Shown here: positions 1-64,000 of the stretch, in pieces
How positions within the stretch are numbered: the stretch's first letter is position 1
How the letters are laid out: every line of letters begins with the position of its first letter
From: a virus
Virus record (IMG/VR): IMGVR_UViG_3300045974_000760
Location: 32,001 to 96,000 of that record
DNA: 64,000 nt
Reading direction: 5' to 3' (one strand)
Notes under the pieces: model-generated
Database searches by the model: none
What the model was told of the DNA's origin: nothing
The model's input: the letters and a program-made list of their open reading frames with translations, nothing else
Position numbers and translations under genes: made by a program

Positions 1-195
1 CCTCCAGGCACCAACTTCCCGGAAGTGTGGCCCCCCGTGTGGGAGTCACGCGTGGATGTGATGGGGCGACCCGTTGCTCTGGCCGACGTCAATGCGATGC
101 TGAAGGCCAAGGCAACCAACCCCGAGCTCGTGCTTGTGACCACCGACCTGGGAGGCACCGCGGGTTGGACGAAGACCGCGGACTTCTTTCGATGA
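1..195 (+). CDS. hypothetical protein, 5'-partial
   Basis: Frame 1 is open from the window edge to TGA 193-195, overlapping the next ATG (ATGA). Confidence 0.6.
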   Translation, partial: PPGTNFPEVWPPVWESRVDVMGRPVALADVNAMLKAKATNPELVLVTTDLGGTAGWTKTADFFR

Positions 196-596
196 TCGGC
201 CTCCGCTGCCTGAACTGCCAACAGACGTACGCCCCTGGTACCGGAGCTACTGTACTTGGGGTCATGGTGTGTCCGAGCTGTGCAGTAGTTGCGGAACGTA
301 TTCTCGAGCGGGCTGAGGGCGAGCTGAAGATGCTCCTCACGCTGATGAAGGAGAAGGTCCGCCTGAGCCTCATCGAAGGCAAGCTGCAGTTCGGCCCCGG
401 GTCTGAGGAGCCGCCCAGCAAAGAGGACGTCCTCAAGGCCATCATCGAGCTACACGGGAGACAGAATGAGTCGCAAGGAAGCCAACGCCAACATCCTGCT
501 CGAGTACGAGACGAAGTGCGACACCCCGGACTGCCCGGGCAAGGGGAAGGCGTTGTCGAATCGTCTACCCACGGGCGCCCTTCTCTGCCTCGATTA
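192..596 (+). CDS. CxxC..CxxC zinc-finger protein (ends at TTA if TTA=stop)
   Basis: ATG 192, CLNC and CPSC motifs. In-frame TTA at 594-596; otherwise it reads through the whole 466-723 gene to 1154. Confidence 0.6.
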
Positions 597-723
597 CGAC
601 AACCCCCTCTACGGAATCTGCGGCCTATGCAAGAGACACAGCATGCGGGTAGTGACCCCGGAAGTACCAGTTCCAACACCCACTCCTCCCCCGGGATTTT
701 GGAAGGTGCCATCGCGCAGCTGA
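466..723 (+). CDS. small Zn-ribbon protein
   Basis: CDTPDC...CGLC; GGGAG upstream of the ATG. Confidence 0.65.
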   Translation: MSRKEANANILLEYETKCDTPDCPGKGKALSNRLPTGALLCLDYDNPLYGICGLCKRHSMRVVTPEVPVPTPTPPPGFWKVPSRS

Positions 724-725
724 AT

Positions 726-1154
726 GTGTTTCAGGCGCGCACAATGCGCCCGCTGTGCCGCCTTCTGGATGTGACGGTGAGCCGGCGCATCTCGAGTGAG
801 CGCGGCTACACATTCACGTGGGTCCTGCTGCAAGCCAAGCGCATGTACCTCGAGCGCGTCCCCATGCTCCAGGTGCTGCAAGGTACGGGGCTCATGGCCC
901 TACTCTGCCAGGGCGCGATTGTTTCCTCCCCGGGTGTTGAGAAGGGGGCGTACTACGGCTGCCCCTACTTGCTGGCGCAGACGCCCGCACAAGTACCGCT
1001 GCACACACCGAACTTCTCGAACGTGGCTATCGGCCTACTGCTCGAGGTAGTGCGCGGCGACAGCGTGCCGCCAATGGGCCCCATGGAAGTGTGGCGCGCA
1101 CTACTTCTCGACTCCGGTATTCCGCTCTTGACTCCTCCTACCACAACGCCATAA
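726..1154 (+). CDS. hypothetical protein
   Basis: GTG 2 nt after the preceding TGA; ends at TAA. Confidence 0.55.
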   Translation: MFQARTMRPLCRLLDVTVSRRISSERGYTFTWVLLQAKRMYLERVPMLQVLQGTGLMALLCQGAIVSSPGVEKGAYYGCPYLLAQTPAQVPLHTPNFSNVAIGLLLEVVRGDSVPPMGPMEVWRALLLDSGIPLLTPPTTTP

Positions 1155-1187
1155 GAGGTGGAGTACATTGTACTCCAGTGCGACTGA

Positions 1188-2366
1188 ATGAACCCGAACG
1201 CCCCGCCCCCGAATCCGTCGTACCTACCGACATCTCCGATTGTTCCTGGGGGACCTCCGGTGAACATCACTACGAAGGCGGCAGCGGCCCCGCCTGCGAT
1301 GTCACCACAAGCGCGTGCGTACCAGGAGCGCCTTGCTGCACAGCGTACCAATGCACCGCGTGCTGGTGGCCCTGGCCCCTCAATCCCCCTTCTCACTGCG
1401 CAGCATGTGGAGGGGATGACGATGGAGCAACAGGCAGAGGCAGCTCGACGTCAAGCCTTTGGGCAGGGGAGCGTTGCAGCGGGCAGTATCATTGCCCCGC
1501 CGACGTCTGTTCCTGCGGCTCCTCCTCCGTTCCAGTTTCAGATGACGGACATGCTGCCCGAGGCAGCGCAGCGGGACCCTGAGTACATCCAGGGAAGCGG
1601 GAGCTTGTACGCGAGCGCGCAGCCTCGCATGGCGTACAAGTACGGCGTCATCCGCAATGGTCAGCTCATCCCACCACAACAGGTGCAGAGCGGTGGTGCT
1701 GCAGGGAAGCTGAGCCAGGCGACACTGAAGGACCTCGAGACGCTGAAGGGTCTTCAGAAGCCTGCTGAAGCAGCTGAGGAGAAGGCGGAAGCCAAGGCGG
1801 ACGAGCCTACGCCGGAGGAGAAGAAGGCGAAGCAGGAGCGCGCCAAGAAGACGCTCGATGAGATGGGCGACCTCGACCTTGCCCGCTTGATGGATGCAGC
1901 CCGCACGGACATCCTGAACAACGATGAGCAGAAGAAGATCGTCGAGGGGCGCATCACGGAGGTGTTGAGCATCGAGGACCTCATCATGAACGGTGAGGTG
2001 TTCCAGCGGGTGCCCATCATCCCGGGGAAGTTCGAGCCGCGGTTCCGGTCGTTGGGCGTGCAGGAGGACCTGGCGTTGAAGCGCCTCATCATGCAGGAGG
2101 CGCGGACACTACAAGTGGCGGACACGTACTTCTCGGACAAGTTCACCTTCATGGGTGTTGTGGCGGGCCTGTACGAGCTCAACGGCAACCCGGTGCCTCA
2201 CCATCTCGACGAGAAGCGCAACTTCGATGAAGATCGCTTCTGGAAGAAGTTCGAGCATCTGTCGCACTACTCGTTCTGGATGCTGCAGTCGTTGTGCGTG
2301 CACTACGGCTGGTTCGATACGCGGGTGAAGAACCTCTTCAAGGCGGAGGCGATAAAAAATGGCTAG
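1188..2366 (+). CDS. putative tail assembly chaperone (short form)
   Basis: Pro-rich N-terminus and helical C-terminal domain; slippery A AAA AAT immediately before the stop. Confidence 0.55.
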   Translation: MNPNAPPPNPSYLPTSPIVPGGPPVNITTKAAAAPPAMSPQARAYQERLAAQRTNAPRAGGPGPSIPLLTAQHVEGMTMEQQAEAARRQAFGQGSVAAGSIIAPPTSVPAAPPPFQFQMTDMLPEAAQRDPEYIQGSGSLYASAQPRMAYKYGVIRNGQLIPPQQVQSGGAAGKLSQATLKDLETLKGLQKPAEAAEEKAEAKADEPTPEEKKAKQERAKKTLDEMGDLDLARLMDAARTDILNNDEQKKIVEGRITEVLSIEDLIMNGEVFQRVPIIPGKFEPRFRSLGVQEDLALKRLIMQEARTLQVADTYFSDKFTFMGVVAGLYELNGNPVPHHLDEKRNFDEDRFWKKFEHLSHYSFWMLQSLCVHYGWFDTRVKNLFKAEAIKNG

Positions 2367-2806
2367 CCACCCCCGAGGGATGGGCGAGGGCGAATCTACT
2401 GCTCCGCACATTGCAAGCCCCGCCGGAGAAGGATTCTCCTCGGGAGGTGGCGCTCACCTACTTGATCATCCGGCTCGAGGATATCGAACACTCGAAGTTG
2501 CGTGCGGTTGCGCAGCTGATTCTGCAGCCCGACAAGGGCAAGGAAGCGTTCGACGACTACATGAAGACGGCGTTCCCGTACCTCACAGTGGCACATGCGA
2601 GGGACAAGGATGCGATACAGGCACAGCTTGCGGAGGAGGTTGCGCGCGGCCCCCTACACGTGAGCGCCCTTGCCAAGCCTGCCGACGAAAAGAAGGTCAA
2701 CGCGCGCCGTGTGACACGAGCGCAGTACGATGCGGAGCAGGCAGCTCCAGCGAGGGATGCGACTGATATGTCGCGCATCTACTCCCGCCTACGAAAGAAC
2801 TCATGA
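2354..2806 (+). CDS. -1 frameshift extension of the chaperone (GT-like)
   Basis: The -1 frame ORF has no convincing start of its own and becomes protein-like exactly at A AAA AAT (KKWLATPEGW...). Confidence 0.6.
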   Translation, partial: KKWLATPEGWARANLLLRTLQAPPEKDSPREVALTYLIIRLEDIEHSKLRAVAQLILQPDKGKEAFDDYMKTAFPYLTVAHARDKDAIQAQLAEEVARGPLHVSALAKPADEKKVNARRVTRAQYDAEQAAPARDATDMSRIYSRLRKNS

Positions 2807-3207
2807 GCAACGTCGCCTATCACTGCCCTGGTTGTATGTCCCCTGCGGTCGAAGTCAGCGCCCTTGTGAATGGCGCTGCCTCGTGCCGCACCTGCGGGTG
2901 GGAGGGGACACGTTCGGACGTCCTCTCCTACGAGTTCGAGCCCGGGCAGAACTCGCCGGAGGAGCAGGGGCTGAAGTTCATGCTCGGCATTCGCGACTTG
3001 TTCTCGACCATCGCCGGGCCCTTCGGTCAGCTCTACATCAAGTACGGCTTTCTCGATGTCGCCCAGCCACCCGCTGAGCTCAAGGTCAATGTCGTTCGCT
3101 ACCTTGGTAGTGCGGCGATTGCCATTGCGCGCAGTGCGGTTGAGACACGAGAGCAGCTCGAGCGCGAGCGGGTCAACAAGAGCCGAAAGAACATGGCACA
3201 AGCATGA
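2803..3207 (+). CDS. Zn-ribbon protein
   Basis: CPGC...CRTCGW; ATGA coupling. Confidence 0.7.
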   Translation: MSNVAYHCPGCMSPAVEVSALVNGAASCRTCGWEGTRSDVLSYEFEPGQNSPEEQGLKFMLGIRDLFSTIAGPFGQLYIKYGFLDVAQPPAELKVNVVRYLGSAAIAIARSAVETREQLERERVNKSRKNMAQA

Positions 3208-3503
3208 GCGAACTGGACCCCTCGGAGATTGCTGGTCCACCGGCACCTCCTGAGCGTAAGCAGACAGAAGAGCTCTACTGCCACATGGACCTGACCCGTA
3301 CTTGTGGCCCGGACTGCATGGCGTACCTGACGCATCCCCCGGTCGACAACGACTACAAGGGGCAGTCGTGGGCGAAGTGCCGCCTACTCGTCGACAGCTA
3401 CCGTGTAGGCAAGCACGTGACTCTTCTTGTTCAGGCGGCCAATGCGGCGGTCCGCCCTAGGACTGCACCTATTCCCCCGCCTAACCCGCTAGGGGGTAAG
3501 TGA
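3204..3503 (+). CDS. Cys-containing hypothetical protein
   Basis: Coupled ORF; C-x6-C-x3-CMAY motif. Confidence 0.65.
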   Translation: MSELDPSEIAGPPAPPERKQTEELYCHMDLTRTCGPDCMAYLTHPPVDNDYKGQSWAKCRLLVDSYRVGKHVTLLVQAANAAVRPRTAPIPPPNPLGGK

Positions 3504-3991
3504 TGTCGGTCGGTGCAGAGATTGTCGCCATTGGCGAGGAGCTCGACCTCAACACCAACATGGTGGTGTCGCACTTGGCGTTGCGCCTACCAACGGGCGT
3601 GGTGATTCGAGTGGGGCTGCAGTCCTCTGATAAGGACCGCGTGCTCGAGGCTCTGGAGGGACGCGTTGCAGAACCAGCACCGCCTCCCCCGCCAGCTCGA
3701 GCGCCCGTACGTCCGGCTGCACGTCCAGCCCCACCTCCTGCGGCACCCGCGGTCATTGACTTCGGCGGCGAAGAAGCGCCGGTGATGATGGCGGGCAAGA
3801 AGGCGGTGCCCTTCCACCCATTGCTTGCGGAGATGCAGCAGGCAGGCGCGGCTGCGTCCGACCCCGAGGGTCCTGAGCCGCTTGCCCCGCTTGTACGTGG
3901 GCGAGAGGTGATGACGGATGAGTACGGCTACCCGGTCGTACAGAAGCAGCAGGGGCCTGTCGTCGATGACGATGGGTTTGCGTCGCTCTGA
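3500..3991 (+). CDS. hypothetical protein
   Basis: Coupled ORF with a Pro/Ala linker. Confidence 0.65.
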   Translation: MMSVGAEIVAIGEELDLNTNMVVSHLALRLPTGVVIRVGLQSSDKDRVLEALEGRVAEPAPPPPPARAPVRPAARPAPPPAAPAVIDFGGEEAPVMMAGKKAVPFHPLLAEMQQAGAAASDPEGPEPLAPLVRGREVMTDEYGYPVVQKQQGPVVDDDGFASL

Positions 3992-4437
3992 TGGACTTCT
4001 TCTGCTTCAAGTGCGGCGCGCACTTCTGCCCCCAAGGGCATCGGGAGCAGATACACCTGCTGCTTACTCGCCCCAAGGACGAGGAGTGGCCGTGTCCTCG
4101 GTGTGAGGCGCCCATCAAGGCATACGACAACGGGCTGCCTGAGGGCGTCTTCCCGGCCGTGTCCTTCTACCCCACGCCCGAGGAGCTCTGTGCGGGCTTC
4201 GCAGGGATGGGGATGCCGACGGAGGAGCCGTGCACCGCCGAGCTGCTGCGCGCTGCGCTACTGAAGCCTATCAAGGCCATCGACAGCGTGCCCATCCCGA
4301 ATACCACGCGGTTGATTGTTCGAAGCATCACCTTCACGGACAACTCGTCGCTCTTCTTCGGTGCGGGCCCGCTGGGCGCAGTCCTCTACCGCTACCGCGC
4401 ACCCTTCTCTTACGTGGAGCAGCTCGATGTCGGTTAG
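3991..4437 (+). CDS. Zn-binding hypothetical protein
   Basis: CFKC, CPRC motifs; TGATG coupling. Confidence 0.7.
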   Translation: MDFFCFKCGAHFCPQGHREQIHLLLTRPKDEEWPCPRCEAPIKAYDNGLPEGVFPAVSFYPTPEELCAGFAGMGMPTEEPCTAELLRAALLKPIKAIDSVPIPNTTRLIVRSITFTDNSSLFFGAGPLGAVLYRYRAPFSYVEQLDVG

Positions 4438-5062
4438 CGCTAGGTTCCAGCGTAACAAGGAAGGTCTGTGTACGGGCCTCATCGCAAACGACGGGGAGAG
4501 CGCCACGGTCGGGGACTTCATCGAAATCTCCTACAGCGCCATGGTGGCTCGCCTTGTTGCCTGGGCACAGGCATTGGGTACTCGCGAGCTCTCACTACAA
4601 GAGAGTCGCCCGGGCTTGATGCCGCACGTCGTCGAGCTCGAGAAGCCGCTCGTCGACTTGCTGATGACTGACGTGATGGAGGGGCTCAAACAGATGAACC
4701 CCGCCACACGCACCATCGACATGCGTGTGTCTCGTCCTCAGTACGAAGATGCGGGCCGCGTACTAGTCACGGGGCACGCAAAGCTGCGGAACGTACAAGG
4801 CAAGCACGTGTACTTCCGTCGACGCGAGGAGCAGTACGAGTCCCCGCTCACAAGCCTGTGGGAGCCAATCCCCGAGTGGGCTACTCGCATCGATTCACGC
4901 TGGTGTCGTACAAGTATTGAGCAACTACTGGCAATACCTTCTGAGCAGTACTACATCCCCAGGGCTTGGAACCAATCCAAGAACTGGTGGATCCCCCGCG
5001 CCGAACTGGCGCTCGTCCAGCAGCAACTCCAGGAAGAAGAAAAGAGCTATGGGTCTATCTGA
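4427..5062 (+). CDS. hypothetical protein
   Basis: ATG overlaps the previous gene end; GGAG upstream. Confidence 0.65.
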   Translation: MSVSARFQRNKEGLCTGLIANDGESATVGDFIEISYSAMVARLVAWAQALGTRELSLQESRPGLMPHVVELEKPLVDLLMTDVMEGLKQMNPATRTIDMRVSRPQYEDAGRVLVTGHAKLRNVQGKHVYFRRREEQYESPLTSLWEPIPEWATRIDSRWCRTSIEQLLAIPSEQYYIPRAWNQSKNWWIPRAELALVQQQLQEEEKSYGSI

Positions 5063-5417
5063 TCACCAACTCCGCCCGAACGGTGTCTCCATCCCCGATG
5101 CGGAGGGCCCTCGCATGGCCACTCCCAACACCTTCCTCAGCGGCACACCGCTCGAGCAGTTCCTCGTGCAGTACTCCGACGGTGATGGGCGGGTGCATGA
5201 CGCGGTTGGGATTCGCATCGGCAACGAGTGGTTCCTCGCGCCGAACAGCGAAGAGTGGCTGAAGAGCCGCCGTCCGTTCCACAAGAACGTTCGCACCACG
5301 ATGGAAGAGCGCTACCAGGCGTACCTCGCGAGCAAGGCGCTCGCGGGCAAAGGCGCAACCTCACCGACGGTTCCCGCAGCCGCTCTCACGGGCGCTGCTC
5401 CAGGCAAGACCGTCTGA
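5049..5417 (+). CDS. hypothetical protein
   Basis: Coupled ORF. Confidence 0.65.
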   Translation: MGLSDHQLRPNGVSIPDAEGPRMATPNTFLSGTPLEQFLVQYSDGDGRVHDAVGIRIGNEWFLAPNSEEWLKSRRPFHKNVRTTMEERYQAYLASKALAGKGATSPTVPAAALTGAAPGKTV

Positions 5418-5755
5418 TGAACTTCCGCCCCTTCAACGACTCGATTGTGGTGGCAGTAGACCCCATCCCGGAGAAGAGGGGGCTGCTGTTCCGCGTCGAA
5501 GACAAGAGCATCTTCACGGGTACTGTGCTGGCCGTCGGTCCGGGCAAGTACGCGAAGAAAGGTCACCGCCGTATTGAGACTGGTGTGGCGGTGGGCGACC
5601 GTGTTGCGTTCCACCGGTGGCACGCAGAGCTGAAGAACGGGCGAGCAATCGCCTCCATCCTCGAGGATTGCTACCAAGGGCATGAGCGCGTTGCGCTTGT
5701 ACGTCCCGAAGACATGCAAGGTGTTCTCGAAGGCGAAGCCGTTCTGGATACGTGA
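5417..5755 (+). CDS. groES: co-chaperonin GroES-like protein
   Basis: FRPFNDSIVV...GTVLAVGPG...VAVGDRVAF...LVRPEDMQGVLE matches the Cpn10 signature. Confidence 0.85.
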   Translation: MNFRPFNDSIVVAVDPIPEKRGLLFRVEDKSIFTGTVLAVGPGKYAKKGHRRIETGVAVGDRVAFHRWHAELKNGRAIASILEDCYQGHERVALVRPEDMQGVLEGEAVLDT

Positions 5756-5764
5756 GGTAGGCAC

Positions 5765-6022
5765 ATGAGACTGATCGCAGAGACAGAGCCGGGCGTTGTG
5801 GAAGCCAACTTCATGTGGCTCCCCTCCTGGCTGGGCATGAACACCGCACTGCTGCAAGAGCTGGCCGATACCATCGGCAAGCAGCTCGCTGGGCGGGTCG
5901 TCGACGAAGACCTCCTCGATGAGCTCGATGCCCGCGTCATCGCTTGGGCCAAAGAGCGCTTCCCCGAGCTACCCGGCTTCGACACCTACCTCGACTCCCT
6001 CAAGCACGTGCAGCAGAAATGA
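5765..6022 (+). CDS. hypothetical protein
   Basis: GAGG RBS, ATG start. Confidence 0.65.
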   Translation: MRLIAETEPGVVEANFMWLPSWLGMNTALLQELADTIGKQLAGRVVDEDLLDELDARVIAWAKERFPELPGFDTYLDSLKHVQQK

Positions 6023-6177
6023 GCACGGACCTCGCCCCACAACGGCTGCAGGTGCGTGTCCCCGGTGAGCTCTTCATGCGCGTCAAGCGGGAGGCAGCAA
6101 AGCAGAAGCGCTCCATCCCCGCGCTGGTGCGCCTCATCCTCACCGAGTACCTCGACCGCCCACGGGCCAAGCCATGA
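6019..6177 (+). CDS. ribbon-helix-helix DNA-binding protein
   Basis: RLQVRVPGELFMRVKREAAKQKRSIPALVRLILTEYL follows the Arc/CopG pattern. Confidence 0.75.
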   Translation: MSTDLAPQRLQVRVPGELFMRVKREAAKQKRSIPALVRLILTEYLDRPRAKP

Positions 6178-6707
6178 GCAACGTCCAACGGAAGTTCCGT
6201 GTACAGGTGCCTCGAGGCATGGACTCCCTGCTCGCGGCGGTGGAGCAAATCTTCCGTCAACGTCGAGTGGTCTCGGCCACCATCACCGCAGGCTCCATCG
6301 AATACGTGCAGGCTCTGCCTGACGAAGCCGAAGACCCGGGCCCCATCACCCTGCAGCTCGATACGGTCTCCCCGCTCGAGCTCCTTCGAACAGCAGAGAA
6401 CGTTGAGCTCCCGCTACAGCCCGAGCTCACGGGCATCGCACACTTCGCCGATGTTCTGCAGGAATGCACACGGGGCAACCTGGCCCCGCTCGCTTGGGTA
6501 CTCGGCCCCGAGACTCTCTTGTGGGCGTGGCTACAGACAACCGGCTTTCGCTGGGTACCGCGCTCAGACTTCCTTGGGCTGCAGGTTCTCGTCGACAGCC
6601 ACGCCGAGCGCGAGAACGTCATTCTCGCTGCCGGCTACACCCCGCACGCGCGCCTCACGAATGTGCAGCGCGGGTACATCACGAAGCTCCCACTTACGGT
6701 CGCGTGA
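6174..6707 (+). CDS. hypothetical protein
   Basis: Coupled ORF. Confidence 0.65.
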   Translation: MSNVQRKFRVQVPRGMDSLLAAVEQIFRQRRVVSATITAGSIEYVQALPDEAEDPGPITLQLDTVSPLELLRTAENVELPLQPELTGIAHFADVLQECTRGNLAPLAWVLGPETLLWAWLQTTGFRWVPRSDFLGLQVLVDSHAERENVILAAGYTPHARLTNVQRGYITKLPLTVA

Positions 6708-6708
6708 C

Positions 6709-7200
6709 ATGAGCATCTCCCAAACCATCGTTGAGCTAGGTCTCGTCCCTGAAGAAGTCCTCCAGGAGCACCAGAAGTGGGGGCAGCGCGTCCCAACTAC
6801 CCCCATCCCGGGTGACCCGCCACCTCCAGAAGAGGCAGCCTCTCGTATTGCCGATGCCTTCGCTTCCGAAGAGCTCGTCGAAGTACGTGAGACCATCCTC
6901 GACCTCGTTGCCTACTACAAGCGCCACGAGGAGAGCGGGGTACTGCACTACCACGTTCTGCCCGGCACCGAGAATGAGGCGACAGGCAAAACCCCCGTCC
7001 ACTTCTGCCGGTGGCAGGGTCAGATTGCCATCCCTTGGAGTGATGATGTGCTGGGCAATCTCTTGCTCGACTCGCGCACCTACCTCCAGGACGTGCACGG
7101 CGGGAAGATGTACTTCATGTCGTACGACAACGTCTTCCACGGTGCTGTGCAGACCTTCGTCGTAGCCCGCCCCATCATGCCGGAGCCTGCCAGTGTCTAA
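6709..7200 (+). CDS. hypothetical protein
   Basis: ATG 1 nt after the previous stop. Confidence 0.65.
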   Translation: MSISQTIVELGLVPEEVLQEHQKWGQRVPTTPIPGDPPPPEEAASRIADAFASEELVEVRETILDLVAYYKRHEESGVLHYHVLPGTENEATGKTPVHFCRWQGQIAIPWSDDVLGNLLLDSRTYLQDVHGGKMYFMSYDNVFHGAVQTFVVARPIMPEPASV

Positions 7201-7600
7201 TGAGCAGACGCTCGCACAGGCGCTCCAGCGCCACATGGGACTTCAGTCACTCGACCTCACCCTCGAGGATGCCCAGCTCTGTGTACGTGGTCGCGTAGCC
7301 CCTGAGCACCAGAACATCTGGCGCTCGGCCGCTGTGTCTCTCGTCATGCGCGGGTACCAAGACCAGTGGTCTCTCGATGTGTCGAAGTCACTCTGTGTCG
7401 TGCCCGTCGGGGACCACCCCGAGGTACGCGCCGTGTGGCGCATCGTCCTCACACCTTCAGCGGGTGCTACCGAGATACCTCTCGATGCGTTCTACATGTT
7501 CATCACGAGCCTGCCTCCCGTCACGGCGGCTACGGACGATCGCATCCCCATGGGCTCGCTTGCGCGCCTCCTCCCTACTGGCCTCACGCCAACGATGTGA
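7193..7600 (+). CDS. hypothetical protein
   Basis: GTG start overlapping the previous stop. Confidence 0.6.
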   Translation: MSNEQTLAQALQRHMGLQSLDLTLEDAQLCVRGRVAPEHQNIWRSAAVSLVMRGYQDQWSLDVSKSLCVVPVGDHPEVRAVWRIVLTPSAGATEIPLDAFYMFITSLPPVTAATDDRIPMGSLARLLPTGLTPTM

Positions 7601-7603
7601 CCC

Positions 7604-8296
7604 ATGTCCACCCTACCTCGCGCCATCGGTAACACACCGCTCTACGAAGCCGAGCGCCGCGCGCTCACATCAGCAGAGCAAGAGACGGTCAATCGACGCA
7701 TCGAAGCGTTCCGCATCCTCATGCAACGGCCTCCCATGGCCGGCTACCGCCTCGAGGTGCAGTTCAACTCCAACTACCGCAGTCAGGCACAAGCCCTCTC
7801 CGGTGACCCGCTCATCCAAGGTGTCGTGTCCTTCTGGCGCAACGCTACAGACACGGGACGTGGTGAGGAGAAGGTCTACGAGTGCCCGGGCAAGTTCTTG
7901 AAGCGCAGCAGCTGCGACAAGCTCATCCCCATGCTCGGCCACGGCTTCGGTGTTGTGGTGTGCCCGCACTGCGGTACCAAGTGGAAGCCCGAGCAAGTCA
8001 CCGGTGAGGTGCTGCACAACCGCACACGCCGCGGTTGGGCTGATGTCCTCTACCACTACATGACGAAGATGGACGGCGACGCGGACATCGTGCTCAAGCA
8101 CCCGACGGAGTCAGACATCCGTACGGCCACTGCACGTGAGCGCGACCACGACCGCGGCGGTGAAGTACTACGAGCAGCTCGAGAGAAGCGAAATGCGCCT
8201 GACCGCATTGTGCGGTACCAGCTCAAGAACTTCATCAAGGATGTGGGCGCTGGCGCTGACCCGCTCGAGAGGCTCTACGCGTTCGTCAGCGCGTAG
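7604..8296 (+). CDS. Zn-ribbon-containing hypothetical protein
   Basis: YECP...C...CPHCG. Confidence 0.7.
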   Translation: MSTLPRAIGNTPLYEAERRALTSAEQETVNRRIEAFRILMQRPPMAGYRLEVQFNSNYRSQAQALSGDPLIQGVVSFWRNATDTGRGEEKVYECPGKFLKRSSCDKLIPMLGHGFGVVVCPHCGTKWKPEQVTGEVLHNRTRRGWADVLYHYMTKMDGDADIVLKHPTESDIRTATARERDHDRGGEVLRAAREKRNAPDRIVRYQLKNFIKDVGAGADPLERLYAFVSA

Positions 8297-8577
8297 TGTG
8301 CTACTTCCTGCACATGCACCCTGACTACATCCGCGCGCTGCAGAAGAAGCGAACCTGGGAAGCTCTCGTGAGGCACCTGCGGGAGATCTACCTTCCGCAG
8401 CCGGGCTCGTCAGAGCCCCAAGAGCTCACCTCGGATGAGCTGCCCGGCAATCACAACCCCGTACCCCAAGACGTCCTGCTGGAAGTACTGAGCACACTGG
8501 AGACACATGCCTACGCCGAAGAACAAGAAGCGCACACCTTCCAAATGGTCCGGGCTCCCAAAGGACAAGGTTCCTGA
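8296..8577 (+). CDS. hypothetical protein
   Basis: Adjacent ORF; start may be ATG 8314. Confidence 0.55.
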   Translation: MCYFLHMHPDYIRALQKKRTWEALVRHLREIYLPQPGSSEPQELTSDELPGNHNPVPQDVLLEVLSTLETHAYAEEQEAHTFQMVRAPKGQGS

Positions 8578-8974
8578 AGACACACTTCAGACCGTTCTCG
8601 GGCTTCTGAAGCAACAGGCAGCGCGCATCGATGAGATTGGCACTGCGTTCAATCAGAACGCCGGCGCCTACTACGAGGGGTACCAGATGACGGAGATGTG
8701 GTCCGTCATCCAACGGCGCGTGCTCAGCGACATGTTGCGCGGCGAGGTCTACACCGTCGAGGTCGAGTACGCGCTGCCCCTGCGTCCGACAGACCTGCTG
8801 GACCAAGCGATGCACCCGTGTGTTGACTGGCAGAAGTACAAGGAGGACTACATCGCGATGATTGGGCTCATCGCAGCGCTCGATAACCTCAAGCACGTCT
8901 TCTACGGCTCGCAGGTGAAGTTGGCCACCGAAGCCGATTTGCGTGTGATTGAGTTCGGCGGGGATGTACCCTTA
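8507..8974 (+). CDS. hypothetical protein (ends at TTA)
   Basis: GGAG RBS; in-frame TTA 8972-8974 with an ATG 3 nt later. Confidence 0.6.
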
Positions 8975-8977
8975 GTC

Positions 8978-9160
8978 ATGGCCGCCCCCCTCACTCCCCC
9001 GGTTCGAGATGTACGTGGTCGCTTGCGCGAGCAGGCACAAGGCGGTCCTGCCCGCATCATCTGCCCCAACTGCAAAGGTGTGGCGGTTCCCATCGCCCCA
9101 GGTAGCACCGAGTACACCTGTACCACATGCGGCAACGGCTTTCGCTCAAAGCCGTTCTGA
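8978..9160 (+). CDS. small Zn-ribbon protein
   Basis: CPNC...CTTC; ATG just after TTA, preceded by a TACCCT -10-like hexamer. Confidence 0.55.
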   Translation: MAAPLTPPVRDVRGRLREQAQGGPARIICPNCKGVAVPIAPGSTEYTCTTCGNGFRSKPF

Positions 9161-9166
9161 AGACAC

Positions 9167-9203
9167 GGGGCTAAGAAAAAGGAGCCCGGGGGGAGCTCCT
9201 TCT
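9167..9203 (-). terminator. hairpin + U-tract + TAGCCCC terminator
   Basis: Minus strand: AAGGAGC..GCTCCTT TTTCTTAGCCCC. Confidence 0.7.
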
Positions 9204-9205
9204 TC

Positions 9206-9880
9206 TCATGGTGCGAGGCAGGTGACGTTCGCGCCAGCACCTGATACCGGAATGCCATTGCCGTCGTAGTCGACGAACGTGCACATCCAGCCCTGCACCC
9301 CGCTGCTGCCGGCAGGGCCAAACGATGTAATGCGCCTCGTCGATCCGTTGGCGTAGGTGAATGCGCAGCCTCCCGTCAACGCGATATCACCGGGGTCGCA
9401 CAGCGCGGTTATTATCGTCATCGCGTTCCGCGGCAACACCTGATTCACGGCGCTGCGTAGGTACGTCTGCGACGTCGACAAAGTGCCCGCCGGACCGACA
9501 GGACCAACTGCGCCTGTTGGCCCCGCTACGCCCGCAGGGCCTGCAGGCCCTTGTGCGCCCTGCGGGCCTTGTGCACCTGGGGAGCCCGGCGTTCCTTGCG
9601 CGCCCGTCTGCCCTGTTGGCCCCTGCACGCCTTGAGGGCCTGCTGCGCCGGGCTCCCCCGCAATACCTTGAGGCCCCGCAGGCCCCAGAGCTCCAACCGG
9701 GCCCTGGTCACCCTTCACACCCGGCTCGCCCTGTGGCCCTGCCGCGCCAGCAGGTCCGGTTGACCCAGGTGTACCTGGAACGCCAGCATCGCCCACGAGA
9801 CCGTTGGCTCCGGGATCTCCTGCATCACCGCCGCCACAACCAACCGCAAACATCATTGCTACAACGAATAGATACCTCAT
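9206..9880 (-). CDS. collagen-like lipoprotein
   Basis: Lipobox-like FAVGC, long G-X-Y repeat, C-terminal C-x-x-G-x-x-A-L-T-G-G-C domain. Confidence 0.85.
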
Positions 9881-10155
9881 CGCGCTTCCTCTTTCTCGAT
9901 GGCGAGCGCCACCGTTTTGATCGCCTCAGCCGGGGGAATGCCGGCGGCGGTTAGCCGCGTGTACATTTGGCCCGCGTCGAAACCCTTCGCGGACTCCGCA
10001 GGCCATTCGACTTCTACAACTTCACTTGACGTGCGCTCTACGCGCACTCGAGCGTTACCCTGTTGCGGCGGGGCGGGATGGGAGCCGCTACTGCCCCCCT
10101 TGTTTCCCCCCACCGCGTACAACCCAAGCCCAACAAGAAGTGGGAGTAGGAACAT
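9877..10155 (-). CDS. membrane-anchored hypothetical protein
   Basis: AAGGAG RBS, hydrophobic N-terminus, downstream of a promoter motif. Confidence 0.65.
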
Positions 10156-10177
10156 GGTTTTTTTCTCCTTCAAGTTC

Positions 10178-10206
10178 CTTATCCCCGGTTCCCCCTACCG
10201 ATTCAG
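10178..10206 (-). promoter_or_regulatory. phage promoter motif (TGAAT-N13-CGGGGATAAG)
   Basis: One of 17 copies in the window. Confidence 0.7.
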
Positions 10207-10637
10207 GGCCGGCAAAGCACGTAGCTCATCGGCGTCAACGCCTCGAGCCTGAAGCCCGCGCCCTTGTACAGCTTCACCGCAGTCTCGTTGCTCTTCTCTA
10301 CCTCGAGCTGAACACTCTGCGCGCCCAGCTTCTCGGCCTCGTCGATGAGCTCGCCAATCACCGCCTTGCCATAGCCTCTGCCCCGCAAGAACGGCATGAT
10401 GCCCAAGTACAGGATATCGAAGATCTCCTCCTTCCAGCTCACAACCGCGTAGCCCACAGGAGTACCCCCAGGCCCCGTCAATGCGAGGTACAACCTCCCC
10501 GAGCCGTTGCCGAGGTGATGCTCAAGCGTCGGGACGTTCAACATCGTGCCGGGAAGGACTGACTCATTCCACGCAACGATGTAATCGAGAAGCCCGGGGG
10601 TTGTCTGCTCTACCAACTGGATGTACACGTTGTGCAT
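10203..10637 (-). CDS. GNAT acetyltransferase (RimI-like)
   Basis: LRGRGYGKAVI acetyl-CoA motif A; LEVEKSNETAVKLYKGAGF. Confidence 0.9.
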   Translation of the reverse strand: MHNVYIQLVEQTTPGLLDYIVAWNESVLPGTMLNVPTLEHHLGNGSGRLYLALTGPGGTPVGYAVVSWKEEIFDILYLGIMPFLRGRGYGKAVIGELIDEAEKLGAQSVQLEVEKSNETAVKLYKGAGFRLEALTPMSYVLCRP

Positions 10638-10818
10638 GGTCTCAGTCTCCGTTGACACGTCTGATGGCGCCCCCACTGTAGAACAACAAGTCGATGCCGA
10701 CATCCAAGCATTCGAGGAATGGACTCAGGAGAAGCTCCAGTTCGAAAAGCTGACGAAGGCAGAGTGGGCAATCATCAAGACCTTCTGCGCTTTCAAGCTC
10801 GGTGTCGCAAAGGTGTAG
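10636..10818 (+). CDS. small hypothetical protein
   Basis: Helical ORF ending at the converging terminator; start uncertain. Confidence 0.5.
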   Translation: MVSVSVDTSDGAPTVEQQVDADIQAFEEWTQEKLQFEKLTKAEWAIIKTFCAFKLGVAKV

Positions 10819-10852
10819 CTAAGAAAAGCGAGTACTACCTGCTTCTCTTCTT

Positions 10853-11185
10853 TCACACGTCCCAGATTGCGCCCCTCCGCGCTCGCTCCGCGAGGAGCGC
10901 GTCGTGCCGCTCCTGGATCTTCGCCGCGAACGGCACGTCGGAGTAGGGGGAGCACACGCCCGTCTCCTGCGCGAGCTTCTGGTGCGCCACCAAGAGGAGC
11001 CAGAGGTGCACATGCACCAGCTGGCTCTTCCCGCTCGCCCACGGGTGCAGCGTTACGCACACTTCGTGTTCTTCGGTCATCTCCGATACGACCAACCCCA
11101 TCCGGTGCGCGGTGCCGTCTGGACCACAGAAGATCGCTGCACACTGAACCAAAAACCCGAGGTCTACATTGTCCATGCTCGTCAT
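10853..11185 (-). CDS. hypothetical protein
   Basis: Lies between promoter motif 11224 and terminator 10816. Confidence 0.65.
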   Translation of the reverse strand: MTSMDNVDLGFLVQCAAIFCGPDGTAHRMGLVVSEMTEEHEVCVTLHPWASGKSQLVHVHLWLLLVAHQKLAQETGVCSPYSDVPFAAKIQERHDALLAERARRGAIWDV

Positions 11186-11223
11186 GTTTCGTGCCTTTCA
11201 GGAAGGAAGGGTCCTTCAGTATT

Positions 11224-11253
11224 CTTATGCCGGTTTACCCCCTCGGATTTAGG
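11224..11253 (-). promoter_or_regulatory. phage promoter motif
   Basis: CCTAAATCCGAGGGGGTAAACCGGCATAAG. Confidence 0.7.
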
Positions 11254-11296
11254 GTAAACAGGGGCTAAGAAAGGCGCGTACTGGCCCCCTCCTTTC

Positions 11297-11728
11297 TTAC
11301 ATACGTAGCCGTCTCGCCAGGCCGAAGAAGCCCCGGGGCACAGGGCGGTCGAACTCGCCCTTCGCGCTGAACCCGATGGCGGTCACCGTCTCATCGTCGG
11401 GCCACAGCAAGACGACCTGCGGACCCTTGCTGGGGTTGAGCCGTATCGCCCGCTTGATGGCGAGGATGTACAACTCCCCCCGCCACAGGGGGCGCAGCAT
11501 CAGACTTACGCCCGGGCACGCGGCGTAGTCCGCCTCGGCATTCTCGACCTCTTCCTCCTCTGTCCAGGCCGTATCATTACCCCCTGGACCAAAGACCCCC
11601 TTCGCTCCCACAACCAGGGTCGGGGTCGTCTCATCCAGGACACCGCCGCGAAGGGCGTCCCGGATACGTACCTTGCGCTGTCCCCAATCGGCACCAACGG
11701 CCCGTGCGGCTACCTCGTCTGCGCGCAT
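11297..11728 (-). CDS. hypothetical protein
   Basis: AAGGAGG RBS; terminator motif follows at 11261. Confidence 0.65.
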   Translation of the reverse strand: MRADEVAARAVGADWGQRKVRIRDALRGGVLDETTPTLVVGAKGVFGPGGNDTAWTEEEEVENAEADYAACPGVSLMLRPLWRGELYILAIKRAIRLNPSKGPQVVLLWPDDETVTAIGFSAKGEFDRPVPRGFFGLARRLRM

Positions 11729-11883
11729 GTTGCCCTCCTTGTTGCCTCGAGGACGCGTTGCTGGTGGTCGTAGCCCACCTCGCGCACTCGCCACCAAGTA
11801 CCCGCATCCCGCCCTACCTGCTCCGCGAACATCCGCTCAAGCAAGGCCCACTCGAATCTCTCGGACTCCCACATCTGTGGCAT
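11710..11883 (-). CDS. 57-aa hypothetical protein (not in the ORF track)
   Basis: MPQMWESERFEW...; GGGAG RBS after promoter motif 11904. Confidence 0.5.
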   Translation of the reverse strand: MPQMWESERFEWALLERMFAEQVGRDAGTWWRVREVGYDHQQRVLEATRRATCAQTR

Positions 11884-11903
11884 GGCATTCTCCCTTCGGC
11901 TTT

Positions 11904-11930
11904 CTTATCCCCGAGAAGCCTCACAGATTG
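11904..11930 (-). promoter_or_regulatory. phage promoter motif
   Basis: CAAT-N13-CGGGGATAAG. Confidence 0.7.
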
Positions 11931-12030
11931 TGGAAGGTACATCCCCAGACATAGGGCTAGAAAAGAAGGGGAGCCTGCGCATCGCTACCCTTACTTTTCC
12001 GTCTAAGCCGCCCGCCCGTCGGCGGACAGC

Positions 12031-12429
12031 TCAGACAAGACCGCGGCTGACCCCATCGATCAGCGCCACTTCGAGCCCGGCCGTTGCCGCGGCTGCCTCT
12101 ACCGCTGCCGCTGCGAGGGCGCTCCGGCGCCTGACCCAGTAGATCACGCCTCCGACCACGAGCACCGTGGCGACCGACCCGGCGGTGAGCGCAATCCAGT
12201 TGCGCTTACCAAACGCAAGGACCCCGTGGTCCTTGTTCCAGGCTGCAATCAGGCCTTTGATAGCCTCTTTGGCCTCCGGCGTGTTCTTGCCCACCTCCTT
12301 CTCGATGCGTTCGACGGCGTCCTTCATGGACACCTTCTCCGCGTCGACAGGTACTTCGCCCGGTGCAACTGCCGGGGCTGAGGTTGCGTTTGAAACGTTG
12401 ACTGCGGATGCTGCTGCGGGCGTGGTCAT
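12031..12429 (-). CDS. membrane protein
   Basis: One TM segment (WIALTAGSVATVLVVGGVIYWV); GGAG RBS; promoter motif at 12469. Confidence 0.65.
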   Translation of the reverse strand: MTTPAAASAVNVSNATSAPAVAPGEVPVDAEKVSMKDAVERIEKEVGKNTPEAKEAIKGLIAAWNKDHGVLAFGKRNWIALTAGSVATVLVVGGVIYWVRRRSALAAAAVEAAAATAGLEVALIDGVSRGLV

Positions 12430-12606
12430 TGAAAACTCCAAAGCGGGGGGTTGTGGCCGCTCAGTAATCTTATACCCGGATTTGATGGTATTTTTAGCCC
12501 CTGCGCGCCTCCGGGTATAACGGCGCGCTGGGACGTAGGGGTACTCTGCCAGTACGATGAGATTGCTCATTCGTACTGATGTACCCCCCAATACGGGGGA
12601 CTACAA

Positions 12607-12852
12607 CTACAACTTGTCGTTGTAGTCGTGCCCCTTGATCCTGGCACCCGGGACGGGCCCTTTAGCGGGCTCCTCGACCGGGTTCCGGGCTGCCAGGACC
12701 ACGTCCTGGTAATCCGCACGGTCACACTCGTAGGTGACCGTGTACTGCGCCTTCCCACGAAGGCGGAGGATTTCCGCCTCCGCCCACTCGTTGTACCTCT
12801 TAGCTCCGTAGCCAATGAGGTCCACGAGCAGACCGCCACCGAATCCCAGCAT
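12607..12852 (-). CDS. hypothetical protein
   Basis: AAAGG RBS; promoter motif at 12896. Confidence 0.55.
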   Translation of the reverse strand: MLGFGGGLLVDLIGYGAKRYNEWAEAEILRLRGKAQYTVTYECDRADYQDVVLAARNPVEEPAKGPVPGARIKGHDYNDKL

Positions 12853-12895
12853 GGTGTGACCTTTCTGAGAGGGGTAAATGAGGGCTCTCAGTACT

Positions 12896-13009
12896 CTTAT
12901 TCCGGTTTTGGTCCTCTAAATACCCCCTTTGGGGCAGGAATGTGGAAGGTACAAATGGGGGCAAAAGGGGCCTAAAACGCCTAAAATGGGGGGTAAAACC
13001 CGGTATAAG
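12896..13009. promoter_or_regulatory. back-to-back phage promoters
   Basis: CCGGAATAAG on the minus strand (12896) and CCGGTATAAG on the plus strand (13000-13009) in a relatively AT-rich spacer. Confidence 0.7.
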
Positions 13010-13016
13010 TATATTG

Positions 13017-13499
13017 ATGACACCCTCTACCAACGACGTTGTGCGTAACAATGCAGTGAACCCTGTTATCAAGTCGGACGACTTGACGACGGAAGAAAGG
13101 GAAATGATTCGACAGAAGCGGTTGCAGGAATCGGAAAAGGCAAAGGCGGTTGAATTCTACCTGCAGATCAAGCGGCTGGAAGAACAGATGGGGCTCTCCA
13201 TCAAGACGACAAGCTGCGATGCGCGGTTGATCAAAGACCCGCAGCTGAAAGCCACAAGGCTGGAAGCCGAGCACCAGGCACAGGTCGACTCGCTAAAGGC
13301 CCAGCTAGCGCAAGTGCGCGCGCTCAGCGAACAGCGTGCAGCTGCGGCTTCGTTGTTGGCGCTGGCGGGTGGCCTGATGTACGGGGCCCTCATCGGTAAG
13401 GCAGCAGGGCAGGTGACCGGCGCACAGGAAGGCGTCGAAGCGGCGATCAAGGCAGCGGGCCCATTGGGCAAGCTGCTTCGGCGCCGGTTGGAAAAGTAG
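13017..13499 (+). CDS. coiled-coil protein with C-terminal hydrophobic segment
   Basis: ATG 7 nt after ATAAG (leaderless spacing); hairpin terminator 13511-13537. Confidence 0.65.
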   Translation: MTPSTNDVVRNNAVNPVIKSDDLTTEEREMIRQKRLQESEKAKAVEFYLQIKRLEEQMGLSIKTTSCDARLIKDPQLKATRLEAEHQAQVDSLKAQLAQVRALSEQRAAAASLLALAGGLMYGALIGKAAGQVTGAQEGVEAAIKAAGPLGKLLRRRLEK

Positions 13500-13617
13500 T
13501 AAGAAGTAGGACCGGATGACCCCGGTTTTTTTAGCCTCATGTCTTGTGAACTATTCGCCCATCCCCGGGATAAGAGAGCTGGCCGGACTTCACTGGCCCA
13601 TTGCCGGGGACATTCAA

Positions 13618-14196
13618 ATGCAAGTATTCCAGTTGACCGAGACGGTACGACAAGGCGTGGACGTGGTGTTCGGGGTGTTCGGGGAGACCGACGCAGTACT
13701 GCCTGTCGGGGATGCGGCGGTACCTCTGACCGAAGAGGCGATCCAGACCTTGTTGTGGCGCAACACTTACACCCTGACCGAGGCAGAGCTCGAGACGGCG
13801 GGGGCGCTGACCGCGTACAAGCGGAACCGGACGCCTACCCCATCCGACAAGGAGGCCGTTGTGAAGGTCTCCTTCGCCCCTGGTGAGGGGGGCTTCAGCG
13901 AGGTGACTGAGACCGCGTTCGACCTCGTCGAGAAGGCGGGGCGAATCTACCGGATGTACCACCCCCTCAGTCCGGACTCACGTTGCGTGCGGGTGTTGGC
14001 GAAGGGGGTCCATCGCTCGGGCGGGATGGCGTGGAATGAATACCTTTTGAGGGTCCGCCCATCAGATTCACCGGTCCTGCGTTGTTATAGGACAGGTGAG
14101 ACTGAAGGCGCGCCGCGAGAGGTGGAGTGGGGATGGGACGGTGTCAGGTGGCGCCGCTTCACCATCTCAAAGCCGAGGGCTTGCGTGCGCGGGTAA
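13618..14196 (+). CDS. hypothetical protein
   Basis: Downstream of promoter motif 13548-13574. Confidence 0.65.
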   Translation: MQVFQLTETVRQGVDVVFGVFGETDAVLPVGDAAVPLTEEAIQTLLWRNTYTLTEAELETAGALTAYKRNRTPTPSDKEAVVKVSFAPGEGGFSEVTETAFDLVEKAGRIYRMYHPLSPDSRCVRVLAKGVHRSGGMAWNEYLLRVRPSDSPVLRCYRTGETEGAPREVEWGWDGVRWRRFTISKPRACVRG

Positions 14197-14227
14197 ATAC
14201 GTCCCCGTTCCGGGGATAAGGCTATTG

Positions 14228-14842
14228 ATGACCACCACTCACTGCGATTCGCCTCGCCCCGAAACCACAACCGCAGCTGGAGAACAGATTGGCATCCCGG
14301 AGAGGGATGACATTACGCCGGCCATCTTTGCGCTCAATCCGCCGTTTTACGCGCTCTTGCATCAGCTACCCTCCGACTCGAAGCGCGCAGGACTCGCGCT
14401 CCTGCTTCTCGAGCCGGCGGTGTCGTACTTCGTCCTGCAGCGGTTCGTAGCGCTCGGCATACTGCGGCTCCTTCGGCCGGAGCTGTTGGGCGCCATCGAC
14501 GAGTACCTCGACTCTCTGTCGCTCGAAGCCGTTGAGGTGCTGACGATGATGACCATGAACACGGTCACCGACTTGTACGAGGCGCTGCCGCGCTGGGGGT
14601 TCGAGAGCCCCATATCTCAGCGGGCGTGGTGCGCACGGAGGCTGGAGCTCGAGTGGTTGGCGGCGATGTTCGATGTCGACACCTCGGAGCTGGATCAGCT
14701 TGCCGAGGGTAAGATGACCCCTGGCTACGGGGACGCGCTCGACGTGTACGAGGAGTCGACACGTCTTGTTGTGCTTGCGGAGTTCGAGTTGGCCGACATG
14801 TTCAAAAGGCCGACTCGCTACTTCTACAACGAGTGCGGCTGA
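14228..14842 (+). CDS. hypothetical protein
   Basis: ATG 7 nt after CCGGGGATAAG. Confidence 0.65.
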   Translation: MTTTHCDSPRPETTTAAGEQIGIPERDDITPAIFALNPPFYALLHQLPSDSKRAGLALLLLEPAVSYFVLQRFVALGILRLLRPELLGAIDEYLDSLSLEAVEVLTMMTMNTVTDLYEALPRWGFESPISQRAWCARRLELEWLAAMFDVDTSELDQLAEGKMTPGYGDALDVYEESTRLVVLAEFELADMFKRPTRYFYNECG

Positions 14843-14848
14843 GCTGAG

Positions 14849-14883
14849 AGAAGTGCGTGCTGCCCCGCACTTTTCTTAGCCCC
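14849..14883 (+). terminator. hairpin + TTTTCTTAGCCCC
   Basis: AAGTGCG/CGCACTT stem. Confidence 0.75.
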
Positions 14884-14905
14884 GTGTTACCCTCGGAGAG
14901 CTCCC

Positions 14906-17900
14906 ATGCCTCTTTCCTCTTCAGACATCGCGCAGATGAATGGCGGCTACCAGCAGATGGCCATGGGCCAGATGCAGTACGCCGGTATGATTGGCCGCTA
15001 CGGCATGCAGCAGGGGCAGAGCCAGTACGGCCAGCCCGCTGACATGATGATGGGGCGGGCCATGAACGCAGGCATGGCCGTCGGCGCGCCTGTTGCCACG
15101 ATGGGCATGGGCATGATGGGGCTCGACGCCATGTCGATGGGTATGGCCGGCGCCTCCATGGGCTGGAAGGCCGGCGGTCTGATGGGCGCTGTCGGCGGTG
15201 GTATGGCGGCAGCCGCTATCCCGATGGCAGCTACTGCGGCGGTGTCGTACGGCGCGAGTCAGATGATGGAGGGCGCGCATCAGCAGCAGCTCATCAATCA
15301 GACGATGCGCACGAACTTCAATCAAATCGGCCAATACGGCCGTGGCTTTCAGCGCCAGGAGATGACGCAGATTGGCCAGCAGATGCGTGGGATGACGCAC
15401 GAGTTTGGTGCGGGCGGTGAAATCACCACGATGAACGAGCTCACCAACCTGGCTGGCAAGATGGGCCAGATGGGCGGGGGTCGCGGCATTCAAGACGTGC
15501 AGGAGTTCGGGCGCCGCTTCAAGGAGCTTGTCAGCACGGTCAAGACGGTGGCGCAGGAGCTGGGTACATCGCTCGAGAGCGCACAGAACATGATGCAGGG
15601 CCTGAAGGGTTCGGGCGTGTTCTCGAAGGGCAATCAGATGTCTGCCTTCAAGATGGCGAAGGGAGCCGCGTTGGGCGGTAACCTGGCCATGGAGGAGGTG
15701 ATGGGGATGGGGAACATGGGCTCGCAGATTGCGCGCTCCATTGGTGGTCGAGGACGAGCGGGCTTCACCGCGGGTGTGAAGACGGCGGGCATGGTGGGCG
15801 GCGCGCTCGAGACGGGTGTGCTGAGTGAGGAGGACATCTACAACGCCACAGGGCAGGTAGGTGCCGAGGGGCGTGAAGCATTGGGCGCAAGCCTGATGAG
15901 TGTGAACGCCTCCTTCTTGCGCTCGAGCCGTGGTCGCCGGGTAATGGCGTCGATGGCGGGGGAGAACGGCTCGCTGAATGCGGATGACGCTGAGGCGTAC
16001 ATGAGTAGCGGCGGCTTTGGTGTGGGCGGTACGATGGGCCGCGCGCGTAAGAACGCGAATCGCAGCCGTGCTGGCTTCCTGCGTAACGAAGGCAAGATGC
16101 GCGGGGAGGTCATGGCCCTAGACCCGCTTGTCGGCGTTCGTCAGACGATGACGTGGCTCGAGGAGCGCGGGTTCGACATGAACAGCGACATCGGCCGCAT
16201 CGCGCTGCAGCGTCAGATGAAGGCGGGCGGTGCGAATGTTGGGGAAGAGCAGCTCGATGCGATGGTGAAGCTCGTGCAGAAGGGCGACATCATCGGCGAC
16301 AACCAGAAGAGCCGTCTTGCGCAAGACAAAACGATGCAGGACATCGGCAACATGCAGAAGACGACGGGCATGGCAGGCTTGAAGACCAAGCTCGAGCACG
16401 CGCGTGAGTCGGTGCAGGGCAAGCTGCAGCAGATTGGCGCGGAGTTCATGAACAGCGGCGCAGAGCAGATTGAGCGCGCCATCAATCAACTGTCGGACCA
16501 GTACGTGCAGACCTACTCGCGTATTGCCGACGATGCTTTTCGGCAAGGCGCCAAGGGCTCGTCGGCTGGTGCGTCACGCTTCAAGGATGCTATCGGCGCA
16601 ACCCGCCATGCCGGTGAGGCATCGGCTGGTCAGTTCCGCGAGGAGTTGTTCGGGGGGCAGCGAAGGAAGGATGACTTCTCAGCTTTCGCAGCCTCCGGCG
16701 ACAAGGAGCGCTACGAGAAAGCGGGCTACACCATGCGCTCGATGTCGGACGTGAGTCGCGCGGAAGCGATGTCTCAGGGTGCGCGAAACAGGGACCCCTC
16801 TTGGTTCCAGGCAGGAGCCGAGCTTCGCGAAGAAATCCAAAACGCATACCTGAACGGCGACTTTGCGGGGAAGGGAGACAAGCGTCTATACGCTACACAC
16901 GCCTTCCTTCGCGGGAAGGATAGTACGGGCAAGGAGCGCAGGCTGGGTACGGGGCAGGACATTGGCGCGGACCTGGGGATGATGGGCTCCAACATGGCGC
17001 AGTCCGATGCGGACCGCGCGAAGCAAGCGTCACAATCGTCCTCACTTCTTGAAGGTGCTGGCGTCCGCAGCAATGGCTTTGACCTACCCGAATCTCGGCG
17101 CGGCCTCACAGGTAATCTGGGGCACACGGCAGCAGAGCGGGCCGAGTTGTTCGGGCTTGCCACGATGAAGCCTGCGCCTACTGAGGTGAAGCCTCTTCGC
17201 TGGCGTAAGCGCGCAGGCGGCGGCATGGAGCCCATCGTCGAGGCGGGCGCTGGAGAGTCGTGGGTAGCGGACAAGGAGAAGGCGCGCGCCGTCGGGCAGT
17301 GGATGGAGTCGGATACCGGCAAGAAGGCGCTCTTCGGGATGATGAGTACCGACAAGACTACCTCTACGCGGGCTGCGACGGAGAACCGCGAGCGTCTGCT
17401 TGAGCTGGTGGGAGGGGAGGACGGAGACCCTTCCAAGCTCAAGGGTGCGGAGAAAGATGAGTTCGACGCGCGCACCATCGCGGGTGATGCGCAAGAAGTC
17501 GGTCGGATGATGGAGGACGACAAGAACATCACGCTCGAGGAGGCATCCGCCAAGGTTGCCGAGAAGAAGGGCGGCGGCCGAACCGCAGAGCGTGTTGCAG
17601 CGGCATACAAGGGCATAACCGGAGGTATGGCGGAGCAGGGCTTCGGCGAGAGTCGAAAGATGGCTCGCACCCTACGTGGTGAAGGTCAGGCAGCGCAAGA
17701 TGACATGCGTAAGCGTGGCCTGATTACGATGAACGATGACGGAAGTGTGGGTCTGTCGGCCGCCACGAAGGAGGACTTGAAGAACTTCGGTAAAGACTCG
17801 ACAGGCAAAGTGAATCTGGGGGACCACGCCGGGAAGATGCTTGAGGCGATGGTAACGGCGGAGAACATAAAAACTACGCTGTCTATGGCCCCGGGGAACG

Positions 17901-18547
17901 ACGCTTTCAACCAAGGCCAGATGATCAAGTCGATGGAGGCGTCGGCCTCTGTGTCCGGCATGATGGACCAACTGTCTACTGCTCAGAAGCGCGAGATGGA
18001 GACGAAGCTGCGTAACACCGGCGGCAAGGGTCAAGGCCTTGCTGACGCACTCGGACGTGCTGCGCGTGTTGAGGACCGGTATACGAAGGCGGCCAACAGG
18101 TACGGTGCTGCCGCCGGTGCGGGAGCCATCTTGGGTGTTGAAATGAGTGACGAGGAGCGGCGCAACCTGAGTAAGGCCGACCCTGCGAGCCAGGCGCAGA
18201 CGCTGCTTGCGGCGCGCGGCATTGACGTCACCAAGGGCGACGGTAGCCAGATGCTGACCGACCTCACAAACACTCTCCACGGGGAGAAGTGGGTGGACGG
18301 CAAGGTGGTCGGCAAGATGTCGAACGAGGAGAAGGCGAGCCGACTCAAGGACATCTCTGGTCGGGCGGATGCGCAGGCGAAGGAAAACCAGGGCAAGGAA
18401 AAAGAGAAAGACAGTAAGGCGCTTGCAGATGCGATTGGTAACGCGGTCGGCGTCAAGATGGGGGAGATCTTCGGTAAGCCCATTCGAGTAATCGACGAGT
18501 CAAAGGGCGGCGGAAACGGCAACCCCGTGAAGACACCCGGACAATGA
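14906..18547 (+). CDS. tape-measure-like virion protein (1213 aa)
   Basis: Long Gly/Ala/Met-rich helical protein at the head of a tail/baseplate-like gene run. Confidence 0.6.
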   Translation: MPLSSSDIAQMNGGYQQMAMGQMQYAGMIGRYGMQQGQSQYGQPADMMMGRAMNAGMAVGAPVATMGMGMMGLDAMSMGMAGASMGWKAGGLMGAVGGGMAAAAIPMAATAAVSYGASQMMEGAHQQQLINQTMRTNFNQIGQYGRGFQRQEMTQIGQQMRGMTHEFGAGGEITTMNELTNLAGKMGQMGGGRGIQDVQEFGRRFKELVSTVKTVAQELGTSLESAQNMMQGLKGSGVFSKGNQMSAFKMAKGAALGGNLAMEEVMGMGNMGSQIARSIGGRGRAGFTAGVKTAGMVGGALETGVLSEEDIYNATGQVGAEGREALGASLMSVNASFLRSSRGRRVMASMAGENGSLNADDAEAYMSSGGFGVGGTMGRARKNANRSRAGFLRNEGKMRGEVMALDPLVGVRQTMTWLEERGFDMNSDIGRIALQRQMKAGGANVGEEQLDAMVKLVQKGDIIGDNQKSRLAQDKTMQDIGNMQKTTGMAGLKTKLEHARESVQGKLQQIGAEFMNSGAEQIERAINQLSDQYVQTYSRIADDAFRQGAKGSSAGASRFKDAIGATRHAGEASAGQFREELFGGQRRKDDFSAFAASGDKERYEKAGYTMRSMSDVSRAEAMSQGARNRDPSWFQAGAELREEIQNAYLNGDFAGKGDKRLYATHAFLRGKDSTGKERRLGTGQDIGADLGMMGSNMAQSDADRAKQASQSSSLLEGAGVRSNGFDLPESRRGLTGNLGHTAAERAELFGLATMKPAPTEVKPLRWRKRAGGGMEPIVEAGAGESWVADKEKARAVGQWMESDTGKKALFGMMSTDKTTSTRAATENRERLLELVGGEDGDPSKLKGAEKDEFDARTIAGDAQEVGRMMEDDKNITLEEASAKVAEKKGGGRTAERVAAAYKGITGGMAEQGFGESRKMARTLRGEGQAAQDDMRKRGLITMNDDGSVGLSAATKEDLKNFGKDSTGKVNLGDHAGKMLEAMVTAENIKTTLSMAPGNDAFNQGQMIKSMEASASVSGMMDQLSTAQKREMETKLRNTGGKGQGLADALGRAARVEDRYTKAANRYGAAAGAGAILGVEMSDEERRNLSKADPASQAQTLLAARGIDVTKGDGSQMLTDLTNTLHGEKWVDGKVVGKMSNEEKASRLKDISGRADAQAKENQGKEKEKDSKALADAIGNAVGVKMGEIFGKPIRVIDESKGGGNGNPVKTPGQ

Positions 18548-18810
18548 AATCACTACTCTTCCAAAACCCTCTCCCTCCCTTCACACAACCGCCCGGCTGT
18601 GAGCCAGGATGTGGCGAGCAGTCCATCAGCATCAAGAAGAACGGCAAGCTCTACAAGCTCGTTGTTCGCACGAAGACGGGCATCGAGTTCCCGTACCTGA
18701 CGATGCTCCGCGCCTACGCCCACTCATTGCAGGCCAGCGAGCCGTATGCTGGTACAACGCCTGGGCGAGACCTTCGTGACGCCCTCATCAAAACGAACCT
18801 CGTCGTCTAA
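18544..18810 (+). CDS. hypothetical virion-module protein
   Basis: ATGA coupling. Confidence 0.65.
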   Translation: MKSLLFQNPLPPFTQPPGCEPGCGEQSISIKKNGKLYKLVVRTKTGIEFPYLTMLRAYAHSLQASEPYAGTTPGRDLRDALIKTNLVV

Positions 18811-18825
18811 CCAGAAGGTGCGCCC

Positions 18826-20286
18826 TTGTCCGTCTACATCGAAATCACCACGCAGTCGTTGAATCTGCAGACGAACCTTCAAGGGCAAGGTGGCGGCAGC
18901 TCACGTGCAGGCCGGGCGTCTGCACGAAGGCCGCTGCGCGGGACCGAAATCAAGGAGAACACGTACGGGGTGATGAAGGCGGTACTGCCCGACGGCACCC
19001 CCATCCCGCTCATCTCCTCGAACAACGCTGAGGGCAAGGTCAAGGGCTGGACGAACTTCATGCTCCAGAGCGTGCAGGAGTCCCGCGTTGAAAAGCAGCA
19101 GATGATCGAGACGTTCGGGGACACGTACGTCTGGTTCTTCGGTGAGAGCCCGCGTTTTCTCGATGTGCAAGCCATCGTCCTCAACTCGAACGACTTCAAC
19201 TGGGAGGCCGAGTTCTGGGCGAACTACGAGCGGTACTTCCGAGGCACCAAGTTGACTGAGCTCGGGGCGCGTCTGTACCTCTGCTACGACGACACCATCG
19301 TCGAGGGCTACATGATGAACGCGCAGGCACAGAAGACCGCGCAGCAGCCCCTCGAGGTCCCCATTGCGTTTCGACTGTTCGTGACGGGCAGCACCAACGT
19401 CTCCAACGTCGGTAGCGGCGCCTTCCCCATCCGCGCAAGCGTGCAGGGCCTCTGGCCCATGGAGAAGCTACGTAAGCCCCTCAGCCCCGACGACATCAAG
19501 AAGCTCGTCAAGCTCAACGGCAGCCACATCCCCTCCGATGTCGACATCGGCGACTTCGTCAACAACGCCGAGGCACTCGTCGACCGCCCTCTGCGCAGCA
19601 ACATCGAAGACAATGCCGACGAGTGGACTGACCCAGATCCCTCTCCCTTCATCGAGAAGAGCGACTTCCAGGACGACATCGATGACCTCCTCGTCGCGCT
19701 CAACAAGGGTATGCAAGATCTAGGTGCCCTCACCAGCCAGCTGCAGAGCTTGATGGACCCGCAGAGCGCCTACGGCAGTGTCTTCAACAAGTCCCCGCTC
19801 AACACGCTGCCCTCGCTCTCCCCCAAGGAGCAGTGGAACAAGCTCAAGAAGACGTACAGCGACGCCAAGAACACCACGGAGAAGATCTCCAAGACCGGCA
19901 GCAAGGTCGTCAACGCCGTCACGCACAGCGGGCAGGAGTGGCACGACTTCTGGAACGACCCCGATGCCTACGTCGCTGACAAGGTGAAGAAGTCGGGCCT
20001 CTACGACAAGGTCGTCAAGGAGGCGAAGAAGCAAGCCGAGAACGTCTGGGAAGGCAAGCCCATGACCCTCAACTCCACCGTAGGCAGCCCCCCACGTACT
20101 GGACCCCCAGCCTCTCTCGCCCCTTATGGCATTGGCTCCCCAGGTACTACCGGTGGTGTCGCGAACAACAACTCCACCGGCGGCTACTCCTACGGGTACA
20201 GCTACTCGGGCGGTACTGGCTCAGGTGACTCACCTTCCTACTCGAAGTCCATCTTCTGGTCATCGACTGGTGCTAAGGCACCATTA
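18826..20286 (+). CDS. tail/baseplate-associated protein (ends TTA-TGA)
   Basis: beta-rich FMLQSVQESRVEKQQMIETFG...FFGESPR domain; last codons are CCA TTA TGA. Confidence 0.6.
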
Positions 20287-23200
20287 TGAGCGGAATCGGC
20301 AATCGACTACGGCTACGGTTGTTCATCGAAGGTGTTGAGGTCCCGCTCATCGCGGCCAACATCCAGTGCAACCCCAACAGCCCCATCATGTGCAGTCTTC
20401 AAGTCCCCCCACTTGAAGAAGGCACCAAGCTGAAGGAGTGCTCGCTCGTCCACGTCTTCTTCTTCGACTACGCCGAAGCCTCCAGCGGCCTCGTCTCCTT
20501 CCGGGGTGACCAGGCCGCAGCGCACGCGCAGAACGACCCCACCGCCTACGAGCAGACCAAGCAGCGGCGGGAAGCAAACAACAACGGGGATAACACTCCG
20601 TCGGCTGAGGACTACGCCACCGAGCTTCGCAACGAGCGCTTCAAGCTCTTGTTCGTCGGGGAGATTGTGGGCTTCCAGTGGACGAAGTCCCCCACGTCTC
20701 GCTCGCTCGTTCTGCAGTGCATGGACCTGTCGAACTACTGGGACCGCGCCTATCAGTTCTCGAACGGGGACTTGTTCGGGCCCGGGTACAAGGCGCTCTT
20801 CTCAGGCGGGGCAACGAACCTCTTCACCGACTTCTTCGAAGAGAAGGGCGGGGCAGTACTTCGCATCCTCAATACCTCGTCCACCAACTACCCTGGCATC
20901 AAGGGTCTGCCGGGCGGCCTCATCCACCTCATCGAGGCAATCGGCGGTTCGTACTACAAGAGTGAGAACCCCGGCTCGAAGGGTCAGCGGGATGTGTACG
21001 CGGGCCAGAATATCTTCTTCTCCCTCACCGAGCTTCGCTTGCACATCACCCAGATGGTGCACGCGTACCAGAAGGATGACACCGCCTACAAGCTGATGGG
21101 GCCTTCGTGGGATTCGCTATTCGGCCGTACTATCGGCGGTCTCGGCGAACAGGTCTCCATCCGTCAGGCCATCAATGCGGTTGCGGGCCTCATCTTCTAC
21201 GAGACCTACTCTATCCCGACGCCTCGGTATGTCCCCGGCCTCGAGGGGAGTATCAGTGGGTATGTGAGGAGGCGCGCCAAGGAGGACCCGAAGGGGAAGG
21301 TCATCGTATCCTCCTGCGAAGATGTGGCTACTGGATTGAAGCTGGCGGTGACGGAGCTGAACTACGTGCAGAGCTCTGCGGGCGTTGCGGATAACGCGGT
21401 GGCGCAGGACCAGTCCATCTTCACGGCGGTGAAGAATCGCGCGCAGGACGTCCGCACCTTCAAGAGCAATCTCGGCGGCCAGCTGCAGAAGACGACGGAG
21501 TTGCTGGGGAAGATCATCCGCTCGTGCCGCGAGCAACGAATGGACTCCCTGACGGGGCCGATTACCGTTGCCCGCACGGCACTGGCGAAAGCCATCACTG
21601 CGACCCGCAACAAGACGTGGACGGCCAGCAAGGATAGCGTCGCCACGCAGACGGTGATTGAGAACCTCGGGGCAGCCTCCGCGGCATTGGATTCACTGGG
21701 TAACATCGAGGTGGCATACACGGCGCCGAAGGATGCTCGACCTGCCAAGCTCATACAGCAGATCTTCCGTCCGGACGTGTGGTTCAGCGCACCGCCGATG
21801 TGCAACATCATCTTCCCGGACCAGTACTCGCAGATGACGTACTCGAGGAACTTCCTCGAGGAGCCGACGCGCCTACTGCTCAAGACGCACGACGAGTTCT
21901 TCGGTGAGGATGAGCTCTTTGACAACTTCTACTTCGCGCCGAAGAGTCCGACGACCGGCTCGAAGGAGCGTGCGCAGCTTCAAAAGCTATTGGCCGGTGA
22001 CATTCTTGCGCACGAGATCTACGTGGGCATCCTGCCGGTGTTCGAGAAGATGGGGGAGTTCAACATCTTCGCGGTGAGGGACGGCAAGAGCAAGGGTAAG
22101 CAGCCGAAGATTGGGCTTGCGCAGCGCAGCACGAACTTCCTCTACTTCCGCCATCGGTTCGCGAACAGGCAGATGCAAATCTCTTCCCTGTTCGACCCGT
22201 TCATTGTCCCCGGCTTCCCCTGTCTCGTGATTGACCGCCCTTCTGACTACGCGACGGTGAACAACTACTGGCAGTACGTGCAGAACGTGGGTAAGCCCAA
22301 CACCGAGCTCAACGCCACGCTGGGCACGCACTTCCTCGGCAATGTCGCGATGCTCTCGCACACGCTCTCGCAGCAGTCCGGGACGACGGACATCGTCTGC
22401 GGGTACGCGAGGCAGTGGGAGGAGAAGATCGAGTTCCTCGACTCCATTGACCCGGAGAAGGACCAGTTCGTTCAGAAGCGCTACGGCAAGGACGCTCTGC
22501 GCTCTACGGATGTGGCTGCGCTCTCCCCGCCCAAGGTGGGTACGCTGGGCCCGAACTTCGGGCAAATCACCAAGGTCGCGGATGTCACCGACCAGTACAT
22601 CCCCTACCGCCAGTTCGAGACCCTCCTCACCAATCTCAAGCTCGAGAAGGACACGCTCCTCCTGCCCTTCTACAAGGGCCCTCGTCGTTCGGGTATTGGT
22701 GACCTCTCAGCCCGTGTCCCCGTTGGCATCCCCGTCATCCCGAGCTCGCTCGGCGACGACTCACAGAAGGCGCTCGGCGCTACGAGCGATACCCCGCTCA
22801 CCTTCCGTGCGTACCGCGTGGAGGAGGAAGTACCTCGCTACCGCAAGGAGAAGGTGGACCTACCTGCCGAGGAGCAGATTCGTCCGGGCTGGTATGGAGA
22901 CTGCTGGCACACAAGCAAGATCGGCGAGGTGTACCAAGAGTTCTTTCGAACAGGCGCCCTCACCGACCCCCAGCAGGTCGTCGACCCCATGGGCGCCAAC
23001 CAGGGCATCACCTCTGCGGACGCGCCCGATGCACTCGCGATGGCAGCAAACGGGCGGGACCCCACAAGCCCCAACGCTCAAGCCCCCGCCATCTTCGCTC
23101 TCGACAACGACAGCTCCATCGAGCAGTCGGTCGCCTTCTTGCTCATGGTGTACAGCTACATCAAGCAGAACGGGGCTGACATCAAGACCTTCATCGACAG

Positions 23201-23489
23201 CTACAAGCACCGCCCCATTGCTTCCATCCCCGACATGTTCGGGTCTGCCGACCTCGAGTTCTCCCAACCCACAGGGCAGAAGGTTGTGAAGGGCGTTGAG
23301 GGCTTCCACAGCCGCGCGTTCGGTCAGTACAACAACATGTTCGGGCTCGTGACGTCGGACATCGCGAGCATCGTGGGCATCAAGCCCAACAGTACTGCGG
23401 CAACGCGCGGGGACGTACGCAAGGAGAAGCAAGACGCGGTGCTCGCGTACGTCAGCCGCCTGTTCGGCGGGCGTAGTGTGCTCGGCTAA
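20286..23489 (+). CDS. large baseplate-hub-like virion protein (1067 aa)
   Basis: RLFIEGVEVP...LFVGEIVGFQ...LVLQCMD and IVPGFPCLVID...FLGNV..LSH segments resemble hub proteins; position after the tape-measure-like gene. Confidence 0.55.
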   Translation: MSGIGNRLRLRLFIEGVEVPLIAANIQCNPNSPIMCSLQVPPLEEGTKLKECSLVHVFFFDYAEASSGLVSFRGDQAAAHAQNDPTAYEQTKQRREANNNGDNTPSAEDYATELRNERFKLLFVGEIVGFQWTKSPTSRSLVLQCMDLSNYWDRAYQFSNGDLFGPGYKALFSGGATNLFTDFFEEKGGAVLRILNTSSTNYPGIKGLPGGLIHLIEAIGGSYYKSENPGSKGQRDVYAGQNIFFSLTELRLHITQMVHAYQKDDTAYKLMGPSWDSLFGRTIGGLGEQVSIRQAINAVAGLIFYETYSIPTPRYVPGLEGSISGYVRRRAKEDPKGKVIVSSCEDVATGLKLAVTELNYVQSSAGVADNAVAQDQSIFTAVKNRAQDVRTFKSNLGGQLQKTTELLGKIIRSCREQRMDSLTGPITVARTALAKAITATRNKTWTASKDSVATQTVIENLGAASAALDSLGNIEVAYTAPKDARPAKLIQQIFRPDVWFSAPPMCNIIFPDQYSQMTYSRNFLEEPTRLLLKTHDEFFGEDELFDNFYFAPKSPTTGSKERAQLQKLLAGDILAHEIYVGILPVFEKMGEFNIFAVRDGKSKGKQPKIGLAQRSTNFLYFRHRFANRQMQISSLFDPFIVPGFPCLVIDRPSDYATVNNYWQYVQNVGKPNTELNATLGTHFLGNVAMLSHTLSQQSGTTDIVCGYARQWEEKIEFLDSIDPEKDQFVQKRYGKDALRSTDVAALSPPKVGTLGPNFGQITKVADVTDQYIPYRQFETLLTNLKLEKDTLLLPFYKGPRRSGIGDLSARVPVGIPVIPSSLGDDSQKALGATSDTPLTFRAYRVEEEVPRYRKEKVDLPAEEQIRPGWYGDCWHTSKIGEVYQEFFRTGALTDPQQVVDPMGANQGITSADAPDALAMAANGRDPTSPNAQAPAIFALDNDSSIEQSVAFLLMVYSYIKQNGADIKTFIDSYKHRPIASIPDMFGSADLEFSQPTGQKVVKGVEGFHSRAFGQYNNMFGLVTSDIASIVGIKPNSTAATRGDVRKEKQDAVLAYVSRLFGGRSVLG

Positions 23490-23532
23490 CACGTCTTTCT
23501 AGCCCCTTGTTGTCGGTGCTACAGTGGCGCGT

Positions 23533-24048
23533 ATGACCGACTACACCCCCGACTTCGCGACCTGCTTGATGAGCGGGTTCACGGACGAGCTCAGCAAGAT
23601 GGCGGCTGACTTCGCCGCCCTCGGACTCGACGCTGATGACCTGGCGAAGATCGCCAATGTGGCGAACTTCTTGACGAGTGCCTCCAAGGGCTCAGTGGGT
23701 GCCGCCATTGCTCAACGAAATGCGGCGCGCGTATTTGGCGCAGGAATCAATACGGCAGGTGCCGTAGCTCCCGCGGCTGCCGCCGCTAAGATGGTTGGTA
23801 GCGCGGCCCCCGTCAAAGCGGTTGGCGCTAACGTCGGGCGGTCGCTTCCTTCGGTCGCCTCGCCGGCAGCTGCAGCTAAGCCTGGTGGACTGTTCGGCGG
23901 CGCAACCCCCGACTTCAGCGGTGGGATGGCGCGCAAGCCGCCTCCACTCCCGGCGGCAGCTATGCGCCAGCCAACCCCGCCCCCGCTTCCGCCACGCGCA
24001 CAACGCTTCCCACAAGTCGCAACTCCCCAGCAGGCAATGGCTGCCTGA
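23533..24048 (+). CDS. Ala/Pro-rich putative virion-internal protein
   Basis: FTDELSKMA motif; leaderless TGCTACAGT-N7-ATG. Confidence 0.6.
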   Translation: MTDYTPDFATCLMSGFTDELSKMAADFAALGLDADDLAKIANVANFLTSASKGSVGAAIAQRNAARVFGAGINTAGAVAPAAAAAKMVGSAAPVKAVGANVGRSLPSVASPAAAAKPGGLFGGATPDFSGGMARKPPPLPAAAMRQPTPPPLPPRAQRFPQVATPQQAMAA

Positions 24049-25169
24049 TGTCCATCCGTCAACTCGTGAAGCAAGCAAGCGCCGTCCCCAGCAAGCTGCC
24101 CTGGCTTGCACGCGAAACGACGGAGCATATCGGCGACGTCGCAGGCTACGGCCTCATGACCGCGGGCGTTCTCGACGCCATTCGTCAGCGTCACCTCCAG
24201 AGTAAGGCGGTCGCCCCTCCCGCCTCACCGTCTGAAGGCTCCGTTCTCGGCGGGGAGAGGGGTCAGCTCGGCACCGACATCGGCGGTCTTGGCATGATGG
24301 CGGTGCCCACCATTGCCGCCCTTCGCCACGGCAGCCCCAAAGGCTCAGCAGGCGGGGGCAGCAAGACCACCAACCTCATCAACCTCGCCTCCCTCGCAGC
24401 TCTCGCAGCACCAGCAGCGGATAGCCTACAAGCGCGCTTGCGCTCCCAGCCAGGAGAAGACCCTGAACACAAGCATCTCATGTCACACGGGGTACACAAC
24501 GCCCTCGAGCTCGGCGGACTTGCTGGGTTTGGTGTGTCCGCATTGCGCGGTCACGAGGCAGGACACGGCCTTGGTACTGCGTCCACCCTCGCGGGCCTCG
24601 GTACTCTTGCTGCCCCGTACATCGATGATGTGCAGGCCCACGCGCGTACCGCTCATGGCGAAGACCCTCAAGCCAAGCGCCTCTTCACTCCCCAAGCTCG
24701 CAGCATGTCTGAACTCGCAGGCCTCGGCCTCTTGGCGGCGCCTGCGGTGTCGCACTTGATTCCTACGAGCAAGCACGCAGAGAGCACGGAGAAGGTCGCC
24801 ATGTCGCATGCACGCGATGCCCTCTCCCATGTGCTCGACCCCGACCTCGAGAAGGTTGCTGCCTCTCTTGCGGGCTGGTCCATCCCGCAGACACGTTCGG
24901 GCCGCCGTTCGATGTCTGTGATGACGATGCTGAAGAAGGACGCAGAAGGCACTCTTCGAAAGACCGCCAACTGGCTCGGCACCCCACAGAGCAACACCGG
25001 CATCGGTACCCCAGAGACTGGCGCTGAAGCGCGGTCCAAGCGCTACCCCTGGGAGGCGCCTTCTCGAGAAGACGGGTACTCTGACAAGGCCAAGGTCATG
25101 GACCGTCGCAGCGAGTCTGCGGTTGTCCCGCCCCACGGCGTTACACTCACCGACGTCAAGCTCGATTGA
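24048..25169 (+). CDS. Gly/Ala-rich protein with internal repeats
   Basis: Repeated LAAP..D..QA..R...GEDP..K.L....EL.GL unit; EKVA motifs. Confidence 0.65.
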   Translation: MSIRQLVKQASAVPSKLPWLARETTEHIGDVAGYGLMTAGVLDAIRQRHLQSKAVAPPASPSEGSVLGGERGQLGTDIGGLGMMAVPTIAALRHGSPKGSAGGGSKTTNLINLASLAALAAPAADSLQARLRSQPGEDPEHKHLMSHGVHNALELGGLAGFGVSALRGHEAGHGLGTASTLAGLGTLAAPYIDDVQAHARTAHGEDPQAKRLFTPQARSMSELAGLGLLAAPAVSHLIPTSKHAESTEKVAMSHARDALSHVLDPDLEKVAASLAGWSIPQTRSGRRSMSVMTMLKKDAEGTLRKTANWLGTPQSNTGIGTPETGAEARSKRYPWEAPSREDGYSDKAKVMDRRSESAVVPPHGVTLTDVKLD

Positions 25170-25183
25170 AAGGGACCCGCTAC

Positions 25184-25417
25184 ATGGACCTCGACCTACT
25201 CCACCTCGCCTTCGATTACGGTCTGCTCAAGGAGAGCGAAGCCGCCTACACCCCCTCCCCGGATGACGAGCTCGTCGGCGAGCTGCTCAAGAAGTACCCC
25301 AATCTCGCTCATGCTCCCAAGCCCCCCAAGGAGCACAAGCCCATCACCCCCGCAGAACACAAGCACGCTGCTCTTCTCGGCTACCACGACCGGCTGAACC
25401 AGCTTCGCCATGGCTGA
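25184..25417 (+). CDS. hypothetical protein
   Basis: AGGG RBS; coupled to the next gene. Confidence 0.55.
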   Translation: MDLDLLHLAFDYGLLKESEAAYTPSPDDELVGELLKKYPNLAHAPKPPKEHKPITPAEHKHAALLGYHDRLNQLRHG

Positions 25418-26081
25418 GACCTTCTTCGATTGCCTGCGCAAGCTCGCTGCCGCTACCGTCCCCACGGCAGCTGAAGCGCGTGATGCATTGAAGCGCATCA
25501 ACGACCTCGAGGCGACCAAGCCCACTGCAGAGCAGATGCTGCGGTACGGCACGCTGGGCGGTGCTAGCGGCCTCGGTATCGGCGCTGTCACCGATATGAT
25601 GCGCGGCAAGATTCCCTACAAGCCCACCGACGCAGCAGGTGGCCTCCTCAAGGGGCGCGCCGCACTCGTGCACGTGGGCCGCAACGTGGCAGCTGACTTT
25701 GCCAAGGGCGCGCTCGGTGGCGGTGCGGTTCCTCTTCTTCGTCACCACGTGGACCGTGATGTCGAGATGCAGCGCCTCCGTGCCTACGTCGAGTCCCGCC
25801 CCAAGAAGGCGGTTGTCGCGCCCCCGCCTGAAGCACCTCCTCCACCCGTTCCTCAGATGCAACCCAACCTGATGGGCGGGTTGTCAACGGGAGCAGAGGC
25901 TTCTCCATCTCTCGGCGGGATGAAGGTGGCCGGTGTCCCTCTCACACCCGCTGGCCGACTTGCTCACTCATCCCGTATGGGCAAGACGCCGAGCTCTACG
26001 AACTCGGGACCCTCCATCGCAGACCAGGTCAAACCCATCGGGTTTGGGCGACCACTTCCGGGCGCAACAAAAGGTACCTGA
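25410..26081 (+). CDS. putative virion-internal protein
   Basis: FFDCLRKLA and MKVA motifs; glycine-zipper-like segments. Confidence 0.6.
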   Translation: MAETFFDCLRKLAAATVPTAAEARDALKRINDLEATKPTAEQMLRYGTLGGASGLGIGAVTDMMRGKIPYKPTDAAGGLLKGRAALVHVGRNVAADFAKGALGGGAVPLLRHHVDRDVEMQRLRAYVESRPKKAVVAPPPEAPPPPVPQMQPNLMGGLSTGAEASPSLGGMKVAGVPLTPAGRLAHSSRMGKTPSSTNSGPSIADQVKPIGFGRPLPGATKGT

Positions 26082-26107
26082 AATAAGCCCGCGTTGTCGG
26101 GATAAGG

Positions 26108-27121
26108 ATGCTGACCATGCACGACCTCAAAGCGTATAGCGCGCGAATGCGCAAAGTGGCCCAAGCCATGGAAACCCCGACACCGGACTTCGCCCGAGTG
26201 CCACTCTACAAGGACCCCGCGGGTTACTCCCCGCCGGGTGATGGAGACCGCGGGCACAACGAGGGCGCCATCTGGCAAGCCTCGCTCGAAGGACGTGACC
26301 AACAGCTGCGCGCGCTCTTCTCGAATCTCGAGCGGGCAGCGCAAGCAGACCAAGCGCTCTTCGACTTGCTGTTCTCGACGAAGAACCGAAACTCTCGTGC
26401 GGCCACTCTTCGAAAGGTTGCGGCGCATTACGGCGTCAAGACAGCCGACCTGACGGACGCCGACTTGGTGTCTCACATGACGGCGGTCCAGGGCGAGAAA
26501 CCTTTCGTTCACCCCAACATGCTGCGCGCAGGCCTCGAGCGGGAGGCGGCCTCGCACAACATGCCGATCGAGCAGTACATTCAAGCACAGCACCGAGGGC
26601 AGCTTCCCGGGCAGCAGCGTGCCGCAAGCATGCACACGCTCATCACGGACCCAACGGCGCCCATCGCCTCAACGGCCGCGCTCGACGGGCATGCGCCAAT
26701 GCCTCGCCCCGCAACGCTCGGTAAGCCGGTACCGCCCCCGCTCCCAAGTCGACCAGCACCTCCTCCACCCCCCATGTCGCTCTCAAGCAATGCCGGTGGC
26801 GGTACGGCGAAGGTCAACGTAGTGCCCGGTGGCGGCGCACCACTTCCACAGGCATCGATGCCTGCTGGCGTACCTGCGTTCAACGCGCCTGGGCCTGTTC
26901 CAGTCCCGGGGTCCGCCACGGCACGTGGTATGGCCGCTCCGGCAGGTCTCGCGAAGAAGGTGGCGCCTCTCTCGCTCCCAGCCTCGATGGTGGAATCCCG
27001 CGCAGCACGTGCCGCGGCTTCTGCGCCCGGTGCCCTGGCCAGCAAGATTCAACGTATGGCGGGCAAGGTCATTCACGCCTCGCACTACAACACTCTCGCG
27101 GAGCAGTTGGCCGCTCTCTGA
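26108..27121 (+). CDS. Pro/Ala-rich protein with RKVA motifs
   Basis: Downstream of promoter motif 26080-26106; start may be 26117. Confidence 0.6.
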   Translation: MLTMHDLKAYSARMRKVAQAMETPTPDFARVPLYKDPAGYSPPGDGDRGHNEGAIWQASLEGRDQQLRALFSNLERAAQADQALFDLLFSTKNRNSRAATLRKVAAHYGVKTADLTDADLVSHMTAVQGEKPFVHPNMLRAGLEREAASHNMPIEQYIQAQHRGQLPGQQRAASMHTLITDPTAPIASTAALDGHAPMPRPATLGKPVPPPLPSRPAPPPPPMSLSSNAGGGTAKVNVVPGGGAPLPQASMPAGVPAFNAPGPVPVPGSATARGMAAPAGLAKKVAPLSLPASMVESRAARAAASAPGALASKIQRMAGKVIHASHYNTLAEQLAAL

Positions 27122-27133
27122 AAGGAAGCAATC

Positions 27134-27955
27134 ATGACGAAGGAGGAGCTGAAGTTTGGAGCTCCGCCAGCCAAAGCCGGGGCTCAATCCCCGGCTTTGA
27201 CGTATATGGCGGACAAGGCCTCACGCGCTAGCCCGAGCGCACGTACCGAACGTGAGCTGCAGATGTGGCACACGTGGAATGACAGCGGGCGAAAGCCCGA
27301 ACACCTCGAGCCCCTGCTCAAAGCCTACGAGCCCATCTTCTCTCAGAAGGTGCGGCAGTGGTCGGCTGGTGCAGCGGGCGTGAATCCCATGTTCATGCGC
27401 GCGCAGGTCGAGAAGCACTTCATCGACGCCGTGGGGAAGTTCGACCCCAGCCGTGGCTATGCGCTTGCGACTCACGTCGACAAGCCGATGAACAAGGCAC
27501 AGAGGGCGCGCAACACGGTGCAAAACGCGGCCTACGTCTCCGAGGAGACAGCCCGCACTATCGCGCCCATCCAGAACGCCACCGCCGAGCTGCACGCAGA
27601 GCTCGGCCGAATGCCTACCCCGCAAGAGATTGCTACCAGGTCGGGGCTTGGTCTTCGCGTCATCAAGCGACATCAGCTCGAGATTCGCAAAGACGTCGCT
27701 GCCTCGGCGTACGAGAACGACCCCACCGAGAACCCGATGAATCGGGCTCACGATATCGCTCCCCTACTTCGGGAGCAGTTCCAGCAGCCCGGCTTCCAGC
27801 CTCACGTACTACACGTGTTTGACCACACGTTCGGGCTGAATGGAGCTCCGACAGACCTGAGCGGCGGGCAGCTCGCCAAGAAGCTCGGCGTCTCACCCTC
27901 GGCCATCTCTCAAGCGAAGAGCCTCATTCTCGCTGAGACAAAGAAGTACCTGTTA
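27134..27955 (+). CDS. RNA polymerase sigma factor, group-3-like (FliA/SigB/WhiG type), ends at TTA
   Basis: Region 2 AVGKFDPSRGYALATHV, region 3 LGRMPTPQEIA, region 4 LSGGQLAKKLGVSPSAISQ...KKYL followed by TTA. Confidence 0.8.
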
Positions 27956-28033
27956 TACCCACCCGCAGTACATCGAGGCCCGTCACTCATAGCGAGAGGC
28001 GGGCCTCTCTCATTTCCAAAGGCACAACAAGAC

Positions 28034-29020
28034 ATGGCTCACGAACTCGCAATCGACTCCCTCGGCGCGCAAATGTTGTACGCAGGTGAAACGCCTTGGC
28101 ATGGACTGGGCACGAAGATCGAGAAGCACGTCACCAGTCGCGAAGCGTTGGCAATCTGCCGCGCGGACTACGCAGTGAAGTGCGGGCAGCTCTTCACCTC
28201 GAAGTCGGTGCCCGTCAACGCACAGTACATCTACAGGGAGGACGCAGAGGGGGTGCAGACCATCCTGGGGCACCACGTTGGGATGGACTACACGCCGCTG
28301 CAGAACGTGGATGCATTCACGTGGTTTGACCCGTTCCTGGAGAGCGGGATGGCCGCTATCGAAGCGGCGGGCGTACTGCGTGATGGCGCACGTGTGTGGG
28401 TACTGGCTCGCATCGAAGGTGACCCGCTTGAGATCTTGCCGGGGGATGTGGTGGTGAAGCGCTTGCTGCTGAGCAACGACCACAGCGGCATGCAGGCGGC
28501 TCGAGTGGGGCTGACCCCGATTCGCACCATTTGTGCAAACACGCTTGCGATGGCGTACGCGGACAAGAGGTCCCAGCTCTTGCGTGTCAAGCACACGCGT
28601 AACATCAAGGACGCACTCGCGGTGGTGCGGGAGACCATTGACGTGGTGAACAACGAGTTCAAGGCCACGGCGGAGCAGTACCGCCGTCTCACCACGATGG
28701 GTGTGGTGGAGAAGGACATCGAGAAGTACGTGAAGCTGGTGTTCGCTCCCGGCACCGCGCCCGATGCACCGGATGAGCAGCTGGTGGGCAGCTCAGCGGG
28801 CAAGCGTGTGTGGGAGCAGATCAAGCCGCTGCTCGAGGTGGGGCGAGGTGCCTCCATCCCCGGAGTACGCGGTACGATGTGGTCTGCATTCAACGCAGTG
28901 GTTGAGTACGTTGACCACAGCCGTGGACGTAGCCGTGAGTCGCGCCTGGAGTCGCAGTGGTTCAAGGATGGCGCGGCCCTGACCTCCCGCGCGCTCAAGT
29001 TGGCGCTGCAGGCTGCCTGA
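28034..29020 (+). CDS. DUF932 (phage/plasmid-like) protein
   Basis: MAHEL...ETPWHGLG start; LSNDHSG...TPIRTICANTL; GTMWSAFNAVVEYVDH. Confidence 0.85.
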   Translation: MAHELAIDSLGAQMLYAGETPWHGLGTKIEKHVTSREALAICRADYAVKCGQLFTSKSVPVNAQYIYREDAEGVQTILGHHVGMDYTPLQNVDAFTWFDPFLESGMAAIEAAGVLRDGARVWVLARIEGDPLEILPGDVVVKRLLLSNDHSGMQAARVGLTPIRTICANTLAMAYADKRSQLLRVKHTRNIKDALAVVRETIDVVNNEFKATAEQYRRLTTMGVVEKDIEKYVKLVFAPGTAPDAPDEQLVGSSAGKRVWEQIKPLLEVGRGASIPGVRGTMWSAFNAVVEYVDHSRGRSRESRLESQWFKDGAALTSRALKLALQAA

Positions 29021-29618
29021 TGGCTAGCTGCGCGAGATAGCCCTCACACATCTCGCGCAGCACCTCCTCGCCGAAGCGATTCAGGGCGAGGTTCACCACG
29101 ACGCATACCAGTCGTGTGTTGTCTGGCGTGTACCCGCCTCCAGGGATGATTTGGTCGAGAGAGGGCGAGTACGGTTGGTGAAAGCGCTGGCCCGATTCAT
29201 TCACCTCGAAACGCAGTATGATGCCGGTCAGGGCGCAGCAACCAAGTTGCTCGTCGTACCTAGCGAGCAACCACTCCATATCAATAGTGAAGGGCAGCCC
29301 TTTGGCGGTGGCTCGGTCTCGCGCCGCAGTCAAGATAGCGCGTAGGCGCGAGTACGCCTCCTCGGACTGTGCGCGACGGCGGCGCAAATACTCCGTGCGG
29401 TACTTCTGGTACCTCGCGGCGTTCTCCGTTGGGTCGTACCTCTCTTTGCCCTTGTCTTTGTAGTAGTCCGGGTGCTTCTCGCGATAGCGCCCCGAGTAGC
29501 CCTTCATACATTCCTTACAGGTGCCTTGGATACCGTGCTTATTGCTGCTGTCCTTGTAGAACGCCGAGAAATCTTTGGTGATTTGGCACTTGGAGCATTT
29601 GCGCGTTGTAGTCGTCAC
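28995..29618 (-). CDS. HNH-like endonuclease with N-terminal Zn finger
   Basis: CSKC...CKEC; CALTG...SPSLDQI...GYTPDNTRLVCVVVN; solitary opposite-strand gene. Confidence 0.75.
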   Translation of the reverse strand: MTTTTRKCSKCQITKDFSAFYKDSSNKHGIQGTCKECMKGYSGRYREKHPDYYKDKGKERYDPTENAARYQKYRTEYLRRRRAQSEEAYSRLRAILTAARDRATAKGLPFTIDMEWLLARYDEQLGCCALTGIILRFEVNESGQRFHQPYSPSLDQIIPGGGYTPDNTRLVCVVVNLALNRFGEEVLREMCEGYLAQLAIRQPAAPT

Positions 29619-29704
29619 GTAGATAGGGTAGCAGGGCGTTGCGGTATGCACCAACACATGCGCAGTGCTCGCGTACGAGCGAGGAGGCAGGCACACTTCG
29701 AGGC

Positions 29705-29929
29705 ATGGCTGACGCTACTGCACGCAACCAACGCCTCGACTCCTTGAAAGAAAGTACTACCGCCTGGGCTGCACAAGAACGGGCAATCCGACAGAACACC
29801 GTTCTTCGCTGCAAGGCAATCCTCAAAGGTAGAACTGGAAGTGAGCGGCTGGCCTCCTCTCTGTCGGAGGCTACAGCCGCTGCTACCCAGGAAGAAATCG
29901 ACGCCTTCCTATCAATCGGTGGGGAGTAG
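29705..29929 (+). CDS. hypothetical protein
   Basis: ATG start; followed by TTTTCTTAGCCCC. Confidence 0.6.
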   Translation: MADATARNQRLDSLKESTTAWAAQERAIRQNTVLRCKAILKGRTGSERLASSLSEATAAATQEEIDAFLSIGGE

Positions 29930-29965
29930 TTGCTTTTCTTAGCCCCTCGAAGGATATCTACGGCC

Positions 29966-30226
29966 ATGTTCCCGAACATCCAGTCCCCCCTGCAGAACAT
30001 CGAGCTTGATGAGCTCGACAAACTCCGCTCCGAGAACATTCATCTGCGGCTCACCTCCATCACTCTCCGCAAGCAGCAGCTGATGGCAGAGCTGGGGCGG
30101 CTCGGGCAGGAGGAGCTGACCGTGCACAAGGAGCTCTCCGACTTCATCGGGACCGTGCAACGCAAGTACAACGTGACGGATGAAGCGCTTGCCGACGCCC
30201 TTCAGAAGATGGGGCAGAACCAGTGA
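29966..30226 (+). CDS. coiled-coil hypothetical protein
   Basis: Heptad pattern. Confidence 0.6.
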   Translation: MFPNIQSPLQNIELDELDKLRSENIHLRLTSITLRKQQLMAELGRLGQEELTVHKELSDFIGTVQRKYNVTDEALADALQKMGQNQ

Positions 30227-31239
30227 ATACCTCTGGCCTTCTGAGCACCTACTCACGTCAGTCCGCAGTCCTCACCATCGATGTACCGCTGAGTGATTGG
30301 CAGACCGCAGAAGGGGTGCTTCTGTTTCACGCGCTCGAGGTATGGCGCTCGCGGGTTGGGGAGTGGGGGCCGTACGAAGAGGTGACTGCGCCGGGGTACA
30401 CGGCGGCCTCCTTCCCAGCAGCTGATGGTCTTGCCCCGGACGTTACGACTGGGCCTTCCATCTTGCTGCACGGCAAGTACCTCGAGCTCGAGGTGGACGA
30501 GACCCTCATCATCCGGACCGACTTCTCAGGGGCTGACCCCTACAACTACGCGACGGCGGCAACGGCCATCAACGCGCAGAGCAGGGGACGGTACCTCGCG
30601 TACGTGGCTCGCGGCATCCTCCATATCAACGGTGTCTCGGCAGGCTCGGCCGCATCGTTGAGGGTGGTGGGTGGAGAGGCTGCTCCGCTGCTGGGCCTGT
30701 CTCTTCTTAGCCCCGAGAATGCGGCGTACGGGCGGGAGCCGTGGACTGCTCTCACGACGGGCATCTCGCGCTACACGTTCGTGGACCGCAACAGTGAGGC
30801 GGGCTTCTACTACAAGACGCGCCTTCGCAACATCTTGACGGGTGCTGTGTCGGCGTTCGCGCCTGCCTTCATGCCCAAGGCGCCCTCGGGCTTGTCCGCC
30901 GACAACCGTGTGGTGGGGTACGTGCGGCTCGCGAGCTCGACGGGTGGGCCTGACGTCTCGCGACGTCTCGCGGTCCGAGTGGAGTTCCACCCCACGCTCA
31001 TCGAGGGCCACAACATCGCAGGCGGGGACATCGAGCTCTGCACAGATGGGACGGGCTACGCCGAGACGCTGCTGGTTCCAGGCACGCAGATTCAAGTTGC
31101 ACTGGGAGGGACCGAGCTCGTGAGGAGCCTGGTTGTACCTTCCACATCTTTCAACCTTCTCGACCCTGCGTACGGAACCGATGATGTCTTCCGAGTCCAG
31201 TCTAATCCGGAACGATACGCCTCCCCCCGGAGCCGATTA
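30223..31239 (+). CDS. beta-rich virion protein (ends at TTA)
   Basis: Fn3/Ig-like YTFVD...YYKTRL; in-frame TTA 31237-31239, after which the frame becomes non-protein-like and another frame takes over. Confidence 0.6.
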
Positions 31240-31249
31240 CCTGTGGATC

Positions 31250-31450
31250 TTGTGGACCACAACGGCGGGTATGCACACGTTCCACCACAAGTACAAAGTG
31301 GCGTACGTGCAGGGCAAACGCCTTCTGGACTACCTGCGCCCCTTGCGTGTGGAGAACTGGCAGCGCCGCAGGCCAGTGCGCGCCAATCGACAGCCGCTAC
31401 GCTTCGGGCAGCCAGTACCTGAGAAGAACCTGACCATCTACCTCCTCTGA
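31250..31450 (+). CDS. small basic protein
   Basis: Fills the gap to 31458; start is TTG 31250 or ATG 31271. Confidence 0.5.
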   Translation: MWTTTAGMHTFHHKYKVAYVQGKRLLDYLRPLRVENWQRRRPVRANRQPLRFGQPVPEKNLTIYLL

Positions 31451-31457
31451 GTCGCCC

Positions 31458-32351
31458 ATGACCTTCCAAAGCGTCACGCTCTACATCCTCGACAAGCAGC
31501 TCGGTACTCCTATCCCCGGGGTGGTTGTGCGCGTATTCAATCCAGAAGGCACCACGTACATCCAGCAGCAGACGTCTGATGCCGACGGCAAGATTGCGTT
31601 GCTGCTCCCGGACGACACGAAGTACCAGTTGCGGATGTACAAGTTCCAGGTCTCGTTCGAGAACCCGGTCTACCTCACCACGCCAGCGTGCGACGAGACC
31701 AACCTCGACGCAGCCTTCGAGGTGTACGGCACTCCCTTTCGGGCACCGCAATCTACGGACCCGGACATGTGCCGAGTCAGCGGCTTCTTCCGTACGCCGA
31801 CGGGAGCTCGAGCGGCGAACGTCAACATCAGCTTCATCACGCAGTTCAAGCCGATGCTGTTGGGGAGTGCGGCGGTGCTGACAGAGAGGGTGGAGTGTCG
31901 GACCAACAAGGACGGGTACGTCGAGCTCGACCTGATGCGGTGTGCCTGCTTCGATGTGGGCGTCGAAGGTATCGAAGGCGTGTTCCGCACCATCCAGGTG
32001 CCTGACCTGCCTTCTGCCAACCTGCCTGACTTGCTCTTCCCGTACATCGCTCGAGTCGAGTTCTCGCCCGCGCCTCCGTGGGATGTGCCTGCCGGTGGTT
32101 TCATCCGCATCGATGCGGTTGCGTACCGAAGCGACGGGGCACCTACCGAGAACATCTCGGAGCATCTCACGTGGTACACGGACGACCAGAGCCTGGTGCG
32201 TGTGGCGGTGGGGGCGAATCAAATCACTCTCGAGTCACCGAGCAACACGACAGGCACGACGCAGCTACAAGCGCGACCTGATGACCTCGGCATCGTGGTT
32301 CTGCCCGTGCCCGTGCTTGCGGGCCTTCCTGCCACTGTACGGGTGGTCTGA
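31458..32351 (+). CDS. virion protein with carboxypeptidase-regulatory-like and Ig-like domains
   Basis: PIPGVVVRVF...TSDADG; TNKDGYVELDL; LTWYTDDQSLVRV. Confidence 0.65.
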   Translation: MTFQSVTLYILDKQLGTPIPGVVVRVFNPEGTTYIQQQTSDADGKIALLLPDDTKYQLRMYKFQVSFENPVYLTTPACDETNLDAAFEVYGTPFRAPQSTDPDMCRVSGFFRTPTGARAANVNISFITQFKPMLLGSAAVLTERVECRTNKDGYVELDLMRCACFDVGVEGIEGVFRTIQVPDLPSANLPDLLFPYIARVEFSPAPPWDVPAGGFIRIDAVAYRSDGAPTENISEHLTWYTDDQSLVRVAVGANQITLESPSNTTGTTQLQARPDDLGIVVLPVPVLAGLPATVRVV

Positions 32352-32353
32352 CC

Positions 32354-32926
32354 ATGAGCATCGCGCGCGCTCAACTACTGCTCGCCGGCATCGAGCTGTT
32401 GCAGGAGGTGCACCGACAAGATCCCGGCTCGGTGTCGCCGCGCGCGCTGCTCCTCGTGCTGGGGTTGCCTGTCCCTCTTCCGCCGCCCAAAGAAGAGGAG
32501 AAGCCAGCGGGGGAGCTGGGCTTGGATTGCCGGCGACTGCTGCTGGAGATTATGCGGCGAGCGGCATTCGATTGGGTGTTGTTCCGCAACCACCACAAGC
32601 TCGCCAAGAAGAAGCTCGCCAAGGAAGCGTACGTGTGGCTCTTCAAGGAGGAGGTGGGTGACTACGCGTGGCAGACGCGCAAGGTTGAGGATCGCGAGCT
32701 CACCTCCTTCCGTAGCATCTGCATGATGCTGGACCTCGACATCGAGGTGATGCGCGGGAAGTTCCGAGAGCTCACGCCTGCGCGAATACTCAACGCAGGG
32801 CGGCCACCTGAGACGTCCCACACGTATGACCACGCAGCGGGAGTGGAGATACATCTCTCGGCGTCCTACGACCTCGAGGGGGATGGCGAAGATGACTTGT
32901 TGTTCGGCGACTTGACGATGTCCTGA
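32354..32926 (+). CDS. hypothetical protein
   Basis: AYVWLF...SFRSICMMLDLD motif. Confidence 0.65.
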   Translation: MSIARAQLLLAGIELLQEVHRQDPGSVSPRALLLVLGLPVPLPPPKEEEKPAGELGLDCRRLLLEIMRRAAFDWVLFRNHHKLAKKKLAKEAYVWLFKEEVGDYAWQTRKVEDRELTSFRSICMMLDLDIEVMRGKFRELTPARILNAGRPPETSHTYDHAAGVEIHLSASYDLEGDGEDDLLFGDLTMS

Positions 32927-32985
32927 AGTCCTGCGCGGAAGTGGGTATAAGCGCATTGTACCCACTCACTGTTTAGGAGACAGAC

Positions 32986-33552
32986 ATGGCAAAGTCGTTC
33001 CCGTTGGACCGTACACGCGTGGCCGCCGTCAACGCGGTGGACAAGAAGGGCCGGCCACGTTCGGCCAAGCAAATCGCAAAGAAGCTGCGCGAGCTGTCGG
33101 TCAGTTTCGAAGAGGAAGGCCGCCCGATGCAGGTGTTGCAGCTGCGCACAGGTGGCGTCATTTTGCTGGGTGGCCCCAGCGTGCGGGCGATCACTTTGGC
33201 GGAAGTACTGGGACCATCGCTTTCTCCGGAGCCCTCGCCACCGCCCGGGCACGAGAAGGCCTCCCACGAGAAGATGTTGCCGGAAGTTGCGGCATGGATG
33301 GCGGGTGTTGTGACTGCCGCACAGATGCAACCGGGGCTTTCCAAGAAGGAAGGGCTACGTGCTGTGACGCGCGTAGCTGAGTCTCGCTCCCGCTCCTTCC
33401 CGCGGGAGAAGAAAGAGGCGTACATTGCAGAGGTGCGGCGCTCCCTCGCAGTACACGACGATGTCTGCAGCGAAGAGGACTGCTTCACCGGTCCAATCTA
33501 CAAGGCGCTGATTGCTGGGCTCGAAGTATCCCTGAAAGCGAGTCTTTCATGA
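32986..33552 (+). CDS. hypothetical protein
   Basis: AGGAG RBS; promoter motif 32925-32951. Confidence 0.7.
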   Translation: MAKSFPLDRTRVAAVNAVDKKGRPRSAKQIAKKLRELSVSFEEEGRPMQVLQLRTGGVILLGGPSVRAITLAEVLGPSLSPEPSPPPGHEKASHEKMLPEVAAWMAGVVTAAQMQPGLSKKEGLRAVTRVAESRSRSFPREKKEAYIAEVRRSLAVHDDVCSEEDCFTGPIYKALIAGLEVSLKASLS

Positions 33553-33914
33553 AGGTCGTGCATATCGCGCCGGAGAAGCACCGTGACCTAGCATTTGGCG
33601 TGGTCGCGCACGCACTGTCATTCATCGTACCCCTCAACATCCGCGTCATCATCTTCGAGCTCGCTTCGGTGAGCTTGAAGGCGGAGGGCGCATCGGATGC
33701 TGAGGTGCAGCGTCTTGGCGAGGAGCTCGCGGACTTCCTCCTTCCTGAACGCGAGGATGGCAAGTACGAAGCCATCAAGGACAACCCGAGGGTTGCCCCG
33801 CTGCTGGCACAGCTACTCGAAGAGCGGTTCCCTGGTTTTCTCCCAACCCCGAAGGCAAGGAGCAAGAAGCGTGAGCCCAAACCCAAACTCAAGTCACCAA
33901 CCAAGGGTAGATTA
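33549..33914 (+). CDS. hypothetical protein (ends at TTA TTA)
   Basis: Tandem in-frame TTA 33912-33917 after a Lys-rich tail. Confidence 0.55.
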
Positions 33915-33936
33915 TTACCCAAACGTCAGGCACGTT

Positions 33937-34116
33937 GTGGAGGGCATCGACAAGCTGCCCGGAGAGACTGAGCACGTGGTGATGTTCACTGCCGATGGCA
34001 GAATGATTGTGGTGTGGCGCGAGGGCAAGGAGAGGAAGAGCTGCTTCTCCGGTCTGGTTCTTCTGTCGCTGAAGCGTGAGGGGATTGCGCTTCAGCACAT
34101 TGGCCCGGAGGCGTAG
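33937..34116 (+). CDS. small hypothetical protein
   Basis: GTG start, coupled to the next gene; start uncertain. Confidence 0.45.
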   Translation: MEGIDKLPGETEHVVMFTADGRMIVVWREGKERKSCFSGLVLLSLKREGIALQHIGPEA

Positions 34117-34661
34117 TGCGCATCCCGCGAACTGGGCGGGTGCGTGTGTTTGCAGTACAGGCGGACCGCACCCTCAAGCATTGGAGCGATACACGATACG
34201 GGGCAGCGGGAGGGGCGCTGTTCGTACTGCAGACCATCTGTTACGAGAAGGGCATCACGGTACCTCCGCTGCGCACCGAGGCGCGGGTACCTGCCATGAC
34301 GAAGCTACTGCACAAGGGTGATGTTGGCGCACGTGCCGTTGATTCGCTTTCGCCGTATCAGCGGGGGCTGGTTCGGCTTGTACATCCGGACCACGGACAG
34401 CGCTATATCCGGCGCGAGGACATCCCGCTTGCCTGTGCCATGCTGTACAAGCGGTTCACGACCTACTACGGTCTGCTTGAGCCCGCGCCGCTGCTACCGT
34501 GGATTGTGTCGCAGCTGTGGGAGATCTACCACGCAGAGCAGTTCGGGGCGGCAATCCAGTGGGGGTACAAGACGCCCATCTGGGAGGAGCTCCTCGAAGC
34601 AAAGACGCCCGTAACGTTGGCAAGTGGCGTATCGGCGTGGAGGACGGAGGATAGGCGGTGA
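34116..34661 (+). CDS. hypothetical protein
   Basis: Followed by hairpin terminator 34661-34712. Confidence 0.65.
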   Translation: MRIPRTGRVRVFAVQADRTLKHWSDTRYGAAGGALFVLQTICYEKGITVPPLRTEARVPAMTKLLHKGDVGARAVDSLSPYQRGLVRLVHPDHGQRYIRREDIPLACAMLYKRFTTYYGLLEPAPLLPWIVSQLWEIYHAEQFGAAIQWGYKTPIWEELLEAKTPVTLASGVSAWRTEDRR

Positions 34662-34712
34662 AGCACGGCAAGCTCGACATGTACGGCGTCGAGCTGCCAT
34701 GCTTTTTAGCCT
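34661..34712 (+). terminator. long hairpin + TTTTTAGCC
   Basis: AGCTCGAC/GTCGAGCT stem extended by GGC/GCC and AAGCA/TGCTT. Confidence 0.7.
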
Positions 34713-34713
34713 C

Positions 34714-37700
34714 ATGTCCTTCACCGCCGATGAAGTAGATGCCGCCGTTCAGAAGCTCGTCCAAGTCTCACTTCAGGTGAAGATGGATGCGACTGGCGCT
34801 CGACGTACGAGCGACACGTACGACGAGCTGATGTCCACAGCCGCGGGCCTCTTTCTCCTCTTCCCATTCGCCCCGCTCTACATCTTGTACCTCGCAGATG
34901 TGCGGCTGCGTACCCTCATCAAGACGCAGGTCGAGCAGGTCACCAAGCTACAGACCGCGCTCATCGCAGCAGCTCGCGCCGTCACACCCATCGAGGACAT
35001 CAGCGCGCTGAGTGAGGCGCGTGTTGCGCTCTCCGAGCTCGAAGGAGCTGCGGGCTCCCGCACCTCGACCTTCACCGACACTTCGACGCTGCCGGCGTAC
35101 CAACGGTTTCAGACACAAGCAGCTCGCTTTCTCGCGGGCCCGGCTCAGGTGGTGAAGTACGGCAACGACATCGTACAGACACCCCAAGAAGCACGCGCCT
35201 CCATCCCCGCGCTCGTGCTCGCCATCAAGACCACGCAGCTCGAGCTGCAGCGCAAGGCCACGCTACTCGCGGCCGGATACGCCGACTACGAGAGCTTGAA
35301 GCTCCCCTCCCGCCTCACGCGCTCCATGCTGCAGAAGGCGCGGACCACACTACAAGACCACGAGACTCGTCTCGCCTCACAGACACCACAAGAGCGGTTG
35401 TCGACGATGAGGAACGTGACGCTCGATGTGCTCGCCACCAAGGCAGCGGTAGCTACCACCGCTGCCTTCACCCCGTTGTCTGGCTTCCACAACATCGCAG
35501 GCACCGGCTCACCTCTCGGGGATGCAGCACACCCTGCAAATCCCGCCAGCCTCACAGCCAGTGTTGCGAGCCCCTACCCTATCGCCCAAGGCACGTCCTC
35601 CTCTCTCGAGGTGTGGGTAGATGGCGCGGTCTCTGCCAGCGAGACACTCGAGCTCAATCCCGCAACCACACCTGAGTTCATTGGCACAGTACCCGAGCCC
35701 TTCGAGATTGATGTCGCGAGCTCCCCCTTCACGTACAGCGTCACGCTCAGCGGTACGACGTACAGCTTCACGCATGACCTGACCGCGCTTGTGGGTTCAG
35801 GTTCGCGTCTCGCAGAGGAGGTGGCCAACGTCCTCAACCCGCTCATCGCGAGTTGCAACATCGCGTTCTCACCGGTGTTCAACGCGCTCAAGCTCGCAGG
35901 CATCACCACCCTCCTCACCGACGGGGGGATGGTAGGCGGGGATTGGACCCTCACCTTCGAATCCTTCGGCGCGAACTTCATCAATCAGGCGGTGGTGGTC
36001 GGGGACACCATCCTGCTCGAGGCCGCTGTAAGTGCAGGTCTTGGCGCGCTCGAGCACACAGCATGGACGGTGACATCGGTCTATCCGCTCGGTGTCAACC
36101 AGCACCGCATCATCGCCAAGCGCACACAGGCCTCCTTCGTCCTGCCCGCCTCCCCGCACAACATCAACTTCCGCATCGGCGACAAGAAGCAGCTGCAGCT
36201 CGGCCCGCTTGATGTACCGCTCGCCATCACGCAGGACATGGTCATCGCCATCGCGCCGGGCGCTACCAATACCGGCGCTACTACCGTGGGGATGCTGCCT
36301 GGCCTCACGCTCTCAGTAGGGCGCGTGGCTGCCAGTGACCTGATGGCCGACATCAACAGCAAGGCCAAGAAGTGCAAGGCCTCTGTCTCCTTCGTTCCCA
36401 CGCGCACCACGTCCTTCTATGGGTACTCGGACCCCAACGACCCAACCACGCTCGCGCTCTCTTACCTCAACCGCACCTTCCGAACCCTCACCGCAGGTGC
36501 GAGCACGTTCACGCTCAGTGTGCCTGATGCCGACCTTCTCGGGCTTGATGTTACGGTCGGCGATTACGTCACGCTGCGCTCGGGCGTGGACCTCGGTGAT
36601 AGCTTCCCTGTGAGTAGCGTGGATGCGCACACCATCACGTGCACTGGTACGCCAACGAGCGGGCTTGTGCAGTTCGACGTCAGCCCTGACCTCACCGCAC
36701 TCGCGGCCATCAACGACGTGGTCTCGGTGACAGAGGGGCCCAACACACTCCAATACGTTGTGCGGGCACAAGGACTGCGCCGCACCGAGCTCGTTCTGCA
36801 GACCGCACTGCCCAGCTTCAAGGACCCAAGTACGGGCAGCGCCATCGAGTTCCGTGGCGTGCTCGGCAAGACCCTCATCACCCTTGCCTCCCTCGATAAG
36901 ACCACCAAGTCCGCCATCCAGCTGCGCGGGCCCGCCTCCACACTCTTCAATCCCACCTACCCCATGAGTAGCTACGTGTTCGGGGCAACACCCTGGGTCA
37001 AGCTCCCCATCCTTCCTCGCGCCCTCGAGGCAGGTGATGTGCTCGAGCAGTACGGCTCCGACTACCAGCTCCCTGACAGTACGCACACCATCATCGATGT
37101 CGACCGGGCCAACAAGGGCATCAAGCTCGCGACCCCGGTGGATACGCAAGTCGCGCTCTCCTTCGTCGACCAAGAGCCGCCCTTCGCCAAGGTGCGTATC
37201 GCCAAGCATGCCGACTTCCAGACGCTCTCCACCGCGCTCACTGCGTGGCTCGCGCGGGAGGAGAACCAGAGCAACTACTTCGCCAACCTCAACGCGCTGC
37301 TCAACCCCATCCTGCTCAACGTCAACCCCACCTACGAGCAGACAGGCACAGCCGCGAACTCCGTGGCCATCCTCGCGGCGGGCCTCACGCCTGCCTTCGC
37401 TACCTCACTCGATGCTGACCCCGCGGTCTCCGTCGACTACGCGCTCGCAGCCTACACCGCCGACCCAATCCGTGAGGTGGACGCGCTGCTGCGAGCTCTA
37501 CGAGAGCGGGGAGCAGCACGCGCCTCAGACCTCCTCCTCGAGGGACAGTTCACCACGTTCTTCGGCATCCCCGCCGAGGAGGCTACGTACGCAGGCAAGA
37601 TGTCCTCTGACGTACGAGCGGTGACGCGTGAAGACCTCGTGGTTCGCCGCACTACCTCGAACGCCAAGGCATCTCAGCGCCTCATGGCTTCTGTGCCTGA

Positions 37701-37824
37701 CGAGGACCTCGGCTCCACCCTCGGCGATATCGATACAACGCCCGGCCCCGATGTCCCGGTCTCAGGTGCGAGCTCGGGCATGCCCGACTTCTTCGGCTCG
37801 GCAGACAACACGCCAGAGACCTGA
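34714..37824 (+). CDS. large virion structural protein (~1036 aa)
   Basis: Helical termini with a Thr/Ser/Val-rich beta core and repeated V(V/T)VGD motifs. Confidence 0.65.
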   Translation: MSFTADEVDAAVQKLVQVSLQVKMDATGARRTSDTYDELMSTAAGLFLLFPFAPLYILYLADVRLRTLIKTQVEQVTKLQTALIAAARAVTPIEDISALSEARVALSELEGAAGSRTSTFTDTSTLPAYQRFQTQAARFLAGPAQVVKYGNDIVQTPQEARASIPALVLAIKTTQLELQRKATLLAAGYADYESLKLPSRLTRSMLQKARTTLQDHETRLASQTPQERLSTMRNVTLDVLATKAAVATTAAFTPLSGFHNIAGTGSPLGDAAHPANPASLTASVASPYPIAQGTSSSLEVWVDGAVSASETLELNPATTPEFIGTVPEPFEIDVASSPFTYSVTLSGTTYSFTHDLTALVGSGSRLAEEVANVLNPLIASCNIAFSPVFNALKLAGITTLLTDGGMVGGDWTLTFESFGANFINQAVVVGDTILLEAAVSAGLGALEHTAWTVTSVYPLGVNQHRIIAKRTQASFVLPASPHNINFRIGDKKQLQLGPLDVPLAITQDMVIAIAPGATNTGATTVGMLPGLTLSVGRVAASDLMADINSKAKKCKASVSFVPTRTTSFYGYSDPNDPTTLALSYLNRTFRTLTAGASTFTLSVPDADLLGLDVTVGDYVTLRSGVDLGDSFPVSSVDAHTITCTGTPTSGLVQFDVSPDLTALAAINDVVSVTEGPNTLQYVVRAQGLRRTELVLQTALPSFKDPSTGSAIEFRGVLGKTLITLASLDKTTKSAIQLRGPASTLFNPTYPMSSYVFGATPWVKLPILPRALEAGDVLEQYGSDYQLPDSTHTIIDVDRANKGIKLATPVDTQVALSFVDQEPPFAKVRIAKHADFQTLSTALTAWLAREENQSNYFANLNALLNPILLNVNPTYEQTGTAANSVAILAAGLTPAFATSLDADPAVSVDYALAAYTADPIREVDALLRALRERGAARASDLLLEGQFTTFFGIPAEEATYAGKMSSDVRAVTREDLVVRRTTSNAKASQRLMASVPDEDLGSTLGDIDTTPGPDVPVSGASSGMPDFFGSADNTPET

Positions 37825-37939
37825 AAATATCACGCGGCTTGTGGGGATAAGTGATGTGACTCGCCCCTACGCTGCGGTCTGCAATCTGTAGTTCTACTCG
37901 AGGAAAGTTGACACTCTTCAACAGGAGGGACACGAAGCA

Positions 37940-38284
37940 ATGAACCGTAGACCAAAGCCGTTTAGCACGGGCGAGCCGACAGCACTGGGTGCGTTTTTCC
38001 AGCGTGTTTTCGATGTTCTCGAGCAGCAGGGCGGGGCCAAGTCGGAGCAGCGCGGTGCGTTCGTGCAGTACATGGAAGCCACGCCGCCCTACGCGCGCTG
38101 CAGTATTCCCTTGAAGGGACTACTGGGAGTGAACGCGACGTTCCACCGGGGTGTGGTCGGCGGGCTCTACATCTCGTTGCCTGACGCACAAGAAACACCA
38201 GCGCGACGGGACAAGCAGCGCGAGATGGGCAAAGCGCTACGCCCGATGCACCAAGAGTGGCTTGAGCTCATCGGCAACGCCTGA
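37940..38284 (+). CDS. hypothetical protein
   Basis: AGGAGG RBS; promoter motif at 37847. Confidence 0.7.
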   Translation: MNRRPKPFSTGEPTALGAFFQRVFDVLEQQGGAKSEQRGAFVQYMEATPPYARCSIPLKGLLGVNATFHRGVVGGLYISLPDAQETPARRDKQREMGKALRPMHQEWLELIGNA

Positions 38285-38439
38285 TGCGTATCTCGTTTCA
38301 CTCACTAGCTCATGCCCCCTGGCCGGTACTACACAGGCTGGCCCGCCATCTTCAACTTCAACGAATACCCGCCAGAGACACGCCGAAGAATAGGCTTCAG
38401 CTCGTCATGGCGATTTACCTCAGCATCACAGAGGAGTAG
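38284..38439 (+). CDS. 51-aa hypothetical protein
   Basis: TGATG coupling; MRISFHSLAHAPW...TEE, ends TAG. Confidence 0.55.
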   Translation: MRISFHSLAHAPWPVLHRLARHLQLQRIPARDTPKNRLQLVMAIYLSITEE

Positions 38440-38447
38440 GGGATTAC

Positions 38448-38846
38448 ATGCACACAACCAAAGTCGAGTTCATGCGAGACAGGCGAGAGCCCGGCGGGGG
38501 CTTCAACTGCCGTCTCGAACTCCACGGCTCAATGCTTCTGCTCTTCGTCGACGACAGCCTCGAGGCATTGGTCAACTTTCACGCGTTCACGCGAGTCGTG
38601 GCGTGGGACGCGTACCCTGATGACTCGGACGTCGATGGAGGCAACCACGTTGTGTACTTCGAGGGTGATGGCGTCGATACGTTCTACGTCGAGGCGCTGC
38701 CCGGGCATACGTCAGCAATCCTGGCGGCCTGCGCGCTGCACATCATCGGCACGACGTCGTCCGAGGCGTTTGACACCGAGCTCGTTACGCGCCTGGAGGC
38801 GCTTCGTGTTGCAGGCTCCGTGGAAGAAAAGGAACAAGCCAAATGA
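38448..38846 (+). CDS. hypothetical protein
   Basis: RBS plus ATG. Confidence 0.65.
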   Translation: MHTTKVEFMRDRREPGGGFNCRLELHGSMLLLFVDDSLEALVNFHAFTRVVAWDAYPDDSDVDGGNHVVYFEGDGVDTFYVEALPGHTSAILAACALHIIGTTSSEAFDTELVTRLEALRVAGSVEEKEQAK

Positions 38847-39466
38847 GTGATGACCCGAACTACAACGAGGCTGCGGTACTGCGCGAGAGCATTCAAGGCC
38901 GCTTCGAGGCATTGAAGGCAGCGGTGAAGGCGGGGCTTGTGCTCACTCTCACCAACAAGGAGGGGCACATGGCAACGGGCGGCGGGATGTTCGTCGAGAC
39001 CCTGCCCGACATCGTGTCGAGAGAGGGCATGGCCCTCATGGGGTACCGCTTCGTCGACACGGCGGATGGTGACACCATCATGGAGCCGTCGAATCGCGCT
39101 GCTCGTGGCGCGCTCAAGCTCCTTCAGACTGAGGTCCCTACGCCCGCTACATGCAGCGCGGCTGAGGAGATTCGTAAGAAGGGCAACATCGTAGGTGCGG
39201 GCGGCTGGGACATGCTGAGGGGCGCCGAGCTTCCCGTCACGGATGTCACCCCGGAGCCGGCGCCGGAGCTAGGTCAGCGTGATCACACGTTGCGCATGGA
39301 TGAAGACGACCTCCGCGAGCTCTTGCACGAGCTCAGGCATCTGCGCGCCCAACGCACCGAGCTGCAGAAGCACAACACGGCGTACCACGACCAAGTCGTG
39401 GAGCTGAAGAATCGCATCAGGGAGCTTGAGTCGCGTGTCGGCGTGGATACCGAGACGGGAGCGTAA
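38843..39466 (+). CDS. hypothetical protein with C-terminal coiled coil
   Basis: ATGA coupling. Confidence 0.65.
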   Translation: MSDDPNYNEAAVLRESIQGRFEALKAAVKAGLVLTLTNKEGHMATGGGMFVETLPDIVSREGMALMGYRFVDTADGDTIMEPSNRAARGALKLLQTEVPTPATCSAAEEIRKKGNIVGAGGWDMLRGAELPVTDVTPEPAPELGQRDHTLRMDEDDLRELLHELRHLRAQRTELQKHNTAYHDQVVELKNRIRELESRVGVDTETGA

Positions 39467-39944
39467 ACACGTCCCCTCGAAGGCCACTCTCCTTTTGCGG
39501 GAGTGGTACGAGCAGAAGTACAACGTGAAGGTGGACTGGGCGGCGCGCGAGCCTGTGTTCGGTATCGTTGCTGCCGCTGCGCGTCTTGGTGTGAGCATGC
39601 CCGCGTTGTACAACTGGCTGCACGGGGCGGTCCCCTACATCGACATGCGTATCCTGCTCGAGCAGGAGATGGGCATCCCCCTCACTGCATGGCCATCGAC
39701 GCGCGGGTTCGAGCGACGGGACTTGCTCAAGGATGTGTCGGGGACGCGCGTGGACCATGTTCTCGTGCTCTGCCGTAGTCCGAGACGGGCACAAGAGAAG
39801 CAGGCGTTCTTCGACGCGCTCTGCGACTGCGGTAACTTCTTCCGCGTAGGTAGTGCGGTGGTGCGGTACGAGCGGCGACTGCCCTTCGTGTGTACGCGCT
39901 GCCACAAGTACCGCACCAAGCAGTACGACAAGCTGTCCGCGTAG
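39426..39944 (+). CDS. HTH protein with C-terminal Cys cluster
   Basis: AAARLGVSMPALYNWLHG...P; CDCG..CTRC; start uncertain. Confidence 0.65.
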   Translation: MSRVSAWIPRRERKHVPSKATLLLREWYEQKYNVKVDWAAREPVFGIVAAAARLGVSMPALYNWLHGAVPYIDMRILLEQEMGIPLTAWPSTRGFERRDLLKDVSGTRVDHVLVLCRSPRRAQEKQAFFDALCDCGNFFRVGSAVVRYERRLPFVCTRCHKYRTKQYDKLSA

Positions 39945-39999
39945 TTTCAATCGAAGGCCCGGCACTCAATCCGGGCCTTCTTCATTTCAGGAGATACAC

Positions 40000-40533
40000 A
40001 TGTTCAAGCCTTATCCCCTCACCATCGTGCTTCGCGGTCTCCCCGGTTCTGGTAAGTCCACCCTCGCAAAGAAGTTGAAAGAGATGCTGCGCGGGATGGG
40101 GTTGACCGTTGTCATCGTGAGCGCGGACGACCACTTCACCGCCCCGGATGGGCAGTACACGTACGTGCCTAGTGAGATTGGCAACGCGCACCAATCCTGC
40201 TGGACCAGGTTCTACGGCTTCGTATCGAGCGATTACTTCCCCGACGTCATCATCGTGGATAACACCAACGTCCACGAGGGGGAGATTGCTCCCTACGTTC
40301 TCCCCTCCGAGTGCAATGGGTTCAGGGTCGTCATCGTTTCGGTGGACGCGGAAGGCGCGTCTGCTGAAGAGCTGGCAAAGCGCACGTTGCACGGCGTGCC
40401 GCAGGCGGTGATAGCGCGAATGGCAACGGAAGGTGCGTGGGCAACGCTTCCGCCGTACTGGAAGACGTTGAAGGCGACCGTCAACACGGACCCGGGCGAG
40501 CTCTTCAAGGCCGCGCAGGAGCTGGTGTCCTGA
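40000..40533 (+). CDS. P-loop kinase (AAA_33 / polynucleotide-kinase-like)
   Basis: LRGLPGSGKSTLA; SADDHF; IIVDNTN; R..HGVP..VI.RM. Confidence 0.85.
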   Translation: MFKPYPLTIVLRGLPGSGKSTLAKKLKEMLRGMGLTVVIVSADDHFTAPDGQYTYVPSEIGNAHQSCWTRFYGFVSSDYFPDVIIVDNTNVHEGEIAPYVLPSECNGFRVVIVSVDAEGASAEELAKRTLHGVPQAVIARMATEGAWATLPPYWKTLKATVNTDPGELFKAAQELVS

Positions 40534-40712
40534 TGGACCCTACCGAAACGCTCAACATCATGCTCGACAGGGCCAAGGTCTTGCTCGAGATGTACGACCA
40601 GGAGCAGGACATGCCCGATGAGGCACACGAGCTCGCAGAGGCTGTACAACACCTCGATGAGTGGTTGTCGAAAGGCGGTTTCCTACCAAGCCAATGGACA
40701 CCAAAGACCTGA
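40533..40712 (+). CDS. small hypothetical protein
   Basis: LDEWLSKGGFLP.QW motif; TGATG coupling. Confidence 0.65.
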   Translation: MDPTETLNIMLDRAKVLLEMYDQEQDMPDEAHELAEAVQHLDEWLSKGGFLPSQWTPKT

Positions 40713-41026
40713 AGCCCCTCTCCCGCAAAGAGAGGGAAGTACTGAAGGTGGCCAGGGCACTCCATCTGCGACTGGGTGCCCCGCCCACTTTCAGCCAGCT
40801 GCGGACTGAGCTAGGCAAGGACGGGACGAACCACGTCTACGCGAGGGTCTACAGCATACGGGGCAAGGGCCACGAAATCCCCGTACTACCGCCCTTCGCT
40901 CTGTCACAAGACACCAGGCTACGTGAGTGCAGGGCGCTTGTGCGGCAATGGCGGGAGGACCCAACCATCGAGCCTGTGGATGTGCTCACGCTGATTGCCG
41001 AGCTACTCGAGCCGGGGAAGCAATGA
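40694..41026 (+). CDS. LexA-N-like winged-HTH protein
   Basis: LSRKEREVL...GAPPTFSQL...LG. Confidence 0.6.
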   Translation: MDTKDLKPLSRKEREVLKVARALHLRLGAPPTFSQLRTELGKDGTNHVYARVYSIRGKGHEIPVLPPFALSQDTRLRECRALVRQWREDPTIEPVDVLTLIAELLEPGKQ

Positions 41027-41193
41027 ACGGGGGCCCGCAAGTCATTGCCGTACTGCGACGGGCCAACACAATCTGCCTTGCCAAGCGCGCACAACGTGTC
41101 TTGGCGAGGCAGGTAGCACCTGCGCTATTCGCTATCCTCCTCATCGCAGCTGGTGCAAGGAACAAGGAAGATGAAGCCCAGCTCCCTGTTTTA
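41023..41193 (+). CDS. small protein (ends at TTA)
   Basis: ATGA coupling; in-frame TTA 41191-41193, just inside the next gene. Confidence 0.5.
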
Positions 41194-41401
41194 CGTGACG
41201 ACGTTCTGCAACTTCGCGCACAGGTTGAAGGACGGCAAGCCGATAGAACACGAGTGCCACATCCTGCCCAAGGACGCGCTCAAGGCAGAGATGAACGACG
41301 ACATCGATGAGGCGATGAACATCATCGACAACAACCGCCCTCTGCCCATCCACCCCGGCGTACGAAACCCAAACACAAGGAAGAACAAGAGTCATGGCTA
41401 G
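41171..41401 (+). CDS. hypothetical protein
   Basis: AAGGA RBS. Confidence 0.6.
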   Translation: MKPSSLFYVTTFCNFAHRLKDGKPIEHECHILPKDALKAEMNDDIDEAMNIIDNNRPLPIHPGVRNPNTRKNKSHG

Positions 41402-41648
41402 GCACGACCGGTATGAAGTCATCGGCAAGGACCTGTTCGAGCAGGGCGGCTATGACTGGATGGAGCACTTCACGCACAACATCGAACAGGCCGTAGAAGA
41501 GTATGCCTCTGCGGTGTTTGCCGAGGCAGATGCTGGTGACGAGTGGGAGTACACCATCTTGGCCAAAGGCAAGGACGGTGTTGTGCGCACGTTCAAGGTC
41601 AAAGCCCGTACGGAGTTCGACATCGTAGAGGAGGACGAAGACGAATGA
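41394..41648 (+). CDS. acidic hypothetical protein
   Basis: Coupled ORF. Confidence 0.65.
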   Translation: MARHDRYEVIGKDLFEQGGYDWMEHFTHNIEQAVEEYASAVFAEADAGDEWEYTILAKGKDGVVRTFKVKARTEFDIVEEDEDE

Positions 41649-42049
41649 AGACCTACAACAAGCTGACAGTCAGTGTGTCGATGGGCGACGAAGCGCTGGA
41701 CACGCCCGAGAAGGCACAGCTCTTCCTCGTCGATAGGCTCGGCTCCGTTGTACTTCCTGAAGAGAGCGGGTCGATTATCTGCCGGGACGTGAACGGCAAT
41801 ACACAGACCATCGAGATCGACTACGACGTTGATGAGGAAGAAGAAGAGGACGATGGGATGAATGAGTACAGGGTCACCGTCGTAGAGACGCGTAAGGTGA
41901 CTTGCGAGTACATCGTGCGCGCCGCTGACGACCTCGCCGCTCAGGACAAGGCAAAGAAAGGGGAGTGTGAAGAGTCAGATGACCTCTCCATCGATGAGGT
42001 GATCGATAGGGAGGTAGAGAGCGTCGAGGAGAACACTCCAGCGTCATGA
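41645..42049 (+). CDS. acidic two-domain hypothetical protein
   Basis: Coupled ORF. Confidence 0.65.
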   Translation: MKTYNKLTVSVSMGDEALDTPEKAQLFLVDRLGSVVLPEESGSIICRDVNGNTQTIEIDYDVDEEEEEDDGMNEYRVTVVETRKVTCEYIVRAADDLAAQDKAKKGECEESDDLSIDEVIDREVESVEENTPAS

Positions 42050-42300
42050 CCGCAGTAGAGATGCCGCCTGACATGCTCGAGGCCATACGAGATGCCGACT
42101 TCGACATGCTCGAGGCGTACTACTTGTACTGCAGCTTCTACCACGGCGGGCAGTGGACGGATGAGTACAAGTGGCTCTCGCACCTCACCTCAAGCGGGTT
42201 CAAAATCTCACCTCTTCGGACGATTGAGAATGCGTCTGAGGAGGTGAAGGCGCTGTACAACATGCTGTGTTGGAGGTACCAGCCCGATGACGCAGGCTGA
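42046..42300 (+). CDS. hypothetical protein
   Basis: YHGGQW..EY motif; coupled. Confidence 0.65.
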   Translation: MTAVEMPPDMLEAIRDADFDMLEAYYLYCSFYHGGQWTDEYKWLSHLTSSGFKISPLRTIENASEEVKALYNMLCWRYQPDDAG

Positions 42301-42952
42301 TGATGACGAGGAGCGGGGCTTTGCGCGGGACCAAGCAATCGGCTCCGTCACCCCTGAAGAGATGACGGAGCTGTTGGGCGGGCAGATACAAGACCGTCTC
42401 AATGCGCATCTCGGCGGGATGTTCAACACCCTGGAGGGACGACAACGTGTTGCAGCAGCCGCCGCAGATCTCATTCGCAACGAGCTTCGCCGCCCTTCAG
42501 CACTTCGCGACTTGATTCCTCCCCAGCAGATACCGCCTGCGACGTCCGAGCCTGGCTACGTCGTGAGCCGCCCCGTCCCGTACATGCCGCGCCCTCGCAC
42601 CCGCCCAGCATGCGGCGGGCTGTGCCTACACCTGGGCCGCATGGCGGGCCCACACAAGAGCTCCCTACCCTCACTCGAGCTCGACATGATCATCAACCTG
42701 CGCGGGCTGCGGGATGAGAACTACGACTTCGCGCATCGCGCAGACCCGGTTACCGAAGGCATAAGCCCAGTGTCGGTGCTGCCTGAGATAGCTGCCCTAC
42801 GCGCGTACCGCCAAGAGCACACGGTCCATGGGTCGATGAGCGAGGCACCGCCTACCCACCTCTACACCGCGGCGTACAGCAAAGCGAACGCGCTACACAT
42901 CCGCGAAGACGACCACTGGTACAAGGGGAAACTAGATGACCACGATGATTGA
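42287..42952 (+). CDS. hypothetical protein
   Basis: GGAGG RBS. Confidence 0.6.
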   Translation: MTQADDDEERGFARDQAIGSVTPEEMTELLGGQIQDRLNAHLGGMFNTLEGRQRVAAAAADLIRNELRRPSALRDLIPPQQIPPATSEPGYVVSRPVPYMPRPRTRPACGGLCLHLGRMAGPHKSSLPSLELDMIINLRGLRDENYDFAHRADPVTEGISPVSVLPEIAALRAYRQEHTVHGSMSEAPPTHLYTAAYSKANALHIREDDHWYKGKLDDHDD

Positions 42953-43559
42953 AGTCTCGCTCAAGTCCCTCACCCGCATCTTGCTCAGCGCGCGTCGCGC
43001 AAAGAGGCGGGTGAAGAGCATCACTGCCGACTACAACCAGGGCGAAGACGCGCTGGCCGAGCTGCGCATGCATTACGACGATGCAATCGCGAGCAACACC
43101 AAGCTCCACAGGGAGCTCCTAGAGCTCAAGCAGGGGCAAGACAAGCGAGAGGGTGAGTCGCGCTACCAAGAGGCACTGCGGGCGTACGAGAGGCTCCAAG
43201 CCTCACATCAAGCGCTCCAGTGCGAGCATGAAGCCGTGCAACGCGCCAACGCGGCGCTGAACACACTCGCACAGAACGACAAGAAGGCGATAGAGCGCAT
43301 CGCCGATGAGCTCACGACGTGCATGTCCAATAGCTCATCTCGCTACGACGCATACAAGCACGCCACCAAGCGGGCCGAGGAAGCAGAGCGCGTGTTGCGT
43401 GATGCGGCCACCGCCGCGTGCAAGTTCAACATGAATGAACCCGCCATCCGAAACACTCTCTACAACCTCCTCCGCCCCTGGCTCCCCAAAGCCCACCAGC
43501 CAGTACCTGCAGCGGTTGAAACCCAAGACGCCCCCAAGGTAGAGGAATCCGACGAATGA
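42936..43559 (+). CDS. coiled-coil protein
   Basis: Heptad repeats. Confidence 0.65.
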   Translation: MTTMIEVSLKSLTRILLSARRAKRRVKSITADYNQGEDALAELRMHYDDAIASNTKLHRELLELKQGQDKREGESRYQEALRAYERLQASHQALQCEHEAVQRANAALNTLAQNDKKAIERIADELTTCMSNSSSRYDAYKHATKRAEEAERVLRDAATAACKFNMNEPAIRNTLYNLLRPWLPKAHQPVPAAVETQDAPKVEESDE

Positions 43560-43804
43560 TTTTCAGCAACTACGGCACCAGCTGGCTCAACTTCCAGCTG
43601 TGGAAAACACACAACGACCTCTGCCAGCTACCATCGGTGTACGGCAATAGCCCCGCAGAACTCGAGGAGTACGTTGTCGAAGAGCGGCTGCTGCTGAAGG
43701 AGCGCGCCAAGTGGCTCCACGCAGCACTCGCCCGCCCCGCATGGACCCACTTCGCGTCCGCCCTCCTCCTCAAGGCGGCGCAGGCGGTCGAGTATCAGTC
43801 GTGA
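43556..43804 (+). CDS. hypothetical protein
   Basis: Coupled ORF. Confidence 0.6.
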   Translation: MIFSNYGTSWLNFQLWKTHNDLCQLPSVYGNSPAELEEYVVEERLLLKERAKWLHAALARPAWTHFASALLLKAAQAVEYQS

Positions 43805-44316
43805 ACGGCCCACTCGAGTACCTACGTATGAAGCTCCAGGAAGACATCACCGCCTTCCATCAGCGCGGCGGCATGCTGTCCGACTGGCCGGGCTACTACG
43901 ATGAGCCGGAAGAAGACGATGAGGGCAAAGAGTATTGGGTACGCGAGCAAGTAGCCACCATCGCTGACTTCAGCTCTCGCATGCCCGGGTTCATGCAGCT
44001 GCCCAAGGGCTACATGTTCAAGCCCGCCGCCACCCTCATCACGTGCGGCTTGCCTGACAAGCTCCTTACCGAGCCCAACAACGTGCAGAGGTACTTCGCC
44101 GTTATGCGCGAGGCGGGTAATCGATATGGTCTCACCGAAGAGCAGCTCAGTGTGCTGAGCGCGGGCTTCTGCGGCTTCGGGGACAGCAGCACGGTGCAGT
44201 CCGAGCACTACTCCCAGCTCGGTAAGGAGCTGCGTGAGTGGACCGCTCAACGCTTCGGCTTTCTCGTAGGCGGGGTAAGCCCGGAGTACTTCCCACCGGA
44301 GACATCTCATGCGTGA
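43801..44316 (+). CDS. hypothetical protein
   Basis: GTGA coupling. Confidence 0.6.
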   Translation: MNGPLEYLRMKLQEDITAFHQRGGMLSDWPGYYDEPEEDDEGKEYWVREQVATIADFSSRMPGFMQLPKGYMFKPAATLITCGLPDKLLTEPNNVQRYFAVMREAGNRYGLTEEQLSVLSAGFCGFGDSSTVQSEHYSQLGKELREWTAQRFGFLVGGVSPEYFPPETSHA

Positions 44317-44491
44317 GCTAGCTGAGGCCGGTCTCGTGGCGGTCATCGCCTTCCTGTTCTTCATCTACGTCGTACTCGGGCGACGCAGCGAGGACATGGT
44401 TACGTGCAACAAGATGTGCACCCCAGCCGGCGTACAAACCTACAGCTTCTGGGCGGGCCAGTGCGTTTGCAGAGAGGTCAAACCCCCATGA
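44309..44491 (+). CDS. membrane-anchored Cys-rich peptide
   Basis: TM helix followed by CNKMC...GQCVC. Confidence 0.65.
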   Translation: MRELAEAGLVAVIAFLFFIYVVLGRRSEDMVTCNKMCTPAGVQTYSFWAGQCVCREVKPP

Positions 44492-44967
44492 CCAAGACCC
44501 TGTCTACGTCAGCCTTCGCAACCATCCCGGCCAATGGGGGCGGGCACCGCATCATCGCAGGTGTGACCCCGCTCACGGCGAAGCAGCAAGCGATACTCGA
44601 TGTCGCTTGGACCTATTGGCACGAGCACGGCGAGCTCGTCTCAGTACGCAAGCTGACCGCACTGCTCGGGCTCACGGCAACACAAGGCACGACCGACCAC
44701 ATCCGGGCCATCGAGAGGCGCGGCATCTACTTCCCGCGTGTGGGTCATCCAGTGCCACACACCGATGACCCCGTCACAGACACCGTGGAGGTGGAGCGCC
44801 TCCGCTCGCTCTACTGGATGCACATGTTCGAAGCGAGCACGGGCAGGGCGGTTGGGTCAGACCGCAGCACCCATCGAGCCACCGCCGAGGAGTGCTTCCG
44901 AAGGCTGAAGAAGCTCGACAAAGACCTCGTCAGCAGACCCCTAGAACCAGAGGAGAAGAACGAATGA
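44488..44967 (+). CDS. LexA-N-like winged-HTH protein
   Basis: LTAKQQAIL...EHG..SVRKL..LLGL...TDHIRAIERRG. Confidence 0.7.
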   Translation: MTKTLSTSAFATIPANGGGHRIIAGVTPLTAKQQAILDVAWTYWHEHGELVSVRKLTALLGLTATQGTTDHIRAIERRGIYFPRVGHPVPHTDDPVTDTVEVERLRSLYWMHMFEASTGRAVGSDRSTHRATAEECFRRLKKLDKDLVSRPLEPEEKNE

Positions 44968-45323
44968 GCAAGGTTGAATACGTCATCACCGAAGCCGTCA
45001 CAGCCTACGGATACATACCAGAGCCTATGCCTCCCCCAGAGGGTAACTGGAAGCTGCTTGGTCCACCCGCCGTCTTCGGCCCCAGCACCAATCCCCGCTT
45101 CATCTTCTACTGGGAGAGCATCCCTGAGAAGAAGGAAGAGGTGAGCGCGGATGAGGTAGTGGCGACCACGGCCAAGCTCGTCTCAGCCATCAGGTTCGGC
45201 ATCAATCACATCATCAAGCGCGTCGAGGAGGCACCGAGCCCGGAGAGGGCTAAGGGGGATGCTATTGCGGGCCTTCGCGGCCTCCTCACCGCCATCGACA
45301 AGATGCTTCAAGTGGGGACGTAA
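44964..45323 (+). CDS. hypothetical protein
   Basis: AGGAG RBS. Confidence 0.65.
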   Translation: MSKVEYVITEAVTAYGYIPEPMPPPEGNWKLLGPPAVFGPSTNPRFIFYWESIPEKKEEVSADEVVATTAKLVSAIRFGINHIIKRVEEAPSPERAKGDAIAGLRGLLTAIDKMLQVGT

Positions 45324-45401
45324 TCCACAACCAGACAGGGGATAAGAAGGGTGGCGCAGAAGTACGCGTCACCCTTCTTCATTCAACAAGGAGAACAAGA
45401 C

Positions 45402-46013
45402 ATGAGCTCAGGTGCTCGTAGAGCGCTGCTCAAGACACTCAGGGCAGAGTGGGCGGGCAGCAAAGAGGGACGTCAATACCGACGTACAGAGCGCAGTGAC
45501 ATGCTCGCCGCGCGTAAGGAAGTGAGGTACCGCTATAGCGAACGTGCAGAACGAATGCTCTCCATCGTCAGCAGCATGTCTCCGAAGAGGCGGGAGGAGG
45601 CACTGCGCGTGTACAACGCATACGCCATGCGAAGGAAGTACGTGCCCCGCTGCTTCGAGGTGTACGGAACTGGGCGCGTCCGGCTAACGTCCGTACAAGG
45701 CGCGCGCAATAGTGCTCTGGCACTCGCGGAGCTAGTTGCGGGCCGTCTCAACGAGATGCTTCTCATTGAGGATGCAGCCTACGTCTTCGCCATGCTCATC
45801 GAGCAGCGTGTGCCGGTGAGAGACCCATTCGTGCAGCACCCGACGCTGCAGTGCATCGAAACAAGCAACGACTTCTACGAGCTCGGTGTGCTCGGCCTGC
45901 TCAACGGCATCATCGGTGTGCGGGCAGATTCAACGGGCTACCTCGCGGCGGATTACAATGACGCGGGCGAGCTCACCAAGTTCATCGTACGGGAGGAAGA
46001 GAACAAGACATGA
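45402..46013 (+). CDS. hypothetical protein
   Basis: AAGGAG RBS; promoter motif at 45342. Confidence 0.65.
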   Translation: MSSGARRALLKTLRAEWAGSKEGRQYRRTERSDMLAARKEVRYRYSERAERMLSIVSSMSPKRREEALRVYNAYAMRRKYVPRCFEVYGTGRVRLTSVQGARNSALALAELVAGRLNEMLLIEDAAYVFAMLIEQRVPVRDPFVQHPTLQCIETSNDFYELGVLGLLNGIIGVRADSTGYLAADYNDAGELTKFIVREEENKT

Positions 46014-46843
46014 GTGAACTAGACAAGTACACGCAGGTATCAGAGGAGGAACCGGACTACAACAAGCTCGCGATGGGCAGCAATGCCCTCATCGCACACC
46101 GGCTTGTGGCAGGCACCCACTGGTTCGGGTTGGTCATGTACGACGGGACCTACCACCCCATCATGAAAGCGGCGCCCATCCCAGAGCTCGGCTGGGTACT
46201 CGACTACCCCCTTAACTCGTCCGTGTGGCGGCAAGACCAATCGCGCGCCTTCAACACGCCCAACTGCGTGGAGATACTTCAGAAGGTTCAGGACAGCTGG
46301 TTCCGAGCAACGAACGGGCAGAAGATTGTGTGGCTCAAGACGTCTCGTCAACTGGCCCTCAAGCTCGACAGTATGGCCATCAAGAGCGTCGAGCACTTCC
46401 TTGTGCCTGACCAGGAGTCGCCAGTGCGCGGCATCGGTAGAGAGACAGTGGTGCTGGATGATGCCAACCACTTCCTGCAGGCCGCGCCCCGCGTATTGCC
46501 TGCTTGGGGCCCGGCCAAGCTCACCCCGCATCGCGCCTTCCCAACGGGCACCACCAAGCCCGCAGACAAGCCATGCCACGAGCCGGGTGGCTACAAGCCG
46601 TGGATGCCCAACTTCCTCAAGGAGTTCGAGCTCTTCCTCACCCTCCTCCCCCGCCTCAAGCTGGTGCACGACGTCATTCGCAAGACGGGTGATGGGCTCC
46701 TACTCGATGTACGGGATGGTGAATACGAGTTCCACACGCAGGTATTCGAGCGTGAGGCCAAGGACCACGTCCTTGTGTTCCGTGCGCTGCGCGAGGACTA
46801 CGGTGACTGGTGCGCAGCACAAGCCAACGCACGCAAGAAGTAG
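46010..46843 (+). CDS. hypothetical protein
   Basis: Coupled ORF followed by a strong terminator. Confidence 0.7.
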   Translation: MSELDKYTQVSEEEPDYNKLAMGSNALIAHRLVAGTHWFGLVMYDGTYHPIMKAAPIPELGWVLDYPLNSSVWRQDQSRAFNTPNCVEILQKVQDSWFRATNGQKIVWLKTSRQLALKLDSMAIKSVEHFLVPDQESPVRGIGRETVVLDDANHFLQAAPRVLPAWGPAKLTPHRAFPTGTTKPADKPCHEPGGYKPWMPNFLKEFELFLTLLPRLKLVHDVIRKTGDGLLLDVRDGEYEFHTQVFEREAKDHVLVFRALREDYGDWCAAQANARKK

Positions 46844-46917
46844 CTAGAAAAGAGCGGTGTACACGCCCGCTCTTTTCTAGCCCCGTGCCTGAATAACACG
46901 CGCGTTTCGGGGATAAG
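46843..46917 (+). terminator. terminator hairpin + TAGCCCC directly followed by a phage promoter
   Basis: GCTAGAAAAGAGCGG/CCGCTCTTTTCTAGC perfect stem; then GAAT-N13-CGGGGATAAG. Confidence 0.8.
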
Positions 46918-46951
46918 AAACGCGAACCCCACACTACACGCGAGGCACAAC

Positions 46952-47746
46952 ATGATTGTTACCGTCACACGCAAGCAGCTGGTTGATGTCGAGGCATGCG
47001 AAGCCTCGATGGACTTCTTCGACAGCATTGCGTTTACGTCAGGTCGGGGCCCCGACTTCAACTACGTCATCGTCGACACGCGCGACACATTGCTCATGGT
47101 GTGGTTCTACTCCTACTACCACGAGTGGGCTCAGTTCGCGGTTCGGCATGGGCTACTGCCCTACTTCGGCCTACGCAATCAGGTCGTGACCAAGCTCGAG
47201 ACTCAGTACCTGCGTGCAGAGCGAGCGGTAATCAGCGAGTCAGTCCTTGTGGACTGGAACGTTATTGACACCAACTTTGAGGGCGCGATGTTCGATCGCG
47301 TCGACATCAAAGACAGTGAGCTGAGCGGGATGCACATGCCAGGCATGGATATCCGCTTCTCGAACCTACGCCGTGTGATGTGGGGCTACGTGAACTTGTC
47401 CGACGGGTGCGTGTACCAATCCAACTTCTACAAAGTGAACATGCATCACGCGCGGTTTAGCGACACCCTCTTCTGGGGGTGCAGGTTCGACAATGTCGAC
47501 TTGTCGAGCGCGCATGGAGGCAAGGTCCGCTTCCGCAACTGCGCGTTCAAAGATACGAAGCTCGCCAACATCGACCTGCGCACGGCAACGTTCGAGGAAT
47601 GTGTCTTCTACGGGGAGGAGATGGACCTCTCCCTCACCATGGTCAATCCCGCCACCTTCCCGTATGTCAAAGGCTGGACGGTCAGCCCCGAGGGAGTGAT
47701 GCTGCGGGAGCCTGCACCACCTCCCGGTACAACTGCCGATGTCTGA
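46952..47746 (+). CDS. pentapeptide repeat protein
   Basis: TNFEG/AMFDR/CRFDN/VDLSS/ATFEE repeats. Confidence 0.85.
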   Translation: MIVTVTRKQLVDVEACEASMDFFDSIAFTSGRGPDFNYVIVDTRDTLLMVWFYSYYHEWAQFAVRHGLLPYFGLRNQVVTKLETQYLRAERAVISESVLVDWNVIDTNFEGAMFDRVDIKDSELSGMHMPGMDIRFSNLRRVMWGYVNLSDGCVYQSNFYKVNMHHARFSDTLFWGCRFDNVDLSSAHGGKVRFRNCAFKDTKLANIDLRTATFEECVFYGEEMDLSLTMVNPATFPYVKGWTVSPEGVMLREPAPPPGTTADV

Positions 47747-48170
47747 TAACTACGTGAGCATGTGGGGCACGCTCAACTGGCGTACCCCCTTCAGCAACCC
47801 CAAGGTGCATGTCGTAGTAGACGTGGACCCCGAGCTCGCTGCATACGCGCGCACGTTCATCCCACCGTCAGAGCGTATCAACGTCCCTCGCTACCCCGCC
47901 CACATCACGGCAATGCGCGGGGAGGGGACACACAAGCACCACAGACGGTTGCTCGAGAAGGTACGGGGCATGGTCATCCCATTCGAGTGCGGGAAGATGT
48001 CGGAGCTCAGGCACGACAACGTGTACTGGTGGCTGCCCGTCTACTCGCCCGCGCTTCTGATGTTGCGCAAGCTGCTCGACTTGCCCGAATACACCGAGCT
48101 CACGAAACCACCTGATGGTGCGGAGATGTTTCACATCACCGTCGGCAACACGAAAGGTTGGGCACCATGA
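47739..48170 (+). CDS. 2H phosphoesterase-like protein
   Basis: Two H-I-T motifs (PAHITAM, FHITVG) about 78 aa apart. Confidence 0.7.
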   Translation: MSDNYVSMWGTLNWRTPFSNPKVHVVVDVDPELAAYARTFIPPSERINVPRYPAHITAMRGEGTHKHHRRLLEKVRGMVIPFECGKMSELRHDNVYWWLPVYSPALLMLRKLLDLPEYTELTKPPDGAEMFHITVGNTKGWAP

Positions 48171-48949
48171 CGCACACCATCACTCTCACCACTACCGAGC
48201 TGCGGGATGCACGTGCTTGTCCCGCCGGTCTTCGCGCATTCCAAAAGCTCATCGGCAAGGGTAAGCGCTCCATCTCTTTCAATCCCGCTGACCCGCTCAT
48301 CGCCCTCTGGTCGCGCTGCGTCTATGGCCAGTACGTTCACTGGCTCGAGCGCGATAAGCACATGCCGCCTCTAGCCCTCCGCAGTACCCTCATCCAGAAC
48401 GCGGAGCTCCGCGACCTCACCGCGGTCGGCAGCCAATGGTCGCTCGTCAACATTCGTAAATCCAACATCTTCCACGCCACCTTCAACGCGGCGCTCTTCG
48501 ACACCTCCTCCATCAGTCACTCAGACCTATTTGGGTCGCGCTTCAACAACGCGACTTTTCTGAGCTGCAATCTCTTCAATCTGACGCTCACTCAAACGTA
48601 CTTTGGGCACACGCGCTTCAGCCAATGCAGCTTCAGCGATTTGTCGACCAGGCTCGCCTCCTTTCACGGCGCGGTCTTCACAGATTGCACCTTCACAGAT
48701 TGCGACCTCAGTGATGGCAACTTCAAGTACGCCATCTTTCGCGGCTGTCGCTTCGATCGGTGCAAGTTCTCAGGTGCGCATCTAGGCAAAGCCATCCTCT
48801 CCGATGGCTTCTACTCCAACACAGATCTGGGTGGGGCACTCCGCTTCAAAGAAGACCCTCCCCTCCCCGGGTACCGCACCAAGAAGTACAAGCCCGTCCC
48901 GGATTACGTTGTGCTGGAGTCGAGGTACAAGAAGCCGACGAGGGAGTGA
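48167..48949 (+). CDS. pentapeptide repeat protein
   Basis: ATFNA/SDLFG/AVFTD/CDLSD repeats; N-terminal L..ARAC..G shared with 46952. Confidence 0.85.
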   Translation: MTHTITLTTTELRDARACPAGLRAFQKLIGKGKRSISFNPADPLIALWSRCVYGQYVHWLERDKHMPPLALRSTLIQNAELRDLTAVGSQWSLVNIRKSNIFHATFNAALFDTSSISHSDLFGSRFNNATFLSCNLFNLTLTQTYFGHTRFSQCSFSDLSTRLASFHGAVFTDCTFTDCDLSDGNFKYAIFRGCRFDRCKFSGAHLGKAILSDGFYSNTDLGGALRFKEDPPLPGYRTKKYKPVPDYVVLESRYKKPTRE

Positions 48950-49052
48950 TGTAGAAGGCGGGCCCATCAAAGGCCCTTTCTTCTAGCCCTGAATCTACAT
49001 CCTCTTCTCGGCATAAGAAGGTTGACCCCCAACCCTACGCACGGAGACTCAC

Positions 49053-49517
49053 ATGCCCAACGAAATCATCCACCTCGTCGGTTACGAACAGAAGCGCCCC
49101 TACGCCCTCAGCGACAATGGCTTCACCGTCACCGGGCCTACACAGACAACGCTATACCTGCTCTGCAAACAACACCGCCTCACCGTGCAAGTGACCGCGG
49201 ACATGTCCAGCGAGGACGTGATTGCGTTCTTGCGCGAGTCAGTACCTCTCGATGAGGTGCACACCACCGTCCTCGAGCGCCTCACTGTTGCTGCGCGTTA
49301 CATCGATGAGAAGCTGCGCAAGACCGTGAACTGGTACAGCGGCTACGACATCGATGCCCGCCTCGAGGCACTCACCTTTCGCGCGGCCCTGACCGAGCCC
49401 CCATTCAACGAGAAGAGGCGGGAAGCCCTCGCCGACCTCATCGACACCATTCAAACGGGCAGGTCATACGTCGCCCCGTACATCATCGAGAACACGATGT
49501 CGGTGAGGTCGGGCTGA
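49053..49517 (+). CDS. hypothetical protein
   Basis: GGAG RBS; promoter motif 48991-49017. Confidence 0.65.
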   Translation: MPNEIIHLVGYEQKRPYALSDNGFTVTGPTQTTLYLLCKQHRLTVQVTADMSSEDVIAFLRESVPLDEVHTTVLERLTVAARYIDEKLRKTVNWYSGYDIDARLEALTFRAALTEPPFNEKRREALADLIDTIQTGRSYVAPYIIENTMSVRSG

Positions 49518-49906
49518 TGCCTACGCACAAGGACGTGTACCTCGGCGACGGCTACATGCTGCACACGTACGAGGACGGCAACGCTCGCATTCGCAGGGAG
49601 TCCGAGCACCTCATGGGCGGCACCCGCTTCAATCAGGTCCAGCTACAGAAGCTGGTCGACGGGCTCATTGAGTCGGGCGTTGTTGTGGCCCCCGCAGACA
49701 AGCTCGCGCAGTTCCTCGAGCGATGCGACGGGCGCATCAAGAGTGTGCGCCGCCACCTCCCCGAGGATGAGGAGGCGGGCATCTACGTTGTGATGCACGA
49801 GACTACCTTCTGCACCAAGACCGCAAGCAGGGTGCAGGAGTACGCCGAAGAGGTGTTCGGGGTTGATGTGAGAGTGTGGATTGAGAAGGAAGTACGAAGT
49901 GAGTGA
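49517..49906 (+). CDS. hypothetical protein, paralog family A
   Basis: LQKLVDGLIESGVVVAP motif. Confidence 0.65.
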   Translation: MPTHKDVYLGDGYMLHTYEDGNARIRRESEHLMGGTRFNQVQLQKLVDGLIESGVVVAPADKLAQFLERCDGRIKSVRRHLPEDEEAGIYVVMHETTFCTKTASRVQEYAEEVFGVDVRVWIEKEVRSE

Positions 49907-50111
49907 GCTGAGGCGCGTCGTGGTGTTCAATCTCACTCTCCCCTCAACGCCGGGGAAGGTGAGTGCCTCAGTCTTTCGGTGTGAGTGCAAGAAGGGGGTG
50001 ATGTTCGATGTCACCTCCAAGCTCGCTGAAGCAATGGGCGTCCTGCATCACGAGTGCGACATCTGTCACATGCGCGTTGTAACCAAACTACGTAGGGGAG
50101 AAGAGAAATGA
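49899..50111 (+). CDS. small Zn-ribbon protein
   Basis: CEC...CDIC. Confidence 0.6.
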   Translation: MSELRRVVVFNLTLPSTPGKVSASVFRCECKKGVMFDVTSKLAEAMGVLHHECDICHMRVVTKLRRGEEK

Positions 50112-50866
50112 TTGGACCTGGAACATACGCGGTGATTCGAACCATCGGTGCGGGTGTACACGTGGGCGAGATTGTGGATTGGGACGTCAGCAACTCCACC
50201 GTCGTGTACCTGAAGAACTGCCGGCGCGTACACAAGTGGAGCAGCGCCGCTTCCCCGCACATCCACACGCTCAACGAAATGGCAGTGCGCGGGTTGAACA
50301 AGAGCGACAGCCGGGTGACTGCCCCCATCCCGAACTACACCCTTCTGACCGCAACTCAAATCCTGCCGATGTCCAACCTGGCCATCAGCTCGTTCGAGGA
50401 GGTGGGCTGGGAAGGGGACATGTACAAGCTGCCCTTCGAGGCTCAACCCAAGGCCCCGCCCGAGGGCATAGTCGCCCATGAAGGTGTCACCTGCCTCATA
50501 CGCACCTACGGTGCGGGCGTCTCCCTCGGTGAGGTGGATGCCTGGGACCCCCGCTACCCTGGCGTTGTGCACCTCCGCAACGCACGGCAGGTGTGGCAGT
50601 GGGACAACGCCGTGGCCGGGCCTGATGGACAGGTGTACGTCATCCACAGCATCTCTGAGGCAGCTGCTGTGGGCCCAGGCACAAGCGGCCGGGTCAGCGA
50701 GTACGTCGAGGAGGAGACGATAACGTCAGCCCTCGAAATCATCCCCATCTCTGCCTACGCGCTGCAGCAGTACGCCGCGCAAGGCTGGGAAGCCCCCTAC
50801 AACGGTCGCCTTCCAGTGGGCGAAGAGCCGCCACAGAGGCTACATGCTGACGATGAGTACGCTTAG
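50108..50866 (+). CDS. tandem DUF6948-like domain protein
   Basis: Two copies of IRT.GAGV..GE.....V.L.N.R.V..W......E.A..G.......I.P.S..A.......GWE. Confidence 0.7.
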   Translation: MIGPGTYAVIRTIGAGVHVGEIVDWDVSNSTVVYLKNCRRVHKWSSAASPHIHTLNEMAVRGLNKSDSRVTAPIPNYTLLTATQILPMSNLAISSFEEVGWEGDMYKLPFEAQPKAPPEGIVAHEGVTCLIRTYGAGVSLGEVDAWDPRYPGVVHLRNARQVWQWDNAVAGPDGQVYVIHSISEAAAVGPGTSGRVSEYVEEETITSALEIIPISAYALQQYAAQGWEAPYNGRLPVGEEPPQRLHADDEYA

Positions 50867-51128
50867 CCACATCAGGTTGATGCTGTTCGGTCCGTACGAC
50901 ACTACGTTCAGCCCGCACCTTCCCTGTGAGATTCGGGGATGTGCGGGCAGTCGTTGTGAGCTCATGTCCGAAGACATGTTCTACGGTGACGGTGAGGACA
51001 TACACTTCGGCACGCGCAGCTACGACAACGAGCTCGAAGCGCCGGAGTACATACCCGACGGGCCCATTGGCTCCTTCGAGATGGCAGGGCCTCGCGCAAG
51101 GCGCGCGGTCTTGGGCGTCTATGCGTTA
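50853..51128 (+). CDS. array peptide 1 (ends at TTA)
   Basis: TTA 51126-51128 overlaps the next gene's start (ATG 51121). Confidence 0.55.
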
Positions 51129-51294
51129 CATCTGGCTCATACTCGGGCCCGGGCCCCGGCACGAGCTCCACACCGAAGAGACGCGCTTCTGCTTCGATGA
51201 CTGGAAGGCCGACGCAGAAGAGTACCCAGAACCTCCCTGTAGTGAAACGAAGGCCAGCGGCTGCCTGGCAGTGGAGTATCGAGAATGGAGGTGA
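51121..51294 (+). CDS. array peptide 2
   Basis: MRYIWL...DAEEY...VEYREWR. Confidence 0.55.
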   Translation: MRYIWLILGPGPRHELHTEETRFCFDDWKADAEEYPEPPCSETKASGCLAVEYREWR

Positions 51295-51298
51295 GCAG

Positions 51299-51508
51299 AT
51301 GATGACCTGGCTACGGTTGTTTCGAATGACACCGATGACGGAGAACTGCAGGTACAAGTCCGGCGTTGGTGCGCACCAGCGTCAGCACATGCCGTGGGAG
51401 GCGCAGATGTGGCCCGGTCTTGCGGACGGGGGCAGCATCTTCGAGAGCAGGGGCGAGGGCATACATCCGATGGCTGACTCTCGCGGTCTATTCACGGCTC
51501 CAGAATGA
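51299..51508 (+). CDS. array peptide 3
   Basis: GGAGG RBS. Confidence 0.6.
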   Translation: MMTWLRLFRMTPMTENCRYKSGVGAHQRQHMPWEAQMWPGLADGGSIFESRGEGIHPMADSRGLFTAPE

Positions 51509-51705
51509 TGCAGATCTTGAAATGGCACTACTACATAGTCGGTGAACCTGGGGACTCGATCGCGGGGCAAGGTGACTATCGTTTCGCAGCGGGGATTGCA
51601 ACACCTGCTGCGCCGCGTTTTTCCGACGAGTACGACGAGCACCACGGGGGTGGAACAAATGAGCTGTGGAGGAGGCCAGAACGTGATGACACTACAACGG
51701 ATTGA
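51505..51705 (+). CDS. array peptide 4
   Basis: ATGA coupling. Confidence 0.55.
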   Translation: MMQILKWHYYIVGEPGDSIAGQGDYRFAAGIATPAAPRFSDEYDEHHGGGTNELWRRPERDDTTTD

Positions 51706-51892
51706 TTTCACCGTCGGCATGCACTTCGTACATGCCGGGCGGGACGAGCTCGGCATCTACGGCAATGGCCAGTACATGCACTACCCGTACGCCGTAGATG
51801 CCGTCAGCATCGGTGATGGTTGGTGCGGTACGGACGAAGTAGTTTGCCACGGCGAAGGCGCCTCCTACAGGAATATTGCGCATGATACCTAG
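51686..51892 (+). CDS. array peptide 5
   Basis: GGAGG RBS; YGNG and GDG motifs. Confidence 0.6.
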   Translation: MTLQRIDFTVGMHFVHAGRDELGIYGNGQYMHYPYAVDAVSIGDGWCGTDEVVCHGEGASYRNIAHDT

Positions 51893-52085
51893 CAATGCCC
51901 TGCTCATCGTGCGGTCCCGCTACACACTGTTTGCTGAGCCGTGCCCTGGCCTAATGGCCTCCGACGCGGCCTGGTGCGCCTCACTGACCAACACACAGGA
52001 CGCACGACGTACCTGGCATTGTTACCTCATTCGATACCGAGAGTGCATCGGTGAAGCGGAAGGATGGGAAGATGATTGCGGTTAG
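51882..52085 (+). CDS. array peptide 6
   Basis: AGGA RBS. Confidence 0.55.
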   Translation: MIPSNALLIVRSRYTLFAEPCPGLMASDAAWCASLTNTQDARRTWHCYLIRYRECIGEAEGWEDDCG

Positions 52086-52281
52086 AATGTCCCACTACGC
52101 GTACTGGGGTACTTCCAGTCAACCGTATCGACACTACGCTGAGTCGCAATGTGAGTACCTTTGCGAGCGTCCGTGGAAAGGTGACGCGGAGGAGTACGTG
52201 TACGATGAAGAGGAAGCGCTGAGCGGTTGTCTGTACGAGGAGTACACGTACAGCCACCGCTCGGCAGAAGGGCGGTGTTTA
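52072..52281 (+). CDS. array peptide 7 (ends at TTA)
   Basis: Paralog of peptide 9; TTA 52279-52281 gives a near-identical length (69 vs 70 aa). Confidence 0.65.
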
Positions 52282-52282
52282 C

Positions 52283-52468
52283 GTGTGGCTACGAGCTCTG
52301 CCCTTCGTGCCCTACATGCACTTCTACGAGTACACGCCCATTGCCTCCCACGAATACAACCTCGTAACGGAGTGGAACGTGTTGCTCGTAGAAGAGCTCG
52401 ATACAACGAACCCAACATACCGAGGTTACTGCGCGGACGAGATACTAGACACACACAGGGGCATCTAA
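52283..52468 (+). CDS. array peptide 8
   Basis: GTG 1 nt after TTA; TAATG coupling to the next gene. Confidence 0.55.
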   Translation: MWLRALPFVPYMHFYEYTPIASHEYNLVTEWNVLLVEELDTTNPTYRGYCADEILDTHRGI

Positions 52469-52680
52469 TGATTGTGCTTCGAATGTCTCACTACACGTAC
52501 GAAGGCACGCACGCGCAGGATGAATGTGCGGACTGGTATAGCGAGGCGTATCCGCCACATTACCTCTGGGCGGTAGATGCGGAGGAGTATGCCTACGTGG
52601 CCCCCCTCCCTGGTGAGCCAGGAGGCGGTGTGCTCGACCACGAGTACACCTACAGTAGTCGCGAGATTGAGAATCGATGA
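52468..52680 (+). CDS. array peptide 9
   Basis: MIVLRMSHYTY...DAEEYAY...EYTYS. Confidence 0.65.
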   Translation: MIVLRMSHYTYEGTHAQDECADWYSEAYPPHYLWAVDAEEYAYVAPLPGEPGGGVLDHEYTYSSREIENR

Positions 52681-52883
52681 ACAACAACGCCTATCTCGTG
52701 TGGGTACAACAGCAGCGGTGCGTCTTGTTCAGTACGCAGAGCCCGCTCGCTGACACGTACAGCCTGTGGCGCGATGATGATGCCCGTGCCTGTCTGCAGG
52801 CCCGTATCTCGCGGGATTACGAGGATTACACCAATCCTCAGCTCGTACTGAACGACTACAGCGCGGGTGTACGAAAAGAGTAA
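52677..52883 (+). CDS. array peptide 10
   Basis: ATGA coupling. Confidence 0.55.
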   Translation: MNNNAYLVWVQQQRCVLFSTQSPLADTYSLWRDDDARACLQARISRDYEDYTNPQLVLNDYSAGVRKE

Positions 52884-52934
52884 ATCGGGGATAAGAAGTA
52901 CGCAGGCGGTTACTACACACAGGAGGAAGAACAG

Positions 52935-53348
52935 ATGGCTGATGCATCAACGGGGAAGTTTGAAGTGGGCGCGCTGAGCGCGTCGTACCGGCAAGAGGGT
53001 TCACTCACCTACGTCACGCTGCACCGCGCGGGCAACTCTAGTATCGGCCCCGCTGTCTTGGGGGCTACCGCAGAAGACCTGGCAAAAGTAGTCGCAGAGC
53101 TCGTTGATCGAGGGCTCGTGCAGCTGCCCGTAATGCCGACACAGAAGCGTGAGGCGCTCAAGAAGAAGATCGCCGAGCTGGGCATAGATGCGACCGTGAG
53201 CGACCCGGCTGATTACAAGGCACACGATTGGTGCACCGCTGAGGTGCTGGCGGTCGTAGTGGTTGCCTCCCTCACACTCGACCAGATGCGGCTACTGCTA
53301 GTCACGTGTAGAGAGACATTCAAGGATAACGAGGTAGTTATCCGATGA
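52935..53348 (+). CDS. hypothetical protein, paralog family A
   Basis: AGGAGG RBS; promoter motif at 52891; LAKVVAELVDRGLVQLP. Confidence 0.7.
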   Translation: MADASTGKFEVGALSASYRQEGSLTYVTLHRAGNSSIGPAVLGATAEDLAKVVAELVDRGLVQLPVMPTQKREALKKKIAELGIDATVSDPADYKAHDWCTAEVLAVVVVASLTLDQMRLLLVTCRETFKDNEVVIR

Positions 53349-53527
53349 GCGTCATCGTCATCATCGACCTCGAGGGTGATGAGGCGGCGAAGCTGTTGAA
53401 GTCCGCCATCATCATGCGGGACGCTGACCTCAAGCGCATCAAGCGCCTGGTGAAGAAGCTCGGCTTCCTCGATGAGTTCAAGAAGCTGGGTATTGACGTC
53501 TACCCAATCAAGGCAAAGAAGACATGA
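53345..53527 (+). CDS. small hypothetical protein
   Basis: Coupled ORF. Confidence 0.6.
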   Translation: MSVIVIIDLEGDEAAKLLKSAIIMRDADLKRIKRLVKKLGFLDEFKKLGIDVYPIKAKKT

Positions 53528-54234
53528 GCGCGCCCAAGTACTGCTGCGACACGATGAAGCGGCAGATGGAGCACAACTGCGTCAAGTGCATGGGCCAGTA
53601 CGCTTGCCCCGACAGGGTGATCAAGCCACCCAGCGTCCCTGGTGCCGCGTTTGGACTCTACATCCTCGACGGGGGCGCTGCGTACTACGCCATCTACTTC
53701 TGCCCCTGGTGCGGAGCGCGTTTGGCCAGCTGGTGCGGGGCGTCTCAACAAGAACAACCGACCAAGGAGGAAGTGATGGAAGACGAACGGAAGAAGCCAA
53801 TCGAAGGCAACGTTGACTCGTACCGGGAGATCCTCGAGTACAGGGGCTATGACCGCTCCGCTGTATTGCGGTTGCCGTCACGCGCGCCCATCACTCTGCA
53901 GCGCTATGAGCTCGTGGCGGTCGCCATGGCCGTGTTTGGCATGCTTCGAGACAAGTTCAAGGGCGCGGCGCCTGAGCAGGTGTTTGATGCGATTGCGCGG
54001 ATTGTGAGCAGCGAGTGGAAGCCGTCTCCGCAGGAGGTGAGGGACGCGGGCTTCCTGTTGAATCAGGAGCTCACCCTGGCTGGGTGCGCCACGTTTGAGA
54101 TGGTCGGCTACACGCTGACCGAGCTCGTGGTGTACTACAAGGCCGGTGTTCCAAACACCGCCACTGCCAGCGCGTTTCTGCAGAACCTCCCACCCTCGTA
54201 CCGAGGTGTGCGGGTTGTGCCAAAGGCCGTGTGA
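53524..54234 (+). CDS. DUF6980-like Cys-rich N-terminal domain protein
   Basis: YCCDTM...CPD....FGL.I.DGG....I.FCPWCG; possible internal start near 53773. Confidence 0.6.
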   Translation: MSAPKYCCDTMKRQMEHNCVKCMGQYACPDRVIKPPSVPGAAFGLYILDGGAAYYAIYFCPWCGARLASWCGASQQEQPTKEEVMEDERKKPIEGNVDSYREILEYRGYDRSAVLRLPSRAPITLQRYELVAVAMAVFGMLRDKFKGAAPEQVFDAIARIVSSEWKPSPQEVRDAGFLLNQELTLAGCATFEMVGYTLTELVVYYKAGVPNTATASAFLQNLPPSYRGVRVVPKAV

Positions 54235-54449
54235 TGAAGACCACCTACCTGATGTACTTCCTGAGCATGGCCCTTGTGGTCGTGCTCGGGAGCTGTGGTG
54301 CACGAGACACAGATAAGAACCCTTCTCCAGAACGTGCGTGTGAGCTCGCTTGTTTGCCTGGCAGGGGGACGCTCAGTACCTTCTTCAACAACGGGCACTA
54401 CAGCTGTATCTGCGCCCCACTACCTTGCCCATCTGGGAGTGCACGATGA
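54231..54449 (+). CDS. Cys-rich lipoprotein-like peptide
   Basis: VLGSC lipobox; CELAC...SCIC. Confidence 0.65.
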   Translation: MMKTTYLMYFLSMALVVVLGSCGARDTDKNPSPERACELACLPGRGTLSTFFNNGHYSCICAPLPCPSGSAR

Positions 54450-54601
54450 AAAGCAATGAGAGCCCGCTGAAGAACCCGGAGAACTGGCTTCTTGTGTTCG
54501 TGTGGGCTTGCGCGATGGGCGCGGCCTTCCTCACAGGTATGCTCGCAGGTGACCGGTTGCCTCACGCTCCACCCTCATGCACGTGTAGGTGTGAGCGATG
54601 A
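54446..54601 (+). CDS. small membrane peptide
   Basis: TM helix followed by CTCRC. Confidence 0.55.
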   Translation: MKSNESPLKNPENWLLVFVWACAMGAAFLTGMLAGDRLPHAPPSCTCRCER

Positions 54602-54990
54602 GCAACATCACGGTCGAGACGTGGGTAGACACCGCGACGAGTGAGAAGGAGCTGCAGGAGACACCCGACTACCTACGCGAGCTCATCCGCAAGATGGTAG
54701 CGGAATGGATGACGCGGGAGCCGGACCTCAGTGATACCGGCGCGCGGGTACTTGCAGAGAGTGGCATCAAGGCAATCTGCAAGTACTCCGACTTCCTACT
54801 GGTGTTGGGCGACGGGCATATCCGTGACCCGCAGTACCTCGTGCGCTTTGCGCTCCTGCCTCATCCGCAGCGTGAGGTATTGTGCAAGAAGTACGCGGCA
54901 CGCTTGTTCATGGCCCGCTCCGTGTTGGGCTTCTCGTGGGTCAGCCACGCGCAGCTCGAGGCAACCGTCAGCTACATCGAGGGTAAATGA
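54598..54990 (+). CDS. hypothetical protein
   Basis: Coupled ORF. Confidence 0.65.
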   Translation: MSNITVETWVDTATSEKELQETPDYLRELIRKMVAEWMTREPDLSDTGARVLAESGIKAICKYSDFLLVLGDGHIRDPQYLVRFALLPHPQREVLCKKYAARLFMARSVLGFSWVSHAQLEATVSYIEGK

Positions 54991-55397
54991 CTACGTGCAA
55001 AGTGGACAGTCGGTACTCGTGGGACGTACGAAAGCAGTACATGAATCGCGAAGGACAGCACATCGCCATTCGGGAGGAAGGACTGCTCGACACCGTGAGC
55101 ACGGTTGTTCTGTCCGGCCCGGTACTTCAGGATATCTTCGAGGAGGCGCTGAAGCGCGGGCTGGTGTTGATGCCGCTGACCAAGCAGCAGAGGCTAGACA
55201 AGCTGCAGGAGCGCTATGCGCTTATCAAGTGGCTTCGCAAGATGGTGTTCTGCGCGGGCGCGATACCCGTGGTGCATGTGAAGCTCAACGGTAGGGCGCT
55301 GCTGGATGAGATCAATGTCTTGCGGGATGAGATTCGCAGGGAGCTCGGTGACGAGGTTCAAGTGAAGGTGACCTTCGGCGACGATGGAGACCAATGA
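54987..55397 (+). CDS. hypothetical protein, paralog family A
   Basis: LQDIFEEALKRGLVLMP. Confidence 0.65.
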   Translation: MTTCKVDSRYSWDVRKQYMNREGQHIAIREEGLLDTVSTVVLSGPVLQDIFEEALKRGLVLMPLTKQQRLDKLQERYALIKWLRKMVFCAGAIPVVHVKLNGRALLDEINVLRDEIRRELGDEVQVKVTFGDDGDQ

Positions 55398-55486
55398 TGT
55401 GAGGTAACGAGAAAGGCGCGGTCCCGTCTTTTTCGTAGCTATATGTCTTGCCCCGCAAATACAAGCGCGTAGTCGGGATAAGCCAT

Positions 55487-55918
55487 GTGAGCGCACGCTA
55501 CGCGTTCAGAAAGAAGAACATGATTGAGCATGGTAGGAACCGAGAAGGTCTCACGTGGGTGGAATGGCGCCTCGCCGCCAAGTTCGTCGGTGAAGAGCCC
55601 CCGCGTTCTTTTACCGCATGGCAAAATGGAGAAGATCCGACAGAGTGGGCTGCGGACCTCGAGGAGCATACGCAGCAGGCCATCTCGAACTTCACTGAGA
55701 AGGAGTTCGTCTACACACCGTGTGTAGAGGATGGTCCCGGTGAATACAACGTAGTGATGCCGGTGGAGTGGAAACCGTTCGATAGGGCGGCCTTCCCACG
55801 ACTGCTTACGCACACACGCTGGACTCTCACGTACCTCAAGGTCGGGGAGAGCGCGCTATTGTCCACCATCTATAACCCACAGAAGCAAACCTTCTACGCA
55901 GTAAGGAGGACGAAGTGA
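55487..55918 (+). CDS. hypothetical protein
   Basis: Follows promoter motif 55478; start uncertain (55487 or 55520). Confidence 0.6.
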   Translation: MSARYAFRKKNMIEHGRNREGLTWVEWRLAAKFVGEEPPRSFTAWQNGEDPTEWAADLEEHTQQAISNFTEKEFVYTPCVEDGPGEYNVVMPVEWKPFDRAAFPRLLTHTRWTLTYLKVGESALLSTIYNPQKQTFYAVRRTK

Positions 55919-56334
55919 TCAAAGGCGTCGAAGTGGGTGACCGTGTTCAGTTGATTGGCCGCCCCAAGCAAAGCGGGGAGGTGCGAGAGGTAAAGCCTGG
56001 AGCGGTGTTCGTGCGTCTCGGGGACTACCCCGAAGATGACCCGTGCTGGGTAGAGCTCGAGCACCTGGAAGTGATTGGTGTGGCCGAAGAAGTCCCAGAG
56101 TCATTCCGTGCTGCGCTCTACCTCATCGAAGATTTGAAGAAGGAGCGCGACCTGTGGCGCCTGCGGTGCGAGTGGCAGGAGGCGATCGTGGCGGCCATCG
56201 CTGCGGAGAGAAAGTGGCTCACGGCGAAGGAGCAACACTCGTACACGCCCTGCTTCGAGGAGTGCGTTGGGGTAGCCGAGAAGAGGAGAGACGCAGCCAA
56301 GGCGGCCTATGTGGCCGCGGGAGGTGTGGTGTGA
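55915..56334 (+). CDS. SH3/KOW-like plus helical domain protein
   Basis: VEVGDRVQL...GEVREV....VFVRL. Confidence 0.6.
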   Translation: MIKGVEVGDRVQLIGRPKQSGEVREVKPGAVFVRLGDYPEDDPCWVELEHLEVIGVAEEVPESFRAALYLIEDLKKERDLWRLRCEWQEAIVAAIAAERKWLTAKEQHSYTPCFEECVGVAEKRRDAAKAAYVAAGGVV

Positions 56335-56621
56335 TGGACCCGCGCGATAAGCCACAGCTGCGTAGCTTCGTGTGCTGGTACACGAACTTCAGCTACAACC
56401 GGTACATCATCAACACGAGCAGTCCCGACCACAGCCAGGCAGCACTGCAGTTCGACACGGTTGCGCGCGGACTTGGCTGGCCTACTTGTTACGCGGTCTC
56501 AGTGCGTGAGCTGGAGCTGGATGACACGCTGGGACCACGGCATGAGTTCGACATCGCCGTCACTGTGAAGTGCCGGGAGATTGTAGAGAAGCCCCGAGGA
56601 AAGAAGAGGCAAGCGCAATGA
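56334..56621 (+). CDS. hypothetical protein
   Basis: GGAGG RBS. Confidence 0.6.
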   Translation: MDPRDKPQLRSFVCWYTNFSYNRYIINTSSPDHSQAALQFDTVARGLGWPTCYAVSVRELELDDTLGPRHEFDIAVTVKCREIVEKPRGKKRQAQ

Positions 56622-56628
56622 GTGACGC

Positions 56629-57039
56629 ATGGCCGGGGTGAAGAACCAGGACCTCGCCTCAGAGATAGAGTACCTCTACAACTGCTTCCGGAATGGGTGG
56701 ATAGGCCCCAATGAGTTCGCGAAGCAGTTGACGGTAATACGTAGGAAGCAGGCCAAACACACCATCCCGTATCTCGGCCGCCTTCTACCTAAGAGGGACC
56801 TGCCCATCCTCGACATCGACACCATCATCGAGGCGCGGCACCTCCAGGCATTCACACCCGAGACCTACAAGAGGCGGGTGATGCGTAAGAGGCTGGCAGT
56901 ACATGCGGGCTTGACCAACAACAACTCCAGCTACTTCTTCCGTACCCAGTGGGAGGTCTGGGACATACGAATGAGGTGCTGGCACAGAGACGTGAACAAG
57001 GAACTGCGAGAGCAGTACTTCCCCGACGAGGTGTGTTGA
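56629..57039 (+). CDS. hypothetical protein with LG.L..LDID motif
   Basis: YLGRLLPKRDLPILDIDTIIEAR. Confidence 0.65.
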   Translation: MAGVKNQDLASEIEYLYNCFRNGWIGPNEFAKQLTVIRRKQAKHTIPYLGRLLPKRDLPILDIDTIIEARHLQAFTPETYKRRVMRKRLAVHAGLTNNNSSYFFRTQWEVWDIRMRCWHRDVNKELREQYFPDEVC

Positions 57040-57584
57040 TGACGATGCCCCATCCAGTCGTTCAGGTCATGGAACACCAGCGGACCTCACCGCTCTATTC
57101 AGCGCATCTGCAGGATGCGCTGCAAGTGATGGAAGACACCATCTCCCCCGAGCAAGAGACCCGCGCTTTCGTTCAGGCGGCGCAGGTGCTGATTAGCTTG
57201 GTGGCCGGGCAGTACATAGGCCATCACATGGGCGGCCCTGCTTTCTTCGAATCTGTCACCTCGAGCCTCAACTACCACATACAGCAGACCATCGTGCCTT
57301 GTGCACGGTGGTGGCGCGGCTTCGGACACTACGCCCGCTTTGAGACCAAGGATGTAAGCGCGTCGGGAGACGTGCTGCGGATTGACTTGGGCGCGTTCGT
57401 AGGACGACTTGAGCGGGTGACGGGCTTCGCACTACGAGAGGCGATACCCGTCAACCGCCCCATGAAGCGACGACGCCCTCTCAACCTCGGGCGGTTGCTG
57501 CCCAACCCCAGAGGCATCCTCGACATCGATGAGATTATCGAGAGCCGCAGGCCCTCCGCGATACCCAGCCGAATCCGGGGATAA
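57039..57584 (+). CDS. hypothetical protein with LG.L..LDID motif
   Basis: NLGRLLPNPRGILDIDEIIESR. Confidence 0.65.
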   Translation: MTMPHPVVQVMEHQRTSPLYSAHLQDALQVMEDTISPEQETRAFVQAAQVLISLVAGQYIGHHMGGPAFFESVTSSLNYHIQQTIVPCARWWRGFGHYARFETKDVSASGDVLRIDLGAFVGRLERVTGFALREAIPVNRPMKRRRPLNLGRLLPNPRGILDIDEIIESRRPSAIPSRIRG

Positions 57585-57628
57585 GGAAGGTGAACGCAGC
57601 AAGTAGCTGAACTGACCAAGGAAGAACA

Positions 57629-57904
57629 ATGCCTATCTCACCCGATGCAGCACGAACCATTACTGACCCCGCGTTGTTGACCCGCTTGTCCGAGTTCATG
57701 CAAGTCGTCGACATCGCTCTGATTCAACGCGCGGGAGCTCCAAGTCATGTCTTTTCCCCGCCCGCTGACTTGTTCGCCCACCCCAAGGCGCGGGAGTTCT
57801 TCAGGTCAGCCTACTGGGGGGCTGGCTGGCACGTGTACTTCAGGCTCGAGTACGACCGTGTCCCCGAGCTCACCCTGATACCCAAAGAGGCCAAGGCGTC
57901 ATGA
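57629..57904 (+). CDS. hypothetical protein
   Basis: AAGGA RBS; promoter motif at 57581. Confidence 0.65.
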   Translation: MPISPDAARTITDPALLTRLSEFMQVVDIALIQRAGAPSHVFSPPADLFAHPKAREFFRSAYWGAGWHVYFRLEYDRVPELTLIPKEAKAS

Positions 57905-58257
57905 TTACACCCGAGGAGCTGATGAGCGTCATCGTGCGGTTGTTCGGTGCGGCTGCCGTGATGCTCCTCCTGGTGGCATCTGCGGGCCTGCTACGCATCT
58001 GCTCCCTCCAGGAGAAGCTCAAGATGGTCGGGGAGAAGGAGCGGAGGGTGACGGCGGCCGAGCACACCTCTCTCGATTGGTCCCGTCGCATGGGCCTCGG
58101 TATGCCCGTAGGCCAGCAATGCAGCGTCGTGGATGACGCAGGGCGGGTCTTCTGTACCCTCGCCCATCGAACCCCCGACACGTCTCTCGCAACGACGTAT
58201 CTCTGGTGCACCGCTGAAAGGTGCACCACAACAGACACAATGCCTGTACCGGAGTTA
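57901..58257 (+). CDS. membrane-anchored Cys protein (ends at TTA)
   Basis: TM helix, several Cys; TTA 58255-58257 with an ATG 4 nt later. Confidence 0.6.
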
Positions 58258-58261
58258 CAAC

Positions 58262-58495
58262 ATGGACATCTCATACAGCACGCAGTTGTGGGAGCTACCG
58301 GTTGTGGAGCGCAACTGGTGGAAGCAATACGTGAAGGGCAAGGACGGGATGAGCGTCGACTTCCCGAAAGACCGCGGTCTGATGACCGTCATCACCGCGA
58401 GCTCACAGGAGCAGCTCGACGCTGCGCTCAAAGAGTTCGACGAGAAGTATCCCTCGATGTACTCCGGGATGAACCGGGCAGTAGGTGGGCCATGA
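58262..58495 (+). CDS. hypothetical protein
   Basis: GGAG RBS; its stop overlaps the next ATG (ATGA). Confidence 0.65.
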   Translation: MDISYSTQLWELPVVERNWWKQYVKGKDGMSVDFPKDRGLMTVITASSQEQLDAALKEFDEKYPSMYSGMNRAVGGP

Positions 58496-58902
58496 CGAAC
58501 CAGAACGACTACAAGCTGCGTTGGCGCAATACCCCCGAGGGCTACGTCCTCTTCCTGCGGTCCCATGAGGAGGGTAAGCCAGATGAGATAGTGGCACAGG
58601 CGTGTTTGGCACCCGCGCTTCAGACCGCCATCGTGCTGGTGGTGTTGCGCTCGCCACAGGGTAAGCCGCTGACCGTCGAGCCGGTGGTGTCGATAACGAG
58701 CGGGGCGCTCTCGCTGGAGGAGACGCTCGAGCTCGCTGTGTGGTGCTTCGAAGAGTCGGGCCTGGAGACAAGGCAGCTCCAGCCCAACAGCATCGATTGG
58801 TTCGCCTTCCCGTCGGGAGCGAAAGAGCGGGCCCAGGCGAACAGGAAGAAGCAGCTCGATCAAGAGGCTGCAGATGCTGCTTGCAAGAAAGAGCCGAACT
58901 GA
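58492..58902 (+). CDS. hypothetical protein
   Basis: AGGT RBS; ATGA coupling. Confidence 0.65.
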   Translation: MTNQNDYKLRWRNTPEGYVLFLRSHEEGKPDEIVAQACLAPALQTAIVLVVLRSPQGKPLTVEPVVSITSGALSLEETLELAVWCFEESGLETRQLQPNSIDWFAFPSGAKERAQANRKKQLDQEAADAACKKEPN

Positions 58903-58911
58903 CACAGACTA

Positions 58912-59019
58912 GGAGGAGTCGGGAGGTACGCGGTACACAACCACTACTGGTTTGAACGACCTTTCAGTGATGCCGGGAAGCTCAATGAAAGTGTTCGCCG
59001 CGTAGCTCTTGGCCCCTCC
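58912..59019 (+). ncRNA. structured ncRNA closed by a 22-bp stem (possibly Y-RNA-like)
   Basis: 58912-58933 pairs with 58998-59019 (2 mismatches, 3 G-U); internal AACCA/TGGTT and CTTTCA/TGAAAG stems. Confidence 0.5.
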
Positions 59020-59020
59020 G

Positions 59021-59091
59021 GGGAGGTTGGGGCGGTTCCCCTAGCGGGCCTTATAAGCCGTGATCCACGGGTTCAACTCCCGTACCTCCTA
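59021..59091 (+). tRNA. tRNA-Ile(UAU), atypical anticodon stem
   Basis: Acceptor GGGAGGT/ACCTCCT; D stem GGGG/CCCC; loop CT-TAT-AA; T arm ACGGG-TTCAACT-CCCGT. Confidence 0.6.
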
Positions 59092-59121
59092 CAACAACCA
59101 CAACACAGAAAGGAGCAGCCC

Positions 59122-59565
59122 ATGGCTGTTCGACGTATCCGTGTACCTGCGCGCGAGCTCTCACCCGAGCTGCTCGATGCGGTTCGCGCTATTGCAGCAA
59201 CCAATGATGTACCTGCAGAGGACGTTGAGGTTGACATCGTCAGTCCAGCGGATGCGCCACTACGCGACCGCGTACTAGCTCTGCTGGGAACGCCGCGTGA
59301 GGGCCCGGTGTTTGAGCAGCAGTACCAAGGCATGTTCATCGAGGCTGATAGAGTGCCTGAGCACCCTGAGCTAACGCCACAGCAACAGGCGATACTGAGG
59401 CGGCAGCGAGAAGCGATGTTCGGGAGGAGATACGGGCGTAGCGGCAGAGACTTCAGTGTTTCGTCCCCGCCGCTCACAGAGGAAGAAGGGCGCGCCCTGA
59501 GCAATACACTCGTGGACTCCTTGCGTACACCGCCAGTGCTGCGCAGACCGCATCTTCATGTCTGA
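59122..59565 (+). CDS. hypothetical protein
   Basis: AAGGAG RBS. Confidence 0.65.
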   Translation: MAVRRIRVPARELSPELLDAVRAIAATNDVPAEDVEVDIVSPADAPLRDRVLALLGTPREGPVFEQQYQGMFIEADRVPEHPELTPQQQAILRRQREAMFGRRYGRSGRDFSVSSPPLTEEEGRALSNTLVDSLRTPPVLRRPHLHV

Positions 59566-59965
59566 GCAAGACTGGGCAGACATCCAGCAGTGGAGCGGTG
59601 AGTCGCCGGATATGGCAGATGCCGTGGCCATGGCCGTAGCAAACACCGTCAAGCCGCGGGTGAAGCGCCCGAAGTACCTCGGTGAACTCATGAAGAAGGG
59701 CGGGCTCGATATCGACGCCATCATCAATAGCCGGGTCGGTGACTACTACTCCCTGGACAAGCCCCGTGACCCAGGCTTCGCCAACTACCTCAAGGACACG
59801 TACAGGTGGAGTAAACACGAAGCTCGCCGCCAATGGCGCGCCCTACTCGATCGCGATATCGACCCCGCGGTAATACTCAACACAAGGAGGGCAACGTGGC
59901 GAAAGATGACGCAGAACAAGCAAACGAAGGTCGCGACCTCGGAGCAGAACCTAGTAGAACCGTTA
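59558..59965 (+). CDS. LG.L..LDID-motif protein (TTA 59963; next standard stop 60001)
   Basis: YLGELMKKGGLDIDAIINSR. Confidence 0.6.
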
Positions 59966-60642
59966 TCCAGACACACTCTGTGCAGCACGTCTTCGCTGTA
60001 GGGGAGGAGAGGGCAGTCGGCGCGATGGTGGATGGGCGCTATCACGAATACAACCACGGCGAGACCGTACCCGGACCGAATGTCATCGAGGTGGTCGCGC
60101 AGCTCGAGACTCCGCTGGAGTACATTCGTATGCAGCTGCAGATCCCCGATGAAGTAGTTGTCGAGGCTGCCGCCGCGGGGGCGTTGCGCACTCTCACTGA
60201 CGGGGTGGAGGCGATGTACCTGCTCGACCGGCGAATCATGCGGATGCCACTGCTTCCATTCGGCCCGCTTCATCAGTCGAGGGTGCCGCTGCCCATGCCT
60301 CCGCTCCCAACAAGCAGCGCGGTCTTCCCGCCCTACCGCAACAGCCTGCCCGTACCCCGCCCAGCATGTCTCGGGGAGTTGATGAAGAAGGACGGGAAGA
60401 ACATCGACGCGATAGTAGAAGCGCGGGCGCCCGTACGGTACCCGCGGCACAGGAACCTCAATCAGCTCAACCCAGTGCATCGTGGTGTCCGCGAACAGTT
60501 CAAGGAGTACCTCATTACGAGAGGCATTACCGCCAAGAACTCCAGGCAAGCCTGGGCTACGTCGTCGGAGGAAGGGCAGAGCCCAAGGTTCGTGCTGGAG
60601 TACAGCTTCCAGTACTTCATGCATCGACTGAGGGCGACGTAG
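59896..60642 (+). CDS. LG.L..ID-motif protein
   Basis: AAGGAGG RBS before GTG; CLGELMKKDGKNIDAIVEAR. Confidence 0.65.
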   Translation: MAKDDAEQANEGRDLGAEPSRTVIQTHSVQHVFAVGEERAVGAMVDGRYHEYNHGETVPGPNVIEVVAQLETPLEYIRMQLQIPDEVVVEAAAAGALRTLTDGVEAMYLLDRRIMRMPLLPFGPLHQSRVPLPMPPLPTSSAVFPPYRNSLPVPRPACLGELMKKDGKNIDAIVEARAPVRYPRHRNLNQLNPVHRGVREQFKEYLITRGITAKNSRQAWATSSEEGQSPRFVLEYSFQYFMHRLRAT

Positions 60643-60643
60643 G

Positions 60644-60681
60644 ACCGCAGGAGCGTTGTACTTCCCGCGGTTTTCTTAGCT
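60644..60681 (+). terminator. hairpin + TTTTCTTAGC
   Basis: ACCGC.GGAG/CTTCC.GCGGT stem. Confidence 0.65.
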
Positions 60682-60820
60682 ACAACACCGCCAATACAAA
60701 AGGTACTTGCGCTTCTGAAAACGCGCTGTATTACTTCCCTCGTCCCGAAGTACAACCTAACCGGTGACGAGGGACCCCCTCTTAGCAGTCAGTAACGCTC
60801 TGTGAAAATGTAAGCCGGTC

Positions 60821-60903
60821 GGAGTTCGATAGGACATGGCTGTCCAGGCGGTCTGTAACACCGCGGCCCTACGGGGCGAGTGGTTCGATTCCACCGGGCT
60901 TCA
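60821..60903 (+). tRNA. tRNA-Tyr(GUA)
   Basis: GCGGT-CTGTAAC-ACCGC anticodon arm; long variable arm; GTGG-TTCGATT-CCAC T arm. Confidence 0.8.
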
Positions 60904-61027
60904 CTGGAAGAGCTGGCCGCCCCTCGGGGAGGAGGGGCTCTTCCTACTTTTTGTTCGGGTCGTTGGTTGTGGGTTACCCCATCGAAAAAGTCCCCCACGT
61001 CCATTCATTTATCCGAACTTGTAGTAC

Positions 61028-61113
61028 GCCTCGTGTAGCTCAGTTGGTAGAGCGCGGGATGACATCCGAAAGGGGTCTGCCCGAGGTCGATGGTTCAAGC
61101 CCATCCACAGGCA
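61028..61113 (+). ncRNA. tRNA-like RNA lacking an anticodon loop
   Basis: Canonical D arm (TAGCTCAGTTGGTAGAGC) and T arm; anticodon arm replaced by an extended stem capped by GAAA. Confidence 0.65.
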
Positions 61114-61206
61114 CACGGGCTGAATAAGCTCGGGCGCAAGCCCCTCTACTCTTGGTGACACAAGAGATAGACTGAGTTCCGGCTCAGAGGTAAACCGGAG
61201 AAGTAC

Positions 61207-61283
61207 GGGTAGGGAAGAGAAATGGTTCTCACTGGCCGCGTAGTTCGTCCACGCCCCGTCGGTTCGATTCCGACCTCTACCCC
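61207..61283 (+). ncRNA. atypical tRNA-like RNA (8-bp acceptor)
   Basis: GGGTAGGG/CTCTACCC; GAGAA-ATGG-TTCTC; GTCGG-TTCGATT-CCGAC; no canonical anticodon arm. Confidence 0.55.
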
Positions 61284-61291
61284 CGCCGGTC

Positions 61292-61393
61292 CCCGATGAC
61301 GAGTCGACTTACTCTACGTAAGATGTTGGCCGTCTCTGTTCGCCTCTCGTAAACGCTAGCCTCTTCACGAGCGACAGATAGAGAATAATCGGG
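61292..61393 (+). ncRNA. multi-stem structured RNA of unknown class
   Basis: CCCGAT/ATCGGG closing stem with two internal hairpins. Confidence 0.4.
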
Positions 61394-61418
61394 AGTACTG
61401 GCAGCTACTTGTTGTATT

Positions 61419-61491
61419 GAGGCGTTAGCTCAGGTGGAAGAGCGGTGAGCTGTTAACTCACTTGTCGTTGGTTCAACTCCAACACGCTTCG
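61419..61491 (+). tRNA. tRNA-Asn(GUU)
   Basis: GTGAG-CTGTTAA-CTCAC; G discriminator. Confidence 0.9.
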
Positions 61492-61615
61492 CATGCTGGT
61501 TGTACCGAGACAAGCTTAAGCCCGTGACGCTTAGGCGCTTGCACTCCCCGATGATGTTCTAGACTACTTCAAAGGGGCGGGTGAGCTAGACGTATAGCCG
61601 GCAAGTTCTTTTTTT

Positions 61616-61687
61616 ACCAGCATAGCTCAGCGGTAGAGCTTCGCCTTTACACGGCGGATGTCGGGGGTTCGAATCCCTCTGCCGGTA
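61616..61687 (+). tRNA. tRNA-Val(UAC)
   Basis: TCGCC-TTTACAC-GGCGG; canonical D and T arms. Confidence 0.85.
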
Positions 61688-61691
61688 CAAT

Positions 61692-61766
61692 GCGCGAGCG
61701 GCGAAACTGGCAAACGCACATGCCTTAGGAGCATGAACTCTAGGGGTTCGAGCCCCCTCTTGCGCA
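61692..61766 (+). tRNA. tRNA-Leu(UAG), short variable region
   Basis: CATGC-CTTAGGA-GCATG; Leu-type D arm GGCGAAACTGGCAAACGC. Confidence 0.8.
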
Positions 61767-61779
61767 TAGTTGTTTTCAC

Positions 61780-61852
61780 GCTGACGTAGCTCAGTCGGTA
61801 GAGCTCCTGTTTTGTAATCAGGGGGTCGGGGGTTCAAATCCCTTCGTCAGCT
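61780..61852 (+). tRNA. tRNA-Thr(UGU)
   Basis: GCTGACG/CGTCAGC acceptor; loop TT-TGT-AA. Confidence 0.9.
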
Positions 61853-61933
61853 CTTCGCCGCGATAACCCAGCTAGAGGAACCACTAGCGTCTCAGTCTCG
61901 GTTGTTTTCGGCGGCCAACCGTAGAGGAAGAAC

Positions 61934-62194
61934 ATGGACTGGCTCAACAACCCGGAAGCCTTCGATCGGTTCCACAAAGATGGTGTTGACGACTTTCCAG
62001 GCGCAGTAGCCGGAGCTGGAATCAATAGGAGGAAGAACATGTTCAACTCAATAGTTGAAGAGGAGGATGCCCGTTTTCTCTGCGATATAGATATCGCCAT
62101 ACTTCGTGAGAGAGGGCTCAGTCAGGAAGAGCTAGAAGTAATGGTGAAGTTGAACCGGCTTACGTTTGAGTGGCAGTGCCGTTCACAAGACTGA
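61934..62194 (+). CDS. hypothetical protein
   Basis: GAGG RBS. Confidence 0.55.
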   Translation: MDWLNNPEAFDRFHKDGVDDFPGAVAGAGINRRKNMFNSIVEEEDARFLCDIDIAILRERGLSQEELEVMVKLNRLTFEWQCRSQD

Positions 62195-62201
62195 AGTACA
62201 T

Positions 62202-62329
62202 GCGCGGTCCTCGGTAGGTAGCTAAAACCCGTCTACAAACTTTTATCTCTCTCGCAAGAGAGGGGTCGGACGTGGATGGTTATCTTCTCTCGACCAGAAG
62301 CGACGGAGGTTCAACTCCTTCACCGCGCA
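62202..62329 (+). ncRNA. 128-nt RNA with tRNA-like acceptor and T arm
   Basis: GCGCGGT/ACCGCGC-A; GGAGG-TTCAACT-CCTTC; internal hairpins. Confidence 0.55.
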
Positions 62330-62432
62330 CCCAAAGCCTGCCAGTACACGTTGATTGCCCTTTGGCCTCGTGTACTGAGCGGGCTTTTTCTTTAGCCCCA
62401 GGTCTGCGGCGGGTGTTGCTATACTCTTCGGC

Positions 62433-63656
62433 ATGTCGGGTTCCCACTACGGTCAGCCAGTACAACTCATCGACGGTCAGCTCGACGCCTTCGCTCGTGT
62501 TCGTGTAGCCGAGCCCACCTACGTCTTCGACGCGCAGTTCACCTACGACATCCACCCGCTGTTGTACGAGCCCCTGGTCGCAGGCACCGGCGCCACAGTC
62601 ACGCACGACTCGACGAACCGCTGTGCACTGATGACGTTCGCAGCAACGCCTACCGGCGGTTCTGCCATCCTTCAGACCTTCGAACACTTCCGGTATCAGC
62701 CCGGTCGTTCTCAGCTCGCCCTTATCACCTTCAACTTCAGGGGCGGTGCAGCTAACTGTTTGAAGTTCGCTCTGTACGGCGATGCTAACAACGCCATCGG
62801 TTTCGAGCTCAACGACTTCGTACCTCGCGTCGTCATCCGCTCCGGTACATCCGCAGGCAGCCAGTTCGTCGACCAGAAGGACTGGAACGTCGACAAGCTA
62901 GACGGCAAGGGCCTGTCGAAAGTTCTTCTCGACCCCACCACTACACAGATTCTCGTCGTCGACTTCCAGGCTCTCTACGTCGGCCGCGTTCGCATCGGCT
63001 TCGACATCAACGGACGCATCTACTGGGCGCACGAGTTCTGGAACGCCAACGCCCAAGCGTTCCCCTACATCCAGTCGGCGAACCTTCCTATCCGCGTTGG
63101 GATGACCTGCACCGGCACCGTCTCCACCACCATGATCTTCTGCTGCACCTCCGTGAGTGCAGGCGGCGGTGAGGCGGATGTCGGTGGATACAACTTCGCC
63201 GTCGAAGGTACTGGCACCGCAGGCAGCTCGATCGACGCGCACATCCTCTCCCTCCGCCCGAAGACGACGTTCAATGCCATTACCAATCGAGTGAAGTTCA
63301 TTCTCGATAGCGTAGATGTCACCGTCACCGGCACACCACCAGTGCTGTGGTCTCTCTGTCTCGGGCAAGCCATCACGGCGGGCATCTGGGCAAACGCGAA
63401 TACGCTCTACTCCGCATTCGAGAGCACAACGGCGGGCGTCATCAGCGGCACGCCTGCGATCGTGATTGCGAAGGGATACTGCGCCGCGACTGCGACGGTG
63501 AAGCAAGCCATCTCCAAGACCATCGCTGCGCGCTACCCCATCACGCTAGACGCGGCGGGAGCTGTGCGGGCGCTTGGTACGCTGTCTGTCAACGCGCTTG
63601 GCGTGGGCGGGGCAAGCGCTTGCCGCGTCATTCTCAACTGGCGTGAGCTCCGGTGA
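62433..63656 (+). CDS. beta-sandwich virion protein
   Basis: DAFARVRV..P...FD; FRYQPGRSQ; W..DKLDG.G.S; VGRVRIGF; leaderless TGCTATACT-N7-ATG. Confidence 0.7.
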   Translation: MSGSHYGQPVQLIDGQLDAFARVRVAEPTYVFDAQFTYDIHPLLYEPLVAGTGATVTHDSTNRCALMTFAATPTGGSAILQTFEHFRYQPGRSQLALITFNFRGGAANCLKFALYGDANNAIGFELNDFVPRVVIRSGTSAGSQFVDQKDWNVDKLDGKGLSKVLLDPTTTQILVVDFQALYVGRVRIGFDINGRIYWAHEFWNANAQAFPYIQSANLPIRVGMTCTGTVSTTMIFCCTSVSAGGGEADVGGYNFAVEGTGTAGSSIDAHILSLRPKTTFNAITNRVKFILDSVDVTVTGTPPVLWSLCLGQAITAGIWANANTLYSAFESTTAGVISGTPAIVIAKGYCAATATVKQAISKTIAARYPITLDAAGAVRALGTLSVNALGVGGASACRVILNWRELR

Positions 63657-63694
63657 GCTACCTGCTGTAAGCGCAATCTGGTACGCTGGGCGGC

Positions 63695-64000
63695 ATGTCA
63701 GCCACTCCATCGCTCAGCCAGTACCACATCGCGCAGCTGCTCAATGCGAGTGCGCGAGGCATCACCTTCACCCCCGCAGCGGCACTCTTCATGTCGCTGT
63801 ACATCACAACGCCGGGACCGCTCAACACCGGCACTGAGGTGCTCACAGGCATCGGCTACGCCCGCCACGTCATCACCTTCTCAGCCCCCACCTTCGGCCT
63901 CGTCACCAAGGGCACGCTGGTCAACGACAATGCCGAGTTCAACTTCGGCTCGTCGACGGCCAGCTGGAATGCGGGCGGTGCTGGCTCCGTCGGCTTCATG
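63695..64000 (+). CDS. tail-fibre-associated protein, 3'-partial
   Basis: LY.T.P....GTEV...GYARH.ITF pattern; leaderless TGGTACGCT-N7-ATG. Confidence 0.65.
   Translation, partial: MSATPSLSQYHIAQLLNASARGITFTPAAALFMSLYITTPGPLNTGTEVLTGIGYARHVITFSAPTFGLVTKGTLVNDNAEFNFGSSTASWNAGGAGSVGFM

Follow-up and report, generated by a model that had tools for sequence, protein, structure and literature searches.

The virus record is a 143,216-bp phage assembled from a pond metagenome, with a completeness of 77% (CheckV). The window is a 64,000-nucleotide stretch of this record; its sites are given in window coordinates, and sites marked "genome" are in coordinates of the whole 143,216-bp record. The statistics below rest on standard-code gene calling across the full record (192 genes and 44,568 codons, coding density 0.914). 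For the window, the calls yield 104 genes, or 112 when TTA is treated as a stop, so that the ~125 genes of the original prediction are too many. That prediction held that TTA acts as a fourth stop codon, and TTA does lie in the proposed frame at each of the 11 places it listed, all on the plus strand. TAA, TAG, and TGA are still stops, as had also been proposed: genome-wide, 135 genes end in TGA, 26 in TAG, 18 in TAA, and 23 in TTA. Only one in-frame TAG was noticed, inside a Pth2-like gene. TTG is a normal Leu codon in the phage (174 in 18,982 training codons).

When the proteins are aligned with their homologues, TTA falls in the column of stops or C-termini at three window sites and at genome 15647. 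The TTA at 8972–8974 closes a 155-aa gene (8507–8974), and 3 nt behind it, in the same frame, a 60-aa zinc-ribbon gene (8978–9160) starts with ATG. In a relative with 55% amino acid identity (L110), the homologue of the first gene is 156 aa long and ends GGDVQSKAS-TGA; this TGA overlaps the ATG (as ATGA) of a gene whose product begins MTVPLTPPVRD, the window counterpart of which begins MAAPLTPPVRD. The zinc-ribbon protein of G001 is a separate 77-aa gene, and two near relatives, L108 and L109 (90% nucleotide identity), keep the junction CCC TTA GTC ATG. The TTA at 27953–27955 closes a 273-aa sigma-factor gene (27134–27955) and is followed by 78 nt of spacer containing a GC-rich hairpin and then, in the same frame, by a DUF932 gene (28034–29020). 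Ten sigma homologues are 248–300 aa long, with stops that align 1–8 residues from this TTA; in L006, L010, and L012, the stop is 1 to 3 codons away from its column. DUF932 matches 480 phage records and is its own gene wherever annotated; in all relatives found, it is a separate gene. None of the 39 proteins (345–390 aa) that match the 628-aa open reading frame is a sigma–DUF932 fusion; all cover the DUF932 half only. In L001, at 56% protein identity, the sigma gene carries TTA in frame at this very column, and behind it come a hairpin, a T-run, GGAG, and the DUF932 ATG. At the third site (31237–31239), TTA closes a 338-aa gene (30223–31239) that the standard code would extend by 60 residues, to 31422. 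The homologues in the loci of eight relatives stop at this column, for example, with YAVRRSI-stop and WAVRRSF-stop, where the window has YASPRSR-TTA. At genome 15647, homologues finish in AAY-stop and the phage in AAY-TTA-TAG.

Homologue support is limited to these three window sites and two or three elsewhere, and most of the other sites are judged by codon statistics. A tandem TTA-TTA at 33912–33917 closes gene 33549–33914, with the next predicted start at 33937; no homologue evidence bears on it, and the coding score behind the site is −18 in frame and +9 in frame +1. The TTA at 51126–51128 closes a small gene of 54 aa (50964–51128) that has no homologues, and the coding score goes from +9.9 upstream to −34.5 downstream in frame. 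The 118-aa gene 57901–58257 is closed by TTA at 58255–58257. With GGAG upstream, the next gene opens in a different frame at ATG 58262. Behind the TTA, coding scores are −9.6 in frame and +12.1 in frame +1; no homologue of the closed gene was found in four relatives. Under the standard code, the reading frame from 57901 would reach 58902, across the next gene. At 59963–59965, TTA closes gene 59558/59612–59965, with coding scores of +7.3 upstream and −15.2 downstream; TAG follows 11 codons on, directly ahead of the ribosome-binding site of the next gene.

Several of the reading frames closed by TTA, those at 41191, 52279, and 594, are small and weak. The TTA at 52279–52281, 1 nt ahead of GTG 52283, closes a weak 76-aa frame (52051–52281) for which no homologues were found; its own score is low (4.4), and the sequence behind the TTA scores −13.6 in frame and +11.5 in frame +1. 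A low-scoring 56-aa frame (41023–41193) ends at TTA 41191–41193, with downstream scores of −17.7 in frame and +14.0 in frame +1. The site at 594–596 lies within a long reading frame (27/192–1154) and is ambiguous: the 40 upstream codons score −8.6 in frame and +11.9 in frame +1, and the only homologue (G001, 96 aa) finishes at residue 97 of the protein from 192, 38 residues before TTA. The TTA at 20284–20286 stands directly before TGA (CCA TTA TGA) and overlaps the ATG (20286) of a 1067-aa gene; on its own it is uninformative, reading either as a last Leu or as part of a tandem stop. One further TTA, at 13531, was absent from the earlier list; it lies in a hairpin with a T-run, GGACCGGATGACCCCGGTTTTTTTAGCC, ahead of the real start.

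The codon is rare, with 16 in-frame occurrences in the 44,568 codons of the record (0.36 per 1000), and its placement is strongly skewed. The last 30 codons of genes hold 11 of the 16, where a fraction of 0.129 is expected (binomial p = 3.9 × 10⁻⁷). The corresponding share for the control codons ATA, CTA, TGT, TTT, and TAT is 0.10–0.16. AGA (0.33) and AAA (0.25) are raised in the last 30 codons, which is expected where the ribosome-binding site of the next gene overlaps the gene end. The five TTA farther from a stop are the homologue-backed junctions at 8972, 27953, and 31237, the ambiguous 594, and the terminator at 13531; none of the 16 is interior to a homologue-supported protein body. Conserved cores with an in-frame TTA and homologues that are fused proteins were both sought as counterevidence in this genome, and neither was found. 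The frame behind TTA has a noncoding composition: GC by codon position is 0.62/0.48/0.70 before TTA and 0.74/0.61/0.48 after it, and the mean codon log-odds drops from +0.16 to −0.32, resembling sequence behind ordinary stops. Re-predicting genes with TTA as a stop, a check proposed at the outset, lifts the total score by 220 to 273 and gains genes. With AGA as a stop, the same procedure yields +109, and for seven other rare codons the change is −160 to −1060.

Relatives provide a control for this pattern. With the same gene caller, no 3′ bias of TTA is present in four related phages (G001, G002, G003, and G004), and their score change with TTA as a stop is negative or near zero. G001 (63% GC) has 13 TTA (0.21 per 1000 codons), 2 of them in the last 30 codons, G002 has 3 (0.11 per 1000) with none there, and interior TTA is present in G001, G004, and G003. 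All four genomes, two of them equally TTA-poor, lack the bias, so the pattern is not due to GC content or to the gene caller. Two other relatives do have TTA at stop columns. L001 carries TTA-CTT-TTA (5409/5415) where eight homologues end, and L003 has TTA (2739) exactly at the end of the 1067-aa protein of G000, L002, L004, and L009, where L007 has a stop. In the more distant L002, L005, and L006, TTA is read as sense: it aligns to Leu or to other residues, and the sequence behind it is conserved, which ties the trait to particular phage–host pairs and not to the whole phage family.

A phage tRNA cluster at 59021–61853 on the plus strand, delineated by ARAGORN, Rfam, and the fold of 61029–61114, contains tRNAs for Ile(UAU), Tyr, Asn, Val(UAC), Leu(UAG), and Thr(UGU), plus a tRNA-like element that lacks an anticodon loop. 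The tRNAs with UAU, UAC, UAG, and UGU serve other A-ending codons, not UUA. No tRNA-Leu(UAA) is found by ARAGORN among the 8 tRNA genes of the 77%-complete record, and the record has no release factor or RF-1 domain. An amber-suppressor-like tRNA(CUA) is also carried by the phage. On the bacterial side, a Myxococcales MAG that holds the contig of a relative has canonical PVT and SPF motifs, and in 401 Myxococcota genomes, the RF2 motif is Ser-Pro-Phe in all matches listed.

Taken from sequence comparison, these data make it probable that translation ends at UUA in the present phage and at least two relatives, L001 and L003. TTA would then close roughly one gene in nine (about 15–23 of about 200), beside TGA, TAG, and TAA. 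The homologue ends, the lack of fusion proteins, the noncoding tails, and the sigma-gene TTA kept in L001 support the original prediction on this central point. Because the phage has neither a release factor nor tRNA-Leu(UAA), we would place the cause in the translation system of the host. By analogy with organelles, the most likely agent would be a class I release factor of widened specificity (RF2-type) that frees the chain at UUA, pictured in a host that lost tRNA-Leu(UAA); less likely, UUA may merely be unassigned, with stalled ribosomes cleared by a rescue or hydrolase route. Some observations count against termination. At genome 112905, the G001 homologue has Leu-Ala opposite TTA-GCA and continues for another 12 residues. 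Large C-terminal overhangs also occur without TTA, for example, at genome 138376–139506, so an overhang alone is not specific. In addition, the sense TTA of L002, L005, and L006 means that the family as a whole can be translated with TTA as Leu.

In a rival explanation, TTA is still Leu but very poorly decoded, host tRNA-Leu(UAA) being scarce or regulated, so that the tails and fusions are made and the true stop is the next TGA, TAG, or TAA. Selection would clear TTA from gene bodies, and the survivors near C-termini would be harmless. TTA is indeed equally rare where it is plainly sense (G001 and G002), several sense TTA of L002, L005, and L006 are found within the final fifth of conserved proteins, and a standard stop directly follows three TTA of the genome. 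Yet the equally TTA-poor G001 and G002 lack the 3′ bias, and poor decoding requires that sigma and DUF932 be fused through a hairpin and a ribosome-binding site, that a second fusion be made at 8972, and that the protein at 31237 carry a 60-residue tail; no homologue has any of these, and the tails are noncoding in composition. Moreover, the TTA at the sigma-gene end is conserved across 56% protein identity, and TTG and CTA are far commoner than TAA as mutational sources of TTA, yet interior TTA is absent. We consider this explanation unlikely.

We hold it distinctly unlikely that TTA is a programmed pause at junctions, where a ribosome held at a hungry codon beside the next start tunes translational coupling, frameshifting, or mRNA fate and release comes later or via rescue. 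By the gene calls, 11 of 20 TTA ends do overlap the next start or precede it by ≤10 nt, with TTATG and TTATGA at genome 96563 and 52284, and 5 of 23 genes have Pro as the final residue ahead of TTA, versus 14 of 179 with standard stops (p = 0.048). The phage also has the Pth2-like peptidyl-tRNA hydrolase, but so does G001, which lacks the TTA pattern. Some TTA have no start behind them to regulate, only a long spacer or convergent genes (gaps of 78, 170, and 957 nt; genome 31079 and 112905); a +1 shift meets TAG at only 3 of 17 sites, and a stall without release would squander ~10% of gene products. An artifact, either assembly or base-calling errors turning TAA or TGA into TTA or a fault of the gene caller, is very improbable. 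The record is a metagenome assembly and was compared at the contig level, but identical TTA appear in independent assemblies from other samples (L108/L109 at 8972, L001 at the sigma end, and L003 at the 1067-aa end), TGA and TAA are abundant elsewhere, the same caller gives no bias in the four related genomes, and the source-sample contig differs from the window by 2 letters in 17 kb. Of the sequencing runs listed with this DNA, none is an RNA run.

Termination at UUA can be set beside several known systems. In high-GC bacteria, codons such as AGA/AUA in Micrococcus luteus became unassigned through tRNA loss and are simply avoided. The phage would likewise have an A-ending codon unreadable in a GC-rich system through tRNA loss, but its TTA are positively placed and conserved at gene ends; we rejected a merely avoided codon given the enrichment in the last 30 codons and the sigma-end TTA kept in L001. 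Targets of bldA in Streptomyces carry TTA as Leu in the coding body. Rare TTA and a GC-rich setting are common to both, as would be a reading that hangs on one tRNA, but no interior TTA occurs in the homologue-supported proteins of the phage, which argues against a conditional codon of this type. The crAss-like and Lak phages read TAG or TGA as sense, and the standard table misreads their genes, as it would those of our phage, which also carries the tRNA(CUA). Here, the direction would be the opposite, sense to stop, without a sign of wholesale TAG/TGA recoding; the density under the standard code and the single in-frame TAG argue against a stop-to-sense recoded phage. The closest parallels are organellar. 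UUA is a stop in labyrinthulean/Thraustochytrium mitochondria (NCBI table 23) and in plastids of green-colored dinoflagellates, with a Ser204 substitution in the organellar RF2 as the proposed cause (PMC12574857). The codon and the change from Leu to stop would be the same, with TAA, TAG, and TGA in continued use, and the signs of absence within genes and placement at the stop columns of homologues are shared. The organellar cases are further marked by the lack of a tRNA(UAA) gene in the genome (PMC12574857), and the 77%-complete phage record has none among its 8 tRNA genes. In contrast to organelles, the phage genome would depend on the release factors of a bacterial host, and TTA closes ~10% of its genes compared with up to half in the dinoflagellate plastids. 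UUA and UUG are both stops in mitochondria of Marsupiomonadales and Pseudoscourfieldia marina, with a modified mtRF1a implicated (PMC12574857). There too, a Leu codon became a terminator, as deduced from C-terminus alignments, but TTG stays Leu in the phage.

Our literature search did not find UUA/TTA reported as a stop for phages or bacteria; the published cases are mitochondria and plastids. The broader proposal, that a free-living bacterial host lineage and its phages use a four-stop code with UUA read by a release factor, the first sense-to-stop change outside organelles, to which unrelated phage lineages (the 143-kb phage and L003) adapted independently, may equally well prove right or wrong. 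If TTA does terminate translation here, table 11 misannotates roughly one in nine genes of the phage and its kin: it creates false fusions (sigma–DUF932) and false C-terminal tails, and it swallows or truncates genes downstream. Genes closed by TTA would serve as a sequence marker by which uncultured phages could be matched to hosts that share the code. The finding would also point to a natural UUA-recognizing release factor or rescue route, useful for genetic-code engineering, and sense-to-stop reassignment would reach beyond organelles to the translation system of a bacterium and to its viruses.

In-frame TTA is rare in this phage and concentrates at the ends of genes. Genes were called by dynamic programming over a codon log-odds model trained on long ORFs, with terms for the start codon and the ribosome-binding site, which under the standard code gave 192 genes and 44,568 codons for the whole record. 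Those codons include 16 in-frame TTA, 11 of which fall in the final 30 codons of a gene, where a fraction of 0.129 would be expected (binomial p = 3.9e-7). CTA, with which TTA was to be compared, behaves like the other rare AT-rich control codons ATA, TGT, TTT and TAT, whose fraction in the final 30 codons is 0.10-0.16. AGA and AAA show a moderate rise, as expected where the ribosome-binding site of the next gene overlaps a gene end. The original prediction had placed in-frame TTA exclusively at gene junctions, and at all eleven places it listed, TTA lies in the frame assigned to it. The five TTA outside the final 30 codons, at window positions 594, 8972, 13531, 27953 and 31237, decide how far that claim holds. 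Judged by their homologues, 8972, 27953 and 31237 are gene junctions; 594 is ambiguous, and 13531 is not coding, because it lies within a hairpin plus T-run (…CCCCGGTTTTTTTAGCC) 5' of the real start. This hairpin, at window 13516-13545 with terminal TTTTTTTAGCC, stands upstream of a gene really starting near 13621, and an ATG within the hairpin, at 13516, leads ORF callers to a false in-frame TTA at codon 6.

At 27953, the standard code yields a 628-aa ORF (27134-29020) in which a sigma factor is followed by a DUF932 domain, as identified with Pfam and PHROGs. Ten sigma homologues from metagenomes, 248-300 aa long, stop 1-8 residues from the TTA column, and three relatives' contigs (L006, L010 and L012) carry a stop 1 to 3 codons from it. 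The DUF932 half matches 480 phage records, being its own gene wherever annotated, and also 39 proteins of 345-390 aa that cover that half alone; a sigma-DUF932 fusion occurs in none of the 39. The sigma gene thus appears to end at this TTA, with DUF932 as a separate gene. The spacer between them holds a GC-rich hairpin (GGCCCG…CGGGCC), a pyrimidine tract and AAAGG, followed by the DUF932 ATG. A simple consensus terminator scan made no call at the hairpin, whose tail is pyrimidine-rich and not a T-run.

The other two junctions show the same agreement between TTA and the C-termini of homologues. In eight relatives' loci, the homologue ends at the column of TTA 31237 (YAVRRSI-stop and WAVRRSF-stop vs YASPRSR-TTA in the window), and nothing in the homologues corresponds to the 60 extra residues of the standard-code ORF. 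The third TTA, at 8972, lies within a 217-aa ORF (8507-9160) whose 156-aa homologue in contig L110 (55% identity) terminates …GGDVQSKAS-TGA, with a stop that overlaps the start codon (ATG) of the following gene. The product of that gene, MTVPLTPPVRDAQGKLRHQAQGGP…, aligns from residue 1 with MAAPLTPPVRDVRGRLREQAQGGP… of the window, which begins at ATG 8978, and the related phage genome G001 encodes the same zinc-ribbon protein separately, in a 77-aa gene. This arrangement, together with the separate gene in G001, implies that the window holds two genes in 8507-9160, and CCC TTA GTC ATG is their sole separator. In two contigs from other runs at 90% nucleotide identity (L108 and L109), the junction is unchanged and the differences lie mostly in third positions.

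We then compared the coding signal on either side of TTA in the 21 genes closed by TTA once it is allowed as a stop. Over the 60 codons before TTA, GC by codon position is 0.62/0.48/0.70 and the mean log-odds is +0.16, and from TTA to the next standard stop the values are 0.74/0.61/0.48 and -0.32, similar to the -0.22 found behind ordinary stops; since these TTA ends were themselves picked by the gene caller, the test is in part circular. The next in-frame standard stop follows TTA at a median of 37 codons (range 0-354), and ordinary stops are followed by another at a median of 32. When genes are re-predicted with TTA as a stop, the total gene-calling score goes up by 273 in the first model, where 13 genes are added, and by 220 after retraining. 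Treating AGA as a stop gives +109, and treating ATA, TGT, TAT, TTT, CAT, CTA or AAA as a stop gives -160 to -1060. The ORFs 57901-58902 and 52051-52680 have no homologue in the four related virus records searched, so the junctions within them are drawn from codon statistics only.

Elsewhere in the genome, at genome position 15647, the phage has …AAY-TTA-TAG vs …AAY-stop in the homologues of control genomes G001 and G004, and at 25627 the G001 homologue (66% identical) ends within two residues of TTA. At 31079-31081 (window -921), the + strand TTA is also the TAA of a convergent gene on the - strand, an apparent shared end triplet, and coding potential switches strand there; the tail beyond it had scored as coding, and the site proved to be the shared end of two convergent genes. 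On the - strand, TTA 112905 is 7 nt away from where a convergent gene with homologue support ends; the G001 homologue, however, has Leu-Ala opposite TTA-GCA and extends 12 residues further. A 376-aa ORF outside the window (138376-139506, - strand), of which only residues 15-121 match stand-alone proteins of 87-136 aa in G001, G002 and G004, contains no TTA and looks like a true extension or fusion.

Relative contigs obtained by the sigma search repeat the pattern in part. In L001 (56% identity in sigma), an in-frame TTA occupies the same alignment column as 27953 and is followed by a hairpin, TTTTTCTTTT, GGAG and the DUF932 ATG; the standard stop of its sigma frame comes 31 codons past TTA, inside the next gene. 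In the same contig, TTA-CTT-TTA coincides with the ends of eight homologues of a small protein, and AAAGGG and ATG come after it. In L003 (35% identity), TTA stands exactly where the 1067-aa protein (window 20286-23489) ends in the phage (TAA) and in L002, L004 and L009, and L007 has a stop at that column too; past TTA, the L003 frame runs for 106 more codons, crossing the next gene. The codon is read as sense in L002, L005 and L006, where it aligns with Leu, Ile, Val, Arg or Thr and conserved protein sequence continues downstream. The L002 homologue of the 1067-aa protein goes on in a different frame after 1654 (1654-1656) and is called as two pieces, which could be a frameshift, either programmed or an error. 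Among the control genomes, G001 (193,844 bp, 63.1% GC) has 13 in-frame TTA in 61,618 codons, two of them in the final 30 (p = 0.58), and a score change of -31 with TTA as a stop; G002 (62.4% GC) has three, none near a gene end; and G004 (58.6% GC, 172 TTA) and G003 (44.7% GC, 949 TTA) show an even spread. As all four are without bias, rarity alone, GC content and the gene caller do not produce the pattern, which is a property of this phage and some relatives only.

Homologue ends, composition past TTA and control genomes agree with the original prediction, and the simplest account of the sequences is that ribosomes on this phage's mRNAs terminate at UUA; we consider it likely that TTA ends translation here. 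Alternatively, TTA could be a Leu codon that is decoded poorly and is tolerated only close to C-termini. However, that reading needs three fusions or long tails absent from every homologue, tails of non-coding composition, and translation through a hairpin and a ribosome-binding site, and it offers no reason for the lack of bias in G001 and G002, where TTA is just as rare. A purely regulatory role as a stall site sits poorly with those TTA ends that have a long spacer or a convergent gene after them. The recurrence of the same TTA in the independent assemblies L001, L003, L108 and L109 rules out an assembly artefact. Two further ideas on mechanism were set aside: just 3 of 17 sites allow a +1 shift that reaches TAG or TAA, and the preference for Pro immediately before TTA is marginal (p = 0.048).

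ARAGORN finds eight tRNA genes in the record (CheckV completeness 77%), none with anticodon UAA; they are Ile(UAU), Tyr, Asn, Val(UAC), Leu(UAG) and Thr(UGU), a tRNA-like element, and one gene beyond the window whose anticodon is CUA. The phage thus supplies tRNAs for ATA, GTA, CTA and ACA, which fits a GC-rich host poor in tRNAs for A-ending codons. The tRNA-like element, at window 61029-61114 (Rfam tRNA, 41 bits), keeps the D and T arms and has, in place of an anticodon arm, a longer helix capped by GAAA, without a 7-nt anticodon loop; any role for it in UUA decoding is pure speculation. About 100 bases from the tRNA with anticodon CUA lies a gene for a Pth2-like peptidyl-tRNA hydrolase that contains a single in-frame TAG (genome 109393-109837, which is 77393-77837 in window coordinates and so outside the window; locus L013). 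We rejected it as a release route, since a weak Pth2-like match (17 bits, under the family cut-off) is also present in G001, which lacks the TTA pattern, so the gene is not specific to TTA-closing phages. That match lies approximately 165 bases from the single tRNA gene of G001, called Phe(GAA), and hydrolase plus tRNA may be a conserved module of the phage family.

No RF-1-domain protein is encoded in the 77% complete record. Termination at UUA would most likely be caused by an altered host release factor, favoured by analogy with organelles in which UUA is a stop; an unassigned UUA codon with rescue would come second. One relative's contig lies within a Myxococcales MAG that has canonical RF1 (PVT) and RF2 (SPF) motifs and 2 in-frame TTA in 85,000 codons, too few for a position test. 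When 401 Myxococcota genomes were scanned by pattern for the RF2 motif, Ser-Pro-Phe was the only form among the matches listed; with 137 genomes unmatched and 117 matches outside those listed, the scan does not exclude an altered RF2. One 'RPF' match was discarded as an off-frame chance match in a membrane-protein gene.

The record (143,216 bp, linear, 61.3% GC; its bases 32001-96000 form the window), with most genes on the + strand, has a pond metagenome run as its sole near-identical match among sequencing runs, and this may be its origin. Contigs approximately 88% identical to window 18000-35000 come from two activated-sludge runs and one run without an organism label, and two public runs, possibly overlapping the former set, gave contigs approximately 90% identical to 8507-9160; the phage lineage is thus not confined to the source pond. 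The cultured-phage collection returned no close relative in a near-identity search with the 1213-aa gene or a protein search with the 1067-aa gene, the sigma factor alone as a protein query matched no viral contig, and no RNA runs matching the phage DNA were listed. Few phage proteins have Pfam or PHROGs matches, and ten TTA-containing ORFs gave nothing named except sigma and DUF932.

The nearest known parallels are organellar genetic codes in which UUA is a stop: table 23, in labyrinthulean mitochondria, and the code of green-coloured dinoflagellate plastids; in some green-algal mitochondria UUA and UUG are both stops (PMC12574857). In organelles, the change accompanies loss of tRNA(UAA) together with a Ser204 substitution in RF2, or a remodelled mtRF1a (PMC12574857). 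As in those codes, TTA is absent inside phage genes and aligned with stops; none of the eight tRNA genes in the 77% complete phage record is cognate to UUA. A full-text literature search turned up no description of UUA as a terminator in phages or bacteria. On these alignments and codon statistics, the phage and its bacterial host would quite probably be a new setting for a code change known from organelles.

Follow-up and report, generated by a model that had tools for sequence, protein, structure and literature searches.

An open reading frame of 628 codons on the plus strand (27134-29020), open under translation table 11 from an ATG at 27134 to a TGA at 29018-29020, joins a sigma factor to a DUF932 protein. 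It raises the question of whether a phage encodes here a single fusion protein, or two genes between which a TTA codon takes the place of a stop. The window analysed, 64,000 nucleotides in length, corresponds to bases 32001-96000 of G000, a viral contig of 143,216 bp with 61% G+C, obtained by metagenomic assembly, classed as 'linear' in IMG/VR and about 77% complete. Gene calls were the sources' own for the related contigs L089, L091, L092 and L142, and came from a simple self-trained caller for all the other sequences; crude ORF pickers often took the wrong frame in this G+C-rich DNA, which raised the number of TTA codons counted, and were dropped.

Two halves of one open reading frame

No TAA, TAG or TGA occurs in frame between 27134 and 29018. 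Residues 270-273 of the translation are KKYL (AAG AAG TAC CTG) and the next in-frame codon, number 274, is a TTA (27953-27955), standing in place of a sigma stop codon; 78 nt past it, at 28034, starts ATG GCT CAC GAA (MAHE). After this TTA no standard stop is available as a back-up for 354 codons. The initial annotation had read the region as a sigma factor ending in KKYL, a TTA, a 78-nt spacer with a hairpin and an AAAGG ribosome-binding site, and the MAHE start of a DUF932 protein, and each of these elements is found where it had been placed. Divided in this way, the frame yields a sigma-70-type factor gene (27134-27955, plus strand; 273 codons and the terminating TTA) with a predicted product of 30.1 kDa, and a DUF932/TIGR03299 gene (28034-29020, plus strand; 328 codons and a TGA) with a predicted product of 36.0 kDa; the predicted mass of the hypothetical fusion is 69.0 kDa.

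Domain searches of both halves, the first check proposed for this locus, located sigma domains in the N-terminal half and a full-length DUF932 in the C-terminal half. Specifically, Sigma70_r3 scored 25.1 bits on the N-terminal half, just below the cut-off of 25.3, together with an HTH, and the same half matched phrog_351 'RNA polymerase sigma factor'; in relatives, Sigma70_r3 reached 46.5 bits (P0045) and 31.1 bits (P0104). The sigma family profile matched the solved chains of SigA, SigF, FliA and RpoS from region 2 to the C-terminus, with E-values from 1e-15 to 1e-6. Membership of the sigma-70 family requires regions 2, 3 and 4 in order, with the region 4 HTH at the C-terminal end, and this arrangement is met. 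The description of the protein as a group-3-like sigma factor holds for its size and layout, but not for the curated group 3 subfamilies, whose NCBIfam cut-offs were not reached (TIGR02479, 24.5 vs 189.6 bits; TIGR02980, 18.8 vs 234 bits). The sigma protein belongs to a phage family of its own, of which 1034 members were detected. On the C-terminal half, PF06067 (DUF932) scored 151.2 bits against a cut-off of 23, and TIGR03299 scored 202.5 bits against 110.7, with a nearly full-length match (profile positions 2-311 of 312).

The limits of the two genes were then taken from their relatives. The 1034 sigma relatives, collected when the sigma half served as query in an exhaustive HMMER search, are typically 245-290 aa long, and their alignments reach query residue 272-273 and their own last residue. 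When 34 of these sequences were aligned, the KKYL column was the exact end in 23, and 29 ended no more than six residues from it; the longest-tailed of them, P0043 and P0104, both carry a TTA at the KKYL column. About 30 loci include the whole 3' end of sigma, and in these the first codon of stop type lies at the expected family end; leaving aside the four contigs described below, the sigma orthologues of about 27 loci have TGA, TAA or TAG there. The alignments of DUF932 relatives, for their part, begin at residue 1 of the MAHE translation. With the KKYL column as the end of the sigma relatives and the methionine of MAHE as the start of the DUF932 relatives, the earlier view of the frame as two complete genes is upheld. 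The contig of one DUF932 relative, P0002, has DUF932 alone in common with the G000 phage.

The sigma/DUF932 junction in related phages

A blastn comparison with the phage collection gave no match, nothing was found when viral and metagenome contigs were scanned with single sigma proteins, and the alignments A2 and A3 were too diverse for pattern searches. Four related contigs are compared at the junction. The nearest relative, L088, is a metagenome contig of 929 nt with 90.5% amino acid identity in the sigma part, and its triplets CTG TAA TAC align with CTG TTA TAC in the window. Differences between the two sequences fall by codon position as 12/4/59 in the sigma gene and 36/23/63 in the DUF932 gene, the latter being out of frame with sigma in L088 because of one extra C in the spacer. 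On L092, a syntenic contig of 68 kb whose sigma protein is 47% identical, the sigma gene ends with a TAA that lies 0 codons from the window TTA, and DUF932 follows 28 nt after it in another frame.

The other two contigs carry TTA at the same gene end. In L089 (56-57% identical) the sigma gene is ended by a TTA of its own, followed by a hairpin, a T-run, a GGAG in place of AAAGG, and the ATG of DUF932 in another frame. In L091 (about 36% identical) a TTA lies three codons beyond the family end and a KilA-N gene comes after it; the source annotation presents sigma and KilA-N as one protein of 728 aa. With TAA in L088, the closest relative, and TTA in a more distant one, the two codons must have been exchanged more than once at the sigma end. 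These data support the proposal that the TTA at 27953 is a stop, with TAA at the aligned codon in L088 and L092 and TTA at the same end in L089 and L091. The gene order from sigma to DUF932 is conserved in L088, L089 and L092.

The 78 nt between the two genes (27956-28033, plus strand) have the features of an intergenic spacer and not of a protein linker. With respect to L088, they show four substitutions and the frame-breaking 1-nt indel, and at about 94% identity they are more conserved than the flanking coding DNA, as would be expected for an RNA element and not for a linker. The spacer contains a stable stem-loop of 33 nt (27975-28007, plus strand; GAGGCCCG...CGGGCCTC), with a predicted energy of -27.9 kcal/mol and a z-score of -3.1 versus shuffles. 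The hairpin of the initial annotation is thus present and predicted to be stable. An intrinsic terminator would consist of a G+C-rich stem-loop with a U-run immediately behind it; the stem here is strong, but a simple terminator scan did not call it one because its tail, UCUCAUUUCC, is T-poor. At the same place L089 has a hairpin plus T-run (stem and TTTTTCTTTT). The stem-loop may act as a weak terminator or as an element that affects RNA stability. A Shine-Dalgarno-like AAAGG (28018-28022, plus strand), read from the sequence, is located 11 nt upstream of the DUF932 ATG and is kept in L088.

TTA codons at other gene ends and inside genes

The sigma end is not the only site of this kind. A second TTA gene end (31237-31239, plus strand) closes the gene at 30223-31239, and the next gene starts at an ATG at 31271 in another frame. 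Residues 3-342 of the L092 orthologue of this gene (343 aa, ending in TAA) align with residues 4-337 of the window protein, and the end of the orthologue lies one residue short of the TTA at 31237. A frameshift at the CCCCCC run at 31223-28, considered as the source of this TTA, was rejected because the L092 orthologue ends right there.

A third TTA gene end (8972-8974, plus strand) divides the ORF at 8507-9160: a gene of 155 aa ends there, and a zinc-ribbon gene of 60 aa starts at an ATG at 8978. In L143, at 55% identity, the first gene ends with a TGA five residues past FGGDV, the window end at 8972 lying one residue past it, and the zinc-ribbon gene begins at the aligned methionine in another frame; in L144 and L145, both at 95% identity, the TTA of this junction is kept. 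In addition, a TTA at L089:5409 ends a gene no more than four codons from the window TAG at 29927. Altogether, TTA stands where homologues have standard stops at window positions 27953, 31237 and 8972, at L089:4067 and L089:5409, and at L091:3160, and TTA closes about ten of the roughly 170 genes of the 143-kb genome. PHROGs gave no match for the other TTA-flanked genes, and a search for the gene at genome position 30314 in the relatives' genomes returned a weak N-terminal match only.

One apparent counter-example, the TTA at genome position 31079, is followed by 25 coding-like codons that are conserved in L142 at 84% identity. It was rejected: these 25 codons run antisense to a convergent gene of 142 aa, this TTA being the TAA of that gene when read on the other strand, and the three codon changes relative to L142 are all synonymous in the convergent gene and non-synonymous in the TTA frame.

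The absence of TTA from gene interiors is most evident in L092 (53.7% G+C), in which 4,948 codons contain no in-frame TTA, although the triplet occurs 94 and 27 times in the two alternative frames. From position-specific base use 38 would be expected, and from the A/G ratios of other codon pairs more; with 38 expected, finding none has a Poisson probability of about 3e-17. The contig is otherwise rich in A-ending codons, with 130 CTA vs 75 CTG and with CAA, GAA and AAA making up 40-45% of their pairs. Since TTA is depleted in frame 1 only, avoidance of a DNA motif is excluded as the cause. The only in-frame TTAs of L092 lie in the tail of one gene, followed by AT-rich intergenic sequence and the ATG of the next gene.

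A comparable result was obtained for the larger genomes. Among the 54,336 codons called in the complete 185-kb genome G001, TTA occurs twice, whereas ATA, the second rarest codon, occurs 23 times. In G000, 12 TTA were counted in 40,337 codons, against about 100 predicted by the frequency of TTG together with the A/G ratio in other codon pairs, and all 12 fall at gene ends, at junctions or in doubtful ORFs, with none in a supported interior. Two of them are the last codon before a TAG or TGA, one lies nine codons before a TGA, and five are at junctions (window 594, 8972, 27953 and 31237; genome 31079); the remaining ones occur in ORFs of low score, in which a different frame looks more like coding sequence. 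TTA fell in the last tenth of genes in 4 of 6 cases, and control rare codons (ATA, AGA, TGT, CTA) in 8-16%, being spread evenly. Total scores of gene models with TTA or control codons added as extra stops were uninformative, the gain for AGA being equal to that for TTA.

More distant relatives, with sigma identities of about 35% or less, use the codon: TTA occurs inside large conserved genes of L099, L100, L105-L107, L121 and L129 (42-56% G+C). The nearly complete genomes G004 (52% G+C) and G005 (56% G+C) contain 40 and 117 TTA, respectively, evenly distributed along genes, with 10% in the last tenth. To judge from these genomes, the TTA-free trait is specific to one clade, of 54-65% G+C.

Decoding of UUA and comparison with known systems

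All together, we consider it highly probable that this locus comprises two separate genes, that translation of sigma ends at the UUA at 27953-27955 and that DUF932 is independently initiated, although no protein- or ribosome-level evidence is available. As far as sequence comparison can go, it establishes the gene limits, the absence of TTA from gene interiors and the positional equivalence of TTA to stop codons; a mechanism of chain release at UUA is inferred from these and not shown. Termination at this UUA would release a sigma factor of 273 residues and 30 kDa, the following 78 nt, which hold the stem-loop and the ribosome-binding site, would stay untranslated as a spacer, and the 36-kDa DUF932 protein would arise from independent initiation at the AUG at 28034. 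UUA would be able to end genes here because it is not a sense codon in the G000 phage and its nearer relatives. The most likely route, which is likewise inferred, would be release by a class-I factor of the RF2 type tolerating U at the second codon position, a relaxed reading that has been proposed for organellar RF2 (Ser204) and mtRF1a variants (PMC12574857). No RF-1 domain or phage release factor was found in G000 (about 77% complete) or in G001-G005, so that the release factor would be that of the host. Any leakiness at UUA would give the 69-kDa fusion, since no standard stop follows for 354 codons, and for the same reason the sigma/DUF932 junction, which the initial annotation had singled out as a test case, is a particularly clean site for an experimental test.

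As an alternative, UUA could be simply unassigned: with no tRNA to read it, ribosomes would stall and be rescued, or peptidyl-tRNA would drop off and be hydrolysed, and two proteins would still be made. We regard this as a possible though unlikely explanation. It is compatible with the tRNA complements, as tRNA-Leu(UAA) was not found among the eight tRNA genes of G000 or the four of G001 (the host tRNA set is not covered by this search), while the TTA-using G004 and G005 both carry it among 28-32 tRNAs each. The eight tRNA genes of G000 include readers of AUA, GUA, CUA and ACA and a tRNA with a CUA anticodon. The failure to detect a phage release factor agrees with an unassigned codon as well, and so does G001, in which TTA is nearly absent even at gene ends, with two candidate TTA ends; such near-absence is equally compatible with a codon that merely lacks an assignment and with a stop. 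Against this explanation stands the interchange of TTA and TAA at the end of an important sigma gene in at least three diverged phages, and the use of TTA without a standard stop as back-up. Moreover, products stalled on an intact mRNA are usually tagged by tmRNA and degraded, and about ten genes would be ill served by ending in this way.

A change of code imposed by the phage itself can also be envisaged. The host tRNA-Leu(UAA) would be removed or blocked, host messages containing UUA would stall, and the phage's own UUA-free genes would use UUA as a terminator, giving fused or extended products early and separate proteins after the switch. This possibility we hold to be quite unlikely. A release factor, stalling for want of any reader and removal of the tRNA by the phage are inseparable by sequence alone. 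With regard to a responsible factor, 34 G000 genes match the TTA-free G001 but not the TTA-using G004 and G005; most of them lie in the 28-39 kb structural region, and no Pfam domain was found in the six non-structural ones, which therefore offered no lead. A contig of an Anaerolineales MAG carrying a 29%-identical sigma was discarded as a clue to the host, being too distant and possibly a mis-binned phage.

The hypothesis of a real fusion, in which UUA is read as leucine and a sigma-DUF932 protein of 628 residues is made either constantly or conditionally (in the manner of bldA/TTA control), is very improbable. It draws on the fact that both genes share one frame in G000 with no standard stop between them, and that their order is conserved in the three relatives. 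However, all three (L088, L089 and L092) have DUF932 as a separate gene in a frame other than that of sigma. In addition, the spacer shows an indel and a hairpin, gene interiors are otherwise free of TTA, and the one-in-three chance of a shared frame suffices to explain G000. Natural fusions were searched for without success: a search for proteins of 345-1099 aa that match both halves gave DUF932 proteins only, and none of the best 150 of the 1034 sigma matches was a sigma-DUF932 fusion. A conserved fusion with a conserved linker, which the initial annotation had named as the observation that would refute two genes, was thus not found, and a natural fusion or read-through product, for which a conserved frame and linker and fused homologues would be expected, is not indicated. 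Likewise, the suggestion that a conditional reading of UUA as leucine switches the sigma factor into a fusion gained no support, the in-frame arrangement being peculiar to G000.

Finally, this TTA is one base from the TAA of L088, and G000 comes from a metagenomic assembly; yet a sequencing or assembly error, or a private and recent stop-loss from TAA to TTA without meaning for the genetic code, is barely credible. Independent assemblies from other samples have TTA at the sigma end too (L089, L091) or keep it at other junctions (L142, L144, L145), and an error would leave the 0 TTA in 4,948 L092 codons unexplained.

Taking UUA as a terminator in this phage, the closest parallels are found in organelles. 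UUA is a stop in labyrinthulean (Thraustochytrium) mitochondria (NCBI table 23) and, with UCA, in peDinoflagellate plastids, and both UUA and UUG are stops in the mitochondria of Marsupiomonadales and Pseudoscourfieldia (PMC12574857). The plastid case was called the first sense-to-stop change outside mitochondria (PMC12574857), and in the searchable papers such changes are described only for mitochondria and, since 2025, for plastids (PMC12574857, PMC6821328). The organelle cases have been tied to mutated RF1- and RF2-type factors, namely to Ser204 of mtRF2a/pRF2 and to variants of mtRF1a (PMC12574857). As in G000, the codon is absent there from the inside of coding sequences and is found only where homologues have a stop, and the case made for organelles (PMC12574857) rests on the same kind of evidence as the present one. 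Unlike these organelles, G000 is a virus of bacteria with a 143-kb genome, and for it the part of a release factor is inferred only. Full-text literature searches returned no case of UUA as a stop in a phage or a bacterium. If the reading proposed here is true, it extends UUA as a stop from organelles to viruses of bacteria, in large phages of soil and freshwater that form one clade, and it implies either an undescribed state of the host translation apparatus or a phage mechanism that alters it.

Other known systems resemble this locus in part. In Streptomyces, TTA occurs inside regulatory genes and is read as leucine in dependence on one tRNA, bldA; G000 shares with it a very rare TTA in a G+C-rich genome and a reading that would depend on one tRNA, but its TTA codons lie at gene ends and never inside genes. 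Unassigned codons of G+C-rich bacteria, for example those of Micrococcus luteus, simply vanish. Here too an A-ending codon is gone from the genes, with no cognate tRNA found in G000 or G001, but TTA acts as a stop at ends without any other stop, and L092 has only 54% G+C and abundant CTA, CAA and AAA codons. In programmed read-through, such as that producing the Q-beta A1 protein, the downstream frame and the extension are conserved; the layout is similar in that two coding regions share one frame with one special codon between them, but in the relatives of G000 the downstream frame is not conserved.

Recoded phages read TAG or TGA as an amino acid through phage suppressor tRNAs. The G000 lineage resembles them in that its genes are mis-called under table 11 and in that G000 has the CUA-anticodon tRNA, but the change is in the opposite direction, from a sense codon to a terminator. 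Table 11 therefore fuses the genes of this lineage and does not split them, and the resulting annotation errors include false C-terminal tails as well as false fusions, such as the 628-aa sigma-DUF932 protein, the 728-aa sigma-KilA-N protein of L091 and an ORF of 2128 aa in G001.

Further open reading frames with established or probable gene junctions at TTA

The 728-aa database protein P0104, encoded by a related phage (locus L091, positions 2401-4587), runs from a sigma gene into one with a KilA-N domain, and the TTA triplet at 3160-3162 is all that lies between the two. P0104 is the same annotation artefact as the sigma-DUF932 open reading frame of the window, with a different downstream gene. 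Within the window itself, the ORF at 165-1154 contains a TTA at 594-596, corresponding to codon 144, with an in-frame ATG 30 nt downstream, and it is likely another two-gene ORF. This TTA is maintained in the related phage locus L142 (4761-4763). Moreover, in the complete 185-kb TTA-free relative G001, a TTA at position 32933 (C1:32931-33593, minus strand) maps to codon 221 of a 2128-codon ORF, and an in-frame ATG lies 12 nt beyond it; this ORF probably holds two genes, the first of 220 aa and the second of 1,900 aa.

Convergent genes

At positions 15079-15081 of L082, a locus of the same phage genome (genome position 31079, 921 nt before the window), one triplet serves as the stop of two convergent genes, being read as TTA on the plus strand and as TAA on the minus strand. 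The shared triplet is kept at L142:3246-3248, in a locus 86% identical in DNA. On the minus strand of the window (28995-29696), a 233-aa ORF with many Cys-x-x-Cys pairs converges on the DUF932 gene and overlaps its final 26 nt.

tRNA genes and an in-frame TAG

The nearly complete, more distant TTA-using relatives G004 (L146-L155) and G005 (L156-L165) carry 28-32 tRNA genes, including tRNA-Leu(UAA), whereas the TTA-free phages of the same group carry 4-8 and lack tRNA-Leu(UAA).

In the near-identical relative L088, the interior of the sigma gene harbours an in-frame TAG (291-293), aligned with CAG at 27797-27799 of the window (Gln, codon 222), and the source annotation splits the gene at this point. 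As the genome to which the window belongs encodes a CUA-anticodon tRNA (L083:15393-15464), the L088 gene may not be broken, its TAG being instead an amber codon that is suppressed.

The UAG-anticodon tRNA at 61691-61767, reading CUA, is unusual for a leucine tRNA in its 77-nt length and short variable arm, and its amino-acid identity is perhaps worth checking. CTA is the most frequent leucine-box codon in the related locus L092 (130/442). Finally, a tRNA-like gene lies beside tRNA-Tyr (61029-61113; 41 bits against the Rfam tRNA model), in which ARAGORN did not find an anticodon loop of the normal 7 nt. In G001, too, tRNA-Tyr adjoins an odd tRNA of similar kind (97360-97445).

Follow-up and report, generated by a model that had tools for sequence, protein, structure and literature searches.

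DUF6948 proteins (Pfam PF22253) and Gly-X peptides are encoded by one of the commoner conserved gene pairs of tailed phages, among them cultured phages of Ralstonia, Pectobacterium, Vibrio and Iodobacter. Known pairs are XCO36016 and XCO36015 (annotated as 'fibroin heavy chain-like') in Ralstonia phage NK-7, XDF89606 and XDF89605 in Pectobacterium phage Koroua, and gp84 and an unannotated ORF in Iodobacter phage PhiPLPE. Literature searches for DUF6948 or PF22253 found no paper, and the repeat words gave no phage paper. Our neighbourhood analysis revealed that a Gly-X (Ser/Tyr/Asp) repeat peptide gene adjoins DUF6948 in 14 of 18 independent loci, among which are those of NK-7, Koroua and PhiPLPE as well as those of Vibrio phage IKEMa6-1 and Chlorobiaceae phage CV-1-33. 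In two further cases, P0078 and P0135, the DUF6948 core and the Gly-X tail are fused in a single protein. These loci and fusions confirm the proximity of DUF6948 to GDG/GYG-repeat peptides that the preliminary description of the present locus had put forward. In some genomes the Gly-X gene lacks an annotation or has been annotated in the wrong frame.

The window analysed here is a stretch of 64,000 nucleotides (positions 32,001 to 96,000 of IMG/VR record IMGVR_UViG_3300045974_000760) from a large soil-type phage, with a sequence of 60% GC. It contains a gene coding for a tandem DUF6948 protein, followed by an array of ten chained ORFs of 57-91 aa on the + strand, referred to as p1 to p10. L015 in the following lines is a related contig.

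49053..50111, + strand: three genes for products of 154, 129 and 76 aa ahead of the DUF6948 gene, coupled among themselves and with it
50108..50866, + strand: tandem DUF6948 protein, 252 aa; its start overlaps the stop of the upstream gene (ATGA)
50853..51128, + strand: p1, 91 aa; alternative starts at 50844 and 50880; apparent end at an in-frame TTA (51126-51128)
51121..51294, + strand: p2, 57 aa; supported by coding score; paralogue of p7 and p9
51299..51508, + strand: p3, 69 aa; supported by coding score; GGAGGTG ribosome-binding site upstream
51505..51705, + strand: p4, 66 aa; supported by coding score; ATGA overlap with p3; absent from L015
51683..51892, + strand: p5, 69 aa; supported by coding score; GTG start, with an ATG at 51686; GGAGGAGG site upstream
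51882..52085, + strand: p6, 67 aa; five Cys; coding score positive, the weakest of the ten
52072..52281, + strand: p7, 69 aa; apparent end at an in-frame TTA (52279-52281), with 1 nt between it and the GTG of p8
52283..52468, + strand: p8, 61 aa; GTG start; coding score among the best of the ten
52468..52680, + strand: p9, 70 aa; paralogue of p7; TAATG junction with p8
52677..52883, + strand: p10, 68 aa; supported by coding score; ATGA overlap with p9

All ten of the coupled short ORFs claimed in the preliminary description are present, with tight junctions that either overlap (as ATGA or TAATG, or by 8-23 nt) or leave gaps of 1-4 nt, and each is coding-like in its own frame. The codon-usage log-likelihood is positive for ten out of ten, in the proposed frame only, and the best coding frame along the array (0-1-2-1-2-0-1-2-1-0) changes exactly at the proposed boundaries. 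Each frame switch carries a start codon, and Shine-Dalgarno-like sites precede several of them. One could suppose that these short frames are open by chance in high-GC DNA or represent decayed pseudogenes, given that the present 60% GC sequence holds many spurious ORFs and that the coding scores of p6 and p2 are modest. The frame-specific scores, the start codons at the switches and the Shine-Dalgarno-like sites argue against this, as do the conservation of p1 and p5 with an excess of synonymous change and the 44% identity of p7 and p9 as proteins, and we consider such an origin highly improbable. The DUF6948 gene does not head the coupled chain as had been thought: the three coupled genes at 49053-50111 come before it. 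None of these three contains a Pfam family, and a terminator-like hairpin (48960-48976) lies ahead of them. A 51-nt gap follows p10, the next gene starting at 52935. The only DNA repeats in the locus are those of the paralogues p2, p7 and p9, and it contains no Rfam matches. Pentapeptide-repeat proteins and a 2H phosphoesterase are found among the neighbouring genes (Pfam).

The tandem DUF6948 protein had been recognised correctly, the match to PF22253 (E = 1.2e-27, 96.3 bits, cut-off 27) falling in two stretches at window positions 50123-50392 and 50489-50767 (52.9 and 47.5 bits, respectively). Tandem DUF6948 occurs in 6 of 162 representative matches, the phage lineage of the window included. 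An AlphaFold2 model of the protein (pLDDT 85.7, pTM 0.83) contains two Sm/LSm-like domains, at about residues 1-99 and 121-226 of 252. Each domain superimposes on LSm/SmAP chains with Z scores of 7.1-7.5 and an rmsd of 1.7-1.9 Å over 62-66 residues. Of the top 50 fold-search rows, roughly 40 are Sm/LSm chains or LSm-type domains, and Foldseek gives a probability of about 1.0. The model is devoid of the N-terminal helix and has an inserted helix (55-61 and 182-188) and a C-terminal helix. The predicted likeness to Sm/LSm proteins is thus one of fold only, a Z score below 8 being moderate. The protein is acidic, with a net charge of -12, and the family is on average neutral. We therefore ruled out that a basic core pairs electrostatically with acidic peptides, and a simple 'basic core, acidic tail' scheme does not apply. 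Complex prediction with residues 1-230 and p1 scored below the mark in a single run without controls, a result that weighs on binding in neither direction.

The first gene of the array occupies the slot of the usual partner. p1 lies directly behind the DUF6948 gene on the same strand and, in the +1 frame, overlaps its last 14 nt (or 23 nt). The overlap reads MSTL, compared to MSKL in Koroua, MSRL in PhiPLPE and MPRL in the Vibrio phage, where the overlaps are 17 nt long. Small coupled ORFs precede DUF6948 in the window and in other loci, and adjacency alone is for this reason weak evidence. The array peptides lack the stretches of alternating glycine, tens of residues long, that characterise the Gly-X partners; they share with these partners an acidic, Tyr-rich composition and the lack of a predicted fold, the latter point coming from an AlphaFold2 model of the p9 family (pLDDT 42, no secondary structure) whose shallow three-row alignment makes it weak evidence of disorder. 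An intermediate arrangement is found at L019, where a homologous tandem protein (P0004) has three non-repetitive peptides behind it, with PQW(L/A) at their starts and GDG(T/S)G at their ends.

Sequence comparison identifies only p2, p7 and p9 as paralogues, with the common pattern W..DAEEY...G.L..EY (p2 versus p7, z = 8.7; p9 versus p7, z = 11.9 and tblastn 5e-7), and the ten peptides do not form the single diversified family that had been proposed. For the other seven, no similarity could be detected, whether among themselves, with Gly-X partners or with any other sequence searched. The recurring words noted earlier do occur, DAEEY in p2, p7 and p9, EYTYS in p7 and p9, YGDG in p1 (as YGDGED), and YGNG and GDG in p5 (along with HGEGA), but DAEEY and EYTYS reflect one three-member family. 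A common N-terminal motif is weak: 5 of 10 array peptides have a Trp among their first 10 residues, compared to 3 of 33 other small ORFs (P = 0.01, Fisher's test). The peptides had no above-threshold match in Pfam or PHROGs, p5 and p1 drew none in word-based protein searches, and no homologue of p3 was found. ESM Atlas matches of p5 to multihaem cytochromes were below threshold and were read as chance, and p1 had none. A likeness of p5 to the folded domain that comes after the Gly-X stretch in L032 and L036, with which it shares an F.HGE word, was rejected (hhalign probability of 0.5%).

Composition unites what sequence does not. We compared the ten array peptides to 33 other small ORFs of the same phage. 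The ten are acidic, rich in Tyr, Trp and Cys and poor in Lys and Arg, a signature that begins at p1, ends at p10 and is missing from the flanking and other small genes. Net charge, which lies between -2 and -10 in nine of the ten, differs between the two sets (P = 0.003), and Tyr accounts for 7.5% of residues in the array compared to 3.0% in the other ORFs (P = 6e-4), with raised Cys and Trp as well. The array is thus one class by composition. Glycine amounts to 1.5-14.7% in the ten peptides and is not enriched relative to the other small genes (P = 0.39), nor are G[DNE]G motifs commoner (3 of 10 versus 5 of 33), and Gly-X remnants were rejected as a statistical signal. Since neither feature is over-represented, neither supports descent from a Gly-X gene for any of the peptides.

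The sole relative of the locus, found by searching phage genomes, IMG/VR and JGI metagenomes and genomes, is the 1345-bp contig L015, which comes from JGI sample 3300020036 and codes in order for DUF6948, a p1 homologue, an unrelated 82-aa protein and a p5 homologue. p2 is replaced in this contig and p3 and p4 are missing from it, and p1 and p5 are conserved as proteins with many synonymous changes. p1 shares 64% identity with its homologue (codon differences: 26 synonymous, 30 non-synonymous) and p5 shares 50%. Megablast of the locus against phages returned nothing, scans of IMG/VR with the core protein, an alignment of tandem homologues and an alignment of p1 found no relatives, and two JGI metagenome scans and one genome scan found no further ones. 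The closest long relative, G001, has a virion protein 80% identical to that of the window phage; only the structural module is common to both. G001 has no DUF6948, and the array region belongs to an accessory block that is entirely missing from it. The earlier suggestion of an expanded and variable partner position is supported by the ten genes of one composition and by the one relative, in which p2 is replaced and p3 and p4 are missing.

We tentatively propose, with a probability of about 0.45, that the locus is a derived, amplified form of the phage module composed of DUF6948, as an Sm-like core, and a low-complexity partner peptide. The core gene would have been duplicated in tandem in this phage lineage, and the partner slot, usually taken by one Gly-X gene overlapping the end of the core, would be filled by ten translationally coupled mini-genes. 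Among these, p1 would be the direct positional counterpart of the usual Gly-X partner, p2, p7 and p9 would have been born by duplication, p1 and p7 would end at the codon TTA instead of a standard stop, and whole genes would be gained, lost or replaced between relatives. We infer that the Sm-like protein could be an oligomeric hub acting on RNA or single-stranded DNA early in infection, and that the peptides could be its separate, exchangeable 'tails' or adaptors, comparable to the Gly-X tail that is fused to the core elsewhere.

A serious possibility, though short of even odds, is that the ten peptides are independent small accessory or early genes, such as inhibitors of host proteins or of defence, functionally untied to DUF6948. 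Seven of the ten are unrelated ORFans, coupled small genes also lie upstream, the region sits in the accessory block that G001 lacks, and pentapeptide-repeat and 2H phosphoesterase neighbours are the usual company of counter-defence genes; moreover, it is common for small acidic proteins of phages to mimic nucleic acids. However, in other genomes DUF6948 very strongly tends to adjoin its partner (14 of 18 loci and the fusions), p1 sits in the exact partner slot with the same overlap geometry, the ten share a composition that the flanking genes lack, and the homologous tandem core at L019 also has several non-repeat peptides behind it, all of which favours an amplified partner module.

It had also been suggested that the peptides are leader-core substrates. 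In such a scheme they would be the precursors that a peptide-modifying system acts on, and DUF6948 would serve as its recognition element. The short hydrophobic or basic N-termini, the Cys-, Tyr- and His-rich tails and the presence of several variable peptides behind one conserved small protein all fit this scheme. However, none of the genes from 46952 to 55397 matched a Pfam family of a modifying enzyme or recognition element, 46950-55400 has no protease or exporter family either, and no modifying enzyme lies within 4 kb; the ten peptides have no common leader, with sequence shared by p2, p7 and p9 only, and DUF6948 is Sm-like, known RiPP recognition elements being winged-helix proteins. To our knowledge, the long Gly-X repeats that are the usual DUF6948 partners are unlike any known precursor peptide. 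We consider the leader-core reading highly improbable, and the amplified DUF6948 module remains our preferred reading.

The ends of p1 and p7 deserve separate consideration, as neither gene has an ordinary stop at its apparent end and both appear to end at an in-frame TTA. The lengths first given for these two genes hold only if TTA terminates them; under table 11, p1 would reach its stop only at 51198-51200 (118 aa) and overlap p2, and the p7 frame would stay open to 52680, through p9 (202 aa). These open frames could mean that TTA codes for leucine, so that p7 is a two-repeat protein spanning p8 and p9, or that frameshifting joins ORFs into fewer, longer products. The coding score disagrees: in p1 it is positive to about 51120 and negative past the TTA, 5 nt ahead of which stands the ATG of p2, and the stretch 52255-52467 scores negative in the p7 frame and positive in the p8 frame. 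p9 has a start of its own, and the TGA that ends it aligns within one residue of the TTA of p7, whose last residues before the TTA are ...GRC. The L015 homologue of p1 also ends in ...GVYA followed by TTA, beyond which the p1 tails are unrelated (23 codons in the window compared to 67 in L015). At a gene end that it shares with the window phage, G001 keeps a TTA. Genome-wide, 12 of the 17 in-frame TTAs lie at frame ends (71%, compared to 5-35% for 13 control codons). The phage tRNAs cover ATA, GTA, CTA and ACA and not TTA, with no tRNA-Leu(UAA) among 8 tRNA calls and no RF-1/RF-2 domain in a record that is about 77% complete. In-frame TTAs at gene ends are likewise a feature of Thraustochytrium mitochondria (NCBI table 23), in which UUA is a stop; the differences are that this is a phage, with a release factor, a missing tRNA or stalling as candidate mechanisms, and that a few in-frame TTAs, five of the 17, fall off obvious ends (one being followed by an in-frame ATG and one splitting a 628-aa ORF ahead of a DUF932 domain; none could be placed inside a conserved domain). 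These five sites count in favour of the longer ORFs, which we nonetheless consider improbable. The pair formed by p7 (TTA end) and p9 (TGA end) provides a compact internal test for a TTA terminator in high-GC phages.

Returning to the amplified module, the window adds that a multi-gene array of non-repetitive acidic and aromatic peptides can fill the partner slot behind a duplicated core. If the peptides do play the partner role, what the module needs would be the acidic, Tyr-rich, unfolded type of peptide and not the glycine repeat itself, which would narrow the hypotheses on its function and supply non-repetitive, clonable partners for binding experiments. The peptides may possibly be decoys or inhibitors of host defence. 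A more elaborate version, in which the tandem DUF6948 hub docks ten fast-turning-over, disordered aromatic and acidic adaptors, each steering it to or blocking a different host RNA or protein, with TTA as a true terminator, is speculative and rather unlikely; if it were true, such a hub would constitute a protein-level 'library' system that has no described counterpart.

As in the DUF6948/Gly-X pairs, the partner position of the window lies directly behind the core on the same strand, its first gene starts within the last codons of the core, and the products are acidic and Tyr-rich with no predicted fold. Unlike these pairs, the window has a two-domain core and ten non-repetitive peptides in place of one (Gly-Ser/Tyr/Asp)n protein. 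Hfq, a bacterial Sm-like protein, carries a disordered C-terminal tail, with GGFGGQ repeats in Acinetobacter and an acidic tip in E. coli; the fusions P0078 and P0135 similarly combine an Sm-type core with a low-complexity, partly acidic tail. In contrast, DUF6948 has no sequence relation to Hfq, Hfq chains score a Z of about 4 compared to 7 for LSm/SmAP chains, and the tail of the window's DUF6948 protein would be encoded by separate genes. The LSm domains of EDC3 and LSm14/Scd6 (PDB 2vc8, 6f9w and 4a54) are among the structural matches of the DUF6948 model. Unlike DUF6948, these belong to eukaryotic mRNA-decay factors, in which a divergent Sm fold serves as a docking module for short linear motifs, a system that the predicted DUF6948 domains resemble at the level of the fold.

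The 252-aa ORF starting at 50108 matches Pfam DUF6948 (PF22253) over two stretches (E = 1.2×10−27), and ten small ORFs of 57 to 91 aa (p1 to p10) are chained behind it. The locus comprises the following features.

46952-48949: operon directly upstream, in which two pentapeptide-repeat proteins flank a 2H phosphoesterase (PF22547, 27.8 bits)
48960-48976: terminator-like hairpin
49053-50111: three further coupled genes preceding DUF6948
49881-50111: 76-aa Cys-rich protein (C.C ... C..C) whose gene lies directly 5′ of DUF6948, the two sharing an ATGA overlap; no family match
50108-50866, + strand: tandem DUF6948 protein (the core)
50123-50392 and 50489-50767: the two DUF6948 stretches (Pfam)
50853-52883, + strand: p1 to p10

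Pentapeptide-repeat proteins and 2H phosphoesterases are typical neighbours of counter-defence genes.

A codon model, with 33 long ORFs from the same genome as its training set, was used to score each ORF's own frame against the other five. The tandem gene and all ten small ORFs scored positive in their own frames, and in a sliding scan each shift of the best frame (0-1-2-1-2-0-1-2-1-0) coincided exactly with a proposed boundary between genes. Junctions consist of ATGA or TAATG overlaps, 8- to 23-nt overlaps or 1- to 4-nt gaps, with clear Shine-Dalgarno-like sites before several starts. Pfam, coding scores, frame switches and junctions thus bear out the preliminary description of a tandem DUF6948 protein followed by ten small ORFs as real coupled genes, except that DUF6948 does not head the chain, which takes in the three genes behind the hairpin. 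No DNA repeats besides those of paralogues were found in the locus, and an Rfam search of it returned no match.

Within the array, p7 is clearly a paralogue of p9 (z = 11.9, tblastn 5×10−7) and p2 groups with both (z = 8.7); W..DAEEY and G.L..EY occur in all three. The remaining seven peptides showed no significant similarity to one another or elsewhere in the genome, and none of the ten scored above threshold in Pfam or PHROGs. The recurring words reported earlier across the array come from this single family. Against 33 other small ORFs of the phage that look coding, the array peptides are of more acidic character (P = 0.003) and contain less Lys/Arg (P = 0.004) and more Tyr (7.5% versus 3.0%, P = 6×10−4), Cys and Trp, with no enrichment in glycine; a Trp falls at or before residue 10 in 5 of 10 versus 3 of 33 (Fisher P = 0.01). 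This signature runs from p1 to p10 and is absent from the flanking genes, making the array compositionally coherent. An AlphaFold2 model from the shallow three-row alignment of p9, p7 and p2 (pLDDT 42, no secondary structure) is weakly suggestive of an unfolded peptide.

The only close relative of the core (P0002, truncated, 81% identity, same lineage) lies on a 1345-bp JGI contig, L015, with this gene order.

Gene 1: DUF6948
Gene 2: p1 homologue, 64% identity; codon differences 26 synonymous and 30 non-synonymous
Gene 3: 82 aa, unrelated to p2; only the MRY start in common, forced by overlap with the end of p1
Gene 4: p5 homologue, 50% identity
Gene 5: start of a further gene

The contig thus conserves p1 and p5 as coding genes, has another gene in place of p2 and lacks p3 and p4; by this comparison, the fast-changing array appears to turn over at the level of whole genes. 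Other sequence scans revealed no further relatives of the locus. The window covers bases 32001-96000 of an IMG/VR virus record (143 kb, estimated 77% complete, ~60% GC), with nearly all its genes on the + strand and a tRNA cluster. Since most of the window's large proteins found no PHROG match, the phage is a distant outlier among known phages. Its nearest long relative by virion protein (80% identity), IMGVR_UViG_3300033066_001323, has the virion/structural module in common (window 62433 onward) and nothing across 28000-62400, and lacks DUF6948. The whole accessory region, including the ten-gene array, thus appears lineage-specific.

Under table 11, p1 would end at 51200 (118 aa, overlapping p2 by ~80 nt) and p7 at 52680 (202 aa, straight through p8 and p9). 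Each meets an in-frame TTA at the start of the next gene, p1 in ATGCGTTA at 51121-51128 and p7 in TTA-C-GTG at 52279-52285. Beyond each TTA, the own-frame coding score is strongly negative and the next gene's frame positive. In the alignment of the paralogues p7 and p9, the TTA of the former falls within one residue of the TGA of the latter, so that the pair can serve as a built-in test of genes ending at TTA; the p1 homologue on L015 also ends ...GVYA followed by TTA, beyond which the tails are unrelated and differ in length. Coding-like ORFs across the genome contain 18 TTA among 41,159 codons. Among in-frame TTAs preceded by 40 coding-like codons, 12 of 17 genome-wide lie at frame ends, compared with 5-35% for 13 control codons. 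In the window, in-frame TTAs that cluster at the ends of coding frames (8972, 20284, 27953, 33912-33917, 41191, 51126, 52279 and 59963) often adjoin the next gene's start (TTATGA, TTA-N-GTG) and also occur as a TTATTA doublet; the long relative has retained such a TTA where the corresponding gene of its structural module ends. Phage tRNAs (59021-61853) read the A-ending codons ATA, GTA, CTA and ACA, plus Tyr and Asn; no tRNA-Leu(UAA) was found among these calls and no release-factor domain in the ~77% complete record. This phage may thus use TTA as a terminator, and read-through giving longer p1 and p7 is improbable. Because these tests agree with termination, without proving its mechanism, we drew the gene map with TTA ends. 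ARAGORN also called an unusual tRNA at 61029-61114, whose anticodon has 2 bases, and an amber-reading ('Pyl') tRNA with a CTA anticodon beyond the window, at 109393-109464 of the record (minus strand). In a 628-aa table-11 ORF at 27134-29020, codon 273 is an in-frame TTA that lies between a weak sigma-70 region-3-like N-terminal part and a DUF932 domain (residues 381-609); this ORF may be two genes.

An exhaustive HMMER search (E up to 10−3) yielded 162 DUF6948 representatives, mostly single-domain proteins of 90-135 aa; P0003, P0004, P0005, P0007 and P0017 are full-length tandem proteins. The core was modelled confidently by AlphaFold2 from 91 rows (pLDDT 85.7, pTM 0.83), and fold searches with each domain (Foldseek, VIA-align) returned Sm/LSm proteins almost exclusively (Z 7.1-7.5, rmsd 1.7-1.9 Å over 62-66 residues), including archaeal SmAPs, LSm1-8 and the LSm domains of EDC3 and LSm14. 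The modelled likeness is one of fold, with moderate Z. The core's net charge of −12 contradicts a pairing of basic core with acidic tails.

We inspected the gene adjoining DUF6948 in 18 independent loci. Fourteen have a partner with glycine at every second residue and Ser, Tyr, Asp or Asn between (Gly-X partner), as in these examples.

Ralstonia phage NK-7: annotated 'fibroin heavy chain-like'
Pectobacterium phage Koroua: Gly-X partner
Vibrio phage IKEMa6-1: Gly-X partner
Iodobacter phage PhiPLPE, L035:1164-1409: unannotated 81-aa ORF between gp84 and gp83, directly behind DUF6948 gene gp84
Chlorobiaceae phage CV-1-33 (MT192033, gene_25), L029:3340-3585: GYGDGSG gene directly after DUF6948, annotated in the wrong frame (MAMAMALAM...)
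Two faecal phage scaffolds, L032:1776-2297 and L036:1764-2336: Gly-X stretch at the N-terminus of a larger protein (173-190 aa)
Two spring-water phages: Gly-X partner
Several metagenome contigs: Gly-X partner, three with tandem cores (P0003, P0005, P0017)

Loci L037 and L021 show the same frame confusion as CV-1-33. The C-terminal part of the faecal proteins is a conserved folded domain with FAHGETL and WHH..TGSC motifs and no Pfam or PHROG match. In P0078 and P0135 a Gly-X tail is fused to the core. Behind tandem core P0004 (L019) lie three non-repetitive peptides starting PQW(L/A) and ending GDG(T/S)G; in three of the 18 loci the sequence ends too early or the neighbour is non-repeat. The link between core and partner is thus conserved across phages, fusions included, which bears out what the preliminary description had stated on GDG/GYG-repeat peptides.

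As in the classical module, p1 occupies the partner slot: its start, reading MSTL, lies 14 nt ahead of the core's stop in the +1 frame, where partners elsewhere overlap by 17 nt and read MSKL (Koroua), MSRL (PhiPLPE) or MPRL (Vibrio phage). It keeps one YGDGED. Behind it, p2 to p10 follow in a tight chain with the same acidic, aromatic composition, and L019 offers a precedent for non-repeat partners. We put at slightly under one half (about 0.45) the probability that the ten genes are an expanded partner array of the DUF6948 module. Against this reading, no sequence ties p2-p10 to Gly-X genes, Gly-X remnants in the array have no statistical support, and operons of this kind often contain small coupled genes in any case. 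In the main rival, somewhat less probable, the peptides would be small effectors that adjoin the module but act independently of it. Mechanistically, the core would oligomerise into a hub that acts on RNA or ssDNA; in other phages the module lies among AAA_24, ERF, RecE and Gp157 genes. The peptides would then serve as separate, exchangeable low-complexity tails or adaptors; their physical docking on the core is rather less likely than not. The earlier scaffold-and-peptide interpretation is partly supported, as in its Gly-X neighbour link; its leader-core (RiPP) version is very unlikely, the genes from 46952 to 55397 having yielded no Pfam family of a modifying enzyme. A literature search found no paper on the DUF6948 and Gly-X module, of which, widespread as it is in phages, the present locus is a variant; what is new here is a tandem core with a ten-gene non-repetitive array in the module's partner position.

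What the first reader, a model, noticed from the sequence alone, without database searches (positions are those of the whole stretch)
52072..52680. Internal control for TTA=stop: duplicated peptides end at TTA and TGA
52072 (MIAVRMSHYAY...DAEEYVY...EYTYSHRSAEGRC-TTA) and 52468 (MIVLRMSHYTY...DAEEYAY...EYTYSSREIENR-TGA) are clear paralogs at DNA and protein level. The TTA in copy 1 falls within about one codon of the TGA in copy 2. A coupled gene (52283-52468) fills the space between them in another frame.
Basis: seen in the sequence. Interest (0 to 1): 0.7.

Follow-up and report, generated by a model that had tools for sequence, protein, structure and literature searches.

The report
Phage peptide gene ending at TTA
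In this uncultured pond phage, one of three duplicated small-peptide genes has the leucine codon TTA where its relatives have a normal stop codon, which fits a genome-wide pattern in which TTA marks gene ends, a code change reported so far only for mitochondria and plastids.

Summary
Copy 1 (A1, 52072-52278, then TTA at 52279-52281) and copy 2 (A2, 52468-52680) are true paralogs (E 1e-10). There is a third paralog at 51121-51294 and two outside homologs, P0002 and P0005. All four other members stop right after a conserved Arg. A1 has TGT (Cys) at that position and TTA as the next codon.

- The read-through frame over 52282-52467 scores like an off-frame, and the +1 frame (gene B1, 52283-52468) scores as coding.
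- No 202-aa product exists among 1.8 billion representative proteins.

Genome-wide, TTA is never internal to genes (about 113 expected). Twelve of 13 in-frame TTAs sit where coding ends, the same rate as TAA/TAG/TGA (P = 4e-6 against sense codons). At three other genes the standard stop of related phages aligns exactly with this phage's TTA.

Caveats:
- Relatives in the same terminase clade read TTA as a rare Leu.
- The host is unknown, and no release-factor or tRNA-Leu(UAA) gene lies on the 77%-complete contig.
- There is no protein-level evidence.

I conclude that translation of A1 most likely ends at TTA. Earlier notes of this scan describe the same TTA behaviour on this genome and on at least 14 other phage genomes.

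The parts
52058..52064 (+). Shine-Dalgarno-like GGAAGGA, 7 nt before the A1 start codon
   Evidence: Read directly from the sequence.
52072..52278 (+). A1: 69-codon acidic, Tyr-rich peptide gene (copy 1). Its last codon is TGT, at the position where all relatives have a stop.
   Evidence: Paralog of A2. It is 61% identical to the outside homolog P0002. Alignment A2. Its frame scores best of the three.
52279..52281 (+). In-frame TTA, the proposed end of A1. It lies one codon after the family's stop position and 1 nt before the B1 start.
   Evidence: Coding potential switches frame here.
52283..52468 (+). B1: 61-codon gene in the +1 frame (GTG start; alternative starts at GTG 52307 and ATG 52316). 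Its TAA stop overlaps the A2 ATG.
   Evidence: Coding score +0.11/codon and GC3 0.71, against -0.65 and 0.35 for the read-through frame. A public gene call of 50 aa from ATG 52316 exists (P0006). No homologs were found.
52282..52467 (+). Read-through segment in the A1 frame. It would be an Arg-rich 62-codon linker, is not coding-like, and holds a second in-frame TTA at 52426.
52468..52680 (+). A2: 70-codon paralog (copy 2) that ends at TGA, overlapping the next gene's ATG (ATGA).
   Evidence: P0001.
52677..52883 (+). B2: 68-codon downstream gene coupled to A2. It is not a paralog of B1.
51121..51294 (+). A3: third paralog, 57 codons, ends Arg-TGA.
   Evidence: E 5e-7 to A1.
51126..51128 (+). 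In-frame TTA that ends the gene upstream of A3. It overlaps the A3 start as ATGCGTTA.
27953..27955 (+). Junction TTA between a sigma-like gene and a DUF932 gene, which table 11 joins into one 628-codon ORF.
   Evidence: None of 494 phage records has the fusion. The stop of relative G002 aligns exactly with this TTA.
8972..8974 (+). Junction TTA, 3 nt before the next gene's in-frame ATG.
   Evidence: The TGA of relative G001 aligns exactly with it.
41191..41193 (+). Junction TTA. The next gene's ATG, with an AAGGAAG ribosome-binding site, lies 20 nt upstream in the +1 frame.
58255..58257 (+). Junction TTA. GGAG precedes it and the next gene's ATG follows 4 nt later. The table-11 frame would run 214 codons further.
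59963..59965 (+). In-frame TTA at a gene end, with a standard stop 11 codons later. Uninformative on its own.
20284..20286 (+). TTA immediately before TGA (TTATGA), overlapping the next ATG.

Best explanation
A1, B1, A2 and B2 are four separate, translationally coupled small genes of an early-type phage operon. Translation of A1 ends at the TTA at 52279-52281 and yields a 69-residue peptide. Ribosomes then restart 1 nt later at the GTG of B1.

In this phage TTA is not used as leucine. It serves as a gene-ending codon at 13 or more junctions.

Shown:
- TTA is absent inside genes.
- TTA sits where coding potential ends and the next gene starts.
- TTA sits where the homologs of relatives have TGA or TAA.

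Inferred:
- Termination really happens at TTA.
- How it happens. I think the most likely route is a bacterial-type release factor with widened specificity, as in the RF2 Ser204 changes tied to UUA = stop in organelles (PMC12574857). That factor would be supplied by the unknown host or by the missing 23% of the phage genome.
- The second route is that UUA is unreadable because no working tRNA-Leu(UAA) exists. The ribosome would then stall after the finished protein and be released by rescue or by peptidyl-tRNA drop-off.

The function of the A-family peptides themselves is unknown. They are small, acidic and Tyr-rich, and the structure model is poor.
For: Locus:
- Four other family members stop right after the conserved Arg, while A1 has TGT then TTA.
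- The read-through frame is off-frame-like and the +1 frame is coding.
- No fused homolog exists.
- The spacing between genes is typical of coupling: TTA-C-GTG, TAATG and ATGA.

Genome:
- Seven in-frame TTAs were seen in trusted ORFs against 113 expected from positional base use, and all seven are at junctions. CTA (144), GTA (260) and ATA (69) are used.
- Twelve of 13 in-frame TTAs are followed by a loss of coding potential. The rate is 91% for TAA/TAG/TGA and 29% for 12 sense codons (Fisher P = 4e-6).
- A model with four stop codons gives more genes and a higher total score than table 11.

Comparative:
- The standard stops of relatives align exactly with the TTA at genome 15647 (4 relatives), 40972 (G001) and 59953 (G002).
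- They align within 1-3 codons at 25627 and 63237.
- DUF932 is never fused to a sigma factor in 494 phage records.

Sequence quality: an independent Logan assembly is identical over 50800-53400 at depth 13.

Precedent: UUA = stop through RF changes in organelles.
Against: - There are no protein or ribosome data.
- Phages of the same terminase clade read TTA as a rare sense codon. G002 has 9 internal TTAs, L065 has one inside its terminase and G001 has one inside an HNH gene. The trait would therefore be recent or host-specific.
- No release-factor domain and no tRNA-Leu(UAA) lie on the contig, and the host is unknown.
- At A1 the family stop position holds TGT, so a simple lost stop is possible.
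- One TTA (genome 31079) is followed by 25 codons that still score as coding.
- The A1 codon score is weak (-0.07/codon).
- The only read support probably comes from the sample that gave the contig.
Confidence: 0.68

Rival explanations
1. Standard code. A1 lost its stop through a TGA-to-TGT change, and TTA is read as Leu. The product is then a 202-aa A1-linker-A2 read-through protein, or A1 is a decaying copy. The neighbouring TTA is a coincidence.
For: TGT aligns with the stop of every other family member and differs from TGA by one base. Relatives of the terminase clade decode TTA as Leu. An open frame of 62 off-frame codons has roughly a 0.2 chance, given about 2.5% stops per off-frame codon (counts).
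Against: The linker frame looks non-coding and lies wholly over B1. No such product is known. A1 is the copy closest to the outside homolog (61% against 45% for A2) and keeps its start and ribosome-binding site. A TTA within one codon has a chance of about 0.5-0.8%. The same coincidence would be needed at 12 or more other junctions, three of them exactly at orthologous stops.
Confidence: 0.12
2. TTA is a hungry codon in a host whose only tRNA-Leu(UAA) is scarce or regulated, like bldA in Streptomyces. It acts as a conditional end. Products end at TTA while that tRNA is absent and are read through when it appears, so the junction TTAs sense the state of the host.
For: Streptomyces phages usually lack UUA altogether, and UUA just before a downstream start is known from the adpA leader ORF (PMC10732093). 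The phage carries tRNAs for other A-ending codons (ATA, GTA, CTA, ACA) but none for TTA. Many DUF932 hits are in actinophages, though this may be database bias.
Against: The host is unknown. A stalled ribosome with mRNA still downstream is a poor substrate for rescue, and tmRNA tagging would destroy the protein. The downstream genes lie in all three frames, so read-through would give mostly nonsense tails.
Confidence: 0.15
3. A programmed +1 frameshift at the TTA fuses A1 to B1 and gives a protein of about 131 aa.
For: B1 is in the +1 frame, that frame is open from about 52223, and TTA is a rare codon that could pause the ribosome.
Against: The P-site codon UGU cannot re-pair in the +1 frame (GUU). 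B1 has its own start and a purine-rich stretch 7 nt upstream. All other family members end at the Arg with no B1-like tail. At other TTA junctions the next gene lies in frame 0, +1 or +2.
Confidence: 0.03
4. Sequencing or assembly error: the true codon is TGA or TAA.
For: This is a single metagenome contig at modest depth of about 13.
Against: A second assembler (Logan) gives the same sequence with no differences over 2.6 kb. Errors would not fall only on stop codons while sparing more than 120 TGA stops.
Confidence: 0.02

Closest known systems
UUA = stop in organelles: Thraustochytrium/labyrinthulean mitochondria (NCBI table 23), peDinoflagellate plastids, and Marsupiomonadales and Pseudoscourfieldia mitochondria (PMC12574857)
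   Same: The Leu codon UUA is absent inside genes and sits where homologs have standard stops. No cognate tRNA gene lies on the genome. The translation system is of the bacterial type.
   Different: Here it is a tailed phage of an unknown bacterium, not an organelle. No altered RF2 or RF1 has been identified. UUG and UCA remain normal sense codons. Phages of the same clade still read TTA as Leu.
bldA/UUA limitation in Streptomyces and its phages, including the phiHau3 UUA bypassing proposal and the adpA leader ORF that ends near UUA (PMC10732093)
   Same: The phage genome is purged of TTA. The remaining TTAs sit at special positions just before a downstream start. Stalling at UUA with drop-off and Pth hydrolysis has been discussed as a release route.
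   Different: In that system UUA is still leucine and is used for regulation at one or two sites. Here 13 or more genes have no other stop codon nearby. An actinobacterial host is not shown.
Stop-codon-recoded phages (TAG or TGA read as an amino acid; crAss-like, Lak)
   Same: It is a phage-level departure from table 11 that makes standard gene callers produce wrong ORFs. The phage also carries a tRNA with a CUA anticodon.
   Different: The direction is the opposite: sense to stop, not stop to sense. TAG, TGA and TAA all still end genes here.

Membership tests
Sense-to-stop UUA code (table 23-like) | UUA absent from internal, conserved positions of genes | tested here: met
   No internal TTA against about 113 expected. 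All in-frame TTAs in coding context are at junctions, with one doubtful case at genome 31079.
Sense-to-stop UUA code (table 23-like) | UUA at positions where homologs carry standard stop codons | tested here: met
   The match is exact at genome 15647, 40972 and 59953, and within 1-3 codons at 25627 and 63237. At A1 the TTA is one codon after the family stop.
Sense-to-stop UUA code (table 23-like) | No tRNA able to read UUA | tested here: inconclusive
   None of the 8 tRNA genes on the contig reads UUA. The host tRNA set is unknown and the contig is 77% complete.
Sense-to-stop UUA code (table 23-like) | Release factor with an altered codon-recognition motif (RF2 Ser204, or the mtRF1a loop) | not testable with these tools
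   No RF-1 or PCRF domain lies on the contig. The host is not identified, because related contigs are binned into five unrelated MAG taxa.
Sense-to-stop UUA code (table 23-like) | Protein C-termini mapped to the codon before UUA | not testable with these tools
   No proteomic or ribosome-profiling data are available. No RNA run holds the stretch.
bldA-type UUA limitation (Streptomyces and actinophages) | Host with a single, regulated tRNA-Leu(UAA) | not testable with these tools
   The host is unknown.
bldA-type UUA limitation (Streptomyces and actinophages) | Phage coding sequences purged of TTA | tested here: met
Programmed +1 ribosomal frameshift | P-site codon that can re-pair in the +1 frame, and a fused product conserved in homologs | tested here: not met
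   UGU to GUU cannot re-pair. Homologs end at Arg-stop. The downstream frames differ between sites.
Ordinary table-11 gene (202-aa read-through ORF) | Coding-like composition along the ORF and full-length homologs | tested here: not met
   The linker scores -0.65/codon with GC3 0.35. No full-length homolog was found.

The most novel reading that the evidence does not exclude
UUA is a true fourth stop codon in this phage-host pair, recognised by a release factor of altered specificity. That would be the first sense-to-stop change of the genetic code outside organelles. The A1/A2 pair would then be a natural within-genome control in which TTA and TGA end paralogous peptides. Going by the unchecked notes of this scan, the same change may recur in many unrelated uncultured phages.
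Probability: 0.4. Interest if true: 0.9.

Novelty: new variant of a known kind. Interest (0 to 1): 0.74.

Why it matters
No sense-to-stop code change in bacteria or their viruses turned up in the three paper searches run here. If TTA ends translation here, three things follow. Table-11 gene calling fuses or drops genes in such phages; here A1 appears to have been left uncalled and a sigma factor is joined to DUF932. Code-inference tools that only assign amino acids will miss the change. A release factor or rescue route that reads UUA must also exist in a free-living host or in its phage. The A1-B1-A2 segment is a compact test construct of about 600 bp. One reading frame gives either a 69-aa or a 202-aa product, and a paralog ending in TGA sits beside it as a reference.

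Tried and rejected
The Logan contigs that encode P0002, P0005 and the 95%-identical terminase P0007 could not be fetched, so their stop codons and neighbours were not seen.
- The search for related loci with A1+A2, P0002, alignment A2, the sigma part and two neighbouring genes found no relative in viral or metagenome contigs.
- No A-family member was found in G001-G005 or by tblastn in 85 relative loci.
- B1 and A2 have no homologs other than themselves.
- Pfam and PHROGs gave nothing for the 209-aa ORF.
- The protein atlas gave no usable hit.
- The AlphaFold model of A1 is poor (pLDDT 51), so I ran no fold search.
- Rfam found nothing in 50500-53500.
- The promoter and terminator scan found nothing above chance.
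- blastn against phage records gave no match.
- No RNA holder was listed for the stretch.
- Host inference failed. Related terminase contigs are binned into Anaerolineales, Burkholderiales, Myxococcales, cyanobacterial and Planctomyces MAGs.
- I considered and dropped a frameshift into a stop. The +1 codon after TTA is TAG at only 4 sites.
- I considered and dropped SD-motif bias. It explains the enrichment of AGA and AGG near gene ends but not that of TTA.

Full report
**What the window is.** The window is bases 32001-96000 of a 143,216-bp single-contig IMG/VR virus record. The record is linear and about 77% complete. Its G+C is 61%. It carries eight tRNA genes and a GpA-type large terminase that contains an intein. 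It has no close cultured relative; terminase identity to any cultured phage is at most 27%. A Logan assembly of a 2025 pond-metagenome run reproduces 50800-53400 without a single difference at depth 13. That run is probably the source sample, so this rules out an assembler artefact but is not independent data.

**The observation.** The sequence is as described.
- A1 starts at ATG 52072 behind a GGAAGGA ribosome-binding site. It runs 69 codons to TGT (52276-52278) and is followed by TTA (52279-52281).
- One base later a GTG opens B1 (52283-52468) in the +1 frame.
- The TAA of B1 overlaps the ATG of A2 (52468-52680), and the TGA of A2 overlaps the ATG of B2 (52677-52883).
- Under table 11 the A1 frame has no stop before 52680, which gives a 202/209-aa ORF.

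A1 and A2 are paralogs with BLASTP E 1e-10 and 44% identity. Synonymous sites are saturated (pS 0.81) while pN is 0.38, and 15 of 32 conserved residues use different codons. The similarity is therefore kept by selection on the protein in this frame.

A third paralog lies at 51121-51294. A search over 1.84 billion representatives found one outside family: P0002 (66 aa, 61% identical to A1) and its cluster mate P0005.

In the five-way alignment, A2, A3, P0002 and P0005 all stop directly after a conserved Arg. A1 alone has a codon there (TGT), and TTA follows it. So TTA lies exactly one codon beyond the family's stop position.

- I trained a codon log-odds model on 87 ORFs of this genome. With it, the read-through frame over 52282-52467 scores -0.65 bits per codon with GC3 0.35. 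None of 759 true-frame windows of that length scores so low, and the value sits at the mean of off-frame windows.
- The +1 frame scores +0.11 with GC3 0.71. That lies inside the true-frame range and is reached by 0.07% of off-frame windows.
- No protein in the representative library spans A1 and A2. The exact 202- and 209-aa products are not on record, whereas 70-aa A2 and a 50-aa B1 call are.

Neither refutation criterion is met.

**Is TTA special genome-wide?** Yes.
- Positional base use predicts about 113 in-frame TTAs in 30,295 trusted codons. Seven are seen, all at gene junctions.
- Other A-ending codons are in normal use: CTA 144, GTA 260, ATA 69.
- I took every codon that lies in the locally best coding frame and asked whether that frame stays coding over the next 40 codons. 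It fails to do so after 12 of 13 TTAs. The figures are 80-94% for TAA, TAG and TGA and 20-38% for twelve ordinary sense codons (Fisher P = 4e-6).
- AGA and AGG are intermediate, as expected for pieces of Shine-Dalgarno motifs that lie in the ends of upstream genes.
- The thirteenth TTA (genome 121203) is followed by a GGAAGGGA site and an in-frame ATG of the next gene, so it too is a junction.
- With a relaxed filter, only the TTA at genome 31079 is followed by sequence that still scores as coding, for 25 codons. I could not resolve that case.

The next start lies close to each of these TTAs:
- It overlaps the TTA as TTATG at genome 96563 and at window 20284.
- It follows 1-4 nt later at genome 25627 and at window 52279, 8972 and 58255.
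- It overlaps as ATGCGTTA at window 51126.
- At window 27953 a hairpin followed by T-rich sequence and a ribosome-binding site come first.

A crude gene model that treats TTA as a stop finds 181 genes against 174 and has a higher total score.

**Comparative test.** The terminase has more than 1,400 relatives, and 80 loci were fetched from IMG/VR. I fetched two whole relatives, G001 and G002 (142 and 146 kb). I aligned the products of the TTA-ended genes to them.
- At genome 15647 four relatives end at TGA or TAA exactly where this phage has TTA (followed here by TAG).
- At 40972 (window 8972) the TGA of G001 aligns exactly with the TTA.
- At 59953 (window 27953, the sigma-like gene) the stop of G002 aligns exactly with the TTA.
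- At 25627 and 63237 the stops of relatives lie within 1-3 codons.
- DUF932 is a stand-alone gene in all 494 phage records that match it.

**What speaks against a settled code change.**
- The same relatives read TTA as leucine. G002 has nine internal TTAs, L065 has one inside its terminase, and G001 has one in a conserved HNH motif. In TTA-using relatives the codon behaves like any sense codon, with 20% downstream loss. The trait is thus specific to this phage or to unseen close kin, and it presumably follows its host.
- The contig has no RF-1 or PCRF domain and no tRNA-Leu(UAA).
- The host cannot be inferred.
- Nothing here shows the protein ends directly.

**Mechanism.**
- Termination at TTA is inferred, not shown.
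- The best precedent is organellar. UUA became a stop several times in systems that use bacterial-type factors, each time together with changes in the codon-reading part of RF2 or mtRF1a (PMC12574857). I rate this route as the most likely here.
- The alternative is an unreadable codon. Streptomyces phages usually lack UUA because the host's bldA tRNA is not functional in vegetative cells. UUA close to a downstream start, and release by drop-off plus peptidyl-tRNA hydrolase, have been discussed for that system (PMC10732093). Earlier notes report a Pth-like gene next to the CUA-anticodon tRNA of this phage. I confirmed only the tRNA.
- A +1 frameshift into B1 is unlikely. UGU cannot re-pair in the +1 frame, the homologs have no B-like tail, and other junctions continue in all three frames.

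**What the peptides do.** This is unknown. Three paralogs plus an outside ortholog share a W-x-x-DAEEY block and a G-x-L-x-x-EY block. They are acidic and rich in Tyr. They lie among small genes typical of early phage regions. The structure model is unreliable (pLDDT 51), and no family, atlas or Rfam match exists.

**Novelty.** Three paper searches turned up no sense-to-stop change in bacteria or phages. The notes of this scan, which are unchecked AI notes, describe the same TTA behaviour on this genome and on at least 14 other phage genomes. So this locus is not a first sighting within the scan. It is a compact and well-controlled example.

**Verdict.** The confidence that A1 ends at TTA is about 0.68.

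Noticed in passing
window 61029-61114 (+): An 86-nt tRNA-like gene with a long variable arm and a six-membered anticodon loop. ARAGORN calls it tRNA-?(Ser|Val). It cannot be assigned a codon.
   Followed up: partly
genome 109393-109464 (-), outside the window (L003:13393-13464): A tRNA with a CUA anticodon, a candidate amber suppressor, although TAG ends about 20-30 genes here. Earlier notes link it to a Pth-like gene.
   Followed up: no
L001:1211-4306 (genome 1211-4306, +): The large terminase is 1031 aa, against about 600 aa in most relatives. Long relatives carry intein and LAGLIDADG domains (PF14528, PF14890), so this copy probably holds an intein.
   Followed up: no
window 46952-47746 and 48158-48949 (+): Two neighbouring pentapeptide-repeat proteins.
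   Followed up: no
L002:11079 (genome 31079, +): An in-frame TTA followed by 25 codons that still score as coding before a TGA. It is the one possible exception to 'TTA only at gene ends'. No homolog was found to settle it.
   Followed up: partly
L037:13519 onward: This relative has few TTAs (0 seen, 12 expected). It lacks the conserved stop after ...YAAY and has an in-frame TTA five codons further on, so TTA ends may occur in other members of the clade.
   Followed up: no
window 27956-28020 (+): A G+C-rich hairpin followed by T-rich sequence lies right after the TTA of the sigma-like gene and before the DUF932 start. It looks like a terminator inside what table 11 reads as one ORF.
   Followed up: no
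window 33912-33917 (+): Two consecutive in-frame TTAs (TTATTA) at the end of a gene with a Lys/Pro-rich tail. Coding potential switches to the +1 frame here.
   Followed up: partly
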